Shown here one piece after another: positions 1 to 64,000 of a DNA stretch of 64,000 nt. The position numbers were made by a program, and so were the translations under genes. This DNA comes from an uncultured beta proteobacterium. GTDB taxonomy: Bacteria > Pseudomonadota > Gammaproteobacteria > Burkholderiales > SG8-39. The notes beneath the pieces were generated by a model that was given only the letters and a program-made list of their open reading frames with translations, was not told the origin of the DNA and made no database searches. Where the stretch lies: the NCBI GenBank assembly GCA_963735025.1, contig CAVTJG010000020.1, positions 64,502-128,501 of the forward strand, in the 5' to 3' direction. Positions within the stretch are counted from its first letter, which is position 1. The number at the start of each line of letters is the position of its first letter.

Positions 1-209
1 AGGTGTCGGGCGCGCAAGCGGCATGCCCGAACCGGATGCTCCGCATCCTCGTCACAGGTAAGAATTGCCGAACCCCTATCCAATTGTTGCGGCACTCGCG
101 GCTACGGGCCGGGCCGATATCGAGCTAGGGACAATGAATCATGGACCTACGAGGGCCGCCTTCTGGCATGCATCTTGCCAAAGTGCAGCGGTGTCAACAG
201 GAGAAAACG

Positions 210-1709
210 ATGAAGCAATCGCTGCAATTGCACACGATCCAGAATCTCGCCATGACGCCGCAACTGCAGCAGTCGCTGCGGCTGCTGCAGTTGTCGGCGC
301 TCGAATTCGAGCAGGAGATTGGCCGTGCGCTTGCCGAGAATCCGTTTCTCGAACGTGACGAGGAAATCGCGCGGGACGGGGGGCACGGCGGCGACGAGCC
401 TGGTGCAGCACCGGTCGGCGAGATGAGCGAGCCGGCCTCCGCGCCGGCCGAAAGCGCGGACGCAAGCTCGATCCCCGCACAATCGTCGGACGCCGCCGAT
501 GATCGAGTCGCGCGCGACGATCTCATCGGTGACCGGTGGACCAGCCGCGCGCCGGCCAACGGGAGCGACGCGGTCGACGTAGGGGTCTACACTCCGGCGC
601 CCGAGACGTTGCACGACCACCTGATCGACCAGGTTCGTGGAAGCGGGCTTGCCGAGCGCGAGAAGCTGTTCGCGGGCATCGTCGTGGAAGCGCTCGACGA
701 CGACGGCTACCTGCGCCAGTCGATGGACGATCTGAGGCCGATCGTGCCCGCCACGATCGAGCCGGAAGAGATCGAAGGCGGGCTGAAATTCGGGCTGAGC
801 TTCGTGCAAAGCCTGGAACCCGCGGGCGTCGGAGCCAGGTCGCCGGCCGAGTGCCTCGAGCTGCAGCTCGCACGGTATGCCGCGGACCAGCCCGGGCGCG
901 ACCTCGCGCGCACGATCGTGCGCGAGCACCTGGATGCGCTGGCTGCGCACGACACGCACCGGCTCCTGCGCGAGCTCGAATGCGACGAGACAGACCTGCG
1001 CGAGGCTAGCGACCTCATCCTGCGCCTCGATCCGCACCCGGGATCGCGGTTCGGCGCGCTCGACGCCAGGTTCGTGGTGGCCGACGTCGTGATACGGCAG
1101 ACCGGCAGCCGGTGGGTCGCGAGCATCAACCCGGAGGTGCTGCCCCGGATTCGCGTGAACGAGCTCTACGCGAACATCTATCGCGCCGGCCGCGAAGGCA
1201 GCCTGGGCATGTCGCAGCAGCTGCAGGAGGCACGCTGGCTGGTGCGCAACGCGCAACAGCGGTTCCACACCATTCTGCGCGTCGCCCAGGCGATCGTCGA
1301 TCGGCAGAGCCGGTACTTCGACTACGGCGATGTCGCGATGAAACCGCTCTTGCAGCGCGACATCGCGCGGGAGGTCGGGGTGCACGAGTCGACGGTCTCC
1401 CGGGTCACGAACGGAAAATACATGGCGACGCCCCGCGGACTGATCGAGTTCAAGCACTTCTTCGGCACGCACGTGGTTGCGGAGGATGGGCACGCGTGCT
1501 CGTCCACCGCCATCCGCGCCCTGATCCGCCACATCATCGCCAACGAGCGCGCGGGCCAGCCGCTTTCCGACATCAAGGTGACGCGCAAGCTCGGCGAGTA
1601 CGGCGTGCGTGTCGCGCGTCGCACCGTGACGAAGTACCGTGACGGAATGCGCATCCCGCCGGTGGAGGCGCGACGGTTCGGCCACGCTCGGCCCTCCGCA
1701 ACTGTCTAG
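210..1709 (+). CDS. rpoN: RNA polymerase sigma-54 factor
   Basis: Tail of ORF 141..1709. It starts [29 protein letters not shown] (sigma-54 region I) and has a C-terminal HTH plus RpoN-box-like ARRTVTKYR. The ATG at 210 is preceded by GGAG. Confidence 0.95.
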
Positions 1710-1915
1710 TCGTCGATCGTGAAGCCGACCTTGACTGTGACCTGCCAGTGGGCGATCTTGCCGTCCGCGACGAAGCCGCGCGTGTCGGTGACCTCGAACC
1801 AGCGCATCTGACGCACGCTCTCTCCGGCGCGCTCGAGCGCGCGTGCGATGGCACTTTCGAAGCCCTCGGGTGACGAGCCGGTCAGCTCGATGTGCTTGTA
1901 GACGTGCTCGGCCAT
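1706..1915 (-). CDS. dodecin-family flavin-binding protein (69 aa)
   Basis: Internal Met of ORF 1706..2095: [69 protein letters not shown]. From memory, the length and sequence are typical of dodecins. A GGAG RBS is present. Confidence 0.85.
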
Positions 1916-1956
1916 GGCGTGCTCCGGGTAGAATCGCTGCTCGGGCCCATGGCGAT

Positions 1957-1970
1957 GCAACGCGCATGCC
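1957..1970 (-). promoter_or_regulatory. sigma-54 (-24/-12) promoter candidate for dodecin
   Basis: The reverse strand reads GGCATGCGCGTTGC (GG-N10-GC with GGCAYG and TTGC). The -12 C lies 41 nt before the dodecin ATG. Confidence 0.7.
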
Positions 1971-2091
1971 TGCGGGAGGCAGGAGACGCTTTTGAACAAC
2001 GCCCGTTCTCTCGCGGGGCTGGCGCACCTTTCTCCGGCACTTCGGTTCCGGTCTGCGCGACCGGGGTTTCGCGCGGCAACTCGCCGACCGT

Positions 2092-2520
2092 TCATTCGAG
2101 CATGGGCAGCGCTGCCAGCGCAGTGGCCACGAGGATCGGCACCTCGAGGGTGTCCCAGGGGAGCACGACGTGGCGGTCGGCGACCTTGAGCACGACGTCA
2201 CCCGACACCAGCTCGTGGCTCACCTTGCCATCGTTGTCGTACATCACGTCCTCGATGTTGCCGATCCGGTTGCCTTTCTCGTCGACCACCAAGGTGCCGA
2301 GCAGCATGCTCGCGCGCCGCGTGCGCGGCCGGTCGTTGTCCGCGCTCCACAACTCGAGCTCGCAACGCATGTGCCTGATCGCGTCCTGGGTGTCTTCGTG
2401 CCACCGTCGCTGCAAGAATTGCAGCGCGAACGGTAACAATTTCCGTCCGTTTGCCGCGGCGCGCAGCACGGCATCGGGTGCGCGAAGGTGCACACGCAAT
2501 GCCTTTGTTATAAGCTTCAT
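2092..2520 (-). CDS. PRC-barrel domain protein
   Basis: Internal Met ([10 protein letters not shown]) of ORF 2092..2682. The C-terminal [34 protein letters not shown] is PRC-barrel-like. Confidence 0.7.
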
Positions 2521-2606
2521 CGCACGGCCTCGAGATAGTCGAAACTTTCCATCAACCGCGGTTCCAGTCTGGCCGTGCCGGGGCGACCCGGCGCGCACGA
2601 TGGACG

Positions 2607-5600
2607 ATGGCGCGATCCAAGCCCAGGAAAGTGACGCAGCGGCGCACTCCGACTGCAAAGCACCCGACCGCGCGCGCTGCACGCAAGCGAACGCCGGGCA
2701 AGGGCGCAGCGCGTCCGGTGCGCGCGGCGCCGCGATCGAACCCCGGCAAGGGGCGCGCGGGCAAGGACCAGGTCATGCCGGTGGTCGGCCTGGTCGCCTC
2801 CGCCGGCGGGCTCGATGCCTTCAAGCGCTTCTTCCAGGGCATGCCGCCGGACAGCGGCATCGCGTTCCTGGTGATTCCGCACCTCGATCCGCGCCGCGAG
2901 AGCCTGATGGCGTCGCTACTCGCCCGGCAGACGACGATGCAGGTCGTGGAAGCCGGCGAGGGCATGCGGCTCGCGCCCGACCACGTGTGGGTCATCCCGC
3001 CCAACGCGAACCTCGCGGTGCGCGACGGCGTACTGCACCTGGGCCCACCGAGCCTGGGCGCGAGCCAGACGCCGATCGATCCGTTCCTGCGGTCGCTCGC
3101 CGAAGACCAGCTGGAAAGGGCGATATGCGTGGTCCTGTCCGGCACCGGCTCGTACGGCACGATCGGCCTGAAGGCGGTCAAGGCGCACGGGGGCATGGCG
3201 ATGGTGCAGGATCCGCGCACCGCCGAGTACGACCAGATGCCGCAGAGCGCGATCGCGACCGGCCTCGCAGACCACGTGCTGGCGCCCGAGGACATGCCGC
3301 AGGCGCTCCTCGCCTACGTGCGCCGGTTTCTGGTCGGCACCCTCGCCGTGGACGCGCCGACCGCGGCCTCGAGCATCGCGCACCTCCACGCGCTGCTGCG
3401 GTCCCGGACCAAATTCGACTTCCGGGCCTACCGCCAACAGATGCTGCTGCGGCGTGTGCACCGCCGCATGGGCCTGCGCCATGTCGATGAGCTGGCCGCC
3501 TACCTCGCGCTGCTCGACACGGACCCGACCGAGCTCCAGCAGCTCTCCCGGGACCTCCTGATCAGCGTGACGAGCTTCTTTCGCGATCCGGAGATGTTCC
3601 AGGTGCTCGAGACGCAGGTCGTACCCGAGCTGCTGCGCGACCACGCGTCCGATGCCCCGTTGCGGGCGTGGGTCGTCGGGTGCGCCACGGGCGAAGAGGC
3701 GTATTCGATCGCCGTGGTGCTGATCGAGCAGCTCGCTGCCGCGGAGCGCTCGTGCCCCGTGCAGGTTTTCGGCACCGACGTCGATCAGCATGCGCTCGAG
3801 GTCGCTCGTCGCGGTGTCTATCCGGACGGCATCGCCGCTGACGTCTCGGCGGAACGGCTGAGGCGCTTTTTCGTCCGCTCGGACGATCACGGCTGGCAGG
3901 TGAGCCGGCAGCTGCGCGAGTCTGTGCTGTTCGCGCCCCAAAACGTGCTGACCGACGCGCCGTTCTCCCGGCTCGATCTCGTGAGCTGCCGCAATCTGCT
4001 CATCTACCTGGAGCCCGGGATCCAGCAGAAGCTGCTTTCGGTGCTGCATTTCGCGCTCAAGGGAGGCGGCTACCTGGTGCTGGGTCCGTCGGAAAGCGCT
4101 GGCCGGCACGCCGATGCGTTCACCGTCGTTTCCAAGAAATGGCGCATCCATCGGCGGAGCAGCGCATCGCCGCGCGAGCGGGCCGAAATCCCGATCGTGG
4201 GCGGCGGGCAGCGCCTTGCGCCGGGCATCCCGTCCGGTGGGCCGCAGGCACGCGCGGCGTCGCTTTCCGAGCTGCTGCGTGAGCGGCTCGTCGAACAGTA
4301 CGCTCCTGCGGCCGTCGTGGTGGACCGGCAGCAGCGGGTCCAGCATTTTTCCGGGCCGACCCACCTTTACCTGGAGCAGCCGAGCGGCCCGCCGACGCAG
4401 GACCTGCTCGTGCTCGCCCGCAGCGGCCTGCGCGTCCGCGTGCGCGCCGCAATCCAGAAAGCGCGGCGGGAGGGGGCGCACGTCAGCCTGTCCGGAGCGT
4501 ACGTGAAGCGCAACGGCGCCAGTGTCCCGGTGCGCGTGACGGCGCAGCCGCTGCGCGCAGCGCGTGACCACGACGACATGCTGCTGGTCGCGTTCGAGGA
4601 CGACATGCGCCCGCCGCGCGCCGCTCGGGAGGGCGCCGCCATCGACGAGGAGCTGGTGCAGCAGCTCGAGCAGGCCCTGCAAGGCTCGCGCGACGAGCTG
4701 CAGGGCACCATCGAGGAGCTGGAAAGCTCGAACGAGGAGCTCAAGGCCTCCAACGAGGAGGTCATGTCGATGAACGAAGAGCTCCAGTCGGCGAACGAGG
4801 AGCTGGAGACCTCGAAGGAGGAGCTGCAGTCGCTCAACGAGGAGCTCTTGACCGTCAACGGCCAGCTGCGCGACAAGGTCGTGGAGCTCGAGGAGGCGAG
4901 CGGCGACATGGCGAACCTGCTCGCGAGCACGGACTTCGCCGTGCTGTATCTCGGCACCGACCGCCGGATCAAGCGCTTCACGCCGGCCGCGACGCGGCTC
5001 TTCAACCTGATCGAGACGGACGTTGGCCGGCCGATCGGCGACATCACGTCGCGCTTCGCGGATCCGGGGCTCGATGACGATGTGCAGAAGGTGCTGCAGT
5101 CGTTCGTGCCGGCGACGCGCGAAGTGCAGGCGACCGACGGGACGTGGCACCTGCGTCGCGTCACGCCCTACCGGACGTCCGATGACCGCGTCGCAGGCGT
5201 GGTGGTCACGTTCGCGGACGTGACGCTGCTCAAGGAGGCCGAGACTTCGCTGCGCGCGGCGACCGCGCAACTCGAGGAGCGGGTGGCCGATCGCACCGAG
5301 GCCCTCCGGGAGGAGATGGCGCGCCACCAGCATACCGCGGAGACGCTGCGTCGCGAGCGCGACTACGTGAGCGCCGTGCTCGACACGACCGCCGCTGCGG
5401 TCTACGTGCTGGACCGCGACGGTACCTTCGTGCGGGCGAACCGCGGCTGCGCCGAGCTCGCCGGGTACCCCGCCGAAGAACTGGTCGGAAAGGGATTCGC
5501 GGAACTGCTGCTGCCGCCCGAAGACCGACCGGAGTTCGCTCGCACCATCGCGGGGTTTCCGCAAGGCGGCACGCCGCAGCGCGGGGAGGGCGTCTGGGTC

Positions 5601-6440
5601 GCGCGGGATGGATCGCGCCGACAGGTATCGTGGACCGCCGTCGCGCTGCGCGACGGCCCGGAGCGATCCGGCCTCATCGTCGGCAGCACGCTGGACATCA
5701 CCGAGCAACGCGAGTCCGAGGCGCGTGCGCGCCAGCGCCTCGAGGAGCTCGCCGCGCTGTACCGCATCCACACTGCGAACGAGCTGGCGGCCACGCTCGC
5801 TCACGAGCTCAACCAGCCCCTCAACGCGATCGTGAGCTTTGGCGAGGCCAGCCTGCAGCTCCTGAAGTCGGGCGCGAACGAGCCCGCCCGGATCACGGCC
5901 AACCTGGAGAAGATCGGCGAGCAGGCGCTGCGCGCCGGCCGCTTTATCGGCGAGCTGCGGCGCTTCGTCGCGCAGGGCGAGATCGAGCGGTGTGCCGTGG
6001 ACTTGAACCGGCAGGTCCGCTCCGCATGCTTGCTCGTCGGACCGCTCGCGCACCGCCACAACATCCGCGTCCTGCTCGGCCTCGCCGACGCGCTCCCGCC
6101 GGTCGATGCCGCGGAAATTCAAATCGAGCACGTCGTCACCAATCTCGTGCGCAACGCCATCGATGCCGTCGCGGAAGCCGGTCTGCTGGCAGGAGAGATC
6201 CGGGTCGGCACGCGCGCGACCCCCGACGCCATGGCGTGCGTCACCGTCACGGACAACGGACCCGGGCTCAGCGGGAAAACTCTGGAGCGGCTGTTCGAGC
6301 CGTTCTTCACCACCAAGCCGACGGGGCTCGGCATGGGCTTGCGCCTCAGCCGCTCGATCGTCGAGGCGCACGGCGGCCGTCTGTGGGCGGAGCCCGGCCC
6401 GGGCGGCATGTTCTCCTTCACGCTGCCGTTCGCCAAGTGA
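2607..6440 (+). CDS. CheB methylesterase-CheR methyltransferase-PAS-histidine kinase hybrid sensor (1277 aa)
   Basis: ORF 2607..6440. Elements in order: CheB-like VVGLVASAGGLDAFKRFF; a CheR SAM-methyltransferase region (VVGCATGEEAYSIA); the heptad coiled coil ELESSNEELKASNEEVMSMNEELQSANEELETSKEELQSLNEEL; PAS regions; the H-box LAHELNQPLNAI; and the HATPase DNGPGL...GLGMGL. The start may be an internal Met (e.g. 2775). Confidence 0.9.
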   Translation: MARSKPRKVTQRRTPTAKHPTARAARKRTPGKGAARPVRAAPRSNPGKGRAGKDQVMPVVGLVASAGGLDAFKRFFQGMPPDSGIAFLVIPHLDPRRESLMASLLARQTTMQVVEAGEGMRLAPDHVWVIPPNANLAVRDGVLHLGPPSLGASQTPIDPFLRSLAEDQLERAICVVLSGTGSYGTIGLKAVKAHGGMAMVQDPRTAEYDQMPQSAIATGLADHVLAPEDMPQALLAYVRRFLVGTLAVDAPTAASSIAHLHALLRSRTKFDFRAYRQQMLLRRVHRRMGLRHVDELAAYLALLDTDPTELQQLSRDLLISVTSFFRDPEMFQVLETQVVPELLRDHASDAPLRAWVVGCATGEEAYSIAVVLIEQLAAAERSCPVQVFGTDVDQHALEVARRGVYPDGIAADVSAERLRRFFVRSDDHGWQVSRQLRESVLFAPQNVLTDAPFSRLDLVSCRNLLIYLEPGIQQKLLSVLHFALKGGGYLVLGPSESAGRHADAFTVVSKKWRIHRRSSASPRERAEIPIVGGGQRLAPGIPSGGPQARAASLSELLRERLVEQYAPAAVVVDRQQRVQHFSGPTHLYLEQPSGPPTQDLLVLARSGLRVRVRAAIQKARREGAHVSLSGAYVKRNGASVPVRVTAQPLRAARDHDDMLLVAFEDDMRPPRAAREGAAIDEELVQQLEQALQGSRDELQGTIEELESSNEELKASNEEVMSMNEELQSANEELETSKEELQSLNEELLTVNGQLRDKVVELEEASGDMANLLASTDFAVLYLGTDRRIKRFTPAATRLFNLIETDVGRPIGDITSRFADPGLDDDVQKVLQSFVPATREVQATDGTWHLRRVTPYRTSDDRVAGVVVTFADVTLLKEAETSLRAATAQLEERVADRTEALREEMARHQHTAETLRRERDYVSAVLDTTAAAVYVLDRDGTFVRANRGCAELAGYPAEELVGKGFAELLLPPEDRPEFARTIAGFPQGGTPQRGEGVWVARDGSRRQVSWTAVALRDGPERSGLIVGSTLDITEQRESEARARQRLEELAALYRIHTANELAATLAHELNQPLNAIVSFGEASLQLLKSGANEPARITANLEKIGEQALRAGRFIGELRRFVAQGEIERCAVDLNRQVRSACLLVGPLAHRHNIRVLLGLADALPPVDAAEIQIEHVVTNLVRNAIDAVAEAGLLAGEIRVGTRATPDAMACVTVTDNGPGLSGKTLERLFEPFFTTKPTGLGMGLRLSRSIVEAHGGRLWAEPGPGGMFSFTLPFAK

Positions 6441-7090
6441 CGCCGGTCGTCCACGTCGTCGACGACGACGCCGCAGTTCGCCAGGGGCTCGAACAGATGC
6501 TGGGCGCCGCAGGATTCGAGGTGCGCGTCTTTGCGAGCGCGGAGGCATTTCTCGCCGCGTGCAAGGAGGGGTGCACGGGGTGCGTAGTGCTCGACGTCGC
6601 GATGCCCGGAATGAGCGGACCCGAGCTGCAGGCAGCCCTGCTCGACAGGGGTCTCGACCTGCCGATCGTGTTTCTGACCGGGTACGGTGACGTTCCCACG
6701 TCGGTGCGCGCGATGAAGGCCGGCGCGGTGGATTTTCTCGAGAAGCCGGTGGCCGGCGCGACCCTCATCGCGACGGTGCGCAACGCCATGGCGCTCGAGG
6801 CGCGCCGGCACGAGGATCAAGCGCTGCGCGCCGTTGCGCAGGCCCGCTACGCAAGGCTCACCGGGCGCGAGCGTGAGATCATGGCCCTCGCGGTCCGCGG
6901 CCTCGCCAACAAGGAGATCGGCAAGCAGCTCGGACTCAGCCACCGGACGGTCGAGATCCACCGCGCGCGCGCCATGCGCAAGATGCATGCCGCGACGCTG
7001 CTCGAGCTCGCGCGGGCGGCGGCGCTCTGCGGGATCGCAGAGGGCTCCGGCGGCGCGCCCCCTGCCGCAGCCGATCCCGCCGCCAGCTGA
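6437..7090 (+). CDS. FixJ/LuxR-family response regulator
   Basis: A GTG at 6437 overlaps the kinase stop (GTGA). REC domain: VVHVVDDDAAVRQGLEQML...VLDVAMPGMSG. LuxR HTH: LTGREREIMALAVRGLANKEIGKQLGLSHRTVEIHR. Confidence 0.9.
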   Translation: MTPVVHVVDDDAAVRQGLEQMLGAAGFEVRVFASAEAFLAACKEGCTGCVVLDVAMPGMSGPELQAALLDRGLDLPIVFLTGYGDVPTSVRAMKAGAVDFLEKPVAGATLIATVRNAMALEARRHEDQALRAVAQARYARLTGREREIMALAVRGLANKEIGKQLGLSHRTVEIHRARAMRKMHAATLLELARAAALCGIAEGSGGAPPAAADPAAS

Positions 7091-7111
7091 TACGTCCTGG
7101 TTTGGCCTGCG

Positions 7112-7127
7112 TACGTGCTGGCACGTA
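7112..7127. promoter_or_regulatory. 16-bp near-palindrome TACGTGCTGGCACGTA (copy 1)
   Basis: Arms TACGTGC/GCACGTA with a 2-nt centre, 22 nt after the response regulator stop. An identical 16-mer recurs at 10796..10811. Confidence 0.3.
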
Positions 7128-7260
7128 TACGCGGCGACGCGGATGCCCGTTCACGCCTGCGGTTGCTATCTTGACCATGCAGCCACGACTGGCCGCAACG
7201 GCGCGGGATCCGATCCAGACCAACCCCGGATCCCAAGCCATATCCAGCATGGCACCTTAG

Positions 7261-7638
7261 ATGGATCATCCATACGACCAGGCAGCCGGCCACCCGGAGC
7301 GAGTGATCGTGATCACGCAAGCAAAGCTGATCGACGCCGCCTCGGAGGAGTGCATCTACTGGCGCCGCGACGGCAAGGGCCTTGCGTGCGGGTGCTACGT
7401 GGTGACCTGGTCACCGGGTGTGTCGCGGCGCGTGTTCAACGAGGATGCGCACTTCGTGGGGCCGTTCAGGACCGAGCAGGAAACCGAGGCAGCCTTTTGC
7501 CGGGCGATCGCGCGCTGGACGCGAGACCAGGCCGCTGCACGGAGAGCTAGCGCACGGGGGGAGGGTCGGAAAGCCGCCGCAGCGCGGCAATCAACCCATG
7601 CCACAAGGAGCGACGAGAGATGGAGCGACGCGAGATGA
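7261..7638 (+). CDS. hypothetical protein
   Basis: ORF 7261..7638 sits in an otherwise empty interval. I recognise no family. Confidence 0.35.
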   Translation: MDHPYDQAAGHPERVIVITQAKLIDAASEECIYWRRDGKGLACGCYVVTWSPGVSRRVFNEDAHFVGPFRTEQETEAAFCRAIARWTRDQAAARRASARGEGRKAAAARQSTHATRSDERWSDAR

Positions 7639-8213
7639 GAGAGGATGCACGCTCGGTGCGCCGGCAACCCACTGCGCAGCGCGAACCTGATGACCTTGCC
7701 CGCATGGAGCTCGACGAGCAAGGAACCATCTGTGACTGCAACGCGGCGGGGGCGCGCTTTTTCGGCTTCGACCCGGACCACCTGCGCGGCGCGCATGTAT
7801 CGCGCGTGTTTCCGGGGCTCGCCGCCGGCGACCTGCTTTCCGAAGGCCGCGTGAACTCGCGCTTCGCGTTTCTTCGCCGGTGCGGGGTGCCGCTCGAAGG
7901 CGTGCGGTCGAGCGGCGAGCGGATCTCGGTCGCGGTCGCGACGTTTGTGCGGCGGAACGGCGGACCGGTCAGGGTGATGCTGACATGGCCCGTTGCGCGT
8001 GGCACCCTCCAACTGTTCGTCCGCGCTCGGTCGCGGCGCGAGACGCTGACACTCCGGCCGAGGGACGGTTATACCCAAGGGCAGCCCGAGGAGAGCGGCA
8101 AGCAACGATTGCCCGAACGGCCGCGCCTACCGGTCACACTGACCCTGGCGGCATCCGCGCCCGTGCAACGTGCGGACGGCACCGCCGACCGAAGACCCGC
8201 GCGGCCCGACTGA
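7620..8213 (+). CDS. small PAS-domain protein
   Basis: ORF 7620..8213. ELDEQGTICDCNAAGARFFGFDPDHLRGAHVSRVFPGL resembles a PAS core. The start is uncertain (alternative Met at 7704). Confidence 0.5.
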   Translation: MERREMREDARSVRRQPTAQREPDDLARMELDEQGTICDCNAAGARFFGFDPDHLRGAHVSRVFPGLAAGDLLSEGRVNSRFAFLRRCGVPLEGVRSSGERISVAVATFVRRNGGPVRVMLTWPVARGTLQLFVRARSRRETLTLRPRDGYTQGQPEESGKQRLPERPRLPVTLTLAASAPVQRADGTADRRPARPD

Positions 8214-8234
8214 CCTTCAACCGTACGGGGACGG

Positions 8235-9632
8235 ATGGCACTGCACACCGAGCGCCTCGACGCCATCGTCATCGGCTCCGGACAGGGCGGCAAGCCGCTG
8301 GCGCAGGCTTTCGCCCGGGCAGGAAAAAGAACCGCGATCATCGAGCGCAATACGCGCGTGGGCGGAACATGCGTCGTGGACGGCTGCACCCCGACCAAGA
8401 CGATGATCGCGAGCGCGCGCGTCGCCCACCTCGCGCGGCGGGCCTCGGACTACGGCGTCGAGACCGCGCAGGTGTCGATCGACATGGATACGGTGCGCGC
8501 CCGCAAGCGCGCGATGGTCGAGCGCTTCAGCAGCGGCAGCGCGCAGGAGCTGGAGGGGCAGCAAGGGCTGGAACTGGTGCACGGCGAGGCAAGCTTTGCC
8601 GGACCGCGCGTGGTCGAGGTGAAAAGCGGCAACGGAAAAGTGCGCCAGATGACCGCGGCCACGGTCGTCATCGACACCGGCCGCCGAGCCGCGATCCCCC
8701 CCGTCGACGGTCTCGCAGCGGCCGGGTATCTCGACAACCGCAGCATCATGGAGCTCGACGAGCTTCCCGCGCACCTTGTCGTCATCGGCGGTGGCGCGGT
8801 GGGCGTCGAATTCGCGCAACTCTTCCGGCGTCTGGGGAGCGAGGTGACGATGGTCAACCGCGCGCGGCGCCTGCTCGAGAACGAGGACGAGGACGTGAGC
8901 GAGGCGGTTGCCGGCATCCTCGTGGATGACGGTATTCGCATTCTTCCGCAAAGCGAGGCGACGCGCGCGCGCAAGGGCGACGGAAGCATCTCGCTCGACG
9001 TTAAGGGGCCTGAGAGTGCGACCACGATCACTGGGAGTCATCTCCTCGTCGCCGCCGGACGCGTGCCGAACACCGACCGCCTGAATCTCGCGGCAGCGGG
9101 CGTCGAGACCGACTCGCGCGGGTTCGTCCTGACCAATGACCGGCTCGAAACGAGCGCACGCGGCGTCTACGCGATCGGCGACGTCAAGGGCGGACCGGCC
9201 TACACGCACGTCTCCTACGACGACCACCGCATCCTGAAGGAGAATCTCCTGCACGGCGGCAACGCGAGCATTGCCGGGCGCCTGGTGCCCTATGCGGTCT
9301 ACATGGACCCCGAGCTGGGCAGGGTGGGGATGACCGAGGCCGAAGCGCGCAAGCAGGGCTTCGACTATCGCGTCGCGAAACTGGAGATGAGCCGCGTGGC
9401 GCGCGCGCTCGAAACGGCGGAGACGCGCGGATTCATGAAGGCGGTCGTCGATGCCCTGACACGGGAAATCCTCGGCTGCGCGGTTCTAGGCGTGCACGGC
9501 GGCGAGATCATGTCGGTGCTCGAGGTCGCGATGATGGGCACGCTTCCCTACACGGCGATTCGCGACGGGGTGTTCGCCCATCCGACGTTTGCAGAGTCGC
9601 TGAACACGCTGTTCGCGGACCTTCCGGACTGA
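8235..9632 (+). CDS. class-I pyridine nucleotide-disulfide oxidoreductase (mercuric reductase/dihydrolipoamide dehydrogenase-like)
   Basis: ORF 8235..9632. FAD motif IVIGSGQGG, redox-active GGTCVVDGCTPTK, a second dinucleotide fold VVIGGGAVGVEFA, and a dimerisation-domain HPT motif near the C-terminus. Confidence 0.9.
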   Translation: MALHTERLDAIVIGSGQGGKPLAQAFARAGKRTAIIERNTRVGGTCVVDGCTPTKTMIASARVAHLARRASDYGVETAQVSIDMDTVRARKRAMVERFSSGSAQELEGQQGLELVHGEASFAGPRVVEVKSGNGKVRQMTAATVVIDTGRRAAIPPVDGLAAAGYLDNRSIMELDELPAHLVVIGGGAVGVEFAQLFRRLGSEVTMVNRARRLLENEDEDVSEAVAGILVDDGIRILPQSEATRARKGDGSISLDVKGPESATTITGSHLLVAAGRVPNTDRLNLAAAGVETDSRGFVLTNDRLETSARGVYAIGDVKGGPAYTHVSYDDHRILKENLLHGGNASIAGRLVPYAVYMDPELGRVGMTEAEARKQGFDYRVAKLEMSRVARALETAETRGFMKAVVDALTREILGCAVLGVHGGEIMSVLEVAMMGTLPYTAIRDGVFAHPTFAESLNTLFADLPD

Positions 9633-9648
9633 TCGCGGCGCGCTGCGT

Positions 9649-10743
9649 TCAACCCGCGGGAGGCGGGGCCGGGCCCGAAGCGGGCAGCTCGAACCAGAAT
9701 GTCGCGCCGAACCCGGCGGCGCTCTCGACCGCGACCCGGCCGCCGTGGGCCTCGACAACCTGCTCGACGATCGGCAGCCCGAAGCCGCGGGCGCCGTGCC
9801 GGGGCCGCGTCGCCTCGCCCTTGCGGAAGATTTTACCGCTCTCGCTTTCGGCGATCCCCACACCGTCGTCACGCACCCAGCAGACGACCGATTCGCCGCG
9901 CAACGTCGCCTCCGCGCCGACGATGATCTCGCCGCCGGGCGTGTGTTCGATCGCGTTGGCAAGCAGGTTCTGGAACACGCGCGCGAGCAGCCATGCATCC
10001 GCATGCACCACGAGGCGCTCGGGCACTGTGTTCGCAATGCGCGTGCCGCCGGCATGCGCGAGCGGCTCGAGATTCTCTGCGACTGCCCCGACGAGTGGCC
10101 TGAGTTCGAAGTGCTGAAGGTCGGGTTCGGGCAGCGCATCCGCAGCCAATATGCTCGCGTCCAGGGCCCTGCCAAGCAGCAGCGACAGCTGCTCGATGTT
10201 GCGCCGCACGCTGCGCAACATCTTGTGCACGCGTGCGTCGTCGGTCGTGGATCGGGCGCGCTCGACGGTCGCCGCGGCGAGCGAGATGGCGTTCAGCGGC
10301 GCGCGCAGATCGTGCAGCAGGAATGCGCGTTGCTCCGCCTCCATGTGGCGCAGTGCCGACGCTTCCCGGCGCGCAGCACCGAGCAACGCGCGGCAGAGCG
10401 CACGGTCGAGCTCCCGGTGCAGGATCTCCGCGGCACGGTCGTGCGGTGCCAGCCCGTGCGCGGCTGCGCTCGCGTGCAGACAGCTGCGCAGCGCGCCGAT
10501 CTCGCGCGCGATCTCGGCGGCGTCCTCGGACCCGAGTTCCGCGCTGGTGATACTCGCAGCACCGCCCGCGGCCGTGTCCTGCCGGAGCGCGGTGATCAGG
10601 TCGGCGAGCAGCGCCGACGCGTCGAGCACCGGGGCCGGGGGCTCGGGGGACCGGGGCAACGATGCGAGCCGCCGCCGCCACTCGCCGAGCAAAGATCCGC
10701 GGTCCCGATCGATTTGCGCTGCAAGGGCGCGGGTGTCGTTCAC
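9649..10743 (-). CDS. soluble sensor histidine kinase
   Basis: ORF 9649..11019, trimmed to a GTG at 10743 because the upstream part overlaps the CBS gene. H-box FLLHDLRAPLNAI; HATPase DDGVGI...GFGLPIV. The start is uncertain. Confidence 0.8.
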   Translation of the reverse strand: MNDTRALAAQIDRDRGSLLGEWRRRLASLPRSPEPPAPVLDASALLADLITALRQDTAAGGAASITSAELGSEDAAEIAREIGALRSCLHASAAAHGLAPHDRAAEILHRELDRALCRALLGAARREASALRHMEAEQRAFLLHDLRAPLNAISLAAATVERARSTTDDARVHKMLRSVRRNIEQLSLLLGRALDASILAADALPEPDLQHFELRPLVGAVAENLEPLAHAGGTRIANTVPERLVVHADAWLLARVFQNLLANAIEHTPGGEIIVGAEATLRGESVVCWVRDDGVGIAESESGKIFRKGEATRPRHGARGFGLPIVEQVVEAHGGRVAVESAAGFGATFWFELPASGPAPPPAG

Positions 10744-10795
10744 CGGGGTAGCGTAGATCGCGCGCGGTGGCTGGCGAAATGCGTGCGCGCACCGA

Positions 10796-10811
10796 TACGT
10801 GCTGGCACGTA
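10796..10811. promoter_or_regulatory. 16-bp near-palindrome TACGTGCTGGCACGTA (copy 2)
   Basis: Identical to 7112..7127. It lies about 55 nt upstream of the putative kinase start, between the CBS gene and the kinase. Confidence 0.3.
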
Positions 10812-10861
10812 GGGAACGTACCTGCGCACGCGGCTGCGCCGCGCTTGCGGACGCTCCGCCG

Positions 10862-11296
10862 CTAGCGTGCCGGCTGCGAGATCGCCTCGACCGCCGCACC
10901 CGCGGGCTCGGGCCCGGTGGCGATGGCGATGTCGCCGAGCGAGACGATGCCGACGAGCCGCTTCTGGCGGCTGAGCACCGGCAGCCGGCGCACCTGCAGC
11001 TTGGCCATGTTGGCCGCAACGTCGCCGATCTCGTCGTCTTCGAAGCAGTATTTCATGTCTTCCGTCATGACGTCGCGCACCACGGTATCGGGGCCCTTGC
11101 CCGCAGCCACGGCACGAATCGCGATATCGCGATCGGTGATCATCCCGACCAGGCGGTCGTTCTCACCGACCGGCAGGACTCCCATGTCGGACTCTGCCAT
11201 CATCCGCGCCGCCTCGTGGATGCTTTGCTGCGGGCTCGCCAGCCGGACGTCGCGGGTCATCACATCGCCTATGTTCACCGGTCTCTCCTCTTTCAT
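10862..11296 (-). CDS. CBS domain pair protein
   Basis: Internal Met (MKEERPVNIGDVMTRDV) of ORF 10862..11512. Two CBS repeats: VMTRDV...LPV and VMTEDM...LPVL. Confidence 0.9.
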   Translation of the reverse strand: MKEERPVNIGDVMTRDVRLASPQQSIHEAARMMAESDMGVLPVGENDRLVGMITDRDIAIRAVAAGKGPDTVVRDVMTEDMKYCFEDDEIGDVAANMAKLQVRRLPVLSRQKRLVGIVSLGDIAIATGPEPAGAAVEAISQPAR

Positions 11297-11342
11297 GATT
11301 CGGTTTGCTTGCGCCGGGCGGCGCATTTCCGAAAAAGCTCTC

Positions 11343-11356
11343 GCAAGCGCCATACC
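11343..11356 (-). promoter_or_regulatory. weaker sigma-54-like promoter for the CBS gene
   Basis: The reverse strand reads GGTATGGCGCTTGC (one mismatch in the -24 box). The -12 C lies 46 nt before the ATG, a spacing similar to the exact sites. Confidence 0.4.
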
Positions 11357-11385
11357 CGCGCCGCGCGCGGCGCTTGCGCTCGGAA

Positions 11386-11778
11386 TCAGAGTCGCGGCCG
11401 GTCGGGTTGCGCAAACGTCTTCTCGTGCAAGCTCTGGCAATCGATGCACCGGAACGCGATCGGCAGTGCCTGGAGGCGTTCGACGTCGATGTCGCGGCCG
11501 CAGTCGCGGCATGTTCCGTAAGTGCGCTCGCGAATGCGCTCGAGCGCCTCGTCGTGCTCGCGCAGATCCTGCAGGTCACGCCCGAGCTCGGCGTTATCGA
11601 GGTCGACGATGAGATCGGCGAGCGACTCGTCGCCCGGATCGGGGGCTGGCCCGGCGAGCTCTCCGTAAGTCCGGCCGCGGTTTCGCGCGATCTCGACGCG
11701 GATCTCGCGCTCGAGCGCGTCGCGCCGCCCGGTGACGAGGCGCTCGAAGCGCTCCAGCTGTTCGGTGCCCAGGGTCAT
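11386..11778 (-). CDS. DksA/TraR-family C4 zinc-finger protein
   Basis: Internal Met (MTLGTEQLERFE) of ORF 11386..12345. The C-terminus CRDCGRDIDVERLQALPIAFRCIDCQ is a CxxC-N17-CxxC finger. Confidence 0.85.
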   Translation of the reverse strand: MTLGTEQLERFERLVTGRRDALEREIRVEIARNRGRTYGELAGPAPDPGDESLADLIVDLDNAELGRDLQDLREHDEALERIRERTYGTCRDCGRDIDVERLQALPIAFRCIDCQSLHEKTFAQPDRPRL

Positions 11779-12107
11779 GGTTCTCGCATCGGGTCCACGA
11801 TCTCCGCGACCTCGTACAGGTGCGGATCGATGCCGTCGGCGAGCGTGTCGAAGCGGTCCCATTCCTTCCGGAACTCGGGGGCCTGGTGAGCGATCCGCAG
11901 GAGCTCGCGATTCTCCCACTGCACGTAGTTCAGGATCCGCTTCCCGTCGAGGCTGCGATGCAGGCTGATCGAGACACACCCTGGCTGGCGCGCCATGAAA
12001 CGGGCGCGCTCGCCCATCAGGCCGAGCGCCTCGGCTTGCTTGTCCGGTTCCGCCTCGACGAAGGTGATCTGGGTGACGAGCTGGTTGTCGGCTCGAATGA
12101 TTGGCAT
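11775..12107 (-). CDS. antibiotic-biosynthesis-monooxygenase (ABM) domain protein
   Basis: ORF 11775..12107. Its stop overlaps the downstream dksA-like start (ATGA). The ferredoxin-like ABM pattern is VTQITFVEAEPDKQ...ILNYVQWENRE. Confidence 0.75.
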   Translation of the reverse strand: MPIIRADNQLVTQITFVEAEPDKQAEALGLMGERARFMARQPGCVSISLHRSLDGKRILNYVQWENRELLRIAHQAPEFRKEWDRFDTLADGIDPHLYEVAEIVDPMREP

Positions 12108-12150
12108 GGGTGTCCTCCTTTACAGGTGGCAAGCTGTTCCTGGACCCGAG

Positions 12151-12164
12151 GCACGCCATATGCC
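12151..12164 (-). promoter_or_regulatory. weaker sigma-54-like promoter for the ABM-DksA operon
   Basis: The reverse strand reads GGCATATGGCGTGC (GG-N10-GC, with -12 GTGC). The -12 C lies 43 nt before the ABM ATG, matching the 41-46 nt spacing class. Confidence 0.4.
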
Positions 12165-12347
12165 CGGAGAAGGGTGGCGGCACGTTCGGCCGAGGGTCTC
12201 GGGCACGGCGCTTGCACCCGATTCGTGCACCCGATTCGACGTGCATCGACTGGGAAACCGCATGGCCGAGAAAATCGAGCGGAAATTCACGGTGAAGCCC
12301 CAGGAGGGCCCACCGCCGGGATAATCTGCCCGGTGGCGGGGACACCT

Positions 12348-12974
12348 ATGAGGTCGACAGCGTCCAGACACTTCTCGTTGATCCGCGAGTTCCGACTCGC
12401 GGATTTCTTCACGCTCGGGAATGCAGCCTGCGGCGTTGCCGCGGTGCTCTGCGCGATCCTCTACGCGGAGGAGCGCTCGCCGGCTTACTTCCATGGCGCG
12501 GCAGCCCTCGTGCTGGGCGCGTTGATTCTCGACATCCTCGACGGCCGCATCGCGCGCTGGCGGAAAGTGAGCTCGTCGCTCGGGCGCGAGCTCGATTCCC
12601 TCGCGGATGTCATCTCCTTCGGCGTCGCTCCCGCGACGCTCGGATTCGCAGCAGGTTTGCGCGGCGGATGGGACTGGGTGGTTCTGACCTATTTCGTCTG
12701 CTGCGGCGTGAGCCGCCTCGCGCGGTTCAACGTGACCGCGGAGAAGCTCTCGAAGGGGAAAGGCAAGGTCGCCTATTTCGAAGGCACGCCTATTCCAACC
12801 AGCATCGTGCTAGTCGGTGTGCTGGCGTTCGCGGCCTGGCGTGAGCGGCTCGACGAGCAGCTCTACTGGGGTGTGTGGACGCTGGGGCCCTGGGAGTTGC
12901 ATCCGTTGGCACTGCTATTCGCCCTCTCGGGAACGCTCATGATCAGCAAGACGCTGCGCATTCCGAAGCTCTAG
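12348..12974 (+). CDS. pssA: CDP-alcohol phosphatidyltransferase (phosphatidylserine synthase-like)
   Basis: Internal Met (MRSTASRHFS) of ORF 11820..12974. CDP-OH-P motif DILDGRIARW...GRELDSLADVISFG. Multi-TM. Confidence 0.8.
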   Translation: MRSTASRHFSLIREFRLADFFTLGNAACGVAAVLCAILYAEERSPAYFHGAAALVLGALILDILDGRIARWRKVSSSLGRELDSLADVISFGVAPATLGFAAGLRGGWDWVVLTYFVCCGVSRLARFNVTAEKLSKGKGKVAYFEGTPIPTSIVLVGVLAFAAWRERLDEQLYWGVWTLGPWELHPLALLFALSGTLMISKTLRIPKL

Positions 12975-13220
12975 CTAGATCACCAAGGCGGACATCACCG
13001 CCTGAAAATCGTCGCCCGAGGGCCGGTCCAGATCGAAAACCAGCTTGTCGGGATTGGCGATCTTTTCGGTACGGCCCAGCCAGCCGTGGCCCATCGTGAC
13101 CGTCGACCGAACCCGGCTGCCACGCTCGGTCCGCCGCACAAGGCACGCCGATTGCCTTGTCCATGGCACGATTTCCACCGAGGGCGAGCAGTCTCGCACT
13201 CCCATGATCCGCGCATTCAA
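12975..13220 (-). pseudogene. possible remnant of a LigD polymerase/primase domain
   Basis: ORF 12975..13220 ends ...MGHGWLGRTEKIANPDKLVFDLDRPSGDDFQAV. This resembles the LigD-Pol motif (H-x-W-G-S-R...PD-R-L-I-F-D-L-D-P) recalled from memory. It is only about 80 aa, is wedged between pssA and the GH-like gene, and overlaps the latter's start. Confidence 0.3.
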
Positions 13221-14427
13221 GAGCCCGGTGCAGGTGTGCTTCGAGACCGGCCTCCATCGGTCGCGATCCGGCAGCCGGATCGATCACGGTGCACTGACCC
13301 GTCATGACCGGTTTGCCGCGCTCGATTACGCGCGGCTCGCCCGGCTCGGCGTCGAGACGGTGCGGGAGGGGGTGCGCTGGCCGGCTGTCGAGTATCCGGC
13401 CCGGCACTATGACTTCGGTGTCCTCGCGCCACGGATCCATGCTGCCCGCATGCAAGGCACGGAAATCGTCTGGACCCTGCTCGACGGCGGCTGGCCCGAC
13501 GACCTCGATCCCATGCAGCCCGAGTTCGTGGGTCGGTTTGCGGCTTTCGCCGGCGCGTTCGCGCGGTTCCTGCGGGATGACCGCGCGGACCATGCGCCGT
13601 GGATCGTGCCGATCGATCAGATCGGGCCGCGCGCCTGGCTCGGCGGCGAAGTCGCGCACGCCGAGCCGTACCTCGAGGAGCGTGGACTCGAATTGCAGAC
13701 ACAGCTCGTCCGGGCGGCCCTCGCCGCCGCCGATGCGTTCCGTTCGGCGATTCCCGGAGCGCGCCTGATCTGCGCGGAGCCGCTGCTTCACGTTTCTGCT
13801 CATCCGGACCGACCCGGCGAGATCGAGGAAGCGGCAGCGTATGACGCACGACGCCACAGCGTGCTCGACATGCTGATCGGGCGGATCTGGCCGCAGCTTG
13901 GCGGCGGTCCGCGTTACGTCGACCTCGTCGGCCTCTACTATTACCCCGACAGCCAGCGCTACTACGCCGGCCCGAAGTATCCGGGACCTGCCATCCCGCC
14001 GGCCGCACCGGGCTGGCGCGCGCTGCGTGAGCTGGTCATCGAAGCTGCGCGGCGCTCCGCGCGTCCCGTGTTCATCGCCGGCACCGGGCGCGACGACGCG
14101 TTTGCGCCGGCATGGTTCAGCTACGTGTGCCGCGAGGCGCAACATGCGGCGTGTGCGGGTGCATGCGTGGCGGGCGTCGGCTTGCACCCGGCAGTGGATT
14201 GCCCGCCGCCCACCGGCCGCGGCCGTCCGGCGCGCGGAATCTGGGGCGACGCGGACGCCGCGGGACAGCGCCAGATGGATACCGCGCTCGCCGAACGGAT
14301 CGCGCTGGAGTGCGCGCTCTTTGCGGACGCGCAGCGCGACAGTGCTCCGTCGTGTCCAATGCTCGGCACAACGTCCGGGATCGAGGTGCCGCGGTCCCCG
14401 GCGATCATCAGCAGACGGCGTGTCTGA
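13204..14427 (+). CDS. TIM-barrel glycoside-hydrolase-like protein
   Basis: Internal Met (MIRAFKSPVQV) of ORF 13045..14427. It resembles beta-glucosidase-related proteins (VETVREGVRWPAVE...TEIVWTL). The family call is tentative. Confidence 0.55.
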   Translation: MIRAFKSPVQVCFETGLHRSRSGSRIDHGALTRHDRFAALDYARLARLGVETVREGVRWPAVEYPARHYDFGVLAPRIHAARMQGTEIVWTLLDGGWPDDLDPMQPEFVGRFAAFAGAFARFLRDDRADHAPWIVPIDQIGPRAWLGGEVAHAEPYLEERGLELQTQLVRAALAAADAFRSAIPGARLICAEPLLHVSAHPDRPGEIEEAAAYDARRHSVLDMLIGRIWPQLGGGPRYVDLVGLYYYPDSQRYYAGPKYPGPAIPPAAPGWRALRELVIEAARRSARPVFIAGTGRDDAFAPAWFSYVCREAQHAACAGACVAGVGLHPAVDCPPPTGRGRPARGIWGDADAAGQRQMDTALAERIALECALFADAQRDSAPSCPMLGTTSGIEVPRSPAIISRRRV

Positions 14428-14430
14428 TCT

Positions 14431-16434
14431 GTGCGCGGCGATATGGGCGCGACGCTCGCCGGATGCTCCGGACTCCACCGTCGACCGCATAGGTGGCGGG
14501 CACCCGGACTCCTGAGCGCGACGCTCGGGAGCGTCGCGGGACTTCTCCTCGTGGCGATGGTGTACCTGTTCATGGACGATAACTGGAACTGGTTGCGCGG
14601 ACCGATCGAGCATCTGGTCGAAGCCGGTACGGGACGCGAGTTCCGCATCGATGGCGATCTTCGCGTCGATCTGTTTCCGAGCCCCCGCGTGGTGATGGAG
14701 AACGTCCGGTTCGCCAATCCGAGCTGGGCGAAGCATCGTTGGATGCTGACAAGCAAGCGCGTCCGATTCGTACTGGACGGAAGAGCGCTCCTGCGTGGTG
14801 ACGCCGCGATCTCCGAACTATCGCTCCAAGGGACCTGGTTGGCGCTGGAACGAAACGCGCGGGGCGCGAAAAGCTGGACGCTGGGAGAAGGGGCGGATCC
14901 GGATGCCATCCGTCCGCCACGGATCGGCGGCTTGACGATCAGGGACGGGACCGTGCGCTATTACGATGCGTCCAGCGACACGTCGCTCACTATCTGGCTG
15001 CATACGAACGGGACATCCGACAGCCTGCCGACGTCCTTTTCGGCCGAAGGGACGTATCGCGGCCGAAGTCTTTTCGCCACCGGCTATGCCGGCGAGATCG
15101 TATCGATTACCGACACTGCGCGTCCGTTCCCCATCCGCGGCGTGGTTCAGTCGGGGGCGACACGCGCCGTGGTAGAAGGCACATTGACGAATCTGGCCAA
15201 CTTCTCGCCAGCCCACCTCCAGATCATTCTCGAAGGGCGCGACCTCGCCGATCTCCGCCCGCTGCTCCCGTTCCCGCTCCCGACGACCGGGCAATACAGC
15301 GTGAAGGGAGCACTTGTGCGCGATGGCGTGCGCTGGCAGCTCCGAAACTTCGTCGGGCGGGTCGGGAACAGCGATCTCTCCGGAACAATCAAATACGAAC
15401 CATCCGGACCAGGCGCGCCCAAACCGAAGTTGACCGGAACGGTGCACTCGGGACATCTCGATCTCGCCGATCTCGGAGGTCTTCTCGGGGAAAATCTCCG
15501 ACCCGGTCACGATGGCCGCATGGTTTCCAGCGAACCGTACGAGGCGGATCGCATTCGTGCCATCAACGTCGACCTGCGGTTGACCGGGCAACGTCTCCAG
15601 CGCCCTGGAGACCTCCCGTTGCAGGATATTGCAGCGCATCTGGTCATCAGCGACGGGATCGCCAGACTGGATCCCGTCGGATTCGGGGTCGCCGACGGTA
15701 CCGTGGTCGCAGAGATCCAAGTCGACGCGACGCGGGCACCGCTCCGTTCCCGCCTCCATGCGACCGCGAAGCAGCTGCGGCTCGCCAGGCTGCTTCCGGA
15801 ACCGAGGCGAAAGACGGGCGGCAATGCGCGCGTCAGTGGCACGATCGACCTTCACGGGACCGGCGACTCGGTCGCAGCCTTCCTCGCGAGCGCCACGGGC
15901 GCGATCGCGTTTGTTGGCTCGGGCGGCACGGTATCGCGGGTCCTTGCGGACCTGGGCGGACTCGAGTTGGGGAAAGCAATCGATTCGCTGCTGGGAAGTG
16001 CCAAGCCGGTGGCCATGCGTTGTGGCGTCGCATCTTTCGATGTCGAAAGCGGCATCATGAGCACCGATCTGCTGGTGCTCGATACCGTGGACACCGTCAT
16101 CGTCGGATCCGGCAGCATCAATCTGGCCGATGAAACGCTGTCCTTGACGCTACGGCCCGAGACCAAGACGCCGGGCATCCTTTCGGGGCGCTTCCCGATT
16201 CGTATCGAGGGGACCTTTTCCAAACCCAAGCTGCAGGCCGACCGCAGCGCACTGGTGGTCCGCGGCGGTGCCGCGCTTGCATTCGGACTCGTGAATCCGC
16301 TTGCCGCGCTGATTCCGCTCGTCGATACCGGGACGGGAGAGGACGCGAACTGCCCCGCGCTGATCGCGAGGGTGCAGCAACGGGAGCGACGGGAAGGCGA
16401 TTCCGCTATCGCCGCCAACCACGCGCGGCGGTAG
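14431..16434 (+). CDS. AsmA-family outer-membrane biogenesis protein
   Basis: ORF 14431..16434 with an N-terminal TM (VAGLLLVAMVYLF). The layout is typical of AsmA: ...FRIDGDLRVDLFPSPRVVMENVRF... at the start and ...LSLTLRPETK... near the end. Confidence 0.8.
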   Translation: MRGDMGATLAGCSGLHRRPHRWRAPGLLSATLGSVAGLLLVAMVYLFMDDNWNWLRGPIEHLVEAGTGREFRIDGDLRVDLFPSPRVVMENVRFANPSWAKHRWMLTSKRVRFVLDGRALLRGDAAISELSLQGTWLALERNARGAKSWTLGEGADPDAIRPPRIGGLTIRDGTVRYYDASSDTSLTIWLHTNGTSDSLPTSFSAEGTYRGRSLFATGYAGEIVSITDTARPFPIRGVVQSGATRAVVEGTLTNLANFSPAHLQIILEGRDLADLRPLLPFPLPTTGQYSVKGALVRDGVRWQLRNFVGRVGNSDLSGTIKYEPSGPGAPKPKLTGTVHSGHLDLADLGGLLGENLRPGHDGRMVSSEPYEADRIRAINVDLRLTGQRLQRPGDLPLQDIAAHLVISDGIARLDPVGFGVADGTVVAEIQVDATRAPLRSRLHATAKQLRLARLLPEPRRKTGGNARVSGTIDLHGTGDSVAAFLASATGAIAFVGSGGTVSRVLADLGGLELGKAIDSLLGSAKPVAMRCGVASFDVESGIMSTDLLVLDTVDTVIVGSGSINLADETLSLTLRPETKTPGILSGRFPIRIEGTFSKPKLQADRSALVVRGGAALAFGLVNPLAALIPLVDTGTGEDANCPALIARVQQRERREGDSAIAANHARR

Positions 16435-16556
16435 CGCGATTCGCGCACTATCGCGCGGCCGGGAGCGTCCCGGCGATGCGCGCTCGTTTCAAGCCGTACA
16501 TGCGGCGCCTGACAACACTGCTCGACAGAGCAGCCTGTTGCCCGCGCGGTCGCCGC

Positions 16557-18068
16557 TCACCGAAGGAGTCGCCAAAGCGGGATGACCCCGAACCATAGGA
16601 CATGGATCAACGCCAGCACGATCAGGCCGTCGATCCGCGCCAGCGATTCCGCGGCCCGCAAGCGCCGAGCGAGTCGCCAGAGCAGCCATGCGGCGCTCGG
16701 TATGGCCAACAGTGTGACCGGCCGATAGATCTCGCTTACGCCGTCGATGCGCGACCACAGGGCCGCGACGACCGCCGATCCGGCCGTCGCCGCAATGGCC
16801 AGCAGGATGGCCCGTCGCCTTCCGAGGCGGACCGCCAGCGTCAGCTTGCCGGCGGCGCGATCCGCATCGCGGTCGGGAACGCCGGCAAGCGTGATCGAGG
16901 GCAGGATGGCGATTCCGAGGGGCACCGCGAGGAGCCACGGAAGCGGGTCGCTCCATCCGCCCCCCTGCAGGAGGTACCCTGGAAGCAGGACGCCGATGCT
17001 GTGAGTGAAAGCGACCGCGATCTCCCCGGCGCCGCGATGCGACAGCCGGAGCGGCGGAACCGTATAGCCGAGCGCGATGACCCCGACCGTTACGATGACG
17101 GCCGCCGCCGGGCCACGGCTCGAAACCGGCTGAAGGGCCGCGGCGAACAGCAGTGCAGCACTGCAGAGCGCCACGAAAGTCCCCGTGGCGAGCGCGCGCG
17201 ACCCCAGCCGCCCATCCACGATCACGCGTGACCCGCCGTTGAACGGCCCCGCGTTCCGGTTGCGCCGATCACTCTCGTAGTCGAAGAGCTCGTTCGAGAA
17301 CACCGTCGCGGCTTCGACCAGGAAAATCGCGACGAGGCCGAACCAGTAAGGGCCCGCGGCGAGCGGATCGTCCCCGGCGGCCGCCAAGGCTCCCACGGTG
17401 TACGCAATCGCCGTGAGCGGATAGAACTGGAGGCGCAGCGCTGCCAGCCAGGCAAGTAGCGTATCGAGCCGGCGTCTCCAAGGCGCCAGAACACCGCCAG
17501 CCAGCGCGCGCCCGCGTGCCCACGCGGTGGCGAGCCAATCGGCCCGGCTGCGCGCCGTCGATCCGAGAACCGGAGTGAATGACTGCTTGCGGACCGTACG
17601 AATGCCGCAAAAGCCGAGCGTCGCAGCCGCGAGCGCATGATGTCCGGGCGCAGCATAGATCCAGGAATACACCCACCGCGGCGTATCCATCGTGGTCACG
17701 AGCTCGGCGGTCTTGCCCTTGAGCAGCGGTTCCCAGTGTCCGTCACGCAGGTGCCGGAAGGCGAAGCCCGGCGCGAGCACGCGGTCGAGGAATCCCTTGA
17801 GAAGCGCCGGATAAGTGCCCCACCACGTCGGGTAGACGAACACCAGGTGGTCGGACCACTCGATCAGCTCGCGGGCGGCAACAAGGTCTGTCTCGAGGGG
17901 CTGGTCGGCCGGCGAGGGTTCGCGAACGTTCGGATCGAACTGGAGGCGGGCGAGCGAGAGCCACCGATGCGTAACCCCCGCTTCGCGCAAGCCCGCGGCG
18001 AACGACGCGGCTAGGGCGCTGCACAAGCTGTCGTCGCGTGGATGGGCGAGGATGAGCAGAACGCGCAT
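16557..18068 (-). CDS. fusion: flavodoxin-like NAD(P)H quinone reductase domain + UbiA-family prenyltransferase
   Basis: ORF 16557..18068. The N-terminal ~190 aa (MRVLLILAHPRDDSLCSAL...LVFVYPTWWGTYPALLKGFLDRV) is a Flavodoxin_2/NQO fold. The C-terminal ~300 aa is multi-TM with UbiA-like Asp-rich motifs (NELFDYESDRRN; GVPDRDADRAAG). Confidence 0.85.
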   Translation of the reverse strand: MRVLLILAHPRDDSLCSALAASFAAGLREAGVTHRWLSLARLQFDPNVREPSPADQPLETDLVAARELIEWSDHLVFVYPTWWGTYPALLKGFLDRVLAPGFAFRHLRDGHWEPLLKGKTAELVTTMDTPRWVYSWIYAAPGHHALAAATLGFCGIRTVRKQSFTPVLGSTARSRADWLATAWARGRALAGGVLAPWRRRLDTLLAWLAALRLQFYPLTAIAYTVGALAAAGDDPLAAGPYWFGLVAIFLVEAATVFSNELFDYESDRRNRNAGPFNGGSRVIVDGRLGSRALATGTFVALCSAALLFAAALQPVSSRGPAAAVIVTVGVIALGYTVPPLRLSHRGAGEIAVAFTHSIGVLLPGYLLQGGGWSDPLPWLLAVPLGIAILPSITLAGVPDRDADRAAGKLTLAVRLGRRRAILLAIAATAGSAVVAALWSRIDGVSEIYRPVTLLAIPSAAWLLWRLARRLRAAESLARIDGLIVLALIHVLWFGVIPLWRLLR

Positions 18069-18168
18069 GGCGGGCTTCGCCGGTCGGAAACTGTGATGGC
18101 GGTTCTGCTACTTCCTTCGTTACCGGCGTGTCCGTGTCGCGACTGAAGTGCGGACACACCGGCACGTG

Positions 18169-18447
18169 TCAGCGCCTGCTGCGGTACGCAAGATAGCTGG
18201 CCACTCCCGCAACGATCACGACGACCGCCGCAAGCGTGGCGACGGTTGCGACCGGTCGAGCGCGGACAGCTCCGGCCGCGGTCTCGATCATGTCTGCACC
18301 GCGATGGCCGAGCGCGGTCGTCCGGTCCGTGAACCGGTCTGCCACGGTGTCGAAAGCGCGCGTGATGGGGCGCGCCGCCTCGGTCGCGTGTTCCACGGCT
18401 TCCGCCGCTCTCTGGCGCACGGGATGATGTGACGCGAACAGCCTCAT
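18169..18447 (-). CDS. DUF883/YqjD-ElaB-like tail-anchored membrane protein
   Basis: Internal Met (MRLFASHHPV) of ORF 18169..18660 with an AGGAGG RBS. It has a helical N-terminus and the C-terminal TM VATVATLAAVVVIVAGVASYLAY. Confidence 0.6.
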   Translation of the reverse strand: MRLFASHHPVRQRAAEAVEHATEAARPITRAFDTVADRFTDRTTALGHRGADMIETAAGAVRARPVATVATLAAVVVIVAGVASYLAYRSRR

Positions 18448-18577
18448 TTCTGCCTCCTGTGTCCTGTTGTCCGGTTCTGGTGAAGAATTTGCGCAGCCTG
18501 GGCCGCCGTGCAAGAAGTCACAGTTTGACTGCGGCGGCGCCCTGGCTGATTCCGCTCGGTTCTCTGCCTTCACGTTC

Positions 18578-18591
18578 GCAAGCCCCATGCC
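18578..18591 (-). promoter_or_regulatory. sigma-54 promoter candidate for the DUF883-like gene
   Basis: The reverse strand reads GGCATGGGGCTTGC, about 130 nt upstream of the ATG at 18447. Confidence 0.6.
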
Positions 18592-18677
18592 CGCTGGCGA
18601 TGAGCGTCCCGCTGGACCACGGCGCGCGGATACTGGAATGCGTGGCAGGCCGATCTGCACGCCTGAGCGTCAACCGT

Positions 18678-18966
18678 CTATCTGAACTGAGCACATGCGC
18701 TGGCGAGCGCCTCCTGCATCGCGGTCAGCGCTTGCTCGGCGCCGATCTTGCGATGCTCCCACGTTCCATCGCCGGACTGCTCGATATCGCGCAGCTCCGC
18801 GAGACACCGCGGCGCGCAAACGCTTCAGCTCGGCTGTGTGCTTCTCGAGCTCGCTTTCCGTCCAGCCATCGTCCGGATCCATCGGACCTTCCAGGCGATC
18901 GAGCTCCTCAGTCCATTCGTCGAGCTGGGACTTGGCGTTCTTCACGAACAGATCGCGTGTCGACAC
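18678..18966 (-). pseudogene. small coiled-coil protein, copy 2 (one frame change as sequenced)
   Basis: GTG at 18966: VSTRDLFVKNAKSQLDEWTEELDRLEG...KHTAELKRLRAA. The sequence then continues in another frame as AELRDIEQSGDGTWEHRKIGAEQALTAMQEALASACAQFR*. The span is 289 nt (3n+1), so one extra base lies near 18800. Confidence 0.6.
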
Positions 18967-19045
18967 GGCAACCTCTATGGAATGGTGTGCTGCGTCCGGG
19001 ATCGCGCAATGCAACGAGCCTGACGAGCGTGGGGCCTTTCCCGGT

Positions 19046-19331
19046 TCACTTGGGATTCGACACACCGGCCTTGACCCGGGCGCGCAGGTCTTGAAAGGCG
19101 CCGTCGATGCCCGCGCTCGCGACCCCCCGCTCGTCATTTCCATTGCTGCACAGCTCCGCCAGTTTCAATTCGGCCGCCGTACACTTCGCGCGTAGCTCGT
19201 CGATTCGCCGCGTGATCTCGATCGATCCGGGAAGAGGCCTGATCGGCCTTGGCCTGCAACTCGTCGATTTCCGCCTGCCATTCCCTCAATTTCGCACGCT
19301 GCTGCTGCTCGTAGGCCTGCCGCCAGTCCAT
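19046..19331 (-). pseudogene. small coiled-coil protein, copy 1 (one frame change as sequenced)
   Basis: ATG at 19331: MDWRQAYEQQQRAKLREWQAEIDELQAKADQA. The sequence then continues in another frame as ...IEITRRIDELRAKCTAAELKLAELCSNGNDERGVASAGIDGAFQDLRARVKAGVSNPK*. The span is 286 nt (3n+1), so one extra base lies near 19235. Confidence 0.6.
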
Positions 19332-19372
19332 TGAATGCTCCTTTGCGCGTCGGTCTGCGGATATGTCGCGCA

Positions 19373-19386
19373 GCAATCCGCATGCC
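19373..19386 (-). promoter_or_regulatory. sigma-54 promoter candidate for the coiled-coil gene pair
   Basis: The reverse strand reads GGCATGCGGATTGC. The -12 C lies 41 nt before the ATG at 19331. Confidence 0.7.
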
Positions 19387-19543
19387 CGGTGTTCCGCTCC
19401 CTCATCCCGAACCAAACCGCTGCGCTCGGGTCATCTCCAACAGGCTCTTGAAAAATGGGTGGCATGCGCCGGGTTTTCAACAGGCTGCTAAACGGGGCGC
19501 GCGGCGATCGTGCGCCGCTTTTCCGCTCAAAGGAGGTTTACGC

Positions 19544-20644
19544 ATGGAGGAATATCTGACCGCGCTGTACCCTTGGCTGTTGTCCATCGGCGTCCTCGTC
19601 GGTGCCGTCATTGCTGGACTCGTCGTGCACTGGACGGCGTTCTTCTTTGCCGAGCGCCTCGCAGCGCGAACGCCGACGCCGATCGACGCCTCGCTCGTGC
19701 GCCACAGCCGGCGCCCCGCACGGCTTCGAGCACCCGCGTTCCTGCTCTCGATCGCGCTACCGTCGGTGGACGTGCCGATTCGCCTCGTCGGCCTCGCCGA
19801 TCGGGTACTCGGCGTCGCGATGAACGGGTCAGTCGCCTGGCTCATCGTCGCGCTGCTCGGCGTGGTGACCGAATGGGTGGCGCTGCACTACCGGATCGAC
19901 GTCGAGGACAACCTTACCGCGCGGCGCATGCAGACGCAGTCGCGCGTGCTCAAGCGCACGGCCACGGTCGTGATCCTGATCGTTGCGGGCGCGCTCATGC
20001 TGATGAAGATCCCCGGCATCGAGGGGCTCGGCGTGAGTCTCCTTGCATCGGCCGGTCTCGCCGGGATCGTGGTCGGGATGGCCGCGCGGCCGACGCTGTC
20101 AAACCTGCTTGCCGGGCTCCAGCTCGCGCTGACACAGCCAATTCGGCTCGACGACGTCGTGATCGTCGAGGACGAATGGGGTCGCATTGAGGAGATCACC
20201 AATACCTACGTGGTGGTTCGCATCTGGGACCAGCGCCGGCTCGTGGTGCCGCTCACTTACTTCATCGAGCGCCCGTTCGAGAACTGGACCCGCGTCACCG
20301 CGGACATCCTGGGCACGGTTTTCCTCTACGTCGACTACACGGTTCCCATCGAGGAAGTGCGCTCCGAGTTGCGTCGGATGCTGGAGGCGTCCGGTAAGTG
20401 GGACGGAAAAGTCTGCGGACTCGTGGTGACGAATGCGACCGACCGCACTGTCGAGCTGCGCGCCCTGCTGAGCGCTCCGGACTCCGGCGCCGCCTGGGAT
20501 CTGCGCTGCCACGTCCGGGAACAGCTCGTGGCGTTCCTGCAGCGACGCTATCCGGAGTGCTTGCCGCGGACGCGCGCGGAGGTCCGCGGCCTGCCGTTGG
20601 ACACAAGACAGCCTGCCGGGCGAGCGACGGCGCAACCGGCATAG
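19544..20644 (+). CDS. MscS-family mechanosensitive channel
   Basis: Internal Met (MEEYLTALYP) of ORF 19331..20644 with an AAGGAGG RBS. TM helices are followed by LSNLLAGLQLALTQPIRLDDVVIVEDEWGRIEEITNTYVVVRIWDQRRLVVP, an MscS beta-domain pattern. Confidence 0.85.
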   Translation: MEEYLTALYPWLLSIGVLVGAVIAGLVVHWTAFFFAERLAARTPTPIDASLVRHSRRPARLRAPAFLLSIALPSVDVPIRLVGLADRVLGVAMNGSVAWLIVALLGVVTEWVALHYRIDVEDNLTARRMQTQSRVLKRTATVVILIVAGALMLMKIPGIEGLGVSLLASAGLAGIVVGMAARPTLSNLLAGLQLALTQPIRLDDVVIVEDEWGRIEEITNTYVVVRIWDQRRLVVPLTYFIERPFENWTRVTADILGTVFLYVDYTVPIEEVRSELRRMLEASGKWDGKVCGLVVTNATDRTVELRALLSAPDSGAAWDLRCHVREQLVAFLQRRYPECLPRTRAEVRGLPLDTRQPAGRATAQPA

Positions 20645-20668
20645 CAGTTGCTTCTGCCGCTGCCCGCG

Positions 20669-21304
20669 CTACGCATGCTCTCGCGGTCGTGAGATGGTAT
20701 TGGCAGCCGCGGAGCGCTGTATGGGCGCGATAATGCGAGGCGGTAGCCGCGGATCGAAATCGACCCAGTCGCCATCGCGGATCGTCCCGTCCGCCGCCTC
20801 GACCTCCAGAGCGTCCATGCCGACGAATACGTCGCAGGCGGCGGCCAAGCGCTCGGGGTCGTTCCCGACTTCCGCGGCGATGAGCGGGCCGGATTTGCGG
20901 CTCACGGGAAACTCGGGGGACGCTCTGGCCGGATTCGGGCGACGAGTTGCAACGAGTGCGCCGAACAAGGACCCGATGTAGGCGCCGATTGCGGCGCCGA
21001 GCGCGGTACCCAGCACTAACGCGCCCACGTTCCAATTCTTGTACAGAGCGTCGGCGATCAGCCAGCCCGCGAGCGCGCCCGCGAAGGCGCCTGCGGCGAT
21101 TCCGGCAATTGCTCCGCGCACGCTCTTGCGCGTGCCGCGGTCGTGCAATGCGTCGCCCCCGGCGGGATGCGTCGCGTGCTGCCCCGGGGGCAGCACTTGA
21201 AAGATTGACAGCTTGTCGCGCCGGATGCCCGCCTTCAACAGGGCTGTTAGCGCTCCTTCGGTCTCTGATTGCGTCTCGAATCGCGCCGCGATGATTTTTG
21301 CCAT
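20669..21304 (-). CDS. hypothetical membrane protein with glycine-zipper segment
   Basis: Internal Met (MAKIIAARFE) of ORF 20669..21394 with a GGAGG RBS. Gly/Ala-rich TM segments: GAIAGIAAGAFAGALAGWL and GALVLGTALGAAIGAYIGSLFGAL. Confidence 0.6.
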   Translation of the reverse strand: MAKIIAARFETQSETEGALTALLKAGIRRDKLSIFQVLPPGQHATHPAGGDALHDRGTRKSVRGAIAGIAAGAFAGALAGWLIADALYKNWNVGALVLGTALGAAIGAYIGSLFGALVATRRPNPARASPEFPVSRKSGPLIAAEVGNDPERLAAACDVFVGMDALEVEAADGTIRDGDWVDFDPRLPPRIIAPIQRSAAANTISRPREHA

Positions 21305-21347
21305 TGAAGTACCTCCGAATTCGGTCTGGGGAAAATGTGTTGGACGC

Positions 21348-21361
21348 GCAACCCGCATGCC
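21348..21361 (-). promoter_or_regulatory. sigma-54 promoter candidate for the glycine-zipper gene
   Basis: The reverse strand reads GGCATGCGGGTTGC. The -12 C lies 43 nt before the ATG at 21304. Confidence 0.7.
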
Positions 21362-21486
21362 CGGTGTGCCAGGGTGCTGGAAATTGTTTCCCACCGTCGG
21401 TCGAATCTGTCGGGCCGGTTTTCACCTGCGCCGGCCACGCCTACCGAAACCGCGCGAAAACAGCCTCTTGCGTCCGTTAGTCTGCC

Positions 21487-21501
21487 TGGCACGCGGTTTG
21501 C
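21487..21501 (+). promoter_or_regulatory. sigma-54 promoter candidate (full consensus) for hypothetical gene 21582
   Basis: TGGCACGCGGTTTGC matches TGGCACG-N4-TTGC at every specified position. It is divergent from the promoter at 21348..21361. Confidence 0.7.
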
Positions 21502-21581
21502 GTTGCCTGGGGCATATGGGCATTCACCGCGAATCACCCACTAACCGGAGGCGCTGTGGCGCGATCCATCGAGAGCTCGAA

Positions 21582-21899
21582 ATGAATGACGACCGGGAGA
21601 GCTACGACCGCCTCGCCGAAGGGCAAGAGGTCGAAATCGAGGTCATCGTGCTCGCGGTGGCCGACGCCGCAGGCGGGGTTCCCGTGATGCTCGCGAAGGC
21701 GGACCAATGGCAGGTCGAACTCTGGCCGGCGACGCCGCGCGCGTGCCGCAAGGCCCGGAAGGTGGCATGCGGCGCGCATCTCGCGGCCCATGTCGCCAAG
21801 TGTCCGGAGGTAATCAGCGACCGCAGCTACGGCGGGGTGCGCAAGCTGCGAGCTGCGCGGATCCGATTCGCGCGACTGCTCGATTTCCGCAGCGCCTGA
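21582..21899 (+). CDS. hypothetical protein
   Basis: Tail of ORF 21213..21899 (MNDDRESYDRLAEGQEVEIEVIVLAV...). An alternative Met at 21516 lies almost at the predicted transcription start. I recognise no family. Confidence 0.4.
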   Translation: MNDDRESYDRLAEGQEVEIEVIVLAVADAAGGVPVMLAKADQWQVELWPATPRACRKARKVACGAHLAAHVAKCPEVISDRSYGGVRKLRAARIRFARLLDFRSA

Positions 21900-21908
21900 G
21901 GGGGGTCT

Positions 21909-23285
21909 TCAGGCGCCGCCGCGATCACCTTCGCCGGGGCGGTCGCGTTGGTATTCGCGCAGGCGATTGTAGAGCGTCTTCGCGCTGACGCCCAGCATCT
22001 CGGCAGCCTTGTCGCGCCGTCCGTCGCAGTGCGCCAGTGTCGCGAAAATCAGCCGCCGCTCCATCTCCGCGATCGACGTGCCCATGGCGACCGCGACGCG
22101 CGCGTCGTTCGACTCCGGGCTGGGGGCCGACGTCTCGAACGACAGACAATCGGGGCCGATGCCGCTGCCCTCGGCCAGGATGAACGCCCGTTGCACCGCG
22201 TTCAGCAACTGGCGCACGTTTCCGGGCCAGTGGAAGCGTGAGAGCTCCTCGATGGCCAGCGGTGTGAATCGCTTGGAGGTCTGTTCCCGCGCGTTGAGCT
22301 CGGCCAGGAAATGGTTCGCGAGCAGCTCGACGTCCTCGAGCCGTTCGCGCAGCGGTGGCAGCCGGATCTCGAACACATTCAGACGGTAGAAGAGATCCTC
22401 GCGCAGCTTGCCCTCGGCAACCGCTTCGCCGGGCACGCGGTTCGTCGCCGCGATGATCCGCACGTCGGTGTCGATCGGCTCGTCGCCACCGATGCGCGAG
22501 AGCGATCCGGTCTCGAGGATGCGCAGCAGCTTGACCTGCAGATCGGCGGGCATCTCCGTGATTTCGTCGAGCAGCAGCGTGCCGCCGTCGGCGCGCTCGA
22601 AGTAGCCGTGGTGCTGGCGCGCGGCGCCGGTGAAGCTGCCCTTCTCATGACCGAACATCTCGCTCTCGATCAGCTGCGGCGAGATCGCACCGCAGTTCAC
22701 GGCGAGGAATGGGCGGTCGCGCCGGCGACTGAGGTCGTGTATGGTCTGCGCGACGAACTCCTTGCCGGTTCCGCTCTCCCCGGTCACCAGGACATTCACC
22801 GCGGTGCCCGCCACGCGGGAAATGTTCCGATAGACTTCCTGCATCGTCGGAGACCGTCCCCAAAGACGCCCGAACCGGCCGACTTCGGAGACGTCCTTCT
22901 CGAGCGTAGCGATGCGCGTCTTCAGCTCGCCCGGAGGCCTCACCCGCGCGAGAACGTTCTTGAGCTGCCGGATGTTGACCGGTTTGGTGAGATAGTCCGC
23001 TGCGCCGAGACGCAGGGCCTGGATCGAGGTGTCTAGCGATGCATGACCGGTGATGAGCACGATGTCGCTGTCGGCCACCTCGTCGACATCGGCGAAGAGG
23101 TCCATGCCGTTGCCGTCGGGCAGCATCAGGTCGAGCAGGATGACGTCCGGCGTGCGCAGAACGATCTGCTGGCGCGCCTCGGCGAGCGTTCCCGCCGCCG
23201 CAGTGCTGAATCCCTCGGTCTTGATCAGCTCCGCAAGGACTTCGGCTGAGTCGTGATCGTCTTCGACAATGAGTGCGTGTGGCAT
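21909..23285 (-). CDS. NtrC-family sigma-54-dependent response regulator (REC-AAA+-Fis HTH)
   Basis: Internal Met (MPHALIVEDD) of ORF 21909..23897. REC: VILLDLMLPDGNG. Walker A: VTGESGTGKE. GAFTGA-like: EKGSFTGA. Also WPGNVRQL and a C-terminal HTH, LGVSAKTLYNRL. Confidence 0.92.
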   Translation of the reverse strand: MPHALIVEDDHDSAEVLAELIKTEGFSTAAAGTLAEARQQIVLRTPDVILLDLMLPDGNGMDLFADVDEVADSDIVLITGHASLDTSIQALRLGAADYLTKPVNIRQLKNVLARVRPPGELKTRIATLEKDVSEVGRFGRLWGRSPTMQEVYRNISRVAGTAVNVLVTGESGTGKEFVAQTIHDLSRRRDRPFLAVNCGAISPQLIESEMFGHEKGSFTGAARQHHGYFERADGGTLLLDEITEMPADLQVKLLRILETGSLSRIGGDEPIDTDVRIIAATNRVPGEAVAEGKLREDLFYRLNVFEIRLPPLRERLEDVELLANHFLAELNAREQTSKRFTPLAIEELSRFHWPGNVRQLLNAVQRAFILAEGSGIGPDCLSFETSAPSPESNDARVAVAMGTSIAEMERRLIFATLAHCDGRRDKAAEMLGVSAKTLYNRLREYQRDRPGEGDRGGA

Positions 23286-23621
23286 TTGAAGAGCGTTGCG
23301 GGCCCGGGGTGGACGCGACCCCAGTAAGCCAGAAAGAATTTCTCTGCGTCGGTAAAAGCTGCACACTGGCTGGCGCGCTTCGAATCCTACTGGTTCGCTC
23401 AGCCACAACATATACGTGGTAGCCCTTACGCCAGCGCATGATGCGCCGGCGGTGAACCTCGGCACGCCGCGATCGGAAGAGCCGATCTCCGGGCGGAGCG
23501 CGTTCGGGCGGCCGAAAACAATCTTCACCTTCGCTCGAGAGGCTCTGCAATGAAGGCGGGAACGCCGCATGCGTGAGGATGTGATCAGGCGCCTTCCGTC
23601 ACAAGCGGGACGCCCCATCGT

Positions 23622-24269
23622 ATGACGCAAAGCGTAGAACACGCAGTCCGCGGGGCGGCGCGCGGCGTTCGCCCCATTTCGGAGGAACCGCGAGCCGATG
23701 CATCGCGAGCTGACGTGTACCGTGTTCTGGCACGGCTTCTCGCCATGCCGCCCCCGGCCCGACTGCTTCGCGAGCTCGCGTTGATCGAGGTTGCCCCAAG
23801 CGGAGCGCCAGCGCCCGGAAGCATGCACGGCGTCTGGCGAGCGCTCCAGCAAGCGGCCGCGCAAACGACGGTCGAGGCGGCCGATGACGAGTACCACGAT
23901 CTGTTCATCGGGATCAGCCGCGGCGAGCTCATGCCGTACGCCTCCTGGTACCTCAGCGGTTTCGTCATGTCCCGCCCGCTCGCGCTACTGCGCCGCGACC
24001 TCGACGCATTCGGGATCGAACGGCATCCCGAGGTGCGCGAGCCGGAGGACCACGTGAGCGCGCTGTGCGAGGCGATGGGCCTCGTCATCGACAGCGCGGA
24101 CGAGATCCCGCTCGAGGCCCAGAAGCAGTTTTTTCACGATCACCTCGCGCGCTGGATGCCGCGGTTTTTCGGCGACCTGCAGCGCGCGAAGTCCGCGCGC
24201 TTCTATGTCCCGGTCGGCGCGCTGGGCGAACGATTCATGGCGATGGAGACGCAGTACCTGGCGACGTAG
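23622..24269 (+). CDS. TorD/DmsD-family redox-enzyme maturation chaperone
   Basis: ORF 23622..24269, directly upstream of the formate dehydrogenase genes. The DEYHDLFIG...PYASWY pattern is typical of TorD-like chaperones. Confidence 0.7.
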   Translation: MTQSVEHAVRGAARGVRPISEEPRADASRADVYRVLARLLAMPPPARLLRELALIEVAPSGAPAPGSMHGVWRALQQAAAQTTVEAADDEYHDLFIGISRGELMPYASWYLSGFVMSRPLALLRRDLDAFGIERHPEVREPEDHVSALCEAMGLVIDSADEIPLEAQKQFFHDHLARWMPRFFGDLQRAKSARFYVPVGALGERFMAMETQYLAT

Positions 24270-24331
24270 GCCCGGCACCGGCGGCCAGTGCCGTCCGGAA
24301 GTTTTCGCAATGCGGAGAGCAGGAGACAGCA

Positions 24332-24550
24332 ATGGGAACGAGGCATTCAAAGTCGATCACGTCGTGCCGACGCGACTTTCTGCTGCAAGGACTCGCGGTC
24401 ACCGGCGGCGCAGTGGTGGCAACGCTCGCCGGGCGCGCCGCCGCCGATCCGGGACCCGAGCCGGTCGCACATGACGAGCCGGGGCGAAAGCAGGCCGGCT
24501 ATCACGAGACGCCCCACATCCGGGAGTACTACGCGAAGGCCGGGCACTAG
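24332..24550 (+). CDS. small twin-arginine-signal protein of formate dehydrogenase regions
   Basis: Tail of ORF 24065..24550: MGTRHSKSITSCRRDFLLQGLAVTGGAVVATLAG... (72 aa). Its RRDFL Tat motif and position match the 'formate dehydrogenase region TAT target' family as I remember it. Confidence 0.7.
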   Translation: MGTRHSKSITSCRRDFLLQGLAVTGGAVVATLAGRAAADPGPEPVAHDEPGRKQAGYHETPHIREYYAKAGH

Positions 24551-24616
24551 CGGGCCGGACCCGCCGAGACACGCGTCGAGACGCTCGGCTGCGATGGCCA
24601 AAGGAGAGAGCGCATC

Positions 24617-27600
24617 ATGAAACTCATCAGAAAGCAGGATTCCGTCACCGCGCGCCCTGCAAGGGCGATCCGGCTCACGCGCGGGTTCGAGAGCGGTGAG
24701 AGCGTTCCCGGAGGCTCGATCGACCGCCGGACGTTCATGCAGCGGTCGGGGCTGGCGCTCGGCGCCGCCGCGGGGGGCACGATCCTCTCCACGACCATGA
24801 TGCGCAAGGCGCGCGCAGTCGAGCCCCTCGACCCCATGAAGTACGGTCCGAAGCCCGACGTGAAGACGGAGACCCGGCGCTCGGTCTGCACCCATTGCTC
24901 CGTCGGATGCGGCGTGATCGCCGAGATCCAGAACGGGGTCTGGACCGGCCAGGAGCCCGACTTCGCGTCGCCGTTCAACCTCGGGTCGCACTGCGCAAAG
25001 GGCGCGTCGGTTCGCGAGCACGGCATGGGCGACAAGCGCGTCAAGTATCCGATGAAGCTCGTCGACGGCAAGTGGAAGCGCGTCACGTGGGACCAGGCGA
25101 TCGACGAGATCGGCGACAAGCTGCTCAAGATCCGCGACGAATCGGGGCCCGATTCATTCTGGTTCGCCGGCTCGTCGAAGGCGAGCAACGAAGGCTCCTA
25201 TCTCCAGCGCAAGTTCGCCGCCTTCTGGGGCAGCAACAACTGCGATCACCAGGCGCGCATCTGCCATTCCACAACTGTAGCGGGCGTCGCGAACACGTGG
25301 GGCTACGGCGCGATGACGAACTCGTACAATGACATGCACAACTGCAAGGCGATGCTGTTCATCGGCAGCAACGCCGCCGAGGCGCACCCGGTGGCAATGC
25401 AGCACGTCCTCCGCGGGAAGGAGAATGGTGCGCGCATGATCGTCGTCGATCCGCGCTTCACCCGCACCGCCGCGCACGCCGACCAGCACATCCGGATCCG
25501 GCCCGGAACCGACATGGGCTTCATGTGGGGACTCCTGTGGCACGTGTTCCGCAACGGCTGGGAGGACAAGCAGTACATCAACCAGCGCGTCTGGGGCATG
25601 GACGAGATCCGCAAGGAAGTCGAGCAGTGGGACCCGAAGACCGTCCAGGACGTGACCGGCGTTTCGGAAGCGGAGATGCTCCAGTGCGCAAAGACGATGG
25701 CCGAGAATCGGCCCGGCACCATCGTCTGGTGCATGGGCGGCACCCAGCACCACATCGGGAACAACAACACCCGCGCCTACTGCGTGTTCCAGCTCGCGCT
25801 GGGCAACATCGGCGTGTCCGGCGGCGGCGCCAACATCTTCCGCGGCCACGACAACGTGCAGGGCGCGACCGACGTCGGGCCGAACTCGCACACGCTGCCG
25901 GGCTACTACGGGCTCTCCGAGGGCGCCTGGCGGCACTGGGCGCGCGTGTGGGGCGTCGATTTCGACTGGCTGAAGAATCGCTTCGACAACTCCAGGGAGT
26001 ACGACACCGGAGACGGCAAAAAGGCCCATCCGATGAACATGGAGGGCATCCCGGTGTCGCGCTGGTACGACGGCATCACGGAGGACAAGGCGCATGTCGC
26101 GCAGAAGGACGTGATCCGCGCGATCATGTTCCAGGGCCACGCCATCAACAGCCAGGTCCGCGGGTCCGACCAGAAGAAGGCCCTGGAGAAGGTCGAGCTG
26201 GTCGTCGTCTCCGACCCGTACCCGACCGTCCTGGCGGTGCTGGGCGACCGCAAGAACAACACCTATCTCCTGCCGACGTGCACGCAGTTCGAGACCTACG
26301 GTTCGGTCACCGCGTCCAACCGGTCGCTGCAGTGGCGCGAGCAGGTCATCGCCCCGATATTCGAGTCGAAGCCGGACCACGAAGTCCTCTACCTGCTCGC
26401 GAAGAAGCTCGGCTTTGCCGACGAAATGTTCAAGCACATCAAGGTGGAGAACAATGCGCCGTCGATCGAGGATACGTTGCGCGAGATCAATCGCGGCACC
26501 TGGACGATCGGGTACACGGGTCAGAGCCCGGAGCGCCTCAAGCGCCAGCTCGCAAACAAGGGCACGTTCAACACGACCACGCTGCTCGCCGAGGGCGGCC
26601 CGTGTGACGGGGAGTATTACGGGCTGCCATGGCCGTGCTGGGGCACGCCGGAGATGAATCACCCGGGCACCCCCGTCCTCTACGACACCAGTAAAGCGGT
26701 GTCCAAGGGCGGCCTCACTTTCCGCGCGCGATTCGGCACCGAGCGCAACGGCGAAACCCTGCTCGCCGAGGGCGCGTACAGCAAGGACTCCGATCTCAAG
26801 GATGGCTATCCGGAGTTCACGTTCGGTCTGCTGCAAAAGCTCGGCTGGGACAAGGAACTGACCGCAGAGGAGCTGGCCGCGATACGCAAGGTGGCCGGCG
26901 TGTCTGCCAAGGGGGCTGCCGACGCCAAGCGCAAGGAGGACGACAAGGAGTCGCAGCAGGCGCACGGGCAAGGCGACCTCGACAAGGTCAACTGGAAGAC
27001 CGACCTCTCGGGCGGCATTCAGCGGGTGTGCATCAAGCACGAGGTCGCGCCGTTCGGCAACGCGAAGGCCCGCACCGTGGTGTGGACCTTCCCGGACGCG
27101 GTCCCGCTCCACCGTGAGCCGCTCTACACGCCGCGCTACGACCTGGTCGCCAAGTATCCGACGTACGCGGACCGCGCCAGCCTTCTGGCGCCTGCCGACG
27201 CTCTACGCGTCGATCCAGAAGACGGACCACTCCAAGAAGTATCCGCTCGTCTTCACCAGCGGACGCCTGGTCGAGTACGAGGGCGGCGGCGAGGAGACGC
27301 GCTCGAACCGCTGGCTGGCGGAGCTGCAGCAGCACATGTTCGTCGAGATCAACCCGGCCGACGCGAACGACCGCGGCATCCGCGATGGGCAGTGGGTCTG
27401 GCTCGAGGGTGCCGAGGGCGGTCCCATCAAGGTAATGGCCATGATCACGCCGCGCGTGGGCCGGGGCGTCGTGTGGACGCCGTTCCACTTCGGCGGATGG
27501 TTCCAGGGCAACGACCTGGTCGCCAAGTACCCCGAGGAGACGGCGCCGTACATCCGTGGCGACGCCTGCAACAACGCCACCACGTACGGCTACGACTCGG

Positions 27601-27652
27601 TGACGCAGATGCAGGAGACCAAGGCGACGCTCTGCCAGATCGAGCGGCGTAG
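24617..27652 (+). pseudogene. formate dehydrogenase catalytic (molybdopterin) subunit, Cys-type, with two frame changes as sequenced
   Basis: ORF 24617..27652. Tat signal DRRTFMQRSGLALGAAAG; 4Fe-4S CTHCSVGCG; active-site region ARICHSTTVAG (Cys, not TGA). After ...KYPTYADR the conserved sequence continues in the frame of ORF 27114 (FWRLPTLYASIQ...FTSGRLVEYEGGG...ETKATLCQIER). It must return to the first frame to reach the TAG at 27650. Confidence 0.85.
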
Positions 27653-27678
27653 CCGAAGCACCATAGGAGGCAACGAAC

Positions 27679-28269
27679 ATGGCACGAATGAAATTCCTTT
27701 GCGATGCCGAGCGCTGCATCGAGTGCAACGGCTGCGTGGTGGCCTGCAAGAACGAGAACGAGGTGCCCTGGGGGGTCAATCGCCGCCGCGTCATCACGCT
27801 GAAGGACGGCGAGCCCGGCGAGAAATCGATCTCGGTGGCCTGCATGCACTGCACGGATGCGCCCTGCGCGGCGGTCTGTCCGGTGGACTGCTTCTACACC
27901 ACTGCCGACGGCATCGTCTTGCACGACAAGGACCTGTGCATCGGTTGTGGGTACTGCTTCTATGCGTGCCCGTTCGGCGCGCCGCAGTATCCCGCGCAGT
28001 CGGCGTTCGGTGTGCGCGGCAAGATGGACAAGTGCACGTTCTGCGCCGGCGGTCCCGCGCCGGACAACTCGGAAGCCGAGTACCAGAAGTACGGCTCGAA
28101 TCGCATCGCACAGGGCAAGCTCCCGGCGTGCGCGGAGATGTGCGCCACCAAGGCGCTGCTGGGGGGTGACGGCGACGTGGTCGCCGACATCTACCGCAAG
28201 CGCGTGACCGCGCGTGGCGGTCGCCCGAAGAGCTGGGGCTGGGAAACGGCCTACCCCGAGAAGTCCTGA
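27679..28269 (+). CDS. formate dehydrogenase iron-sulfur subunit
   Basis: ORF 27679..28269. Four ferredoxin-type Cys clusters: CIECNGCVVAC, CMHCTDAPC, CIGCGYCFYAC, CTFC. Confidence 0.92.
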   Translation: MARMKFLCDAERCIECNGCVVACKNENEVPWGVNRRRVITLKDGEPGEKSISVACMHCTDAPCAAVCPVDCFYTTADGIVLHDKDLCIGCGYCFYACPFGAPQYPAQSAFGVRGKMDKCTFCAGGPAPDNSEAEYQKYGSNRIAQGKLPACAEMCATKALLGGDGDVVADIYRKRVTARGGRPKSWGWETAYPEKS

Positions 28270-28287
28270 GCGGAAAGGAGGCGCATC

Positions 28288-28488
28288 GTGCTCATCCTAC
28301 GTCATCGCGCGATGCTGGCGGTCATTGCCGCCGCCGGATTGGCCGGGTGCTACCAGTCGCCGGACGCGACCGTCTACAAGCCCGGTGTGTACAAGGGCGA
28401 CAAGGACCCGCTCCTGGCGAAGCAGCGCGAAGCGGGCCAGCAAAAAGCGCTGCGCGAGCGCTTCAATCTCGTCCAGCGCGACCGCTGA
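28288..28488 (+). CDS. 66-aa lipoprotein (lipobox LAGC)
   Basis: ORF 28288..28488 with a GTG start after AAGGAGG. Signal peptide AVIAAAGLAGC. Confidence 0.55.
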   Translation: MLILRHRAMLAVIAAAGLAGCYQSPDATVYKPGVYKGDKDPLLAKQREAGQQKALRERFNLVQRDR

Positions 28489-28519
28489 GCTTGGACGTCA
28501 TCTCTTGGAGGATTTCCGA

Positions 28520-28720
28520 ATGGTCGAGTCGAGGATCGTCCGAATCGCCTTGATCGCGTCCCTTGTAGGCGTGGTCCTGGCCGGATTCACCGGCTGCAGC
28601 AGGATTCAGGAGCCATGGGACAGGACGGGCCACTTCGAGAAGGACCGTGCGCGCACCGAGGCTCAGAACACCGAATTGCGGCAGCGGGCGCTCGAGCAGG
28701 CCGACCGCACCTATGGCTAG
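28520..28720 (+). CDS. 66-aa lipoprotein (lipobox FTGC)
   Basis: Tail of ORF 28214..28720: MVESRIVRIALIASLVGVVLAGFTGCSRIQ..., with GGAGGA upstream. Confidence 0.55.
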   Translation: MVESRIVRIALIASLVGVVLAGFTGCSRIQEPWDRTGHFEKDRARTEAQNTELRQRALEQADRTYG

Positions 28721-29849
28721 CACCGATGACGATGTCCGTGCCGTCGATCGAACGAGAATGGAGGCAAACGCCATGAGCGCACCCAGACAGGCCTCGCGGG
28801 CGCGACGCGTTATTGTCGTGATCGGGATGCTCGCCATGATCATCGGCGGGGCGTTCGTGCTGCCGCTCGCGAGCTACGTCGTCACCGATCTCGTCGCGCC
28901 CGCCTTGGCCCAGGGCTTCGACGAAGGGAAGAATCCGCGCGCGAACTACTGGCGCAACGTGCGCGAGGGCGACAAGGGCTACACCGCCGCATCGGGGCCG
29001 TATACGGTTCCCGTGCTGATCCAGAACGGGGGCGAGACCTATCGCGAGATCCGCAATGGGCCGATTGCCAGCATCGCGCCGTGGGTGCTCGCGGGCATCC
29101 TGGCGGCGATCGCGCTGTTCCACTTCCTGGTCGGTCCGCAGAAGCCGAAGGAACCGCCGTCCGGCCGGAAGATGCCCCGCTGGTCGCTGGGCGAACGGGT
29201 GATGCACTGGTATGTCGCGATCCTGTTCATCATCCTCGCGATCACGGGCTTGAGCCTGCTGTTCGGCAGAGCGGTCCTGATTCCGGTAGTCGGATTGAGC
29301 GCATTCTCGATCTACGCAGAGTTCGCGAAGACGGTCCACAACTATCTCGGTCCGTTCTTCATGGCCGGCGTGATCGTCGAGATCGTCGTCTGGATCCGCT
29401 ACAACCTGTTCAACCGCGAGGACCTCGACTGGCTCGCCCGGCTCGGCGGCATGTTCGGCGGGAAGCATCCGCATGCGGGGCGGATGAACGGCGGCGAGAA
29501 GGTCTGGTTCTGGTTCATTGCCACCGCCGGGCTGATCGGCGTATGCGTGACCGGCCTGATCCTGGACTTCCCGATTCTCGGGCAGGATCGCGCCACCATG
29601 CAGCTCACGCAGATCCTGCACGCAATCCTTGCGTTGCTCTGGATCGGGATCTCGCTCGGCCACATCTACCTGGGCGTCTGGGGCACACCGGGCGCGCTCG
29701 AAGGCATGACGGACGGAACGGTCAGCGAGGAATGGATGAAGCTGCACCACGACCGCTGGTACGAGAAGTTGAAGCAAGAGGGCGCGGGCGCGGCCGAACC
29801 GGCGCCGCCGGAGACTCCCGAAGGGCATGCCCCGCCGCGCCCGGTCTGA
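28713..29849 (+). CDS. formate dehydrogenase cytochrome b (gamma) subunit with extended N-terminal domain
   Basis: ORF 28647..29849. TM helices carry conserved His residues (RVMHWYVAILF, TVHNYLG, ILHAILALLW, LGHIYLG). The start is uncertain (28713, 28758 or 28773). Confidence 0.85.
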   Translation: MASTDDDVRAVDRTRMEANAMSAPRQASRARRVIVVIGMLAMIIGGAFVLPLASYVVTDLVAPALAQGFDEGKNPRANYWRNVREGDKGYTAASGPYTVPVLIQNGGETYREIRNGPIASIAPWVLAGILAAIALFHFLVGPQKPKEPPSGRKMPRWSLGERVMHWYVAILFIILAITGLSLLFGRAVLIPVVGLSAFSIYAEFAKTVHNYLGPFFMAGVIVEIVVWIRYNLFNREDLDWLARLGGMFGGKHPHAGRMNGGEKVWFWFIATAGLIGVCVTGLILDFPILGQDRATMQLTQILHAILALLWIGISLGHIYLGVWGTPGALEGMTDGTVSEEWMKLHHDRWYEKLKQEGAGAAEPAPPETPEGHAPPRPV

Positions 29850-29867
29850 ACGCGCAGCGGTTGGCAG

Positions 29868-30653
29868 GTGGTGCCGAACGCCGACGCCAGTCGAGCCGCC
29901 TCGCGCGCGCTGCCGGCAGTCCTGAGCGGCCTCGTCTTTGGTGTCGCACTCGTTGCGCCTTGGCCGCTTCACGCCCAGACAGCGAAGGGCTGGCTGCGGG
30001 CATTGCGACACGAGGACACAGCAAAGCTCTCACAGCTCACGACGGAAGGCGCGGACGTCAACCGGACGGCCGCCGACGGGCGCTCGGCGCTGATGCTCGC
30101 CGCGAAGCACGGTGACCTGCGGCTCGCGCTGGCACTCATCGCCGCAGACGCAAAGATCGACGCCGCCAACTCTCGCGGCGGAACGGCGTTGATGTACGCC
30201 GTCGCGAGCGGCGAGTTCGCCATCGCCGAGGCGCTGCTTGCCCGTGGCGCCGCAGTCGATGCCAGGAGCACGACCGGCTGGACCGCTTTGACGATCGCAA
30301 GCGCCAAGGGCCATGACCACATCGCGAGGGCGCTGCTCGACGCGGGAGCCGATCCCGACGTGCAGGACATCTATGGCTACACGCCGCTCGCGCGCGCGAT
30401 CGCGGAGCGTCACATCGCGGTCGTCAGGACGCTGCTCGACACGGGAAAAGTCGACCTCGACACGCGCACCGAGCTCGGCATGACACCGTTGCATCTCGCC
30501 GCGCTCGATGGATCGACGGACATGGCACGCCTGCTTCTCCTGCACGGAGCGTCGGTGAACGCCGTCGATGCGGAAGGCCGCACACCAGCCATGCTCGCTG
30601 CCGCGGCGGGACATCCCGACGTCGCGAAGCTGATCGAGTCCCACGGTCGATGA
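29868..30653 (+). CDS. secreted ankyrin-repeat protein
   Basis: ORF 29868..30653. It has a signal-like N-terminus followed by about six ANK repeats (GRSALMLAAKHGDL, GGTALMYAVASGE, GWTALTIASAKGH, GYTPLARAIAERH, GMTPLHLAALDGS, GRTPAMLAAAAGH). Confidence 0.85.
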   Translation: MVPNADASRAASRALPAVLSGLVFGVALVAPWPLHAQTAKGWLRALRHEDTAKLSQLTTEGADVNRTAADGRSALMLAAKHGDLRLALALIAADAKIDAANSRGGTALMYAVASGEFAIAEALLARGAAVDARSTTGWTALTIASAKGHDHIARALLDAGADPDVQDIYGYTPLARAIAERHIAVVRTLLDTGKVDLDTRTELGMTPLHLAALDGSTDMARLLLLHGASVNAVDAEGRTPAMLAAAAGHPDVAKLIESHGR

Positions 30654-30966
30654 GTCGGCGATGACCATGCAGCAATCTCCCGAACCGGACGCCCGAGGCG
30701 TATTCGCCACACCCCCCGGGTGTCGCCGGACGCTGGTTCATCTCTACCAGGGCGGCGAATACGGCCTGGTGGACGTCTTCGAGCTTTTCGGCCTCGGGGA
30801 GCTCCATCGTGATGTACAGGAAGGGGTCGCCCTTTCGCTGGCTGCGAGAGAGCTTGCGGAGCTCAAGGTCCTGGCCGATGCGTACAGCTTCGATCACGAC
30901 GAAGGGTTCATCGCGATGTGCCTCGACCTTCACCGGTTCGCGACCGCAGCACCAGCGGATCGCCAT
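30424..30966 (-). CDS. hypothetical protein (3' part doubtful)
   Basis: ORF 30424..30966. Only the first ~100 aa fall outside the ankyrin gene. The last 230 nt overlap it antisense, so the true end is unclear. Confidence 0.25.
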   Translation of the reverse strand: MAIRWCCGREPVKVEAHRDEPFVVIEAVRIGQDLELRKLSRSQRKGDPFLYITMELPEAEKLEDVHQAVFAALVEMNQRPATPGGCGEYASGVRFGRLLHGHRRLIDRGTRSASRRRDVPPRQRAWLVCGLPHRRRSPTLRAGEAGVPCPSIHRARRDATVSCRARCACRGRLFPCRAAS

Positions 30967-31047
30967 CGTTTCGATGCCAACTTCTAGCAGGCCGCAGATC
31001 TTCCGCCCCTCGGGAGAAAATGGCGAAAGAGCCCGCCCGGCACTGCT

Positions 31048-32310
31048 TCAGCTGCCGGCCTTCTCGACCTCCTCGCGCACTTTGGCAACCTCGTCCGCAT
31101 TGGTACGCGGAGCGCGATTGCCCCAGGCGTTGCGGATATAGTTCACGAGATCGGCCACCTGCTGGTCGTCGAATTTCCAGCCGTACGCGGGCATTGCGAG
31201 CCCGGTGGGCCTGCCGCTGGTCTTGGCCGCTTGCGCACCGGCAAGGATGATGTGCGCCAACGTGTCGCCGCGTTCGGCCTGGATCGACGAGCTTCCCTTG
31301 AGCGCAGGGAATACGCCGGCGAGCCCGTCGCCGTCTTCCATGTGACATCCAGTGCAATTGTCAAGATACAGCGCTGCGCCGCGCGCCAGCGCCGCGCGAT
31401 CGCTATCGCTGGCCGACGACTCGCGCGCCGCCATTGATTCATCGTGCTCGGCCGGCAACGCCTTCAGATAGACCGCGATCGCCTGCAGATCCGCGTCGTC
31501 GAGATGTTGGGTCGAATGACGCACGACATCGGCCATTGGGCCGGCAGCGGTGGTATGTTCATTTGCACCGCTTTTCAGGTACTCGATGATCTGCGCGGCG
31601 GTCCAGCCGCCGAGGCCCGAGCGCAGGCCGCCGCTCAAGCTCGGGGCGTACCAGCGCTCACCGAAGGAGCCGCCCTCGAGCCGCTGATCGCGCTTGGGGG
31701 CGCCGAGCAGGTTCTTATCGGTGTGGCAAGCGCCGCAATGACCCAGTCCTTCGACCAGATACGCGCCGCGGTTCCAGTCTGCCGACTTGTCGCTGCGCGG
31801 CACGTACTCGCCCTCGTGTAGATACAGGGCGTTCCAGCCTCTCATCGCCGCACGCACGCTCAGCGGCCATGGCAGCTCGGGTGCGCGGTTTTCTTGTCGG
31901 ACCGGCTCGAGGGTGTCGAGGTAGGCCTTCATCGCGCGGATGTCTGCGCGGCCAACTTTCGTGAACCAGGGGTAAGGGAAGGCGGGATACAGGAGCGCGC
32001 CGTCGCGGCGCACGCCGTGGTGCATCGCATTGTAGAAATCCGCGTCGGAGTACTTGCCAATGCCGGTCTGCGGATCGGGTGTGATATTGGTCGAGTAGAT
32101 CGTGCCGAACGGCGTTGCCATCGCCAGTCCGCCGGCGAAGGGTTTGCCGCCCGGATTGGTGTGACACGCCGCGCAGTCGCCAGCGGCGACTAGGTAGCGC
32201 CCTCTTTCGATGGTGGTATACGTCCTGCCCTGGGCGACGAGATCGGTCGGAGCGAGCAGCAGCGCCGCGAGAACGCCGGCAAGCCAGAGCGCTGGGTGCG
32301 ATGTGCGCAT
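31048..32310 (-). CDS. triheme cytochrome c subunit of a membrane-bound FAD dehydrogenase (gluconate 2-dehydrogenase-like)
   Basis: ORF 31048..32310. Signal peptide plus three CxxCH motifs (CAACH, CGACH, CTGCH). Confidence 0.9.
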   Translation of the reverse strand: MRTSHPALWLAGVLAALLLAPTDLVAQGRTYTTIERGRYLVAAGDCAACHTNPGGKPFAGGLAMATPFGTIYSTNITPDPQTGIGKYSDADFYNAMHHGVRRDGALLYPAFPYPWFTKVGRADIRAMKAYLDTLEPVRQENRAPELPWPLSVRAAMRGWNALYLHEGEYVPRSDKSADWNRGAYLVEGLGHCGACHTDKNLLGAPKRDQRLEGGSFGERWYAPSLSGGLRSGLGGWTAAQIIEYLKSGANEHTTAAGPMADVVRHSTQHLDDADLQAIAVYLKALPAEHDESMAARESSASDSDRAALARGAALYLDNCTGCHMEDGDGLAGVFPALKGSSSIQAERGDTLAHIILAGAQAAKTSGRPTGLAMPAYGWKFDDQQVADLVNYIRNAWGNRAPRTNADEVAKVREEVEKAGS

Positions 32311-32335
32311 TGCGATGCTCCTTCTCGCCCCCCGG

Positions 32336-34108
32336 TCACACCTCGATCAGCGGCCGTCCGGGGCTCTTCAGATACCGATTGCGAATTGCGTCGGCGGCCC
32401 AGTACGTGAGCGCACCCACCGTGCCGGTCGGGTTGTATCCGGGGTTCTGTGGAAACACCGAGGCACCCATCACGAACAGGTTCGAAACGTCCCACGACTG
32501 CAGGTAGCGATTGACGACGCTGGTTTGCGGGTCGGCGCCCATCACCGCGCCGCCCGTGTTGTGAGTGGTCTGGTAGGGAGCGATCCGATAGTGGCCCTTG
32601 CGGTAGTTCTTCTCCATCGAGCGCGGCTTCATCGCGTGCGCTATCTTGGCGGCCTGATCGGTCAGGAATTTCGACATCCTGATCTCATTGTCATGGAAAT
32701 CGAAGGTCATTCGCAGCAGCGGGTTGCCGTAGTCGTCGCGATAGGTCGGATCGAGATCGAGATACGAACCGCGATAGCTCATCACGCTGCCGTGGGTGGC
32801 GATTGATGCGCTGCGCTGATAGTTCTCGTGTCTTGCCTTCTTCCAGGCACTGCCCCATTTCGGCGTGCCCGCAGGCACGAGGTTTTGCTGGAGGATCGGC
32901 CGCCCGCCAGTTGTCCAGAGCGCGATGTAGCCGCCGCCGATGAACCCATGCGGCCCATGGTCGAAGTTGTCGCCGTTGAACTCGTCGATGGCCTGGCCAA
33001 GCGCGCCGGCGCCCATGAAAGGGTTGAGATTCTGCTCGTTCACGAAAACGTGCACCGAAGACGTGATCTGGTAGGCGTAGTTGCGTCCGACCGCCCCTAC
33101 GCCGAATCGCGGATCGTAGGGCTTGCCGATTCCGGAGAGCAGCAGCAGATGGACGTTGTGGTGCGCGTACGCGCAAAGTATCACCAGCTCCGCCGGCTGC
33201 TCGAACTCGCGGCCGTTGACGTCCACGTAAGTGACGCCGGTCGCGCGCTTTCCCGAGGCATCGAGATTCACGCGCGTGACGTTGCACAACGTTCGCAATG
33301 AGAAATTGTCCTTCTCGACAAGCACGGGCAGGATCGTCGTCTGCGGCGACGCCTTCGAATAATTGCCGCATCCGAACCATTCGCAGAATCCGCAATAGGT
33401 GCACTGTCCCATCTGCACGCCATACGGATTGCGGTAGGGACGCGAGGTATTGGCAGCCGGGCACGGAAAGGGCTGAAAACCCGCTTCGCGCGCGGCCTTG
33501 TCGAACAGCACCGTCGCATAGCTGCGCTCGAGCGGCGGCAATGGGTAGTCGCGCTGGCGCTGTCCCTCGAACGGATTGCCGCCGGGCTGCAGCGCGCCTT
33601 TCAGGTTGCCGGCCTTTCCGGAGACGCCGCAAAGATACTCGAAGCGGTCGTAGAATGGCTCGAGCTCGTCATAGGTAACGCCCCAATCCTGCAAGGTCAT
33701 GTCCTGCGGGATGAATTTCTTGCCGTAACGCCGCTCGATGTGTGTGCGTGCGAGGAAGTCGCTCGGCAGGAAGCGCCAGCACTGGCCGTTCCAGTGCACG
33801 CCGGCGCCGCCGACGCCTGATCCCGGATTGAACGAGCCGAGATGACGCATCGGCAGTGCAGTCTGCTCGATTGAATTCCGAAAGGTGAGCGTTTCCCGCG
33901 CGAGCTCCTCGAAGAGGCCGTTGCGCACCGCATAGCGAAGTTCGTCTTGAATGTGCGTCGGCGCGAAGTCGGGCACCGTATCGCGTGTTTTGCCGCGTTC
34001 GATCGCGAGCACCCGCATCCCGGCGTCGGTCAGCTCCTGCGCCAGGATCGACGCGGTCCAGCCGAAGCCGACCAGGACCACGTCCACCGGCTCGAGTTTG
34101 GTGGCCAT
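32336..34108 (-). CDS. GMC-family FAD dehydrogenase large subunit (gluconate 2-dehydrogenase-like)
   Basis: Internal Met (MATKLEPVDVVLVGFGWTASILA) of ORF 32336..34159 with a GGGAGG RBS. The pattern is that of a GMC oxidoreductase. Confidence 0.9.
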   Translation of the reverse strand: MATKLEPVDVVLVGFGWTASILAQELTDAGMRVLAIERGKTRDTVPDFAPTHIQDELRYAVRNGLFEELARETLTFRNSIEQTALPMRHLGSFNPGSGVGGAGVHWNGQCWRFLPSDFLARTHIERRYGKKFIPQDMTLQDWGVTYDELEPFYDRFEYLCGVSGKAGNLKGALQPGGNPFEGQRQRDYPLPPLERSYATVLFDKAAREAGFQPFPCPAANTSRPYRNPYGVQMGQCTYCGFCEWFGCGNYSKASPQTTILPVLVEKDNFSLRTLCNVTRVNLDASGKRATGVTYVDVNGREFEQPAELVILCAYAHHNVHLLLLSGIGKPYDPRFGVGAVGRNYAYQITSSVHVFVNEQNLNPFMGAGALGQAIDEFNGDNFDHGPHGFIGGGYIALWTTGGRPILQQNLVPAGTPKWGSAWKKARHENYQRSASIATHGSVMSYRGSYLDLDPTYRDDYGNPLLRMTFDFHDNEIRMSKFLTDQAAKIAHAMKPRSMEKNYRKGHYRIAPYQTTHNTGGAVMGADPQTSVVNRYLQSWDVSNLFVMGASVFPQNPGYNPTGTVGALTYWAADAIRNRYLKSPGRPLIEV

Positions 34109-34112
34109 CGCC

Positions 34113-34844
34113 TCAGCCTCCCTGGCGTGGCCGCGCGCCGCTTCGACCCGCGAGACCAACCGTCGGTTCCGTGTAGGGCTTGCCGTGCTGGCGGATCTCG
34201 ATCACATAGTTGTAGCGAGGTCCCGGAAAACCGAGCAACTTCCAGCCGGCGAAATCGCGATTTCCGCCGTAGATGGGATCGGCAAAGTATCCCTCATTCG
34301 TGTTCTGCAGCAGCATGTGGAAGAACTCCTTCGCCGGCAAGCCGTTCAGTGCGATCTCGCCCTGTTCGAGCCCGTGCAGCACCTCGTCCTGCGCCGACGC
34401 CGTCAGCTGGGCAAACGACTTGCCGGCCCGCGTTTTCCGGCAATGCTCGTCGACGGCGGCAATCGCCGCGCGATAGAGCTGTGCGGGCGTCAGCTTCAGT
34501 TGGTAACCCTGCTCGTCGGTTCCTTCTTTCCAGGGTCCCTGCATGTACCAGGCCTCACCACGGCCGAAAGGCCCCGCCAGCTGTTGGTCGATAAAGAACG
34601 CGACGCCGGCCTCGAGCGCGCCCGGCCCGAGCGCGTCGGCCGGAATCAAGCGTCCGACCGCGGCCTTGAGAAAGTCGATCTCTGGTGCGGCTGCCCAACT
34701 GAACGACTCCGCGACCGGTGGCGGCAACAACGACTGCGCCACTGCTGCCGTGGCTGCGCGGGGCGCGAACCAGAAGGCCGCGCCCACGGCGCCAGCGGCA
34801 GCAGCGGCCTTGCGGAACAGCTCGCGGCGCGTGAGGCGAGGCAT
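34113..34844 (-). CDS. Tat-signal small (gamma) subunit of the FAD dehydrogenase
   Basis: Internal Met (MPRLTRRELFRKAAAAAGAVGA) of ORF 34113..35162. The gene order gamma-alpha-cytochrome c is as in gluconate 2-dehydrogenases. Confidence 0.85.
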   Translation of the reverse strand: MPRLTRRELFRKAAAAAGAVGAAFWFAPRAATAAVAQSLLPPPVAESFSWAAAPEIDFLKAAVGRLIPADALGPGALEAGVAFFIDQQLAGPFGRGEAWYMQGPWKEGTDEQGYQLKLTPAQLYRAAIAAVDEHCRKTRAGKSFAQLTASAQDEVLHGLEQGEIALNGLPAKEFFHMLLQNTNEGYFADPIYGGNRDFAGWKLLGFPGPRYNYVIEIRQHGKPYTEPTVGLAGRSGARPRQGG

Positions 34845-34886
34845 GGTGCAGACTCTCTCAGAGGGCAAGGAACATCGACGGTGAAG

Positions 34887-34900
34887 GCAAACGTCATGCC
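34887..34900 (-). promoter_or_regulatory. sigma-54 promoter candidate for the sugar dehydrogenase operon
   Basis: The reverse strand reads GGCATGACGTTTGC. The -12 C lies 42 nt before the ATG at 34844. Confidence 0.7.
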
Positions 34901-34940
34901 CGGAATGGGATCGACGCCTCTGATCCAAACCTGGCGCAAC

Positions 34941-35281
34941 CCGGGCGTCGGCTGCCCGGTCTTCGGCCTGCAGAAATTGTCGGCGCCACCACCGGTAACG
35001 CTTACACGGAGCCTCGGCCGACCGGAAATGGCCGAGGCTGGTCGGAGCGCATCCTGGCGGCAACAAGACCTGCGCGCAAGGCTCTTTCTCTTGCGAAATA
35101 CAGGCACGCCCCGGGCGTCGGCTGCCCGATCTTCGGCAAGCGGAAATTGCCGGCGCCACCACCGGTAACGCTTACGCGGAGCCTCGGCCGACCGGAAATG
35201 GCCGAGGCTGGTCGGAGCGCATACTGGCGGCAAGAAGACCTGCGCGCGAGGCTCTCGCGGTGCGAAATGCAGGCACGCCCC
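34941..35281. repeat. tandem direct repeat, 2 x ~170 bp (~90% identical by eye), each with a perfect 10-bp dyad
   Basis: Copy 1 starts CCGGGCGTCGGCTGCCCG at 34941 and copy 2 at 35111. Dyads AGCCTCGGCC-N10-GGCCGAGGCT lie at 35010..35039 and 35180..35209. Confidence 0.85.
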
Positions 35282-35285
35282 TTGC
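35272..35285 (+). promoter_or_regulatory. sigma-54 promoter candidate for the act (ACIII) operon
   Basis: GGCACGCCCCTTGC lies at the right edge of repeat copy 2, 120 nt upstream of the actA ATG. Confidence 0.65.
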
Positions 35286-35405
35286 GTGAGCGGTCGTGCG
35301 CAAGTGTCTGTAGCGCCGGGACGAAACATCGCATGACGCAGGGTCGGCTGGCTTCTCGCCGCGCCGCCCCCGGCCCAATCCGGCGGCGAGAGAGCTATCA
35401 AGTAA

Positions 35406-36056
35406 ATGCCGCAGATATTCCGCCCGTCCACGGGGCTCGTCCTCAACCTCGTGCTGCTCGCAGGCGTGGCAGTGATGGCAGCACTGGTCTTCGCGTGGCG
35501 GGAGGCGATCGCTGATCGGTACGGCATCGGGGACCCGGTCCCGCAGCCGGTGCCGTTCAGCCACAAGCACCACGTGGCAGAGGAGGGCATCGACTGCCGC
35601 TACTGCCACAGCGACGTGGAGCAATCAGCCTTTGCCGGGATTCCCGCAAACGATGTCTGCATGACGTGTCATTCGGTCCTGTTCCGCGACGCGTCCGTGC
35701 TGGCACCGCTACGCGCGAGCTTCCGCGGCGGCAAGCCGCTCGCGTGGAGGCGGGTGAACAAACTGCCCGATTTCGTCTACTTCGATCACGGCATCCACGT
35801 CGCGAAAGGCGTGGGTTGCGTCACCTGCCACGGCCGGGTCGACCAGATGCCACTCACGTGGCGCGCTCGCTCCCTGGCCATGCAGTGGTGCCTGCAATGC
35901 CACCGCCATCCCGAGCAGCACGTCCGTCCACGCGAGCACGTGTTCGAGATGGCCTGGCAACCGCCGCCGGACCGCGCTGCGCTCGGACGAAGGCTCGTCG
36001 CCGAGTACGGCATCCACGCTGATCGCGTGACCGACTGCTCGGTCTGCCATCGCTGA
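35406..36056 (+). CDS. actA: alternative complex III pentaheme cytochrome c subunit
   Basis: ORF 35406..36056. N-terminal TM and five CxxCH motifs (CRYCH, CMTCH, CVTCH, CLQCH, CSVCH). Confidence 0.9.
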   Translation: MPQIFRPSTGLVLNLVLLAGVAVMAALVFAWREAIADRYGIGDPVPQPVPFSHKHHVAEEGIDCRYCHSDVEQSAFAGIPANDVCMTCHSVLFRDASVLAPLRASFRGGKPLAWRRVNKLPDFVYFDHGIHVAKGVGCVTCHGRVDQMPLTWRARSLAMQWCLQCHRHPEQHVRPREHVFEMAWQPPPDRAALGRRLVAEYGIHADRVTDCSVCHR

Positions 36057-38905
36057 TGAAGGACCGCACAGTGAACAGCCGATCGGTGCCGCCGGACCTT
36101 CACAACGGTCGCCGCGATTTCATGAAGCTCATGGCCGCGTCGATCGCGCTGGGCGGCGTCGGCGGCTGCAGCCCGCCGCCGGAGAAGATCGTCCCGTACG
36201 CGCGCAGCCCGGAGGGTCTGGTCCCGGGCGAGCCGGTCTTCTATGCGACGGCCATGGTCCTGGACGGCTTCGCGAAAGGTGTCCTCGTGGAGTGCAACAT
36301 GGGGCGTCCCACCAAGGTGGAGGGTAATCGCCTGCATCCTGCGAGCCTGGGTGCGACCGACGTCTTTGCGCAGGCGTCGGTGCTCGGATTGTGGGACCCG
36401 GATCGCTCGCAGGCGGTGATGCGCGAGCGCGAGATCTCCAGCTGGCCGAATTTCCTGACGGCCATGGCGCCCGAGGTCTTGCGCCTGCGGCAAACCGGCG
36501 GCGCGGGCCTGCGCCTCCTCACGGGAACCATCACGTCGCCCACGCTCGGTGCACAGATCCAGTCGCTGCTTGCCGCCTATCCGGAAGCCCGCTGGCATGT
36601 GCATCAGCCGCTCGACGCCGAAAACCACGACGCTGCGAGCACTGCCGCGTTCGGCACGCCGTTGGACTGCCAGGTTCACCTCGAAAAGGCGGACGTGATC
36701 GTGTCACTCGACGCCGATTTCCTCGGCGCCGGCGCCGCCAGCCTGCGCAGCGCGCGGCACTTCGCGGCCCGCCGCGGCGCTTCCGGAGCGCAGGCGATGA
36801 CGCGACTCTATGCCGTCGAGTCCTCGATCGGCGTCACCGGCGCCATGGCCGACCATCGGTTGCCGGTTCGACCGACCGGCGTGGAGACCTTCGCCCGGCT
36901 CGTAGCCGCCCGCCTCGGACTGGCGGTGTCCGCGCCGTCCGCGCCCGACCAGCGGATGGACGCGTTTGCGGCCGCAGTGGTCGTCGACCTCTCGCGGCAT
37001 CGCGGACGCAGCGTGGTGATCGCGGGCGAGCGCCAACCACCCGCCGTTCACGTGCTCGCCCACGCGCTCAACGCCGAGCTGGGCGGCGCGGGCGCGACGG
37101 TCACGTACACGGATCCGGTTGCCGTGCGCCCGCCGGTCGCGCAGGGCGGATCGCTCGGCGACCTCGTCGCGGCGCTCGCCGCGGGCGAAGTCGACATGCT
37201 CGTCATCGCCGGGAGCAATCCGGTCGCAACCGCACCGGTGGATCTCGACTTCGGCACGCAGCTCGCCAGGGCCCGACTCGCGATTCACATGGGCCTCTAC
37301 CGCGACGAGACGGGAAACCGGACGCGCTGGCACGTGCCCGAGGCGCATTACATGGAGACGTGGAGCGACGCGCGCGCGTTCGACGGGACCGCGACCATCG
37401 TGCAACCGCTCATCGCGCCCCTGTACGCCGGCGTCTCGATCCATGCGCTGATCGCCGCGCTGATCGGCGACTCGGGACGCACCGCCCACGCTCTTGTGCG
37501 CGAACACTGGCAGCAGAAGCGCGGCAGCGACTTCGAGGCGTTCTGGCAGCAGGCGTTGCACGACGGCATCGTTCCTGACACCGCTTTCCCGCGCAAGTCC
37601 CCCGCATTCCGGCACGCGGCGCTCGCCGCGCTGACGGCGCCCGTCGCGACCGACCGCGACTCGCTGGAAATCGTGTTCGCGCCCGACCCGTGCGTGTGGG
37701 ACGGCCAATTCGCCAACAACGCATGGCTGCAGGAGCTGCCCAAGCCCATCACGACCCTGACCTGGGACAACGCGGCATTGCTCGGACCGGCGACCGCCGA
37801 ACGTCTGGGACTCGAAACCGACGATCTCGTCGAGCTGCAACATCGCGAGCGAAGCGTTCTCGCCCCGGTGCGGGTGGTGCCCGGCCATCCGGACGGCACC
37901 GTGACGGCGCCGCTCGGGTACGGCCGCGCACGGGCCGGCTCGGTCGGCAGCGGCCGCGGCTTCGATGCCTATGCGCTGCGCCTGTCTTCCGCGCCCTGGA
38001 TCGGGTCGCAGGTGACCTTGCGCAAGACCGGCCGCCGCCGGCGCCTGGCCGCGACGCAAACGCATCACCGGATGAGCGGTCGCGATCCGGTGCGCACGGC
38101 GACAGCCGGCGAGTTCGCGGGCAATCCGGACTTTGCTCGAGGCCGAGCAAACGCGTCGCTGTATCCGCGCTACCCGCGCGGCGAGTACGCCTGGGCGATG
38201 TCGATCGACCTCGGCGCGTGCATCGGCTGCAACGCCTGCACGATCGCATGCCAGGCGGAGAACAACATCCCCGTGGTCGGCAAGGAGGAAGTCGACCGCG
38301 GACGGGAGATGCACTGGATCAGGGTCGACACCTATCTCGCCGGTCCGGCAGCGCACCCGACGACCCACTTCCAGCCGGTGCCCTGCATGCACTGCGAGGA
38401 TGCGCCATGCGAGCTCGTCTGCCCGGTCGGCGCGACGATGCATGACGCCGGCGGCCTGAACGTCCAGGTCTACAACCGCTGCATCGGTACCCGCTTCTGC
38501 TCGAACAACTGCCCCTACAAGGTGCGCCGGTTCAACTTCCTGCAGTTCGCAGACGAGGCCAGCCGCGCGCTGCGCGCCCAGCGCAATCCGGAAGTGACGG
38601 TGCGTCGCCGCGGCGTGATGGAGAAGTGCACCTACTGCGTGCAGCGCATCACCCGGGCGCGCATCGACGCCGACCGGCGCGGGGGGAAGATCCGCGACGG
38701 GGATGTCGTCACCGCGTGCGAGGCCGCCTGCCCGACCGGTGCGATCGTGTTCGGAAATCTCGCCGAGCCGGCAAGCCGGGTCGCGCGAGCCAAGCATTCC
38801 CCGCTCGACTACACGCTGCTCGAGGAGGAGAACACCCGGCCGCGAACGACGTATCTCGCGAAGTTGACCAACCCGAATCCGGACTTCGAGCGCGAGGGTT
38901 CGTGA
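36056..38905 (+). CDS. actB: alternative complex III molybdopterin-like/4Fe-4S subunit
   Basis: ORF 36056..38905. Tat signal GRRDFMKLMAAS; an MopB-like N-terminal region; ferredoxin-type Cys clusters in the C-terminus (CIGCNACTIAC, CMHCEDAPC, CIGTRFCSNNC, CTYC). Confidence 0.92.
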   Translation: MKDRTVNSRSVPPDLHNGRRDFMKLMAASIALGGVGGCSPPPEKIVPYARSPEGLVPGEPVFYATAMVLDGFAKGVLVECNMGRPTKVEGNRLHPASLGATDVFAQASVLGLWDPDRSQAVMREREISSWPNFLTAMAPEVLRLRQTGGAGLRLLTGTITSPTLGAQIQSLLAAYPEARWHVHQPLDAENHDAASTAAFGTPLDCQVHLEKADVIVSLDADFLGAGAASLRSARHFAARRGASGAQAMTRLYAVESSIGVTGAMADHRLPVRPTGVETFARLVAARLGLAVSAPSAPDQRMDAFAAAVVVDLSRHRGRSVVIAGERQPPAVHVLAHALNAELGGAGATVTYTDPVAVRPPVAQGGSLGDLVAALAAGEVDMLVIAGSNPVATAPVDLDFGTQLARARLAIHMGLYRDETGNRTRWHVPEAHYMETWSDARAFDGTATIVQPLIAPLYAGVSIHALIAALIGDSGRTAHALVREHWQQKRGSDFEAFWQQALHDGIVPDTAFPRKSPAFRHAALAALTAPVATDRDSLEIVFAPDPCVWDGQFANNAWLQELPKPITTLTWDNAALLGPATAERLGLETDDLVELQHRERSVLAPVRVVPGHPDGTVTAPLGYGRARAGSVGSGRGFDAYALRLSSAPWIGSQVTLRKTGRRRRLAATQTHHRMSGRDPVRTATAGEFAGNPDFARGRANASLYPRYPRGEYAWAMSIDLGACIGCNACTIACQAENNIPVVGKEEVDRGREMHWIRVDTYLAGPAAHPTTHFQPVPCMHCEDAPCELVCPVGATMHDAGGLNVQVYNRCIGTRFCSNNCPYKVRRFNFLQFADEASRALRAQRNPEVTVRRRGVMEKCTYCVQRITRARIDADRRGGKIRDGDVVTACEAACPTGAIVFGNLAEPASRVARAKHSPLDYTLLEEENTRPRTTYLAKLTNPNPDFEREGS

Positions 38906-40251
38906 CCGATTCGCCGCCAGTCATGGAGGGCTCGCCGAGCTACGCATCGATGACCGACCGCGTGAGCGGTATCGTGCTCGAGCGCCGGTTCGGGTGGCCC
39001 TGGTGGGCCGCGGCCGGATGCGCGCTGGCCCTCACGCTGGCGTTCTTCGTTGCCGCGGGCGTGCTGTTCGATGTCGGCGTCGGGATCTGGGGCATCAACA
39101 TCCCGGTAGCCTGGGGGTTCGCCATCACCAATTACGTCTGGTGGATCGGCATCGGCATGGCCGGCACCTTCATCTCCGCCGCGCTGCTGCTGCTCCGCCA
39201 GGAATGGCGCACCGCCATCAGCCGCTTCGCCGAAACGATGACGGTGCTTGCGGTCGCGATCGCGGGCCTGTTCCCGATCATGCACCTCGGGCGCCCGTAT
39301 TTCTTCTACTGGATGCTGCCCTATCCGAACGTCATGAACACCTGGCCGCAGTGGCGGAGCGCCCTGGTCTGGGACTTCTACGCCATTCTCGCGTACCTGA
39401 TCTTCTCGATGCTGTTCTGGTACGTCGGCATGCTGCCGGATCTCGCGACGCTGCGGGATCGCGCACGCACGCGGGCGAGCCAGGTCTTCTACGGCCTGCT
39501 CGCGCTCGGCTGGCGCGGCGAGGCGCGTCAATGGGAGCATCACGAGCGGCTCTCGCTGGTGCTCGCCGGCCTTGCGGTGCCGCTCGTCTTCTCGGTGCAC
39601 AGCATGGTCGCCTTCGATTTCTCGGAAGGCAACACACCGGGGTGGCATTCGACGATCTTCCCGCCGTTCTTCGTCGCCGGCGCCCTCTTCTCCGGCTTCG
39701 CGATGGTGCTGTGCCTCGCGATCCCGATCCGCGCCGTCTTCGGGTTGCACGACTTCGTCACGGAAAGACACCTGGATCGTCTCGCGAAGGCGTTGCTCGC
39801 CGTCGGGCTGATCGTCGACTACAGCTACCTGGTCGAGATCTTCACCGCCTACTACAGCGCGAACCGTTACGAGATCTACGTCATGACGAACCGGTTCGCG
39901 GGACCCTACGCCCCCGTGTACTGGGCGAGCATCGTGTGCAACGTTGTCGTCATCCAGCTGCTGTGGTTGCGCAGGGTGCGCCTCTCCCCCGTGGCGCTCT
40001 TTTTCGTGAGCGCGGCCGTCGTGGCCGGCATGTGGCTGGAACGCTTCGTGATCGTCGTCATCAGCCTGCACCGCGACTTCCTGCCTTCGTCCTGGGGCAT
40101 GTTCTATCCGACCGCCTGGGACTGGACGCACCTGCTCGGATCGATGGGCATTTTCGCCCTGCTCTTGCTGGTCTTCCTGCGCACGCTGCCGATGATCTCG
40201 ATGTTCGAGATGCGCAGGCTGCTGGCTTCCTCGCGGGAAGGTGTGCAATGA
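38902..40251 (+). CDS. actC: alternative complex III NrfD/PsrC-like membrane subunit
   Basis: Tail of ORF 38626..40251. A GTG at 38902 overlaps the actB stop. It is a polytopic membrane protein (WGFAITNYVWWIGIGMAGTFISA). Confidence 0.9.
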   Translation: MTDSPPVMEGSPSYASMTDRVSGIVLERRFGWPWWAAAGCALALTLAFFVAAGVLFDVGVGIWGINIPVAWGFAITNYVWWIGIGMAGTFISAALLLLRQEWRTAISRFAETMTVLAVAIAGLFPIMHLGRPYFFYWMLPYPNVMNTWPQWRSALVWDFYAILAYLIFSMLFWYVGMLPDLATLRDRARTRASQVFYGLLALGWRGEARQWEHHERLSLVLAGLAVPLVFSVHSMVAFDFSEGNTPGWHSTIFPPFFVAGALFSGFAMVLCLAIPIRAVFGLHDFVTERHLDRLAKALLAVGLIVDYSYLVEIFTAYYSANRYEIYVMTNRFAGPYAPVYWASIVCNVVVIQLLWLRRVRLSPVALFFVSAAVVAGMWLERFVIVVISLHRDFLPSSWGMFYPTAWDWTHLLGSMGIFALLLLVFLRTLPMISMFEMRRLLASSREGVQ

Positions 40252-40787
40252 GCGACGCCACACGCGGATACGGGCTGCTCGCGGAATTCCGCTCCGGGCG
40301 CGAGCTCGTCTCCGCAGTGCGGCGCGCGCGCGCCGCGGGATATCAACGACTCGATGCGTACTCCCCGATGCCGGTGGAGGGCCTGCGTGAGGCGCTCGGC
40401 CATCGGCCCAGTCGCCTGCCCTGGCTCGTGCTGGCGGGCGCGCTGATCGGCGGAGGAGGCTTCTACTTCATCGAATGGTATTCCGCGGTGATCGACTACC
40501 CGCTCAACATCGGCGGCCGCCCGGTCCACAGCTGGCCCGCGTTCATCTTCTCGGCGGTCGAGGTGACGATCCTCCTCGGGGCCCTGTTCGGCGTGGTCGG
40601 AATGCTGGTCGCGAGCGGTCTGCCACGGTTGCATCACCCCCTGTTCGCAGTGCCGGCCTTCGACGCGACGACGCGCGACGGGTTCTTCCTCTATCTCGAC
40701 GGCAGCGACCCGGCGGCCGAACGCGCCGCACTGGGGCGCTTCGTCGAGAGCTTGCAGGCGCACAGCGTGAGCGAGGTCCGCGAGTGA
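40248..40787 (+). CDS. actD: alternative complex III subunit (DUF3341-like)
   Basis: Tail of ORF 38994..40787: MSDATRGYGLLAEFRSGRELVSAVRRARAAGYQRLDAYSPMPVEGL. The start overlaps the actC stop (ATGA). Confidence 0.85.
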   Translation: MSDATRGYGLLAEFRSGRELVSAVRRARAAGYQRLDAYSPMPVEGLREALGHRPSRLPWLVLAGALIGGGGFYFIEWYSAVIDYPLNIGGRPVHSWPAFIFSAVEVTILLGALFGVVGMLVASGLPRLHHPLFAVPAFDATTRDGFFLYLDGSDPAAERAALGRFVESLQAHSVSEVRE

Positions 40788-41494
40788 GAATTTCGCTCCC
40801 CATCCCGCGCGTCGTGGCCCGGGCGGCACTGATGTTCGCGCTGAGCTTCACGATGGCCGGCGCGATCGCGGCGCTCGCGGGTTGCGAGAAAGCGATGCGC
40901 GACATGTACGACCAGCCGAAGTACAAGCCGTTCGCGCCAAGTCGCCTGTTTGCGGATGGCCGGTCGGCACGGCCGCCCGTTCCGGACACCGTGCCACGGG
41001 CTGCCGGACCGCTCGCGGGCACATCGAGCGGCCGGGTGGGCGCCGCGCCGGCCCCGGCAGCGAAGCCGGTGATCTTTCCGCCGCTCACGCCGCGCGGCGC
41101 CCAGGCGAACACCCCGGCGACGTGGCGTCCGCGCCTCGACGGAATCCCGCGGCCGGTCACCACGCAGCTCATGCGTCGCGGTCAGGAACGCTTCGACATC
41201 TTCTGCGCGCCCTGCCACAGCCCGCTGGGCGACGGGGACGGCATGATTCCGCGGCGCGGATTTCCGCATCCGCCTTCGTTCCACAGCCCGCGACTGCGCA
41301 ATGCGCCCGACCAGCATTTCTACGATGCGATCACGGCGGGCTACGGCGCGATGAGTTCCTACGCCGCCAGGATTCCGCCGGACGACCGCTGGGCGATCGT
41401 CGCGTACGTGCGCGCACTGCAGCTCAGTCAGCATGTCGCGTCGAGCGCGCTCGACCCCGGCGACCGCCGCAAGCTCGACGAGGCGAAACGATGA
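40784..41494 (+). CDS. actE: alternative complex III monoheme cytochrome c lipoprotein
   Basis: Tail of ORF 40475..41494. GTG at 40784, lipobox LAGC, single CAPCH heme motif. Confidence 0.85.
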   Translation: MRISLPIPRVVARAALMFALSFTMAGAIAALAGCEKAMRDMYDQPKYKPFAPSRLFADGRSARPPVPDTVPRAAGPLAGTSSGRVGAAPAPAAKPVIFPPLTPRGAQANTPATWRPRLDGIPRPVTTQLMRRGQERFDIFCAPCHSPLGDGDGMIPRRGFPHPPSFHSPRLRNAPDQHFYDAITAGYGAMSSYAARIPPDDRWAIVAYVRALQLSQHVASSALDPGDRRKLDEAKR

Positions 41495-42660
41495 CCGCAA
41501 GCGCCGCGCCCCATCCGCGCCTCGTGCAACGTGCCGCCCTGGCGGCCGGCATCGCCGGTCTCGCGGCAACCGGCATCGGAATGCTCGCGCAGCCGGCGCG
41601 CGCCTATTCCTCCTATCTGTTCGCATACGTCTACTGGCTCGGCCTCTCGCTCGGCAGCATGGCGCTCCTGATGATTCACGGCGTCACCGGCGGCGCCTGG
41701 GGCCACACTATTCGGGCGCCGCTCGCCGCCGCCGCGCGCGCCATGCCGCTCATGGCGCTTCTTTTCCTGCCGCTGCTCGGCGGACTCGGGGCGCTCTACC
41801 CGTGGACCACGCCGGACGCCGGGCAGCACGCCGCGCTGCTGGACGCGAAGTCCTGGTATCTCAATGTTCCGTTCTTCCTGGCGCGTGCCGCGCTGTTCCT
41901 GCTGCTCTGGGTCGCGCTCGCGCATCTGCTCACGGCATGGTCCGTCGAGGAGCAAGCACGCCCGGCGAACAGCGCCGCGCTGGCGATCCGCCTGCGTCGG
42001 TTGAGCATTGCCGGGCTGATCCTCTACGCCCTGAGCATCACGCTCGCGGCGGTGGACTGGGTCGGTTCGCTCGTGCCCGAGTCCTACTCGACGATCCTCG
42101 GGATGCTCGTCGCGGTCGGCCAGCTCCTCGGCGCGGCCACGTTCGCCATCGTCTGTCTGGCATGCCGTGCGCGATCGGAACGAAGCGTCGCACCGGATCG
42201 CGTTCAGGACCTCGGCAATCTGCAGCTCGCGCTCGTGCTCGCCTGGGGCTACCTCGCGCTCAGCCAGTTCGTGACCGTCTGGGTCGCGGATCTGCCGAAC
42301 GAGATCGCGTGGTACGTGCCGCGCGCGCAGACCAGCTGGCGCGCGCTCGCGCCCGCGCTGGCCGTGTTCCACTTCGGCCTGCCATTCGCCATCCTGCTGT
42401 CGCGCGCCGCCAAGCGCAGCCGTGGCACCGTCGCAGCGGTGGCGTGGCTGCTGCTCGGCGCCCACCTCGTCTACGCGTTCTGGCTGGTCGCGCCCTCGAT
42501 CAGGACTGCAGGCCTGACCGTCTACTGGAGCGATTTCACCGCCGTCGCCGGGATCGGCGGCGTGTGGCTCGCGATCGTGCTGCCCGCACTAGCAGCGGGC
42601 CGGACGAGGCCTTTGACCGGAACCGGGATCCCACCGGCCGCCCATCATGAGCCCGCCTGA
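41491..42660 (+). CDS. actF: alternative complex III membrane subunit
   Basis: Tail of ORF 40882..42660 (MTASAAPHPRLVQRAALAAG...). It is polytopic and its start overlaps the actE stop. Confidence 0.85.
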   Translation: MTASAAPHPRLVQRAALAAGIAGLAATGIGMLAQPARAYSSYLFAYVYWLGLSLGSMALLMIHGVTGGAWGHTIRAPLAAAARAMPLMALLFLPLLGGLGALYPWTTPDAGQHAALLDAKSWYLNVPFFLARAALFLLLWVALAHLLTAWSVEEQARPANSAALAIRLRRLSIAGLILYALSITLAAVDWVGSLVPESYSTILGMLVAVGQLLGAATFAIVCLACRARSERSVAPDRVQDLGNLQLALVLAWGYLALSQFVTVWVADLPNEIAWYVPRAQTSWRALAPALAVFHFGLPFAILLSRAAKRSRGTVAAVAWLLLGAHLVYAFWLVAPSIRTAGLTVYWSDFTAVAGIGGVWLAIVLPALAAGRTRPLTGTGIPPAAHHEPA

Positions 42661-43048
42661 TCACGCGAACGTGCCGGGCACGCGCGCAACGTCCCGCCGC
42701 GAGAACGTCGACGAGCCGGTCGGAACGATCCTCCTCGTCGCCGGCGCATTGCTTCTGATCGTGATCGCTGTCATCTTCATCTCGCGCGGGCTGCTGTTTC
42801 ATGCTTTCGGGCCGCCCGAGCCCGCCGAGCCGCTCCCCGTGCGACCTGCCGCGCGACTGGAACCCCGCCCGGAGCTGCGCCTCGAGCAGTTCCGGCGGCA
42901 GAAGCTCCAGGGACGCGACAGCTATGGATGGGTCGATCGCGACGCGGGGGTCGCGCGCATTCCGGTGGATCGCGCGATGTCCCTGCTCGTCGACCGACAT
43001 GCGTCCGCCACGCCGGCGGGCAACGGCAAGAAGGCGCCCGGACCATGA
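42647..43048 (+). CDS. single-TM membrane protein (possible extra ACIII/oxidase accessory)
   Basis: ORF 42647..43048 with the TM ILLVAGALLLIVIAVIFI. It is translationally coupled on both sides. Confidence 0.5.
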   Translation: MSPPDHANVPGTRATSRRENVDEPVGTILLVAGALLLIVIAVIFISRGLLFHAFGPPEPAEPLPVRPAARLEPRPELRLEQFRRQKLQGRDSYGWVDRDAGVARIPVDRAMSLLVDRHASATPAGNGKKAPGP

Positions 43049-43838
43049 GCCGCTTCATGCTCGCACTGCTGCTCGCGCTCGCAGCCACCTCTCCCGCGCT
43101 GGCGCACGATCCGTCGACGTTCCTGGACGAGGTGGGCTTCGACCAGCACCCCGGCGCGGTACTGCCGCTCGACAGCGCGCTGCGCGACGAAAGCGGCGCG
43201 ACGGTGCGGCTCGGCGACTACTTCGGGAGCGTGCCGGTGATCCTGGTGCTCGCCTACTTCGACTGCGACAACCTGTGCGGCGTGGTGCTCCAGAGCACCG
43301 TGGACACGCTCCGGCGGGTCGCCCTCGCGCCCGGAAAAGCCTTCCGGGTCGTGGTGATCGACATCGATCCGACCGAGCCACCGGCGCTCGCCCGATCCGC
43401 ACGCGCGCAGTATCTCGCCCGCTACGGCCGGCCGGACGACGCGGGCGCGTGGCATTTCCTCACGACGAGCGCCGACGTTTCGCGGTCCGTCGCCCGCACG
43501 ATCGGCTTCCGCTACGTCTACGATCCGCAGGAGAAGCGCTACGCGCATCCCGCCGGCATCACGATCCTGACGCCGCAGGGCAGCGTGTCGCGGTATCTCC
43601 TCGGCGTGCAGTTCGCACCGCGCGATCTACGGCTCGCGCTCGTCGAAGCTTCGCGCGGCCGGGTCGGCTCGACCGCCGACCGGCTGCTTCTCCTCTGCTA
43701 CCACTACGATCCGTCGAAGGGAAAGTACGGTGTCCTGATCACGGACATCCTCCGCGCGGCGGGGATCGTGTCCGTCATCGCCCTGGGCGTGCTTCTCTTC
43801 GCCCTGGGCCGGACGAGCGCGCGGCGGAGCGGACAGCC

Positions 43839-43842
<4 letters not shown>
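43045..43842 (+). CDS. SCO1/SenC copper chaperone
   Basis: Internal Met (MSRFMLALLLALAA) of ORF 42928..43842. Thioredoxin-fold CDNLC motif, a conserved His (YAHPAG) and a C-terminal TM. Confidence 0.88.
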
Positions 43843-47401
<3,559 letters not shown>

Positions 47402-47408
47402 TGAACTC

Positions 47409-48370
47409 GTGGCCCAACACGATTCGAGCCGCGCAATCTGGTACGCACTCGGCGCGAATGTTGCCGTGGATGCCGCCAAGGCATCGGGCGGTCTGTACAC
47501 CGGCTCGGGCGCGCTGCTGGCCGAGTCCCTGCATTCGCTTGCCGACAGCGGTAACCAGGGCCTGCTGCTCTGGGGCCGGCATCGCGCAAAGGCGCCGGCC
47601 TCGCCGCAGCATCCGCTCGGCCATGGGCGCGAAGTCTACTTCTGGTCGTTCGTGGTCGCGCTCCTGCTGTTCAGCATGGGCGGCGTGCTGTCGATCTACA
47701 AGGGTATCCGCAAGCTCACCGAGCACGAAGGGCTGCACAATCCGTGGGTGGCGGTCGGTATCATCCTGTTCGCGCTGGTGGCCGAAGGAATCTCGCTGCG
47801 CAGCGCGCTGGGCCAGGCGAACCGGCTACGCGTCGGACGACCTTTCTGGCGCTGGTTTCGCGAGACGCGGCGCAGCGATCTGCTCGTCGTGTTGAGCGAA
47901 GACAGCGCCGCGCTCGTCGGCCTTGGATGCGCGCTCGCCGCCATCGTTGCGACCATGCTGTCAGGTGATCCGCTCTACGATGCGCTGGGCAGCATCGCCA
48001 TCGGCGCGCTGCTCGTGGTCGTCGCCCTCGGACTGGCGGCGGAGATCAAGAGCCTGCTCGTCGGCGAAAGCGCCGCCCCACAGGTCGAGCGGCGCATTCG
48101 CGAAGTGTCGACGCACGTCCCGAAGTCCGCAAGGTTCGCTCGCTCGTCACTCTGCAGTACGGTCCCGACGTCCTAGTGCTCACGCGGCTCGCATTGCACC
48201 CGGCCTCCCCGGCTGCGCACGGCAATGCGGTCGAGGATTGCAAGCAGGCGCTGCGTATCGCGGTTCCGGAAGTCCACGTCGTATTCGTCGAGCTCGAGCT
48301 CGACGGTTACGACATTAGGTCGGGGGAATTCGCCGAACCCCGGTCCGCCGGATCGCATTCGCTGCGCTGA
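47409..48370 (+). pseudogene. cation diffusion facilitator (CDF) transporter, one frame change as sequenced
   Basis: ORF 47409..48176 (ESLHSLADSGNQ, HPLGHGRE). The C-terminal cytoplasmic domain continues in another frame (EVRKVRSLVTLQYGPDVLVLTRLALHP...VHVVFVELELD, ORF 48176..48370). The shift is near 48115. Confidence 0.8.
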
Positions 48371-48390
48371 TGCTTCCCATGGAGCCGCGA

Positions 48391-49062
48391 TCACATCGCT
48401 TCCTTAACACCTCGCTTGATCAGCCACCAGTTGACCGGAAAGGCGGTGACAAGCCCGAGCACCATTGCCACTTGCATCATGACCCAGAAGGTCCAGGAAG
48501 TCGGCTCCAGCCCCGGGAAGAGCAACTTCTGCGTGACGGCCATCCAGCCGAACATTCCCACTTCGTAGGCCACAAGTGAAAGGGTGTCCGCCTTGATGGC
48601 TGCGAGCAAACCCGACCACAAGCCCAGCCCGCGCATCGGCGCGATGGAGAAGTACTGAAAGAAGATCCCGAAGAGATAGGCGAGCGCAAACGCCGCAACG
48701 TACTTGCCGAGCAGTGCAGAGCCGAGCAGCGCGAATCCTGCAGCGTAGACGAGCCACTCTCCCAAGAAATCGCCGACCGCGCAACCGGCGCCGCAGTGCG
48801 TCGACCCGGTCAGCGCAACGGCCCAGAACGGCTTGTGCGATCCATCCATGCCCGATTCCTCGTGCAGGGATTTCCTGCGTCCGATCCGCCAGTAGAGCCA
48901 CAGTCCGAGCGGTCCACCGTAGAGCGCCGTGATCGGCCACACGAGGTTCATGATCCACATCTTCTGCGGCCGCCGGACGATGTCCACCATTACAGCGACC
49001 GCGCAGAGGATCGACACCAGGACGAATAACTGCGCCACGAGCTCGATTCTTTCGGCGACCAC
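48391..49062 (-). CDS. DUF4396-like membrane protein
   Basis: ORF 48391..49062. It is polytopic, and the GSTHCGAGCAVGD motif fits my memory of DUF4396. It lies 20 nt downstream of cydB on the same strand. Confidence 0.7.
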   Translation of the reverse strand: MVAERIELVAQLFVLVSILCAVAVMVDIVRRPQKMWIMNLVWPITALYGGPLGLWLYWRIGRRKSLHEESGMDGSHKPFWAVALTGSTHCGAGCAVGDFLGEWLVYAAGFALLGSALLGKYVAAFALAYLFGIFFQYFSIAPMRGLGLWSGLLAAIKADTLSLVAYEVGMFGWMAVTQKLLFPGLEPTSWTFWVMMQVAMVLGLVTAFPVNWWLIKRGVKEAM

Positions 49063-49082
49063 GCCAACCTCCCTGTCTCACC

Positions 49083-50087
49083 CTATGATTCGCTTTGCTC
49101 GCCATAAGAAAGCGCCTTCGCCTTCCCCCAGAAGACCCGGTAGGAAACCATCGTGTAGCCGATGATGACCGGCAGCACGATCATGGCGCCGACGAACACG
49201 AAGAAGAGCGACTCGTCCGAGGCGGCGGCCTCCAGATAGGTCATGCGGTCCACGACCAGATACGGGTAGAGGCTGTAAGCCAAGTCCGAGAAACGAGAAC
49301 ACGAAGACCCACACCGCAGCACGAAGGGCAGCCATTCGCGACGGCAAGGCCGCGCTGCAAGCGCGCGACCTGCGCCAGATGCCCGCGAACGCGGCAGCGG
49401 TAGCAGGGGCAGCGGGGAGAGCCACAGCAGTCGACGGCCAGCGAACCATTTCTCATGATCCGGGGGCTGGCGAAGGGCTGGCGAGACTGATGGACGCGAC
49501 GCCGAGCGCCGCGAGCACTACGGTGCCATGGCTCCAGCGGGGCGCGCGCCGGTACAGCTCGCCTTCGGTCTTGATGACCAGCCAGGTCGCGCCGAGCAAC
49601 GCGTAGGCCCCGGCCAGCCCGGCGCCGACGAGCAGCGCCGAAAGCACGTAGCGCGTGCCTTCCGCGAACCCGGTGATCATCGCCCGAGAGCATGCACGCC
49701 CTGCGCGAAGCCTGCACCGAGCGAACCGACGAAGAAAAGCGATTCCACAGCCTCCTGATGCCAGCCGGCCGCCTTCATGCGGAACTCGAAGGCCACCCCG
49801 CGCAGGATGAGCGCGATCAGCATCAGCGCGACCGGGAGGTAGAGCGAGGACAGGACACGCCGTGGGCGAGCGGGAAAAGCGACCAGTAGGATGCCGACGC
49901 CCATCACCAGCCAGGTCTCGTTCGCATCCCAGAAGGGGCCGATGGAGGCCACCATCATGTCGTGCTGTCGCGGCCGCGAGCGGCAGCAGCATTCCGACGC
50001 CGAGGTCGAAGCCGTCGAGGATGACATACGCGAGGATGGCCAGGCCCATCAGCACCATGAAGATGAACGGCAGATCGAGTTGATCAT
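49083..50087 (-). pseudogene. cydB: cytochrome bd oxidase subunit II, multiple frame changes as sequenced
   Basis: Fragments lie in different frames: (M)..DLPFIFMVLMGLAILAYVILDGFDLGVGMLLP / IGPFWDANETWLVMGVGILLVAFP / ...YPYLVVDRMTYLEAAASDESLFFVFVGAMIVLPVIIGYTMVSYRVFWGKA. Confidence 0.8.
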
Positions 50088-51467
50088 GTCGCCCGTCCGC
50101 GATCAGCTCTTGGCGGCGCTGAGGCCGCCCGGACCGGGCACCTGGCGCGCCTTCGCATCGCCGCTGCCTCCTTCAATGCCATCTGCGTCACCACCGCCAT
50201 GTACGCGACCAGCAGCACCGCATAGACGAAGGCGTAGCCGGCGAGCGTCAGAGCGCGATGTGGCCGGCGGGTACGTCGGACGGCAGCTCGGCGACGTGAG
50301 CAGTTGTAGACCAGAAGGGCTGCCGCCCGACCTCGGTCACGATCCAGCCGGCCAGCACCCCCACCCAGCCGATGAAGGTGGAGCCGGCGAAGCGTAGAGC
50401 GTCCAGCGCGGCACTCGCCGCCGCGCCAGAGGCAGCCAGGCGCCCAGCCAGGACAGCGCGAGCATCAGCACGCCGACCCCACCATGACCCGGAACGCGTA
50501 GAAGACCGGCAGCCACCGGCGGGTGCTTGCCCGCGAACTCGTTCAGTCCCAGCAACTCGGCCTCGGCATCGTGCGTCAGGATCAGGCTGGCGCCCTTCGG
50601 GATGGCGATGGCGTAGTCGTTGCGCTGCTCGGTGGCGTTCGGCACGCGAAGAGCAGCAGCGGGACGCCCCGCTCCGTGTGCCAGATGGCTTCCACCGCGG
50701 CGATCTTGGCCGGCTGATGCTCGAGCGTGTTGAGCCCGTGCATGTCGCCAACCGCATGATCTGCACCGGTGCGAGCACCGCCGCCAGCTGCCACGCCATG
50801 CGCAGCATGCGGCGCGCCGGCGCGAGATGCCGCGGTTGCGCAGCAGCTGGAACGCGGAGATGCCGGCGAGCAGGAACGCCACCGTAAGGCCCGAGGCGAT
50901 CAGCATGTGCGCCAGCCGGTAGGGCTGGCTGGGATTGAAGATGATGGCCCACCAGTCATCGCGTGGAACGCCGTCCACGATGGTGAAGCCTTGCGGGGTC
51001 TGCATCCACGAGTTGAGCGACGAGGATCCAGAACGCCGAGAGCGGTCGTGCCGGCAGGCGACCAAGAAGGGCCGAGAGCAGGTGCGCCCAGCCGGGCACC
51101 CGGTCGCGGCCGTAGAGCATCACGCCCAGAAAAGTCGCTTCGAGGAAGAAGGCGGTGAGCACCTCGTAGGCGAGCAGCGGCCCGGCGACGTTGCCGGCCC
51201 GGTCCATGAAGCCGGGCCAGTTGGTGCCGAACTGGAAGCTCATCACGATGCCGGTCACCACGCCCAGCGCGAAGGTAAGCGCGAAGATCTTCACCCACAG
51301 GTAGTAGACTTCCGCAGAGCCAGCGGCTGCGTCGCCGGCGAAAGTGATGCGCACGCGCAGGTAGAACAGCACCCAGGCGAGCCGATCGTGATGGTCGGGA
51401 ACAGGATGTGGAAACCGATGTTGAGCCCGAACTGGATGCGGGCGAGCAGGACGGGATCGGCGAGCAT
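50084..51467 (-). pseudogene. cydA: cytochrome bd oxidase subunit I, multiple frame changes as sequenced
   Basis: An ATG at 51467 gives MLADPVLLARIQFGLNIGFHILFPTITIG. The sequence continues as LAWVLFYLRVR...FALGVVTGIVMSFQFGTNWPGF...AYEVLTAFFLEATFLGVMLYG / NSWMQTPQGF... / GRQPFW in other frames. The stop overlaps the cydB ATG (ATGA). Confidence 0.8.
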
Positions 51468-51594
51468 GGGCGGTCTTTGGCGGGTTGGCGATCGAAGCGG
51501 CGGTCAGCGACGGCGCACCGGCAGTGGGCGGACGCTGCACGGCATTCGTGCGACAGCGTTCGCGCAACGCTTTGCGGGGATGGGTGGTACACGC

Positions 51595-51608
51595 GCACGC
51601 CGTGTGCC
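51595..51608 (-). promoter_or_regulatory. weak sigma-54-like site upstream of cydA
   Basis: The reverse strand reads GGCACACGGCGTGC (GG-N10-GC, with -12 GTGC), about 128 nt before the cydA ATG. Confidence 0.25.
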
Positions 51609-51798
51609 CGCCACTGGTGCTTCGGTTTCACTAGCCCGGCACGACTGACCGACGGCCGGGGCCGGTAATCCCTACACGCGCCGGTAACGCCTACTGGCCC
51701 GCATTCGACGCGGCATGCATGGCGCGGGCCGCGTCCTGCTCGATCTGCGCACCTTTCCGTACGCAAATACATGCGCGTTCAGCACGAATCCGGCAGCG

Positions 51799-51812
51799 GG
51801 CACGCCGATTGC
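51799..51812 (+). promoter_or_regulatory. sigma-54 promoter candidate for sodB
   Basis: GGCACGCCGATTGC lies on the coding strand, 71 nt upstream of the sodB ATG. Confidence 0.65.
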
Positions 51813-51883
51813 CCGCGCGGGAGTGAGGGAGTGATACCACGTTCGCCGTCGCATGGTTTCAACCTGATCTAGGGAGCTATCGC

Positions 51884-52531
51884 ATGTATTCGACGACCAA
51901 GAAAGAAGCTGTCAACGAAAGCGTTTTCGAGCTCGCACCCCTTCCGTTCGCCGAAGATGCTCTCGAACCGATTATCTCGAAACGGACCGTCCAGCTACAC
52001 CACGGCAAGCATCATCGCAAATATGTCGATACGCTGAACGAACTGGTCAAAGGGACCGAGTTCGAGACTCTTGCGCTCGACGACGTGGTCGCGCGCGCCG
52101 CGAACAACCCGGCCCACCAGTCGATCTTCAACAATGCCGGCCAGAACTGGAATCACCACTTCTACTGGCGCAGCCTCGCGCCCGGCGGCGCGCGTCCCAC
52201 GGGCAAGCTGCTCGAGCGCCTCGATCGTGATCTCGGCGGATACGAGGCATTCGTCGAAGCCATGACCAAGTCGGCGACCGGCCAGTTCGGCAGCGGCTGG
52301 GCATGGCTTGCGCTCGACCGCGGCAAGCTGAAGGTGCTATCGACTGCCAATGCCGACACGCCGATCGCGCACGACGTGGCCCCGCTCCTCGCACTGGACG
52401 TCTGGGAGCACGCGTACTACCTCGACTATCAGAATCGCCGCGAAGAGCACGTCAAGAAGGTGATCGACCGCCTCCTGAACTGGGAATTCGCCGACATGAA
52501 CCTGACCGAGGCCGGCTCGCGATCGAGGTGA
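51884..52531 (+). CDS. sodB: Fe/Mn superoxide dismutase
   Basis: ORF 51884..52531. Motifs LHHGKHH, FNNAGQNWNHHFYW and DVWEHAYYLDYQNRR. Confidence 0.95.
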   Translation: MYSTTKKEAVNESVFELAPLPFAEDALEPIISKRTVQLHHGKHHRKYVDTLNELVKGTEFETLALDDVVARAANNPAHQSIFNNAGQNWNHHFYWRSLAPGGARPTGKLLERLDRDLGGYEAFVEAMTKSATGQFGSGWAWLALDRGKLKVLSTANADTPIAHDVAPLLALDVWEHAYYLDYQNRREEHVKKVIDRLLNWEFADMNLTEAGSRSR

Positions 52532-52540
52532 TGATCGACA

Positions 52541-53068
52541 TCATTGCTTCTTCTTCGGCGCTGCGTTCGCCTCCACACCCTTGCCGGTAAGCTGCTCGCT
52601 TTTCGCGCTCAGCCATTGATAGAGTCCGAGTACGAGGACCATCGCGACCACCGCAAACAGCAGGAATCCGGCGTAGAGCACATTCACGGTGACGCTTTCC
52701 TTGGCAGCGCCGAAGATGAGCACCACGGCCTCCAGGCTTACGGCGATTGAGATGATGGTCAGGAACTTGGTGAGGGTGCCGCGTGCCTCTGCCGCCGCGC
52801 GGAGCTCGCGCGAGCGCAGCACTTCCTCGTCGAAGAGATATTTTGACACATCGATCACCGCCAACGCGAGCACGGTCAGCCCAATGGCGTTCAGCATGGC
52901 GCGCATCGGGTCCCCTTCCGACTGGATTTCGCTCCACACGTTCCAGAGGCTGTAACCTATGACGCCGATCGCGATGCACAGGAGGGTGACCGCGATGATG
53001 AAGTACAGGGCCTTGCCGAAGAGGGTGGTCGCCCCGACGAGGCGGTCTGGAGCGTCAGGCTTGGCCAT
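52541..53068 (-). CDS. hypothetical 4-TM membrane protein
   Basis: ORF 52541..53068 with four hydrophobic segments and a Lys-rich tail. I have no confident family call. Confidence 0.55.
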   Translation of the reverse strand: MAKPDAPDRLVGATTLFGKALYFIIAVTLLCIAIGVIGYSLWNVWSEIQSEGDPMRAMLNAIGLTVLALAVIDVSKYLFDEEVLRSRELRAAAEARGTLTKFLTIISIAVSLEAVVLIFGAAKESVTVNVLYAGFLLFAVVAMVLVLGLYQWLSAKSEQLTGKGVEANAAPKKKQ

Positions 53069-53214
53069 GGAAAAGTTCTCCCGCCACGTCGAGGGATCGG
53101 CGCAGCCTTAGAGACGCGGCCGACCCGACCGGGGGTCTCGGACCGGGACGCGACAAAGATCGGCGAGGCGCAACCTGCGCCCCGCCGGTGCAAGGGAAAG
53201 ACAGACCGATCCGC

Positions 53215-54132
53215 TTATCCGCCTTGCCTGCGCGGCGTCGCGACATCAGCCTGCGAGTTGAGGCGATCCGGCGCGACATTGAGCTTCGCCAGAGTCTGCG
53301 GATTGAGCCAGCCAGTCATCTCCAGGCCCTCTTGCTGCTGGAACTTGTAGACCGCTGCTTTCGTCTGTGGACCCCAAGTGCCGTCTATGCTGCCGACGTC
53401 GAACCCCCTCTCGTGCAATGCCTGCTGCGCCGCTCGAATCGTCCGCGGATTGTCGCGGACGTATTCGGGCCGCTGCTCGCTTTCAGGCCGCACAGCATTC
53501 CGGGACTGCATTCCGGAGTTTCCATGCAACTGCACCTGGAGCTTCGCCAGCGTGTCCGGCTCCAGCCGGCCGCTCGCAAACAGGCCCTCGCGCTCCTGGA
53601 AATCGATCAATGCGGCTCTGCTCTTCGGACCCCATATGCCGTCCACGCCACCGACGTCGAACCCCTGGTCTTGCAGGGCCTGCTGTGCCGCGCGCACGGT
53701 ATCCGGATCGTAACGATCGTACGTCATGGACGCACTGCGGGACGCTTCCGTGGTCCGGGAGTGCATGGCGCCGGCGGATTCCTCTGTGGTCCGAGACTGC
53801 ATATGCTGGTCGCTCTGCCTGACCTCGAGCTTCGCCAGGGTCGCCGGCTCGAGCCGGCCGCTGGCAAACAGCCCTTCGCGTTCCTGGAATCTTTGCAGTG
53901 CCGCACGTGTCTGGGGACCCCAGACTCCGTCGATTTCGCCTTCGTACAGGCCCCGCTGCTGGAGTGCCTGTTGCGCTTCGCGCATCGTGCTCGAGTCATA
54001 CGTCGAATAAGCACTTTGGGATTTCTGTTTCTGGGATTCCTGTTTCATGCTCTGCGACGGATCGGCTGCGAGAGCCGGTCCCACGAGTGCAACTGCGGTG
54101 GTCGTCGCCAGGGCGATTTGCTTCAATTTCAT
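53215..54132 (-). CDS. secreted protein with three peptidoglycan-binding (PG_binding_1-like) repeats
   Basis: Internal Met (MKLKQIALATTTAVALVGPALA) of ORF 53215..54723. The module AQQALQ..G...G..DG.WGP..RAAL..FQ..EGL..SG.L...TLAKL occurs three times. Confidence 0.8.
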   Translation of the reverse strand: MKLKQIALATTTAVALVGPALAADPSQSMKQESQKQKSQSAYSTYDSSTMREAQQALQQRGLYEGEIDGVWGPQTRAALQRFQEREGLFASGRLEPATLAKLEVRQSDQHMQSRTTEESAGAMHSRTTEASRSASMTYDRYDPDTVRAAQQALQDQGFDVGGVDGIWGPKSRAALIDFQEREGLFASGRLEPDTLAKLQVQLHGNSGMQSRNAVRPESEQRPEYVRDNPRTIRAAQQALHERGFDVGSIDGTWGPQTKAAVYKFQQQEGLEMTGWLNPQTLAKLNVAPDRLNSQADVATPRRQGG

Positions 54133-54242
54133 ACGCGTCTCCGTAGTGTGGTTTTGAAAAAAGCATCCTTCGGTGTCGCTCTTCGGCGACACCCGGGCCG
54201 GCTCGCCGAAGCGAGTCGTTGGCGCCCAGTCCCTATGAAGAA

Positions 54243-54256
54243 GCACCTGGCATGCC
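54243..54256 (-). promoter_or_regulatory. weaker sigma-54-like site upstream of the PG-binding gene
   Basis: The reverse strand reads GGCATGCCAGGTGC (-12 GTGC), about 110 nt before the ATG at 54132. Confidence 0.3.
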
Positions 54257-54314
54257 TGCGAACGCCACTTGCAGGCCGGCGATTCGCGCGTCCGAGAGCG
54301 AGCGGTACTTGTCC

Positions 54315-54647
54315 TCAGCCCGCGTTGCCGTGAGTTTCCTTCCACCGCTTGAGCTGGCGCTCCATAGCGTTGAAGGCGTCGCGCACTGCGACGTGCAGGT
54401 CGCAATGTGCATTCATGTCGCCGGGCCTGTTGCTCACACCAAGCTCGGTTCCCGGAACCCTCACCTCGACCCGGACTTCGTACGGATTTCCCTTGTGCTG
54501 GCTCTGATGCGGCGCGGCCACGAAGACGCGGCAGGTCGTGATCCCCGCGTAGAGGCGCTCGAGCTTGTCGATGCGTCCCCGGATGTCCGCCTCGGCCGCC
54601 GGAGATCGGTCGGTATCGACGAACGATATCTCCACGGTCGCGGGCAT
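54315..54647 (-). CDS. HPF/RaiA-family ribosome-associated (hibernation) protein, short form
   Basis: ORF 54315..54647. From memory, the overall pattern (ISFVDTDRSPAAEADIRGRIDKLERLY...YEVRVEVRVPG...AVRDAFNAMERQLKRWKE) fits the family. It lies 3 nt downstream of the PRC-barrel gene. Confidence 0.7.
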   Translation of the reverse strand: MPATVEISFVDTDRSPAAEADIRGRIDKLERLYAGITTCRVFVAAPHQSQHKGNPYEVRVEVRVPGTELGVSNRPGDMNAHCDLHVAVRDAFNAMERQLKRWKETHGNAG

Positions 54648-54650
54648 CCT

Positions 54651-55352
54651 TCAACCGCCGTACTCGGGGCTCTTCTTGACCGTGTCCCGGCTGAGACGAA
54701 GATGCACACTGTGGCTTGGCCAATCGACGTGCTCGATCTGGCTCGGCGCGACCAGCACGGTCTTGCCGGGCAGCCAGTTGCGCGTGTCGACGAGGAGATA
54801 GCGGATCGCCCAGCTTTCCAGGTCGATCAATAGGTCGACCACATGACCGATCGAACCGTCAGTCACCTCGATCCCATACCCGCTTACCTCGACGCTCGAA
54901 CGCAGATGCGTGTGGCCGACTTCGCCGGCCTCCAATTTCCGCGTCGCGGGACTCGTCGCCTCGGGCGCTCGCATCGCGGGTGCGGCGCCGGCGAGCGGCA
55001 CCGCGCCGGGACCCCAGAGGTACGGCCCCATCCAGTAGTAGGGATAGCCGAAGTGCTCGGCGAGCGCGGTCTCGTACTGGCGCGACACGGGGCGGTCGGT
55101 CTCGACGCCAGGACTTTCTTCGACCTGCTTGCGCGTGAGCTTCGCGGCGATGGCGTCGTCGGGCGATTGCGTGGCATCGAGCGACGCGGGCGAAATCAGA
55201 ACGTCCCGCCCGCTTAGCCAGCCGCCCGTGGCGACTACCAGATAGCGCACCGCCCAGCGTTCATCGTCGAAATAGAGATCGCGAACCTTGCCGATCTCGC
55301 CGTCGGTCGCGCGCAGCGTCCGGCCGATGATGGCCTCGCCTCGCTTGTCCAT
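54651..55352 (-). CDS. tandem PRC-barrel domain protein
   Basis: Internal Met (MDKRGEAIIG) of ORF 54651..55733. Two PRC-like modules: TDGEIGKVRDLYFDDERWAVRYLVV and TDGSIGHVVDLLIDLESWAIRYLLV. Confidence 0.8.
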   Translation of the reverse strand: MDKRGEAIIGRTLRATDGEIGKVRDLYFDDERWAVRYLVVATGGWLSGRDVLISPASLDATQSPDDAIAAKLTRKQVEESPGVETDRPVSRQYETALAEHFGYPYYWMGPYLWGPGAVPLAGAAPAMRAPEATSPATRKLEAGEVGHTHLRSSVEVSGYGIEVTDGSIGHVVDLLIDLESWAIRYLLVDTRNWLPGKTVLVAPSQIEHVDWPSHSVHLRLSRDTVKKSPEYGG

Positions 55353-55428
55353 CCGGGCCTCCTTTCCGATGCTGATCACCCGCCGCTCGGCAATGCGCGG
55401 GCGCTTTGCCTTGACGGACGATGAGGCC

Positions 55429-55442
55429 GCAAGCGACGTGCC
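55429..55442 (-). promoter_or_regulatory. sigma-54 promoter candidate for the PRC-barrel/HPF operon
   Basis: The reverse strand reads GGCACGTCGCTTGC, 76 nt before the ATG at 55352. Confidence 0.65.
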
Positions 55443-55535
55443 CGGGGAAAGCGTCGAGGGTAAGGCTTGCCGAACGGTCGGTAACCCTTGCCGGCAAAGC
55501 GCCTCTGGCGCCGGCCCGGCACGTTCCCTATCTCG

Positions 55536-55549
55536 GGCACGAGCAATGC
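55536..55549 (+). promoter_or_regulatory. sigma-54-like promoter (one mismatch) for the Cys-rich four-helix gene
   Basis: GGCACGAGCAATGC (-12 ATGC) lies 35 nt upstream of the ATG at 55585. It is divergent from the site at 55429..55442. Confidence 0.45.
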
Positions 55550-55584
55550 GCACTCGCGCCAAGGCAACTGCGGAGTCTCGATCG

Positions 55585-55953
55585 ATGGTCCCAATGGACT
55601 TGATCACCCCCGACATGGAGCGTTGCGCCGCCGCGTGCGCCGAATGCCACAGCGCCTGTTTGCGCGCGGCGACGAGCGGCAATCTAGGTGCCGGTGACTT
55701 CGGACTCGCTTCCGAGCATTTCCGTCTCCTCATGGATTGCGCCGACCTGTGCGCGACGACCGGTGACTTTCTGCTCCGCGGCTCGGCGTTCCATGAACGC
55801 GTATGCGGCGCCTGCGCAGAGGTCTGCGCTGCATGTGCTCAGAGTTGCTCGCAGTTTGAAGGCCGCGACGCGCAGGACGTCATGCGCAGGTGTCGCGAAG
55901 CGTGCGACCTCTGCGCGAAACGGTGCCGCGCGGCAGCCGGCGCGATTCGCTGA
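55585..55953 (+). CDS. Cys-rich four-helix-bundle (DUF326-like, copper-binding type) protein
   Basis: Tail of ORF 55288..55953. Repeated C-x3-C-x3-C type motifs: CAAACAECHSAC, CADLCATT, CGACAEVCAACAQSC, CREACDLCAKRC. The start could be 55585, 55594 or 55615. Confidence 0.7.
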   Translation: MVPMDLITPDMERCAAACAECHSACLRAATSGNLGAGDFGLASEHFRLLMDCADLCATTGDFLLRGSAFHERVCGACAEVCAACAQSCSQFEGRDAQDVMRRCREACDLCAKRCRAAAGAIR

Positions 55954-55972
55954 TCAACGCGGGTGAATGCGG

Positions 55973-56314
55973 TCAACCCCTCTGACGAGGCTTCTCGCCC
56001 GGATGCCGAGGCTGATCCTGCTCTGGAGCTGGTGGACAAGCGGTGTCCCATCCGTGCGGATTTCGGCAGTCGGTGTCCTCCAGCCCGCGCTCGACGTCGT
56101 CTTTCGCCTGCTCAACGACCTCGCGCTGCGGCGCGCTGCGCTTACCCCGTTTCGCGAGCTCGGTCGGCGATTCGTCGCGCTCGTGTGGCAGCTTCACGCG
56201 CTCAGCCCCGATTGCTGGATCCTGCCCTGCGGCCCCGCCCGCTTCCGGATTCGGGCGTAGTACGCGATCGGGCCTCGTGCCCCGCGACGGCCGTTTGCGT
56301 GGATGCCTCCCCAT
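55973..56314 (-). CDS. small hypothetical protein with KLPHERDES motif
   Basis: ORF 55973..56314. The KLPHERDES...VVEQAKDDVERGLEDTD pattern recalls small conserved betaproteobacterial proteins. The true start may be the GTG at 56197. Confidence 0.45.
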   Translation of the reverse strand: MGRHPRKRPSRGTRPDRVLRPNPEAGGAAGQDPAIGAERVKLPHERDESPTELAKRGKRSAPQREVVEQAKDDVERGLEDTDCRNPHGWDTACPPAPEQDQPRHPGEKPRQRG

Positions 56315-56327
56315 GGGGTGGAGAGGT

Positions 56328-56341
56328 GCAAATGGCGTGCC
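56328..56341 (-). promoter_or_regulatory. sigma-54 promoter candidate for the KLPHERDES gene
   Basis: The reverse strand reads GGCACGCCATTTGC. The -12 C lies only 13 nt before the ATG at 56314. Confidence 0.55.
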
Positions 56342-56359
56342 CGTGCAGGGGCGCGGTCG

Positions 56360-58192
56360 CTACCGAAGGGTCATGGCATACGCGAGCGAGACTCCGCTCG
56401 TGATCAGTCCGACATGGCTGAGCGCTTGAGGGAAATTGCCGAGAAACGCGCCGTTCACGGGGTCGATCTGCTCGGGCAGAAGCCCGAGAGGATTGGCGCG
56501 CGCGCACACTGCTTCGTACATTTCGAGCGCGTCGTCGATCCGCCCCTGCAGCGCAAGGTTGTCCACCAGCCAGAAGCTGCAGAGCAGGAACGCGCCCTCT
56601 TGGTCCGGCAGCCCGTCCGGCAATTCGTGCCGCAGGTAGCGGTAGACTAACCCGTTTGCCGGCGACAGCCGCTCGGTAATCGCTGCAGTGGTCGCCTTCA
56701 TGCGCGGATGATCTGCAGGAATTAGGCGGCGCAGCGGCAGGGCGAGCACGCTCGCGTCGAGCGCATCGCCGCCCAGGTGCGCGGCGAACGCCCCGAGCCG
56801 TTCGTTCCATGCTCCCTCGACAATCGTATCGCGCATGCGCGCCGCGTCCGCGCGCCAGTCCGCGACGTCCCCGGTAAGCCCCAGTGCCTCGGCGACACGC
56901 GCGCCGCGGTCCACCGCGACCTGACACATTGCAGCGGAGTAGGTGAACGGTCGCGCCACTGAGCGTACCTCCCAGATGCCCTGGTCGGGCGCATCCCATG
57001 CGTCGCGCGCCATCTACGCGAGCGGCCGCAGGCGCGCCCATAGCGGGTCGTCGATCGTGCCGCCACGCCTGGCCCACAGATACGCACAGTCGAGAATCTC
57101 GCCGAAGATGTCGTGCTGGCGCTGCGCGGCCGCGGCATTTCCCCAGCGCACCGGCGCCGAGCGGCGGTAGCCTTCCAACCTCTCGTCCACGCGCTCGGCA
57201 GGTGCTTCCAGGCCGTCGAGCGTGTACAGGACGCGGGGATGCCCACCGCGCTCGACGACGTCGAGCACCCAGGCGAGGAAACCCGCCGATTCGTGATTGA
57301 GGCCGATGCGACTCATTGCGTAGACGCTGAACGCCGCGTCACGAACCCAGGCATAGCGATAGTCCCAGTTGCGCACGCCTCCGATCGTCTCGGGCAAGGA
57401 GGAGGTCGGCGCCGCAACCATGGCCCCGTTCTCGAAGTGATCAAGCAGTTTCAAGGTGATGGCCGATCTTCGCACCAGCGAAACGTGCGGGCCCTCGTAC
57501 TGGATGTTCGACTGCCAGCGCTCCCAAGCCTCGACCGTCGCTCGATAGATCGCCTCCGGGTCCACGCCCTGCGCCCGGCGCCCCGCGGTGTGCCAGCGGA
57601 GCACAAGATGGTTCCGGTCGCCGCGCGCCAGGGCGATGCTAGTTCGCGGCCCCTCAATTGGGAAATCTGTGTCGAGCTGCAGTCCGAAGTCGGAGCGTGC
57701 GGAACACCGGATGGACAGGCCGTCGCCGCGCCGCTCGGTCGCGGCGCCGCCCCATGGCTCGAGCTCGACGCGCAAACGCACGCGCCCCTCCACAACCTCG
57801 ATCATGCGCAGCAGCTCGCCCCGTGCCGCCTTGACGTCCTCGGTCAGGTCCGCGCCCGACTGGAGCGTCATCATGTCGGTGATGCGCGCGATGCCGCCGT
57901 GCGCGTCGGCAAGTTCGGTGACCAGTACGCCGGTGTCGCCCAGATAGCGCTGGCGGGACGCGGTGAGCCCCTCCGGCGCAATCGTAAAACCGCCGCCGCG
58001 CGTGCGATCGAGGAGCCCGGCGAAGATCGGCGGATCATCGAACTGGGGCGCGCACAGCCACGAGACCGTGCCATCGCGCCCGACGAGCGCTGCCGTCTCG
58101 CCATCGCCGATCAAGCCATGATCTGCGATCGGAAGATAGCCATCCTGGTATGCGAGCGGCGCGAAATCGTCTGTCATCCGGATACAGTGCAA
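56360..58192 (-). pseudogene. GH15-family glycoside hydrolase (glucoamylase/trehalase-like) interrupted by an in-frame TAG
   Basis: ORFs 57014..58192 and 56360..57013 are in the same frame and abut: ...DPLWARLRPLA-TAG-MARDAWDAPDQGIWEVR... Together they form one GH15-like protein of about 610 aa. Confidence 0.8.
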
Positions 58193-58216
58193 TTGGCGTT
58201 CCCATCGGCTAGGGCG

Positions 58217-58230
58217 GGCATGTCAGTTGC
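58217..58230 (+). promoter_or_regulatory. sigma-54 promoter candidate for the CPA2 antiporter gene
   Basis: GGCATGTCAGTTGC lies on the coding strand, 132 nt upstream of the ATG at 58363. Confidence 0.55.
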
Positions 58231-58362
58231 CTACTTCCGGACGCGTCTCAATTCAAATGGATACCCATGGCGCTCGGTACCGCCAATTTCGTCAAACACG
58301 ATTTCAATGTTTGCGACATCGCGCTCGGCAGGCAGGCGTTCTAAGCTTCACGCTGATCACGC

Positions 58363-59598
58363 ATGGAGCTCCTATATGTCCTTCTCGTGCTGCTCGCCGC
58401 GGCGCGGCTCGCCGGCGAAGTCGCCGAGCGGCTCGGTCAGCCGCCGCTCGTGGGCGAGCTTGTCGCGGGAATCGCGCTCGGGCTGGTCGTCCAGCGCTAC
58501 TCGGGAGCGTTTCCGGTGCTCGCCGGGCTGCGCGACGACGAGGTCTTCACCGCGCTGACCGACCTCGCCATCTTCTTTCTGATGCTCTATGCGGGCGTGG
58601 AGACGCAACCGCGCGAGCTGGCGAAAGCGTCGAAGCGTGCGGTGCTGATCGCCGCGGGCGGAATGCTCGTCCCGCTCGCGATCGGATTCGCGCTCGCCTG
58701 GGCTTATCTGCCAGAGTCGTCGTACAAGCCTGCCCAGGCACTGTTTCTCGGAACGGCGCTCGCGATCACGGCAGTGCCCGTCTCGGTACGGATCCTGATG
58801 GATCTCGGGAAGCTCGACTCGCCGCTCGGCCAGACGATCGTCTCGGCGGCGCTGATCGACGACGTGCTCAGCCTCGTGCTGCTGGCGGTGCTCACCGCGA
58901 TGATTCGCACCGGTGAGCTGCCGGATGCCCATGCGCTTGCGTGGCTTGCCGGGGAGATCGTCGTGTTCTTCGCGATCACGAGCGTGGTCGGGCGCTACCT
59001 CTTTCCGTGGCTCGGCCGCAAGCTCAAGGCGGCGCATGCATCAGAGTTCGAGATGAGCGCGCTGCTTATCGCCGCACTCGGCTATGGGGTGCTCGCCGAG
59101 GCCCTCGGCATGCACTTCATCCTCGGCGCGTTCGTCGCGGGCCTCTTCTTCGTTCGCCGGACGATCGAGCCCAAGATCTACGAGGACATCAAGTCGAAGC
59201 TGAGCGCGATCACGATGGGCTTCTTCGCTCCACTGTTCTTCGCCTCGGTGGGCATGCATCTCGACCTCGTCGCCGCGGTCGAAATCCCGGTGTTCGTAGC
59301 GCTCATGATCGTGGCCGCGTTCGTCGGAAAGCTTGCGGGAGCCGGCCTGCCGGCCCTCGGCCTCGGATTCGGCCGGCGCGACGCGCTCGCGATCGGCACT
59401 GGGATGAGCGCGCGCGGCGCCGTCGAGCTCATCATCGCGGGCGTCGCAATGCGTGCGGGCCTGTTTTCTGTTCCGGACCCGCCACCACCCGAAGTCGCCT
59501 ATCTCTTCTCGGCAGTGGTGATCATGGCGCTCGTGACCACACTCATCACACCGATCGTTCTGAAGCGGCTTGTGAGCGGGTCGCGCAAGGCCAATTGA
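58363..59598 (+). CDS. cation:proton antiporter (CPA2/Kef-type Na+/H+ exchanger family)
   Basis: ORF 58363..59598. It is polytopic, and MELLYVLLVLLAAARLAGEVAERLGQPPLVGELVAGIALG is typical of the Na_H_Exchanger family. Confidence 0.9.
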   Translation: MELLYVLLVLLAAARLAGEVAERLGQPPLVGELVAGIALGLVVQRYSGAFPVLAGLRDDEVFTALTDLAIFFLMLYAGVETQPRELAKASKRAVLIAAGGMLVPLAIGFALAWAYLPESSYKPAQALFLGTALAITAVPVSVRILMDLGKLDSPLGQTIVSAALIDDVLSLVLLAVLTAMIRTGELPDAHALAWLAGEIVVFFAITSVVGRYLFPWLGRKLKAAHASEFEMSALLIAALGYGVLAEALGMHFILGAFVAGLFFVRRTIEPKIYEDIKSKLSAITMGFFAPLFFASVGMHLDLVAAVEIPVFVALMIVAAFVGKLAGAGLPALGLGFGRRDALAIGTGMSARGAVELIIAGVAMRAGLFSVPDPPPPEVAYLFSAVVIMALVTTLITPIVLKRLVSGSRKAN

Positions 59599-60502
59599 GG
59601 GCGCTCAGCGAGTCGGGAAGAAGCTCTATGCAGTACGCAGCCCGAGAGGGCGTTTCGAGGACATTCAGCGATACGCGCGTGCGCACCGCCCGGACGCGGC
59701 GCAACAGAGACGTAGCGGCGCGGTCCGCGACCAGCGCGATCGTCGCTGGGGTCGCGGCGGGTATCCTTCAACGGCGAGTCACCGTCATTGGGCGGCTTGA
59801 TCGGCAACTCATCCGGCTTCGGATCGTCGACTGGTGCGCGTCGCTTCCGCCGCGGGGGTTCGGCTGGGGGCGGCGTCGGCCGGGGATCCTTCATCGGCGT
59901 ACGCCGTCGTCGCGCTACAGCCATGACTGTGACGGAATTGGTCGTAATGGCGAGTGATGGCAGGCGGCTTCTCATTTCTCGATATTGGGAATGACGATCG
60001 CGCTCGTCTTCCCTCTCCACTGTAATAGGCACGGATCGCGTTTTCGGGATTTGCGATGATGATACGTTCCTGAGAGTTGACCCCATGTATGTGGGACTCT
60101 TGGGGGACTCAATAAGGCGCTTTCGTGCGCTCCTCTGCAAAATGTACCCACGGTACGCTCGATAAGGTCAGGTTTAGGCTGACAAAAAATTTACCTGTTG
60201 CTGGCTACGAACCATATATGGACGCTCCCCGGTTTGCAAAGCAGTCTCTTCGTTTTGGCGGGCAGGTGAAGATTGCAGCCATATATCCGGCCTTTGATCG
60301 AGGAATGTCATTCCTCTGGCCCTGATGGATTTCGCTGGTCAACGCCTTATCAGAGGGACGAACTTTTGAGTTCGTGGTTCGTATCAGGTTTGGTCGACCA
60401 CGGTCTGACCTGTTTCGCCATCACGTTGAGCTTGCCTGTGCAATCGGTAGGCGGGTCTCCTTGCTATGCGGGTTGAGCCGCTGTCTATCCGTGCTCGGCG
60501 CT

Positions 60503-61540
60503 TTACCGGCTCGGTGCCCTCGACACGTAATCAGGATCGAACTCGCGTTGGTGCGCGAGCAGCGCCCAGGCGATGCGCACATTCTTGTTGGCGAGCGCCA
60601 CGGCAGCGACGTTCTTGCCGCGCCGGAGCATCAGGCGTTTGAGCCAGCTGTCGGGTCGATCGGGCCGGTGCTCGAGGTGTCGGAGCACCGAGCGCGCGCC
60701 GTGGACGAGCAGCGTGCGCAGGTAGACATCCCCGTGCTTGCTGATGCCCAGGAGCCTGGGTTTGCCGCCGGTGGAATCCTGTCGCGGCACGATCCCCAGC
60801 CAAGCGGCGACCTGGCGCCCATTGTTGAAGCCCTTGGCATTGCCCAGGCTCGCCACGTAGGCGCTGGCCGTAAGTGGCCCGATGCCGCCGATGCGCTCGA
60901 GCCGGCGGCTGTCCTCGTTCTGCCGATGCCAAAGCACGATCTCGCGCTCGAGTTCCGAGACCTGCTGGTCGAGCCCCTGGAGTTGCGCCAGGAGTCTCTT
61001 CATCAGAGTACGCATCAGCCCCGGTAGGCGATTCTCGCTGTCCTCCACGATCTCGGGAAGCCGGCGACGCAGCTGACCAATGCCCTGGGGTAAAACGATT
61101 CCGAACTCGCCCAGCAGCCCGCGGATCTGATTGGCCTGCGCGTTGCGGGCTTTCATCATCCCCGCGCGTGCGCGGTGCAACGCGAGCGCTGCCTGCTGCT
61201 CGGGAGTCTTGACCGGTACGAAGCGCATGTTCGGCCGCGCCACCGCCTCGCAGATCCCCTCGGCATCATTGCGGTCGTTCTTGTTGGTCTTCACGTACGG
61301 CTTGACGAACTGCGGCGCCATGAGCCTGACCTCGTGGCCCAGCTCGACGAGTCTCCGCGCCCAATGGTGGGCGCTGCCACAGGCTTCCATCCCGATCAGG
61401 CAGGGCGGCAGGTCGGTAAAGAACTTCAGCATCTCGCTGCGTCTGAGTTGCTTGCGCAGCACCGCTCGCCCGCGCTCACTCACCCCGTGGACCTGGAACA
61501 CGCTCTTTGCTAGATCGATACCCACTGTCGTAATCTTCAT
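60503..61540 (-). CDS. IS110-family transposase/recombinase
   Basis: Internal Met (MKITTVGIDLAKSVFQVHG) of ORF 60503..61675. DEDD-type N-terminal domain (GIDLAK, GMEACG, NDRNDAEGI) plus a Transposase_20-like C-terminus (IGGIGPLTASAYVA). Confidence 0.92.
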   Translation of the reverse strand: MKITTVGIDLAKSVFQVHGVSERGRAVLRKQLRRSEMLKFFTDLPPCLIGMEACGSAHHWARRLVELGHEVRLMAPQFVKPYVKTNKNDRNDAEGICEAVARPNMRFVPVKTPEQQAALALHRARAGMMKARNAQANQIRGLLGEFGIVLPQGIGQLRRRLPEIVEDSENRLPGLMRTLMKRLLAQLQGLDQQVSELEREIVLWHRQNEDSRRLERIGGIGPLTASAYVASLGNAKGFNNGRQVAAWLGIVPRQDSTGGKPRLLGISKHGDVYLRTLLVHGARSVLRHLEHRPDRPDSWLKRLMLRRGKNVAAVALANKNVRIAWALLAHQREFDPDYVSRAPSR

Positions 61541-61543
61541 GAC

Positions 61544-61622
61544 GGACGCCCCCTCTCGGTTAAGTGGTCGAATCGCACTGCCACTTTGGCGCACGTGACG
61601 CCGCAGCGGGAGGGGAGCGTCC
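61544..61622 (-). ncRNA. candidate structured RNA in the recombinase 5' region (possible IS110 bridge-RNA-like element)
   Basis: A long-range helix pairs GGACGCCCCCTCTC (61544-61557) with GGGAGGGGAGCGTCC (61608-61622), about 14 bp with one bulge. It encloses two hairpins: AAGTGG...CCACTT (61562-61586) and GGCG-CACGTGA-CGCC (61588-61602). Confidence 0.3.
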
Positions 61623-61640
61623 ATCCCATTAGGGGGTCGT

Positions 61641-61666
61641 GGGTTCAAATCCTGCCGGGCGCGCCA
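61641..61666 (+). other. tRNA-Arg-like 3' fragment (T-loop + acceptor + CCA), not an intact tRNA
   Basis: GGGTTCAAATCCTGCCGGGCGCGCCA closely resembles the 3' end of tRNA-Arg as I remember it (..GGTTCGAATCCTGTCGGGCGCGCCA). No matching 5' acceptor strand, D-arm or anticodon arm lies upstream. Confidence 0.6.
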
Positions 61667-61675
61667 TCCATTCAA

Positions 61676-61708
61676 GCCCTTGCGACGTCGCAGGGGCTTT
61701 TCATTTTT
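61676..61708 (+). terminator. rho-independent terminator following the tRNA fragment
   Basis: GCCCTTGCG-ACGT-CGCAGGGGC forms a 9-bp stem with a 4-nt loop and is followed by TTTTCATTTTT. Confidence 0.7.
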
Positions 61709-61853
61709 GCCGGTACTACGCCGGTTCTACGCTTTGACGCCGTGTCTCGTGGGTGAATGCAGCAAAGCGCCGGTGAGCATACTCGAGATGATCCGGCGCG
61801 CGGAAAGCTCTACTTCCGGACTGTCTACCAAACGGGGGAACTTATGAAGGCCG

Positions 61854-62747
61854 TTAGTTCCGGTAGCGCAGCGCGTCGACCAGCAAGTTGAAAGCCGGCG
61901 AAGATTGGCGGCGACTGGGATAAAAGAGATGGTATCCCGAGTATGGCTCGCACCAGTCTTCAAGTACGCGCTTGAATCTACCTTGGGCAACATACGGTTG
62001 CGCCATATCTTCCGGCATGTAGGCGAGACCCAGACCGGCCAATGCCGCGGTAAGCATCTGGCGAGTAGCGTTAAACACACACTGGCCTTCGACTCGTACC
62101 CTCAGTTCGCGCCCGCGTTTCTCGAACTCCCACGCGTACAAGCCGCCATGAACCGGCAGACGCAAATTGATGCAGTTGTGCTCCGTCAAATCCTGCGGCT
62201 TCCTTGGCAGAAATCGCTTCTCAAAATATGACGGCGCGCCGACCACCGCCATGCGAATGTCCGGCCCGATGCGCACCGCGATCATGTCTTTTGCCACTTG
62301 CTCGCCAGATCGCACGCCTGCGTCATAGCGTCCGGCGACAATGTCGGTTAGGCCGTAGTCGATGAATATCTCGACGTTGATGTCTGGATACTGACGCAGG
62401 ATTTTCGCTAGCTTGGGAAGCAGGATTGCTTCGCTCGCGTTTTCCGTCGCCGTGATCCGAATCGTGCCGGCGGGATTGTTTCGAAGTTCGCTTAGCGCCT
62501 CCAGCTCAGCCTCGATCTCCTCGAAGCGGGAGCCCACGCTTGCCAGAAGGCGGTCGCCGGCATCGGTAGGAGAGACGCTGCGCGTCGTTCGAGTCAGTAG
62601 CCGAAGGCCGAGCCTTTCCTCGAGGTTCCTGACCGTGTGGCTGAGCGCGGATTGCGAGATCCCGAGCTTCTTGCCGGCCTTCGTGAAGCTCCGTTCCCGG
62701 GCGACGGCCAGGAACGCCAAGAGATCACTTACGTTCTCGCGGCGCAT
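61854..62747 (-). CDS. LysR-family transcriptional regulator
   Basis: ORF 61854..62747. N-terminal HTH LLAFLAVARERSFTKAGKKLGISQSALSHTVRNLEERLG plus a LysR substrate-binding domain. It is divergent from the MFS gene. Confidence 0.92.
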   Translation of the reverse strand: MRRENVSDLLAFLAVARERSFTKAGKKLGISQSALSHTVRNLEERLGLRLLTRTTRSVSPTDAGDRLLASVGSRFEEIEAELEALSELRNNPAGTIRITATENASEAILLPKLAKILRQYPDINVEIFIDYGLTDIVAGRYDAGVRSGEQVAKDMIAVRIGPDIRMAVVGAPSYFEKRFLPRKPQDLTEHNCINLRLPVHGGLYAWEFEKRGRELRVRVEGQCVFNATRQMLTAALAGLGLAYMPEDMAQPYVAQGRFKRVLEDWCEPYSGYHLFYPSRRQSSPAFNLLVDALRYRN

Positions 62748-62879
62748 TCATGAATTCCTCTCATGGGTCCATGCGCATTGTCCCATCTAATCAAGCAAGT
62801 TCCTAGTGGGTAACCTGTCTTGGCCATGAACACGCAACAGAGCGTTAACGCCATCACCCGAACCGAAAAAGGTAAACCC

Positions 62880-64000
62880 ATGACCACCCAAACTATGGGT
62901 CCCGCCCTCTCCACACTTCAAAAGTGGAGCGCCGTGGGCGCAATGGCAATGTGCGTAGCAATGCTCATCGCCTCGGAGTTCATGCCGGTCAGCCTTCTGA
63001 CGCCGATAGCTGCCGATCTGGGGGCAACCCAGGGAATGGCGGGGCAAGCAATCTCCATTTCGGGTCTCTTTGCGGTAGCAACCAGCTTGTTCATCGCAAC
63101 CATTGCGGGCCGCTTTGATCGCCGTTATGTGCTTATCGCGCTAACGGCCGCGATGTTGGCCTCGTTACTTCTGATTGCCGGCGCACCGAATTTTGGTGTG
63201 TTGATGGCGGCCAGAGCATTGCTGGGCGTAACGATCGGCGGCTTCTGGGCATTGGCTACGGCGACGATCATGCGATTGGTTCCCGCCGATTCCGTGCCGA
63301 AGGCGCTGGGCGTTATGTACACAGGCAATGCAGTGGCCACAGCCTTTGCCGCACCCATAGGGAGCTACCTGGGCGGGATCATCGGCTGGCGCGGCGTGTT
63401 CTTGGCACTAACGCCGATCGTGGTTGTGAACCTGATCTGGCAATGGATCAGCCTGCCTTCGATGCCGCCGCAGGCCGCGAATCCAGTCGTCAAAGTCTTC
63501 AGGCTACTGAGACGGCGCAACGTTGCGTTCGCCATGGTTGGGGTAATGCTCACCTTTGCGGGTGCGTTTGCCACCTTCACGTACTTGCGGCCGTTTCTCG
63601 AGGAGTACACGCAGGTGACCGTGCCTCAACTATCGCTCCTGCTGCTGGGATTAGGGATGGCGGGATTTGCGGGAACTTATGGAGCCAGCGCGCTGCTCGG
63701 GCGCCACCTTTATCCCTTGCTTAGAAGCCTGCCGCTGGCGTTGGGCGCCGTCACGCTTGCGATGCTGCCACTCGGGCATACGCTCTGGGCAATTGCGGCC
63801 GTGATGATTGTCTGGGGCGCTCTCAACTCGGCGATTCCGGTGTCATGGTCAACCTGGCTGGCTCAGGGCATAAGCGACGAGCCGGAAAGCGGAGGCGGGT
63901 TGATCGTGTCCGCGATCCAGCTTTCGATCATGCTGGGCGCGGCGTTCGGCGGACTTCTCCTCGACCATCTCTCAATCGCCGCTACGATGATCGGCGGCAC
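62880..64000 (+). CDS. MFS transporter (3' end beyond window)
   Basis: An open frame runs off the window edge and is absent from the ORF track: MTTQTMGPALSTLQKWSAVGAMAMCVAMLIASEFMPVSLLTPIAADLG...GRFDRRYVLI... with multiple TMs. An alternative in-frame ATG lies at 62826. Confidence 0.85.
   Translation, partial: MTTQTMGPALSTLQKWSAVGAMAMCVAMLIASEFMPVSLLTPIAADLGATQGMAGQAISISGLFAVATSLFIATIAGRFDRRYVLIALTAAMLASLLLIAGAPNFGVLMAARALLGVTIGGFWALATATIMRLVPADSVPKALGVMYTGNAVATAFAAPIGSYLGGIIGWRGVFLALTPIVVVNLIWQWISLPSMPPQAANPVVKVFRLLRRRNVAFAMVGVMLTFAGAFATFTYLRPFLEEYTQVTVPQLSLLLLGLGMAGFAGTYGASALLGRHLYPLLRSLPLALGAVTLAMLPLGHTLWAIAAVMIVWGALNSAIPVSWSTWLAQGISDEPESGGGLIVSAIQLSIMLGAAFGGLLLDHLSIAATMIGG

What the first reader, a model, noticed from the sequence alone, without database searches (positions are those of the whole stretch)
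1957..58230. Eleven exact sigma-54 promoter cores, all intergenic and correctly oriented: an unusually dense RpoN regulon spanning stress-type proteins, SOD and respiratory operons
Reading the intergenic regions on both strands, I found GGCA[CT]G-N4-TTGC, the core of the TGGCACG-N4-TTGCW -24/-12 consensus, at these sites:
- 1957-1970(-) GGCATGCGCGTTGC, upstream of dodecin.
- 18578-18591(-) GGCATGGGGCTTGC, upstream of the DUF883/YqjD-like gene.
- 19373-19386(-) GGCATGCGGATTGC, upstream of the coiled-coil pair.
- 21348-21361(-) GGCATGCGGGTTGC, upstream of the glycine-zipper protein.
- 21488-21501(+) GGCACGCGGTTTGC, upstream of the hypothetical gene at 21582.
- 34887-34900(-) GGCATGACGTTTGC, upstream of the sugar dehydrogenase operon.
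- 35272-35285(+) GGCACGCCCCTTGC, upstream of actA.
- 51799-51812(+) GGCACGCCGATTGC, upstream of sodB.
- 55429-55442(-) GGCACGTCGCTTGC, upstream of the PRC-barrel/HPF operon.
- 56328-56341(-) GGCACGCCATTTGC, upstream of the KLPHERDES protein.
- 58217-58230(+) GGCATGTCAGTTGC, upstream of the CPA2 antiporter.

Every hit points at the adjacent gene. From base composition alone (G and C about 0.34 each, A and T about 0.16 each) I estimate fewer than one chance occurrence in the 128 kb of two-strand sequence.

One-mismatch sites also lie in front of the CBS, ABM-DksA, DUF326-like, PG-binding and cydA genes. rpoN and an NtrC-type activator are encoded in the same window.

General-stress/hibernation-type genes, SOD and respiratory complexes are classically controlled by RpoS/SigB/EcfG or FNR/ArcA-type systems. 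Broad sigma-54 control of them would therefore be unusual. Caveat: I scanned intergenic DNA by eye, not the coding sequence exhaustively.
Basis: partly seen in the sequence, partly recalled or inferred. Interest (0 to 1): 0.8.

Follow-up and report, generated by a model that had tools for sequence, protein, structure and literature searches.

The report
Self-promoted sigma-54 stress-gene island
An uncultured betaproteobacterium carries a non-housekeeping sigma-54 gene with its own sigma-54 promoter and conserved enhancer, plus about 20 further sigma-54 promoters in front of stress, ribosome-hibernation, superoxide-dismutase and respiratory genes, and similar islands surround the poorly understood second rpoN gene of Burkholderia and Ralstonia.

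Summary
GGCAYG-N4-TTGC occurs 17 times (0.72 expected). Fifteen hits are intergenic, where 0.09 are expected. A weight matrix trained only on related loci finds 21 sites, 20 of them intergenic, and all 21 promoter-candidate sites (20 intergenic matrix hits plus exact-core 13142) point at the adjacent gene.

This rpoN lies outside the housekeeping lptB-rpoN-hpf-ptsN context and belongs to a separate RpoN clade. In seven related loci, rpoN keeps a TGGCAYR-N4-TTGC promoter. Six of them also keep a GTAA-N3-TTRCCG element 93-104 bp upstream, which I read as an enhancer. The same element sits in the sodB/cydA, PRC-HPF/DUF326 and sugar-dehydrogenase/actA intergenic regions.

Promoters recur before orthologous dodecin, SOD, CBS, DUF883 and glycine-zipper genes in relatives. 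The rpoN2 loci of B. multivorans and Ralstonia show similar promoter-dense islands; the B. multivorans one is annotated with stress genes.

Best reading: an NtrC-type response regulator (21909-23285) switches on an accessory sigma-54 that drives a stress, dormancy and respiration regulon.

This is a new variant of a known kind. I could not show that a second, housekeeping rpoN exists in this genome.

The parts
210..1709 (+). rpoN: sigma-54 with activator-interacting, core-binding and DNA-binding domains and a canonical RpoN box (ARRTVTKYR). It is not in the lptB-rpoN-hpf-ptsN context.
   Evidence: Pfam; RpoN box; trees; housekeeping context in L008
165..178 (+). Sigma-54 promoter of rpoN itself (tGGCATGCATCTTGC), 31 nt before the ATG
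   Evidence: Conserved in 7 of 7 related loci (alignment A1).
58..72 (+). Candidate enhancer (UAS) GTAAGAATTGCCGAA, 100 bp upstream of the rpoN -24 element and 38 bp from the divergent kinase promoter
   Evidence: One of only two conserved blocks in alignment A1. Spacing is 93-104 bp in 6 loci.
14..27 (-). Sigma-54 promoter for the CHASE hybrid histidine kinase that lies left of the window
   Evidence: L001; equivalent site in L074
1957..1970 (-). Sigma-54 promoter of dodecin (1706-1915)
   Evidence: conserved in L002 and L074
11343..11356 (-). Sigma-54 promoter (GGTATG variant, 20.0 bits) of the CBS-domain gene 10862-11278
   Evidence: ortholog in L072 has GGTACG-N4-TTGC at the same distance
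12151..12164 (-). Weak candidate promoter (12.2 bits) for the ABM-DksA operon (11386-12107)
   Evidence: Two mismatches to the core, so low confidence.
12202..12215 (+). Sigma-54 promoter of the CDP-alcohol phosphatidyltransferase gene 12378-12974
   Evidence: 20.1 bits
13142..13155 (+). Exact core match upstream of an unknown 407-aa gene plus AsmA (13204-16434). The flanks fit poorly (below 12 bits).
   Evidence: Lower confidence.
18578..18591 (-). Sigma-54 promoter of the DUF883/ElaB-like membrane-anchored protein (18169-18447)
   Evidence: homolog in L072 has a site upstream
19373..19386 (-). Sigma-54 promoter of two small coiled-coil proteins (19134-19331 and 18670-19143)
21348..21361 (-). 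Sigma-54 promoter of the glycine-zipper protein (20669-21304)
   Evidence: The divergent pair is conserved in L070.
21488..21501 (+). Sigma-54 promoter of the hypothetical 105-aa gene (21582-21899)
   Evidence: 20.3 bits; conserved in L070
21909..23285 (-). NtrC-family enhancer-binding protein: receiver domain (Asp52), AAA+ domain with Walker A GESGTGKE and GSFTGA loop, Fis-type HTH
   Evidence: Pfam; motifs; orthologs 61-63% identical lie next to rpoN in L003 and L064
23559..23572 (+). Candidate promoter (GGAACG variant, 15.2 bits) of the NarJ-like / molybdopterin oxidoreductase operon (23715-30653)
34887..34900 (-). Sigma-54 promoter of the three-subunit sugar dehydrogenase operon (gluconate-2-DH subunit 3, GMC oxidoreductase, cytochrome c; 31048-34844)
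34991..35005 (-). UAS copy GTAAGCGTTACCGGT, 98 bp from the dehydrogenase promoter
35161..35175 (-). UAS copy GTAAGCGTTACCGGT, 104 bp from the actA promoter, in the second copy of a 170-bp tandem duplication
35272..35285 (+). Sigma-54 promoter of the multihaem cytochrome (actA-like) gene, followed by a run of co-oriented genes (35406-~47400), mostly not annotated here, that ends in haem-copper oxidase fragments
51595..51608 (-). Candidate promoter (14.5 bits) of cydA/cydB (cytochrome bd, fragmented)
51661..51694 (-). Two UAS copies (GTAGGGATTACCGGC and GTAGGCGTTACCGGC), 112-131 bp from the sodB promoter
51799..51812 (+). Sigma-54 promoter of Fe/Mn superoxide dismutase (51884-52531)
   Evidence: SOD ortholog in L072 has an exact site at the same distance
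54243..54256 (-). Candidate internal promoter (14.3 bits) of the peptidoglycan-binding protein gene (53215-54132)
55429..55442 (-). Sigma-54 promoter (best score, 21.7 bits) of the PRC-barrel / HPF operon (54315-55379)
55460..55495 (+). Two UAS copies lying between the divergent PRC-HPF and DUF326-like promoters
55536..55549 (+). Candidate promoter (12.7 bits) of the Cys-rich DUF326-like gene (~55585-55953)
56328..56341 (-). Sigma-54 promoter of the small 'KLPHERDES' protein (55973-56314; start codon uncertain)
   Evidence: a homolog near Ralstonia rpoN2 is also preceded by a sigma-54 site
58217..58230 (+). Sigma-54 promoter of the cation:proton antiporter gene (58363-59598)
   Evidence: a cation:proton antiporter in the B. 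multivorans rpoN2 island lies in an operon behind a sigma-54 site

Best explanation
The window holds a dedicated sigma-54 regulatory module and its regulon.

Shown:
- A sigma-54 gene lies outside the housekeeping locus.
- It has its own -24/-12 promoter and a conserved element about 100 bp upstream.
- One NtrC-family response-regulator activator is encoded in the window.
- There are about 20 correctly placed -24/-12 promoters.
- The promoter positions and the gene set are conserved across relatives.

Inferred mechanism:
1. A stress, redox or energy signal is sensed by the linked histidine kinases. The candidates are the CHASE hybrid kinase divergent from rpoN, which is itself sigma-54-driven, and the kinase at 9649-11019.
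2. The kinase phosphorylates the activator (21909-23285).
3. The activator binds the GTAA-N3-TTRCCG enhancer and remodels sigma-54 holoenzyme closed at the rpoN promoter.
4. Sigma-54 levels rise, either through positive feedback or through a cascade started by a housekeeping sigma-54.
5. The raised sigma-54 level, together with the activator, fires the other promoters.

The regulon covers:
- ribosome hibernation (HPF)
- superoxide dismutase
- small membrane and stress proteins (DUF883, glycine zipper, coiled-coil proteins, the KLPHERDES protein, dodecin, PRC-barrel, CBS, DUF326)
- envelope and lipid functions (CDP-alcohol transferase, AsmA, peptidoglycan-binding protein)
- a cation:proton antiporter
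- alternative respiratory routes (the actA-like multihaem cytochrome / oxidase cluster, cytochrome bd, a cytochrome-c-linked sugar dehydrogenase, possibly a molybdoenzyme)

Functionally this resembles a general-stress or dormancy sigma factor, but built on sigma-54.
For: Motif statistics.

Orientation and spacing.

Pfam identities of rpoN, the activator and the targets.

Non-housekeeping status:
- L008 shows lptB-rpoN-hpf-ptsN-hprK, whereas the window's rpoN is flanked by a hybrid kinase and dodecin.
- The window's RpoN forms a separate clade.
- Motif density is 0.27/kb in the window and 0.28-0.38/kb in L002 and L003, against 0-0.05/kb (one locus, L038, at 0.10) in the remaining ~65 fetched rpoN loci, most of them Rhodocyclales housekeeping-type.

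Self-promoter and enhancer:
- The self-promoter is conserved in all 7 loci and the enhancer in 6 (degenerate in L064), in otherwise unalignable DNA.
- Enhancer spacing is 93-104 bp.
- L038, not used for training, has its own GTAAAAGTTACCG palindrome upstream of rpoN.
- The enhancer is about 9 times denser in the window than in 1.14 Mb of control loci. GGYAA-N3-YTAC gives 9 hits against 0.25 expected.

Activator: orthologs sit directly beside rpoN in L003 and L064, and the protein has intact functional motifs.

Regulon conservation.

Analogous islands at rpoN2 of B. multivorans and Ralstonia.

Experimental precedents: Ralstonia rpoN2 expression is abolished in an rpoN1 mutant (PMC4371752). B. 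pseudomallei RpoN2 is needed for katE in late stationary phase (PMC4745423).
Against: - No transcription data exist for this organism.
- I could not show that the genome also has a housekeeping rpoN, so this could be the only sigma-54 of a lineage that relocated the gene.
- The strong enhancer is present at only 4 of about 12 promoter-bearing intergenic regions, and at two of them it lies only 25-79 bp from the nearest -24 element. One activator acting through this site therefore cannot explain all the promoters.
- No exact dyad is shared by all the upstream regions.
- Assigning the enhancer to this particular activator rests on linkage alone.
- In a rough NJ tree the window's RpoN does not cluster with Ralstonia or Burkholderia RpoN2, so the parallel may be convergence.
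- Several target genes are fragmented, so part of the regulon may be decaying, or the assembly may carry indel errors.
Confidence: 0.65

Rival explanations
1. These are real sigma-54 promoters, but the rpoN here is the organism's only, general-purpose sigma-54. The window simply samples a lineage in which sigma-54 with several activators encoded elsewhere controls many genes, as in Myxococcus or Geobacter. There is no dedicated accessory module.
For:
- In the NJ tree the window clade sits nearer the housekeeping group than the classical RpoN2 clade does.
- The RpoN box is canonical.
- Most promoters lack the strong enhancer, which implies that other activators exist.
Against: - The gene lies outside the otherwise conserved lptB-rpoN-hpf-ptsN locus.
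- It is only about 48% identical to the housekeeping RpoNs of related orders.
- It carries a sigma-54 promoter of its own in all 7 related loci. None of the ~53 complete RpoN genes of the housekeeping-type clade that were scanned has one. A sole sigma-54 that needs sigma-54 for its own expression would be a fragile design.
- Cultured relatives with the same island architecture (B. multivorans, Ralstonia) do have two copies (PMC4371752).
Confidence: 0.22
2. The 14-mer is not a promoter. It is the binding site of some other DNA-binding protein, or part of a dispersed intergenic repeat (REP- or MITE-like), and only resembles the sigma-54 consensus by chance.
For: - The base before GG is mostly G rather than the canonical T at target sites.
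- One intergenic region contains a 170-bp tandem duplication that includes a site-like sequence.
Against: - Flanks and the N4 spacer differ between sites, so there is no extended repeat.
- The element is asymmetric and always points at the neighbouring gene, at promoter-like distances.
- The invariant positions are exactly the GG and GC dinucleotides 10 bp apart.
- It co-occurs with an rpoN gene and an activator gene in every locus examined, and is rare in the ~65 other rpoN loci fetched (0-0.05 per kb; one at 0.10).
- Permuted motifs are not enriched.
Confidence: 0.04
3. Two-tier cascade with promoter discrimination. A housekeeping sigma-54 reads the canonical TGGCA promoter of this rpoN. The accessory sigma-54 then preferentially reads the GGGCA-type promoters of the regulon.
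For: - T precedes GG in 7 of 7 rpoN promoters but in only 2 of 33 target promoters in the window and its close relatives.
- Ralstonia rpoN2 is strictly rpoN1-dependent (PMC4371752) and also has TGGCAC upstream.
Against: - The 7 rpoN promoters are orthologous, so they are not independent observations.
- The RpoN box that reads the -24 element is unchanged.
- In the B. multivorans island the base before GG is mixed.
- B. pseudomallei RpoN2 complements an E. coli rpoN mutant (PMC4745423), which argues for ordinary specificity.
Confidence: 0.12

Closest known systems
RpoN2 of Ralstonia solanacearum (RSp1671) and Burkholderia (B. pseudomallei chromosome 2; B. multivorans third replicon)
   Same: - A sigma-54 gene outside the lptB-rpoN-hpf-ptsN locus.
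- A sigma-54-type promoter directly upstream of it, consistent with the published rpoN1-dependence (PMC4371752).
- NtrC-family activators 55-59% identical to the window's activator are encoded nearby.
- The surrounding island has sigma-54 sites at about 0.3 per kb (B. multivorans 9 exact cores in 31 kb; Ralstonia 7 matrix hits in 24 kb) in front of small, often stress-type genes such as BON, DUF892, PRC-barrel, CBS, DUF1328, glycine-zipper, a KLPHERDES homolog and an antiporter.
- An experimentally shown stress target exists: katE (PMC4745423).
   Different: - The window's RpoN is only 44-45% identical to these proteins and forms a separate clade in a rough tree.
- The GTAA-N3-TTRCCG enhancer was not detected upstream of Ralstonia or B. 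multivorans rpoN2.
- The window's regulon adds large respiratory operons (the actA-like cytochrome/oxidase cluster, cytochrome bd, a sugar dehydrogenase).
- Coexistence with a housekeeping rpoN is unproven here.
Specialised RpoN paralogs of alphaproteobacteria (Cereibacter sphaeroides RpoN1-4; Bradyrhizobium sp. DOA9 plasmid RpoNp; Mesorhizobium rpoN2)
   Same: Accessory sigma-54 copies with restricted regulons and dedicated activators. DOA9 RpoNp is reported to influence stress-adaptation genes (PMC13207237).
   Different: - They belong to a different class of bacteria.
- Their regulons are flagellar, nif or loosely 'stress' related, and are not a compact island of general-stress genes.
- I did not find a self-promoter plus enhancer architecture described for them in the passages I read.
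General stress regulons under RpoS (gammaproteobacteria and betaproteobacteria), EcfG (alphaproteobacteria) or SigB (Firmicutes)
   Same: The gene content overlaps: HPF, SOD, Dps/ferritin (in L002), DUF883/ElaB, glycine-zipper, entericidin, BON, PRC-barrel, CBS, dodecin and trehalose-related enzymes.
   Different: - The promoter class is -24/-12.
- Initiation should therefore depend strictly on an ATP-hydrolysing activator, giving a tight off state and a switch-like on state, instead of control by sigma-factor competition or anti-sigma factors.
Low-oxygen-activated (lxa) locus of Burkholderia cenocepacia
   Same: A large island of stress and persistence genes in a Burkholderiales genome.
   Different: Its shared motif is Anr/FNR-like, TGA-N6-TCA (PMC3721108), not -24/-12. 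It is a different regulatory system.

Membership tests
Sigma-54-dependent (-24/-12) promoter | Conserved GG and GC dinucleotides exactly 10 bp apart within TGGCAC-N5-TTGCW | tested here: met
   There are 17 exact GGCAYG-N4-TTGC matches. GG and TTGC are invariant in the alignment of 7 rpoN promoters. A matrix built from the relatives recovers the window sites. The base before GG is G, not T, at most target sites.
Sigma-54-dependent (-24/-12) promoter | Located upstream of a gene and co-oriented with it, at a short distance | tested here: met
   21 of 21 are co-oriented, 6 of 6 in the informative tandem regions, and the GC-to-start distance is 13-162 nt.
Sigma-54-dependent (-24/-12) promoter | Upstream activator sequence for an enhancer-binding protein, typically 80-150 bp upstream | tested here: inconclusive
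   A conserved GTAA-N3-TTRCCG lies 93-131 bp upstream of the rpoN, sodB, actA and sugar-dehydrogenase promoters. It is absent or weak at about 8 other promoter regions.
Sigma-54-dependent (-24/-12) promoter | Transcription starts about 12 nt downstream of the GC and depends on rpoN and an activator | not testable with these tools
   This needs 5'-end mapping and mutants. The organism is uncultured.
Sigma-54 (RpoN) protein | Region I (activator-interacting), core-binding domain, and DNA-binding domain with an RpoN box | tested here: met
   PF00309, PF04963 and PF04552 all score well above threshold. The RpoN box is ARRTVTKYR.
Housekeeping rpoN locus of Proteobacteria | Gene order lptB-rpoN-hpf-ptsN | tested here: not met
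   L008 (Aromatoleum) shows ABC ATPase, rpoN, S30AE, EIIA-Ntr, HprK. The window has hybrid kinase, rpoN, dodecin. Its HPF gene is 53 kb away, in a PRC-barrel operon.
Burkholderiales RpoN2 | Coexists with a housekeeping rpoN1 in the same genome | not testable with these tools
Burkholderiales RpoN2 | Own expression is sigma-54-dependent (a sigma-54 promoter upstream of the gene) | tested here: met
   Seen in the window, L002, L003, L064, L070, L072, L074 and L038, and in Ralstonia rpoN2.
Burkholderiales RpoN2 | Groups phylogenetically with Ralstonia and Burkholderia RpoN2 | tested here: not met
   In the NJ tree the Ralstonia and B. multivorans RpoN2 proteins cluster with L038, and the window's clade is separate. 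The tree is rough, built from distances and without support values.
NtrC-family bacterial enhancer-binding protein | Receiver domain, AAA+ sigma-54 interaction domain with a GAFTGA-type loop, and a C-terminal Fis-type HTH | tested here: met
   PF00072, PF00158, PF25601 and PF02954. Asp52, Walker A GESGTGKE and GSFTGA at residue 216.
RpoS / EcfG / SigB general stress regulon | Stress genes preceded by the cognate sigma-70-family promoter (for example EcfG GGAAC-N16-CGTT) | not tested
   I did not scan for these motifs. The genes instead carry -24/-12 elements. Dual promoters are not excluded.

The most novel reading that the evidence does not exclude
In a lineage of Burkholderiales-like betaproteobacteria, and by extension in Burkholderia and Ralstonia, which carry rpoN2, an accessory sigma-54 acts as the master sigma factor of a general-stress, dormancy and low-energy programme. 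This is the functional counterpart of RpoS, EcfG or SigB. It would be switched on through an enhancer-dependent positive-feedback loop on its own gene, possibly with the entry promoter (TGGCA) distinguished from the regulon promoters (GGGCA). That would give the 'enigmatic' rpoN2 a function. It would also be the first general stress response in which every promoter is gated by an ATP-dependent activator.
Probability: 0.35. Interest if true: 0.8.

Novelty: new variant of a known kind. Interest (0 to 1): 0.62.

Why it matters
Second copies of rpoN are widespread in Burkholderiales, including the pathogens B. pseudomallei, the B. cepacia complex and R. solanacearum. Their role is described as enigmatic (PMC4371752), with katE as the only firm target (PMC4745423).

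This window, its metagenomic relatives and the B. multivorans and Ralstonia loci together yield a concrete, testable regulon, a promoter model, a candidate enhancer and a candidate activator. The regulon is enriched in hibernation, oxidative-stress, envelope and alternative-respiration genes. That points to persistence under starvation or hypoxia, which bears on chronic infection and survival in soil.

Mechanistically, a stress regulon built on sigma-54 would be silent until an activator hydrolyses ATP. That logic differs from sigma-competition systems such as RpoS.

Tried and rejected
- **Universal enhancer.** An unbiased 4-mer dyad enrichment over 12 independent upstream regions gave nothing that survives multiple testing. 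I rejected a single rigid UAS shared by all promoters. The enhancer marks a core subset only.
- **HPF next to rpoN.** A tblastn search with the window's HPF found nothing in the other loci because the protein is too divergent. Pfam on L008 answered the question instead.
- **Intragenic hits 6978 and 10034.** They fall below 12 bits in the independent matrix and two chance hits are not surprising, so I treat them as chance. I did not check whether they are conserved in relatives.
- **lxa locus.** Rejected as the same system, because its motif is Anr/FNR-type.
- **YelR, the B. pseudomallei sigma-54-dependent regulator.** It is on chromosome 1 and unlinked to rpoN2, so it is not relevant.
- **Altered RpoN box.** Rejected as the explanation for the G-before-GG preference, because the box is canonical.
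- **Rfam scan.** No hits behind the long leaders.
- **2025 comparative sigma-54 regulon paper.** None of six search terms (Betaproteobacteria, Burkholderia, superoxide, hibernation, general stress, two copies) occurs in it.
- **First GC3-threshold gene map.** It was too strict and was replaced by a self-trained codon model. That model still missed the DUF326-like gene and the small coiled-coil genes, which I added by hand.

Full report
**Observation**

The core GGCAYG-N4-TTGC occurs 17 times on the two strands of the window, against 0.72 expected from dinucleotide-preserving shuffles.

Six more were missed. Four of them are intergenic:
- 14-27(-)
- 165-178(+)
- 12202-12215(+)
- 13142-13155(+)

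The other two are intragenic: 6978-6991(-) and 10034-10047(-).

I built the gene map from a self-trained codon model and corrected it by hand. On that map, 15 of the 17 hits lie in the 13% of the window that is intergenic. An intergenic-only simulation expects 0.09 hits. Three hundred permuted motifs of identical composition average 0.06 intergenic hits, maximum 2.

**Independent recovery**

I built a 22-nt weight matrix from 24 sites found only in related loci from other organisms. It finds 21 window sites at 12 bits or more, and 20 of them are intergenic. Simulation expects 3.1. At 15 bits or more there are 16 sites against 0.8 expected.

The two intragenic core matches drop out, and so does 13142. 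New weaker candidates appear before these genes:
- the CBS gene (20.0 bits)
- the NarJ-like / molybdoenzyme operon
- cydA
- the peptidoglycan-binding gene
- a DUF326-like gene
- marginally, ABM-DksA

All 21 sites (the 20 intergenic matrix hits plus the exact-core site at 13142) are co-oriented with the next gene. That includes 6 of 6 in tandem-gene regions, where orientation is informative. The GC element lies 13-162 nt from the start codon.

**Genes**

Pfam identifies rpoN at 210-1709 and a single NtrC-type response-regulator activator at 21909-23285. The activator has Asp52, a Walker A motif and a GSFTGA loop.

The targets are:
- dodecin
- a CBS protein
- a CDP-alcohol phosphatidyltransferase
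- an unknown gene followed by AsmA
- a DUF883-like anchored protein
- two coiled-coil proteins
- a glycine-zipper protein
- a hypothetical 105-aa protein
- a three-subunit sugar dehydrogenase
- cytochrome bd
- Fe/Mn SOD
- a PRC-barrel/HPF operon
- a peptidoglycan-binding protein
- a DUF326-like protein
- the small 'KLPHERDES' protein
- a cation:proton antiporter

L001 extends the window to the left. It shows that 14-27(-) precedes a CHASE hybrid histidine kinase.

**The rpoN is not the housekeeping copy**

A genome-collection scan with the RpoN protein returned 68 loci. The large Rhodocyclales group is about 48% identical to the window's RpoN. The one locus of that group whose flanks I annotated (L008) sits in the classical lptB-rpoN-hpf-ptsN-hprK context.

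The window's protein groups with L002, L003 and L064, and with the metagenomic loci L070, L072 and L074 at 66-75% identity, in a separate clade. In these loci rpoN is flanked by hybrid kinases, dodecin, CBS, SOD and similar genes. In L003 and L064 it is flanked by an activator 61-63% identical to the window's.

Motif density is 0.27/kb in the window, 0.28/kb in L002 and 0.38/kb in L003. In the remaining ~65 fetched loci it is 0-0.05/kb, apart from L038 at 0.10.

**Self-promoter and enhancer**

I aligned the roughly 215 bp upstream of rpoN from seven loci. Only two blocks are conserved:
- TGGCAYR-N4-(C)TTGC, about 45 nt before the ATG
- GTAA-N3-TT(G/A)CCG further upstream

The second block lies 93-104 bp from the -24 element in six loci. 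L038, from another clade and not used for training, has its own GTAAAAGTTACCG palindrome about 70 bp upstream of its rpoN promoter.

The same element, first spotted by eye, gives 9 hits against 0.25 expected. In the window it occurs at these positions:
- 98 and 104 bp from the sugar-dehydrogenase and actA promoters
- 112-131 bp from the sodB promoter, which is 60-79 bp from the cydA candidate
- as a pair between the divergent PRC-HPF and DUF326-like promoters

It is about nine times denser in the window than in 1.14 Mb of control loci. About eight other promoter regions lack it, and no exact dyad is shared by all of them. The enhancer therefore defines a core subset. That subset includes rpoN itself.

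**Regulon conservation**

Sigma-54-type sites recur at matching distances before orthologous genes:
- rpoN (7 of 7 loci)
- dodecin (window, L002, L074)
- SOD (window, L072)
- CBS (window, L072)
- the DUF883 homolog (window, L072)
- the divergent glycine-zipper / hyp105 pair (window, L070)
- the hybrid kinase (window, L074)

The relatives add Dps/ferritin, DUF1328, entericidin, phospholipase D and other genes.

**Link to known systems**

PLSDB holds the Ralstonia megaplasmid and Burkholderia third replicons.

In R. pseudosolanacearum GMI1000:
- rpoN2 has TGGCACAGCCTTTGC about 60 nt upstream.
- Two activators 55-57% identical to the window's lie nearby.
- A KLPHERDES homolog there is also preceded by a sigma-54 site.

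In B. multivorans, rpoN2 sits among BON, DUF2795, DUF4142, DUF892, PRC-barrel, CBS, DUF3008, DUF1328, Ku/LigD, antiporter, DJ-1, PSD and TreY genes. That island has 9 exact core hits in 31 kb. Of the 13 matrix hits at 11 bits or more, 12 are intergenic.

Published work shows that Ralstonia rpoN2 expression is abolished in an rpoN1 mutant and that its role is 'enigmatic' (PMC4371752). It also shows that B. pseudomallei RpoN2 is required for katE expression at 48-72 h (PMC4745423).

A rough NJ tree places the window's clade apart from the Ralstonia and Burkholderia RpoN2 proteins. I therefore claim shared architecture, not orthology.

I found no paper describing a sigma-54 stress island. The library is incomplete, so this is weak evidence of novelty.

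**Mechanism**

What is shown:
- the parts
- their positions
- their conservation

What is inferred:
- A kinase signal activates the response-regulator activator.
- The activator binds the enhancer and opens the rpoN promoter, giving positive feedback or a cascade from a housekeeping sigma-54.
- Raised sigma-54 plus the activator then fires the regulon.

Open points:
- whether a second rpoN exists in this genome
- which activator serves the promoters that lack the enhancer
- what the signal is

**A curiosity**

T precedes GG in 7 of 7 rpoN promoters but in only 2 of 33 target promoters, which mostly have G. The rpoN promoters are orthologous, the RpoN box is canonical, and the B. multivorans island is mixed. 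I therefore give promoter discrimination a low probability.

**Verdict**

This is a new variant of a known kind: an accessory sigma-54 regulon. Interest is moderate to high, because it offers a testable function for rpoN2-type sigma factors.

Noticed in passing
window 45009-45452, 49083-49958, 50337-51450, 56360-58177, 18670-19143: Several genes are split into adjacent fragments or change frame: haem-copper oxidase subunit I, cytochrome bd subunits I and II, a GH15 glycosidase/trehalase-like gene and a coiled-coil protein. This could be indel errors in the metagenome assembly or real pseudogenisation of part of the regulon.
   Followed up: partly
window 34933-35255: A 170-bp tandem duplication (92% identical) lies in the dehydrogenase/actA intergenic region, and each copy carries one UAS. 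The upstream copy also holds a decayed duplicate of the actA promoter, GGCACGCCCCGGGC at 35103-35116, where the copy at 35272-35285 has GGCACGCCCCTTGC.
   Followed up: partly
window promoter sites; L002, L003, L064, L070, L072, L074: The base immediately before the -24 GG is T in all seven rpoN promoters but G in most target promoters (T in 2 of 33). This could reflect discrimination between two sigma-54 proteins, or just shared ancestry of the rpoN promoters.
   Followed up: partly
window 6978-6991(-) and 10034-10047(-): Two exact core matches lie inside genes: a LuxR-type response regulator (antisense) and a histidine kinase (sense). The 14-mer at 6978 is identical to the rpoN promoter 14-mer at 165-178. 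Both score below 12 bits with the independent matrix.
   Followed up: partly
window 33116-33130: A strong UAS-like match (GTAGGGCTTGCCGAT, 18.4 bits) lies inside the GMC oxidoreductase coding sequence, with no sigma-54 site nearby.
   Followed up: no
window 2718-7090: A 1240-aa fusion protein (CheB methylesterase, CheR methyltransferase, PAS domains, histidine kinase) is followed by a LuxR/NarL-type response regulator. This is a second signalling system next to the sigma-54 module, and it has no sigma-54 promoter of its own.
   Followed up: no
window 16557-18068: One 503-aa ORF combines a flavodoxin-like/FMN reductase domain with a UbiA prenyltransferase domain. It could be an unusual fusion or a frameshift-joined gene pair.
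   Followed up: no
window 60503-61540 and 60001-64000: An IS110-family transposase sits where GC content drops from about 0.66 to 0.60. All the sigma-54 sites lie to the left of it, so this may be the edge of the island.
   Followed up: no
window 29868-30653: An ankyrin-repeat protein is encoded at the end of the molybdopterin oxidoreductase / cytochrome b561 operon.
   Followed up: no
window 23418-23430: A weak UAS-like sequence (GGTAGCCCTTACG, two mismatches to GGTAA-N3-TTACC) lies in the intergenic region upstream of the activator gene. It may hint at autoregulation of the activator.
   Followed up: no

Follow-up and report, generated by a model that had tools for sequence, protein, structure and literature searches.

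The hyc-hyp genes are transcribed from a divergent pair of sigma-54 promoters under the control of FhlA, and the sites of NtrC are dyads of about 17 bp which lie about three helical turns apart. Another divergent arrangement is that of zraP-zraSR in E. coli and Salmonella, where ZraR drives both of the sigma-54 promoters (PMC4987338). Furthermore, microhomology-mediated duplication or deletion is a documented route by which bacterial operons capture a promoter (PMC6614815).

The locus described here is a gap of 561 bp between a sugar-dehydrogenase operon, encoded on the minus strand, and an alternative-complex-III (act) operon, encoded on the plus strand. It was analysed together with the whole 64-kb stretch of DNA in which it lies, hereafter called the window. 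This gap is read here as a sigma-54 control region which serves both directions and whose history is composite; the reading comprises the copying of control DNA from an FDH3 operon, a tandem duplication and the looping of a bacterial enhancer-binding protein (bEBP) to both promoters, and as a whole we give it a probability of about 0.5.

Flanking operons and sigma-54 promoters

The leftward operon encodes a periplasmic three-subunit flavoprotein dehydrogenase of the gluconate-2-dehydrogenase type, of which the small-subunit gene comes first (Table 1), and in the rightward operon actA is followed by actB, ActD, cytochrome c and COX2 genes. The start codon of the small subunit is the ATG at 34844, homologues of 239-243 aa covering 100% of the protein, and the two flanking start codons are fixed by the lengths of the homologues. 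Long open reading frames across the repeat described below were ruled out, since the length of the repeated unit is not a multiple of 3 and the flanking starts are fixed in this way. No regulator gene was found beside the dehydrogenase operon or the act operon by domain annotation of the neighbours. The 9-bp inverted repeat of the act leader is a possible candidate for a leader hairpin, judging by its sequence. An IS110-family transposase gene is also present in the window.

Two outward-facing sigma-54 cores had been proposed in the gap by an earlier reading of the DNA (hereafter, the sequence-only reading), and both were found where it had placed them, the leftward core ending 43 nt before the start codon of the dehydrogenase and the rightward core 120 nt before actA. 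In both cores the GG and the GC are 10 nt apart and fit the extended consensus TGGCACG-N4-TTGCW. Transcription starts are inferred positions, set 12 nt downstream of the C in the -12 GC: the leftward start is near 34875, with a 31-nt leader that carries a Shine-Dalgarno-like GAGAGAG sequence, and the act start is near 35297, with a leader of about 109 nt. The motif GGCAYG-N4-TTGC occurs at 17 sites in the 64-kb window (0.72 +/- 0.94 in shuffled sequence, i.e. an enrichment of about 24-fold), which amounts to about one core per 3.8 kb, and most of these sites lie 14-130 nt upstream of the start of an open reading frame with high GC3. They include cores at rpoN, at a superoxide dismutase (SOD) gene, at a Na+/H+ exchanger gene and at respiratory operons, and in a close relative the SOD core stands out as an island of conservation. 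Loci fetched from unrelated organisms gave one core match; the other matches came from the SOD upstream region of the close relative.

The machinery for such promoters is encoded in the window, namely sigma-54 itself (rpoN) and an NtrC-family response regulator. The window has no bEBP gene other than that of this regulator, which is likewise called at 458 aa in the close relative. No sigma-70-like promoter was found in 34500-35700, which speaks in favour of the sigma-54 pair. On these sequence grounds both sigma-54 promoters are credible.

Besides the source itself, the best homologue of ActA is 66% identical and the best homologue of the dehydrogenase small subunit is 71% identical. In the former relative a LysR-family regulator gene lies upstream of actA, and in the latter a PAS kinase and a NarL-type regulator are found; the operons of the homologues are therefore controlled differently, which makes sigma-54 control here lineage-specific. 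The close relative, detected in JGI samples 33000433xx, shares about 90% identity with the window at the FDH3 and SOD loci, and the protein database contained neither its ActA nor its dehydrogenase small subunit. No orthologue of the 561-bp gap was found in the databases searched, which leaves the gap without a phylogenetic footprint, and for this reason the functional claims made below stay inference.

Table 1. Positions in the window of the act gap features, of the flanking genes and of the related FDH3 locus, with the evidence for each.
Feature	Position	Strand	Evidence or remark
rpoN (sigma-54)	210..1709	plus	Pfam AID/CBD/DBD; NCBIfam match from residue 24 of the ORF starting at 141
NtrC-family response-regulator bEBP (REC + AAA+ + HTH_8), 458 aa	21909..23285	minus	Pfam, NCBIfam
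Donor-type FDH3 operon control region and torD 5' end	23454..23760	plus	blastn, alignment, nhmmer, NCBIfam
Cytochrome c gene, third subunit gene	31048-32310	leftward operon	Pfam
GMC oxidoreductase gene, after the small-subunit gene	32336-34159	leftward operon	Pfam
Dehydrogenase small subunit, Gluconate_2-dh3 family, Tat signal	34113..34844	minus	translation, Pfam, homologues
Leftward sigma-54 core, GGCATGACGTTTGC	34887..34900 (34900->34887)	minus	exact match to GGCAYG-N4-TTGC
Left breakpoint context J0, GGCGCAA[CCC] (34933-34942)	34930..34942	plus	sequence, flank alignment
Copy 1 of the 170-bp unit	34940..35109	none	TRF, MAFFT, repeat-family search
Dyad 1	35010..35039	none	centre ~-150 from leftward start, ~-272 from act start
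Hybrid internal junction J1, GGCACGCCCCGGGC, -24 element of unit end + unit start	35103..35116	plus	sequence
Copy 2 of the 170-bp unit, about -187 to -16 of the act promoter	35110..35281	none	TRF, MAFFT
Segment paralogous to 23454-23629, from left dyad arm through promoter to torD start context ATGACGCA	35179..35340	plus	alignment, nhmmer
Dyad 2	35180..35209	none	centre ~-102 from act start
Rightward sigma-54 core, GGCACGCCCCTTGC	35272..35285	plus	motif match; homologous to GGAACGCCGCATGC at 23559-23572
torD coding remnant, codons 38-47, RLLAMPPPAR	35350..35376	plus	blastn, nhmmer, conserved TorD core
9-bp inverted repeat TCTCGCCGC ... GCGGCGAGA in the act leader, ending at Shine-Dalgarno-like GAGAGAG	35354..35391	plus	inverted-repeat search
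actA, pentahaem cytochrome of alternative complex III	35406..36056	plus	homologues of 214-217 aa, 100% coverage

The 170-bp tandem repeat and its relation to the FDH3 operon

A direct repeat of about 170 bp had been seen by eye between the two cores, and it is borne out by Tandem Repeats Finder (34940-35281, period 170, 2.0 copies head-to-tail, 91% matches) and by MAFFT alignment of the two copies (92% identity). About 15 positions differ from one copy to the other, which rules out a collapse or an expansion during assembly. These differences spare the central 72 nt of the unit (minimum of 1 mismatch per 72-nt window, p=0.011), and the copies agree without interruption over at most 46 nt (p=0.06); such central sameness would fit either constraint or gene conversion. 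Each unit has three occurrences of the motif GAAAT, all of them on the same strand.

The breakpoints of the duplication are marked by the imperfect 10-nt direct repeats GGCGCAACCC and GGCACGCCCC, i.e. GGCGCAA[CCC] to the left of copy 1 and GGCACGC[CCC] at the end of the unit (35272-35281), which are identical at 7/10 positions, and at the internal junction the end of the unit is joined to its start through the common CCC. Breakpoints and junction together thus bear, in their sequence, the signature of a microhomology-mediated tandem duplication. As the right breakpoint lies between the -24 and the -12 elements, the internal junction (J1) is a hybrid, and the original promoter survives at the outer junction. 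The sequence-only reading was correct that J1 keeps GG-N10-GC and lacks the TT, and by its sequence J1 is possibly a weak third promoter or a decoy. The same reading had the right-hand promoter created at the junction of copy 2, and this order has to be reversed: the act promoter existed before the duplication, as its homology to the promoter of the FDH3 operon shows, and it is the junction of copy 1 that is the hybrid.

Nor did the duplication supply one enhancer per promoter, as had been suggested, since the single copy that preceded it already lay at -150 and at -102 from the two starts, and the duplication therefore only added a distal copy for each promoter. This distal copy sits 170 bp (about 16.2 helical turns) beyond the proximal one in each direction. 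With the starts inferred as above, the start-to-start spacing would have widened from about 252 to about 422 bp.

The FDH3 locus lies about 11 kb from the act gap. Its own gap, of 336 bp, separates the bEBP gene (minus strand, ATG at 23285) from a divergent gene for a torD-family chaperone (ATG at 23622), and contains a sigma-54-like core (GGAACGCCGCATGC) at 23559-23572. The torD operon then continues with genes for a Tat-signal peptide and for the alpha, beta (above the NCBIfam FDH3 cut-off) and gamma subunits of an FDH3-type formate dehydrogenase. A profile built from both copies of the unit gave one further match in the window with nhmmer, at 23454-23576 (E=3.7e-4), and blastn revealed a colinear 27-mer (35350-35376 and 23734-23760, 25/27 identical, E=1.6e-5); overall, 35179-35376, a segment that begins at the dyad, spans the act promoter and reaches into the leader, is paralogous to 23454-23760. 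Local alignment of 35179-35340 with 23454-23629 scored 47, shuffled sequences reaching 21.6 +/- 2.2 with a maximum of 30. In the other direction, an FDH3-gap profile built from the window and three contigs of the close relative found, with nhmmer and all in colinear order, copy 2 with promoter and leader (2.7e-8), copy 1 (1.5e-4) and the 27-mer (0.011). The paralogous module has only three instances in the window.

Five blocks align between the act and the FDH3 regions: (i) the left dyad arm (GAGCCTCGGC in the former and GAACCTCGGC in the latter), (ii) GGTCGGAGCGC...GGCGGC, (iii) ACCTnCGC...GGCTC, (iv) the promoter (GCAGGCACGCCCCTTGCGTGAG and GCGGGAACGCCGCATGCGTGAG, respectively) and (v) CGGGACG...CATCGnATGACGCA, the latter being the start codon context of torD. 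Compared with torD, 95 nt are deleted between 35350-35376 and the remnant of ATGACGCA at 35333-35340. By sequence comparison, therefore, the act leader holds a decayed, internally deleted 5' fragment of torD, and the presence of this remnant in front of another operon sets the direction of copying, from FDH3 to act. The act region thus combines a promoter homologous to that of another operon with a fragment of the first gene of that operon, which are the marks of promoter capture. Homology to the FDH3 region ends 29 nt before the actA start codon, and identity of the act region to the donor-type region is about 65-70%.

The left part of the unit, about 68 nt, gave no significant similarity to the FDH3 gap (best piece 12/14, p=0.13), and the unit is for this reason regarded as a chimera. 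Furthermore, the best-conserved upstream blocks of the FDH3 region (23331-23450) are outside the copied segment, so that the real enhancer of the FDH3 operon may not have been copied. The GGAAC variant of the -24 element in the FDH3 promoter is kept in the close relative, and in locus L038 a similar GGGAACACTGCTTGCT is found 88 nt upstream of torD. The FDH3 loci of more distant relatives lack both the adjacent bEBP gene and the module.

The dyad and the nature of the unit

Each copy of the unit contains the exact dyad AGCCTCGGCC-N10-GGCCGAGGCT (10-N10-10), as the sequence-only reading had noticed. By our own estimate, a perfect 10-bp inverted repeat within 25 nt would be expected about 0.04 times in 561 GC-rich bases; the second dyad is not independent evidence, because it exists by duplication. 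The 10-mer arm has 4 matches in 64 kb, all of them within these dyads, against 0.34 expected. The distances that had been proposed for the dyad centres, about 150 and about 100 bp upstream of the starts, agree with those obtained from the inferred starts (about -150 and -102), and a dyad-symmetric site is therefore present, for both starts, in the usual range of enhancers (about 80-150 bp upstream).

Recurrence of a motif in the regulon or in a paralogous control region, by which a bEBP enhancer may be recognised, was not found for the dyad. Indeed (i) none of the other 15 sigma-54 cores in the window has the dyad upstream, (ii) no related dyad above chance was found elsewhere in the 64 kb, (iii) no upstream motif common to all 17 cores was found in the window, and (iv) the dyad stretch is the least conserved and most variable part of the FDH3 paralogue, the copy in the window having an 8-nt insertion in the dyad segment and having lost the right arm, and the FDH3 gap of the close relative having different, imperfect arms (CCTCGCCGCG-N7-CGCGACGAGG). 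Typical sites of NtrC-family regulators are also shorter than 10-bp arms with a 10-bp spacer. Of the proposed duplicated enhancer, the geometry therefore stands, and recurrence of the dyad in the window and its conservation in the FDH3 paralogue do not. From the sequence, the dyad is a candidate site by geometry, and the evidence leans against the simple form of the claim that it is the enhancer.

A passenger duplication could also account for much of this, i.e. a neutral slip between short direct repeats, the dyad being a non-functional quasi-palindrome, perhaps perfected by template switching, and any enhancer lying elsewhere, either in another part of the unit or beyond it. Such an origin would agree with the microhomology at the breakpoints, with a dyad that is unconserved in the FDH3 paralogues, where the hairpin regions fold no better than shuffled sequence (z = +0.3 and +0.9), with the imperfect palindrome and different inner sequence of the relative's version, and with the fact that the dyad is found at no other promoter in the window. 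We consider it possible and rather doubtful: the divergence of about 9% indicates long survival of the duplicate, although direct repeats of 170 bp are deletion-prone, the differences between the copies spare the central 72 nt, and the dyad is within the usual enhancer distance of both promoters.

It is improbable, in our view, that the dyad binds a regulator other than a bEBP (a repressor or a second operon-specific activator), the operator of which would have been doubled by the duplication. No candidate regulator gene adjoins either operon, and at the sequence level this explanation is indistinguishable from one with a bEBP, even if a long perfect 10-N10-10 symmetry, of a kind that the remaining sigma-54 cores here do not have upstream, and a dyad specific to this locus would suit such a protein.

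The unit could instead be, or contain, a structured small RNA or a leader, with a hairpin topped by the dyad. On both strands the units form a long imperfect hairpin of this kind that is slightly more stable than shuffled sequence (z = -1.7 to -2.3), the GG-N10-GC retained at J1 could serve to transcribe copy 2, and the repeated GAAAT is confined to a single strand. However, the region is empty in Rfam even at E<=10 (as is the whole window at gathering thresholds, the leftovers being chance matches to miRNA or small RNA far below threshold), the folding energy has no strand preference, the covariation term of RNAalifold is -0.12 with compensatory pairs at 1/23, the paralogous hairpin regions are unstable, and the two units are each located upstream of both strong promoters. 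A T-run terminator of the intrinsic type was not found, the one weak candidate being on the minus strand at 35118-35106. An RNA element is accordingly a decidedly improbable explanation.

A REP- or MITE-like mobile repeat, inserted twice, is very improbable indeed. A GC-rich perfect hairpin in an intergenic position, and the transposase gene of the IS110 family in the window, are what such an explanation can call upon. The two copies, on the other hand, are joined exactly head-to-tail with microhomology, without terminal inverted repeats or target duplications, and blastn and nhmmer found no further copy of the unit in the 64 kb save the colinear FDH3 paralogue. Searched with a free spacer in 185,579 species genomes (a set outside which the source genome falls), the dyad gave 22 single matches in unrelated phyla, with differing spacers and flanks and none with the unit; a 20-mer (dyad spacer and inner arm ends) gave 10 matches in JGI metagenomes, all of them due to chance, and blastn against a plasmid collection gave no match to the unit. 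The possibility raised by the sequence-only reading that the 170-bp unit is dispersed over many loci is thus not borne out in the window, genome, metagenome and plasmid collections, and its alternative of an RNA hairpin or a REP-like element gains no support from the Rfam, covariation and repeat searches.

Proposed history and comparison with known systems

In the reading preferred here, the bidirectional sigma-54 control region, torD-FDH3 control DNA from about -105, together with the -24/-12 promoter and the beginning of torD, would have been copied to the front of actA, a step which would have placed the ACIII/oxidase operon under an FDH3-type sigma-54 promoter and which the sequence comparison demonstrates as such. 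The torD fragment would afterwards have decayed, with the loss of 95 nt. Next, 170 bp (about -187 to -16 of the act promoter) would have been doubled head-to-tail via GGCGCAACCC and GGCACGCCCC, leaving a hybrid pseudo-promoter at the internal junction and an intact promoter at the outer one; this duplication is likewise demonstrated by the sequence of the copies and their junctions. As for function, the unit would be cis-regulatory DNA with one or more bEBP sites, from which the bEBP would reach the sigma-54 holoenzyme at both promoters by looping. The perfect dyad is the best, unproven, candidate for such a site, and the best candidate for the activator, on the basis of sequence, is the NtrC-type regulator encoded at 21909-23285, next to whose gene lies the divergent FDH3 control region to which the unit is paralogous. 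The effect of the duplication would be quantitative: a larger amount of activator would be bound, the promoters would compete less with each other, and J1 might serve as a weak tandem promoter.

The locus is a real and non-random feature and a neat natural example of regulatory rewiring, and it represents neither a new mechanism nor a novel type of system. It is best understood as sigma-54 cis-regulatory DNA of an ordinary kind whose history is informative, and it leaves the knowledge of how sigma-54 systems work unchanged. If this reading is right, the locus is a natural record of an enhancer-dependent promoter moving to a new operon. Since a sigma-54 promoter cannot work without its activator site, it can be captured successfully only together with DNA from upstream, and the act locus still shows all three components, namely this DNA, the promoter and a degraded part of the first gene of the donor. 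Co-regulation would then be predicted for the quinone-reducing FDH3, the quinol-oxidising ACIII with its oxidase and the periplasmic flavoprotein dehydrogenase. By virtue of its tandem duplication, the locus also lends itself to a simple test of how two divergent sigma-54 promoters respond to the number of enhancer copies and to promoter spacing.

A broader proposal, which is tentative and on balance doubtful, is that in this lineage, where sigma-54 promoters would be in very wide use, the regulon grows by the copying of promoter-plus-upstream cassettes, and that the act region is a chimeric FDH3 cassette, with its torD fragment still attached, tandemly duplicated into two enhancer-plus-(-24) modules, within one activator-controlled respiratory regulon. 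Formate oxidation, the periplasmic sugar dehydrogenase and the ACIII/oxidase branch would, if so, be joined in that regulon.

Among the known systems, the unit shares with REP and BIME hairpins a GC-rich perfect inverted repeat in an intergenic position, but it is undispersed in the data searched and its 170 bp are far above the size of REP elements. The resemblance to zraP-zraSR (ZraR) and to hyc-hyp is closer, since here too an outward -24/-12 pair flanks a putative activator-binding region and a bEBP gene is nearby. Here, however, the bEBP gene is 11 kb away and linked to the region by paralogy only, one long 10-N10-10 dyad per unit takes the place of paired short sites, and the putative site-bearing segment is tandemly duplicated. 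With enhancers of the NtrC type such as that of glnAp2, which has two adjacent dimer sites near -140 and -108, the locus has in common the distance range and the presence of an NtrC-family regulator, whereas its dyads are 30 bp long, lie 170 bp apart and have no match to TGCACC-N5-GGTGCA.

Promoter capture, as known from the Cit+ phenotype of the long-term E. coli experiment and from the activation of transferred genes, likewise places a promoter with a fragment of the donor gene before another operon, and the microhomology reported for such events (PMC6614815) is found here at the breakpoints of the later tandem duplication. The act event differs from captures in the laboratory in that it is natural and old (about 65-70% identity to the donor-type region), in that the captured promoter is sigma-54-dependent and would therefore need an enhancer too, and in that the donor FDH3 copy is still intact.

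The repeat unit and the act leader

The motif GAAAT occurs three times in each copy of the 170-bp tandem repeat unit that lies between the divergent sigma-54 promoters, with one occurrence inside the dyad spacer and one just 5' of the -24 element. All of these sites are in plus-strand orientation, and the minus strand has none (P ~3e-4 per unit). This motif is not retained in the FDH3 paralogue of the unit (23454-23760). The leader of act, the alternative-complex-III operon, carries a perfect 9-bp inverted repeat, which may be a translational control hairpin, since the left arm is within the torD remnant and the right arm abuts the Shine-Dalgarno-like sequence of actA. An IS110-family transposase gene is also present, and shows no sequence link with the 170-bp unit.

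Other repeats and genes of the window

A 163-nt direct repeat is present in three copies (~71% identical, spacings of 258 and 288 nt) at 53276-53984 and is probably a repeated protein domain. Adjoining rpoN, the sigma-54 gene, positions 2607-6440 encode a 1277-aa fusion of a CheB methylesterase, a CheR methyltransferase, PAS domains and a histidine kinase, with a coiled-coil repeat of 21-nt periodicity at 4670-4858. Two directly adjoining ORFs on the minus strand (56360-57013 and 57014-58192) together make up a glycoside hydrolase family 15 / trehalase-like gene; this split may point to a frameshift or a pseudogene. In the gap between torD and the gene of the NtrC-type enhancer-binding protein (bEBP), an AT-rich block of 37 nt, CAGAAAGAATTTCTCTGCGTCGGTAAAAGCTGCACAC (23331-23367), contains the palindrome AGAAA-gaa-TTTCT. 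The block is identical in the close relative, and may act as an operator or promoter for the bEBP gene.

Sigma-54 cores across the window

Besides the dehydrogenase/act pair, two more divergent pairs of sigma-54 cores are present, with a spacing of only ~130 bp. One of these drives rpoN (start near 210) from a predicted sigma-54 promoter, and control of the sigma-54 gene by its own product is therefore implied. The same extended stretch of promoter and leader, ACCGGGCATGCGGnTTGC..GCG.C.ACA...CCnCAGACCGA...AGG...TTCAATGG, is present at three sigma-54 promoters, which lie 5' of unrelated small ORFs and may be further copied promoter cassettes.

Coordinates of the features (window positions unless a locus of the relative is named)
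Feature	Position	Strand	Remark
GAAAT in units	34973, 35025, 35095, 35143, 35195, 35264	+	
Inverted repeat, act leader	35354-35391		9 bp, perfect
IS110-family transposase gene	60503-61675	-	
Divergent sigma-54 core pair	14-27 / 165-178	- / +	
Divergent sigma-54 core pair	21348-21361 / 21488-21501	- / +	
Promoters with common extended sequence	19180-19480, 21150-21450, 1-120	-	
Sigma-54 cores, examples	14-27, 1957-1970, 6978-6991, 18578, 19373, 21348, 55429, 56328	-	GGCAYG-N4-TTGC match
Sigma-54 cores, examples	165-178, 12202, 13142, 21488, 51799, 58217	+	GGCAYG-N4-TTGC match
Tandem sigma-54 cores 5' of SOD, relative	L039 783-796, 898-911		
Tandem sigma-54 cores 5' of SOD, relative	L041 450-463, 565-578		

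A pattern count over the whole window gave 17 GGCAYG-N4-TTGC cores in 64 kb against 0.72 expected, the majority directly 5' of ORFs, and the genes concerned include the superoxide dismutase gene (SOD), a Na+/H+ exchanger gene and rpoN. The SOD gene of the relative is preceded by two tandem cores, versus one in the window (at 51799); in the other fetched loci, these and a single match in an unrelated genome were the only ones found. For a proteobacterium-like genome, the window has an unusually high density of sigma-54 cores.
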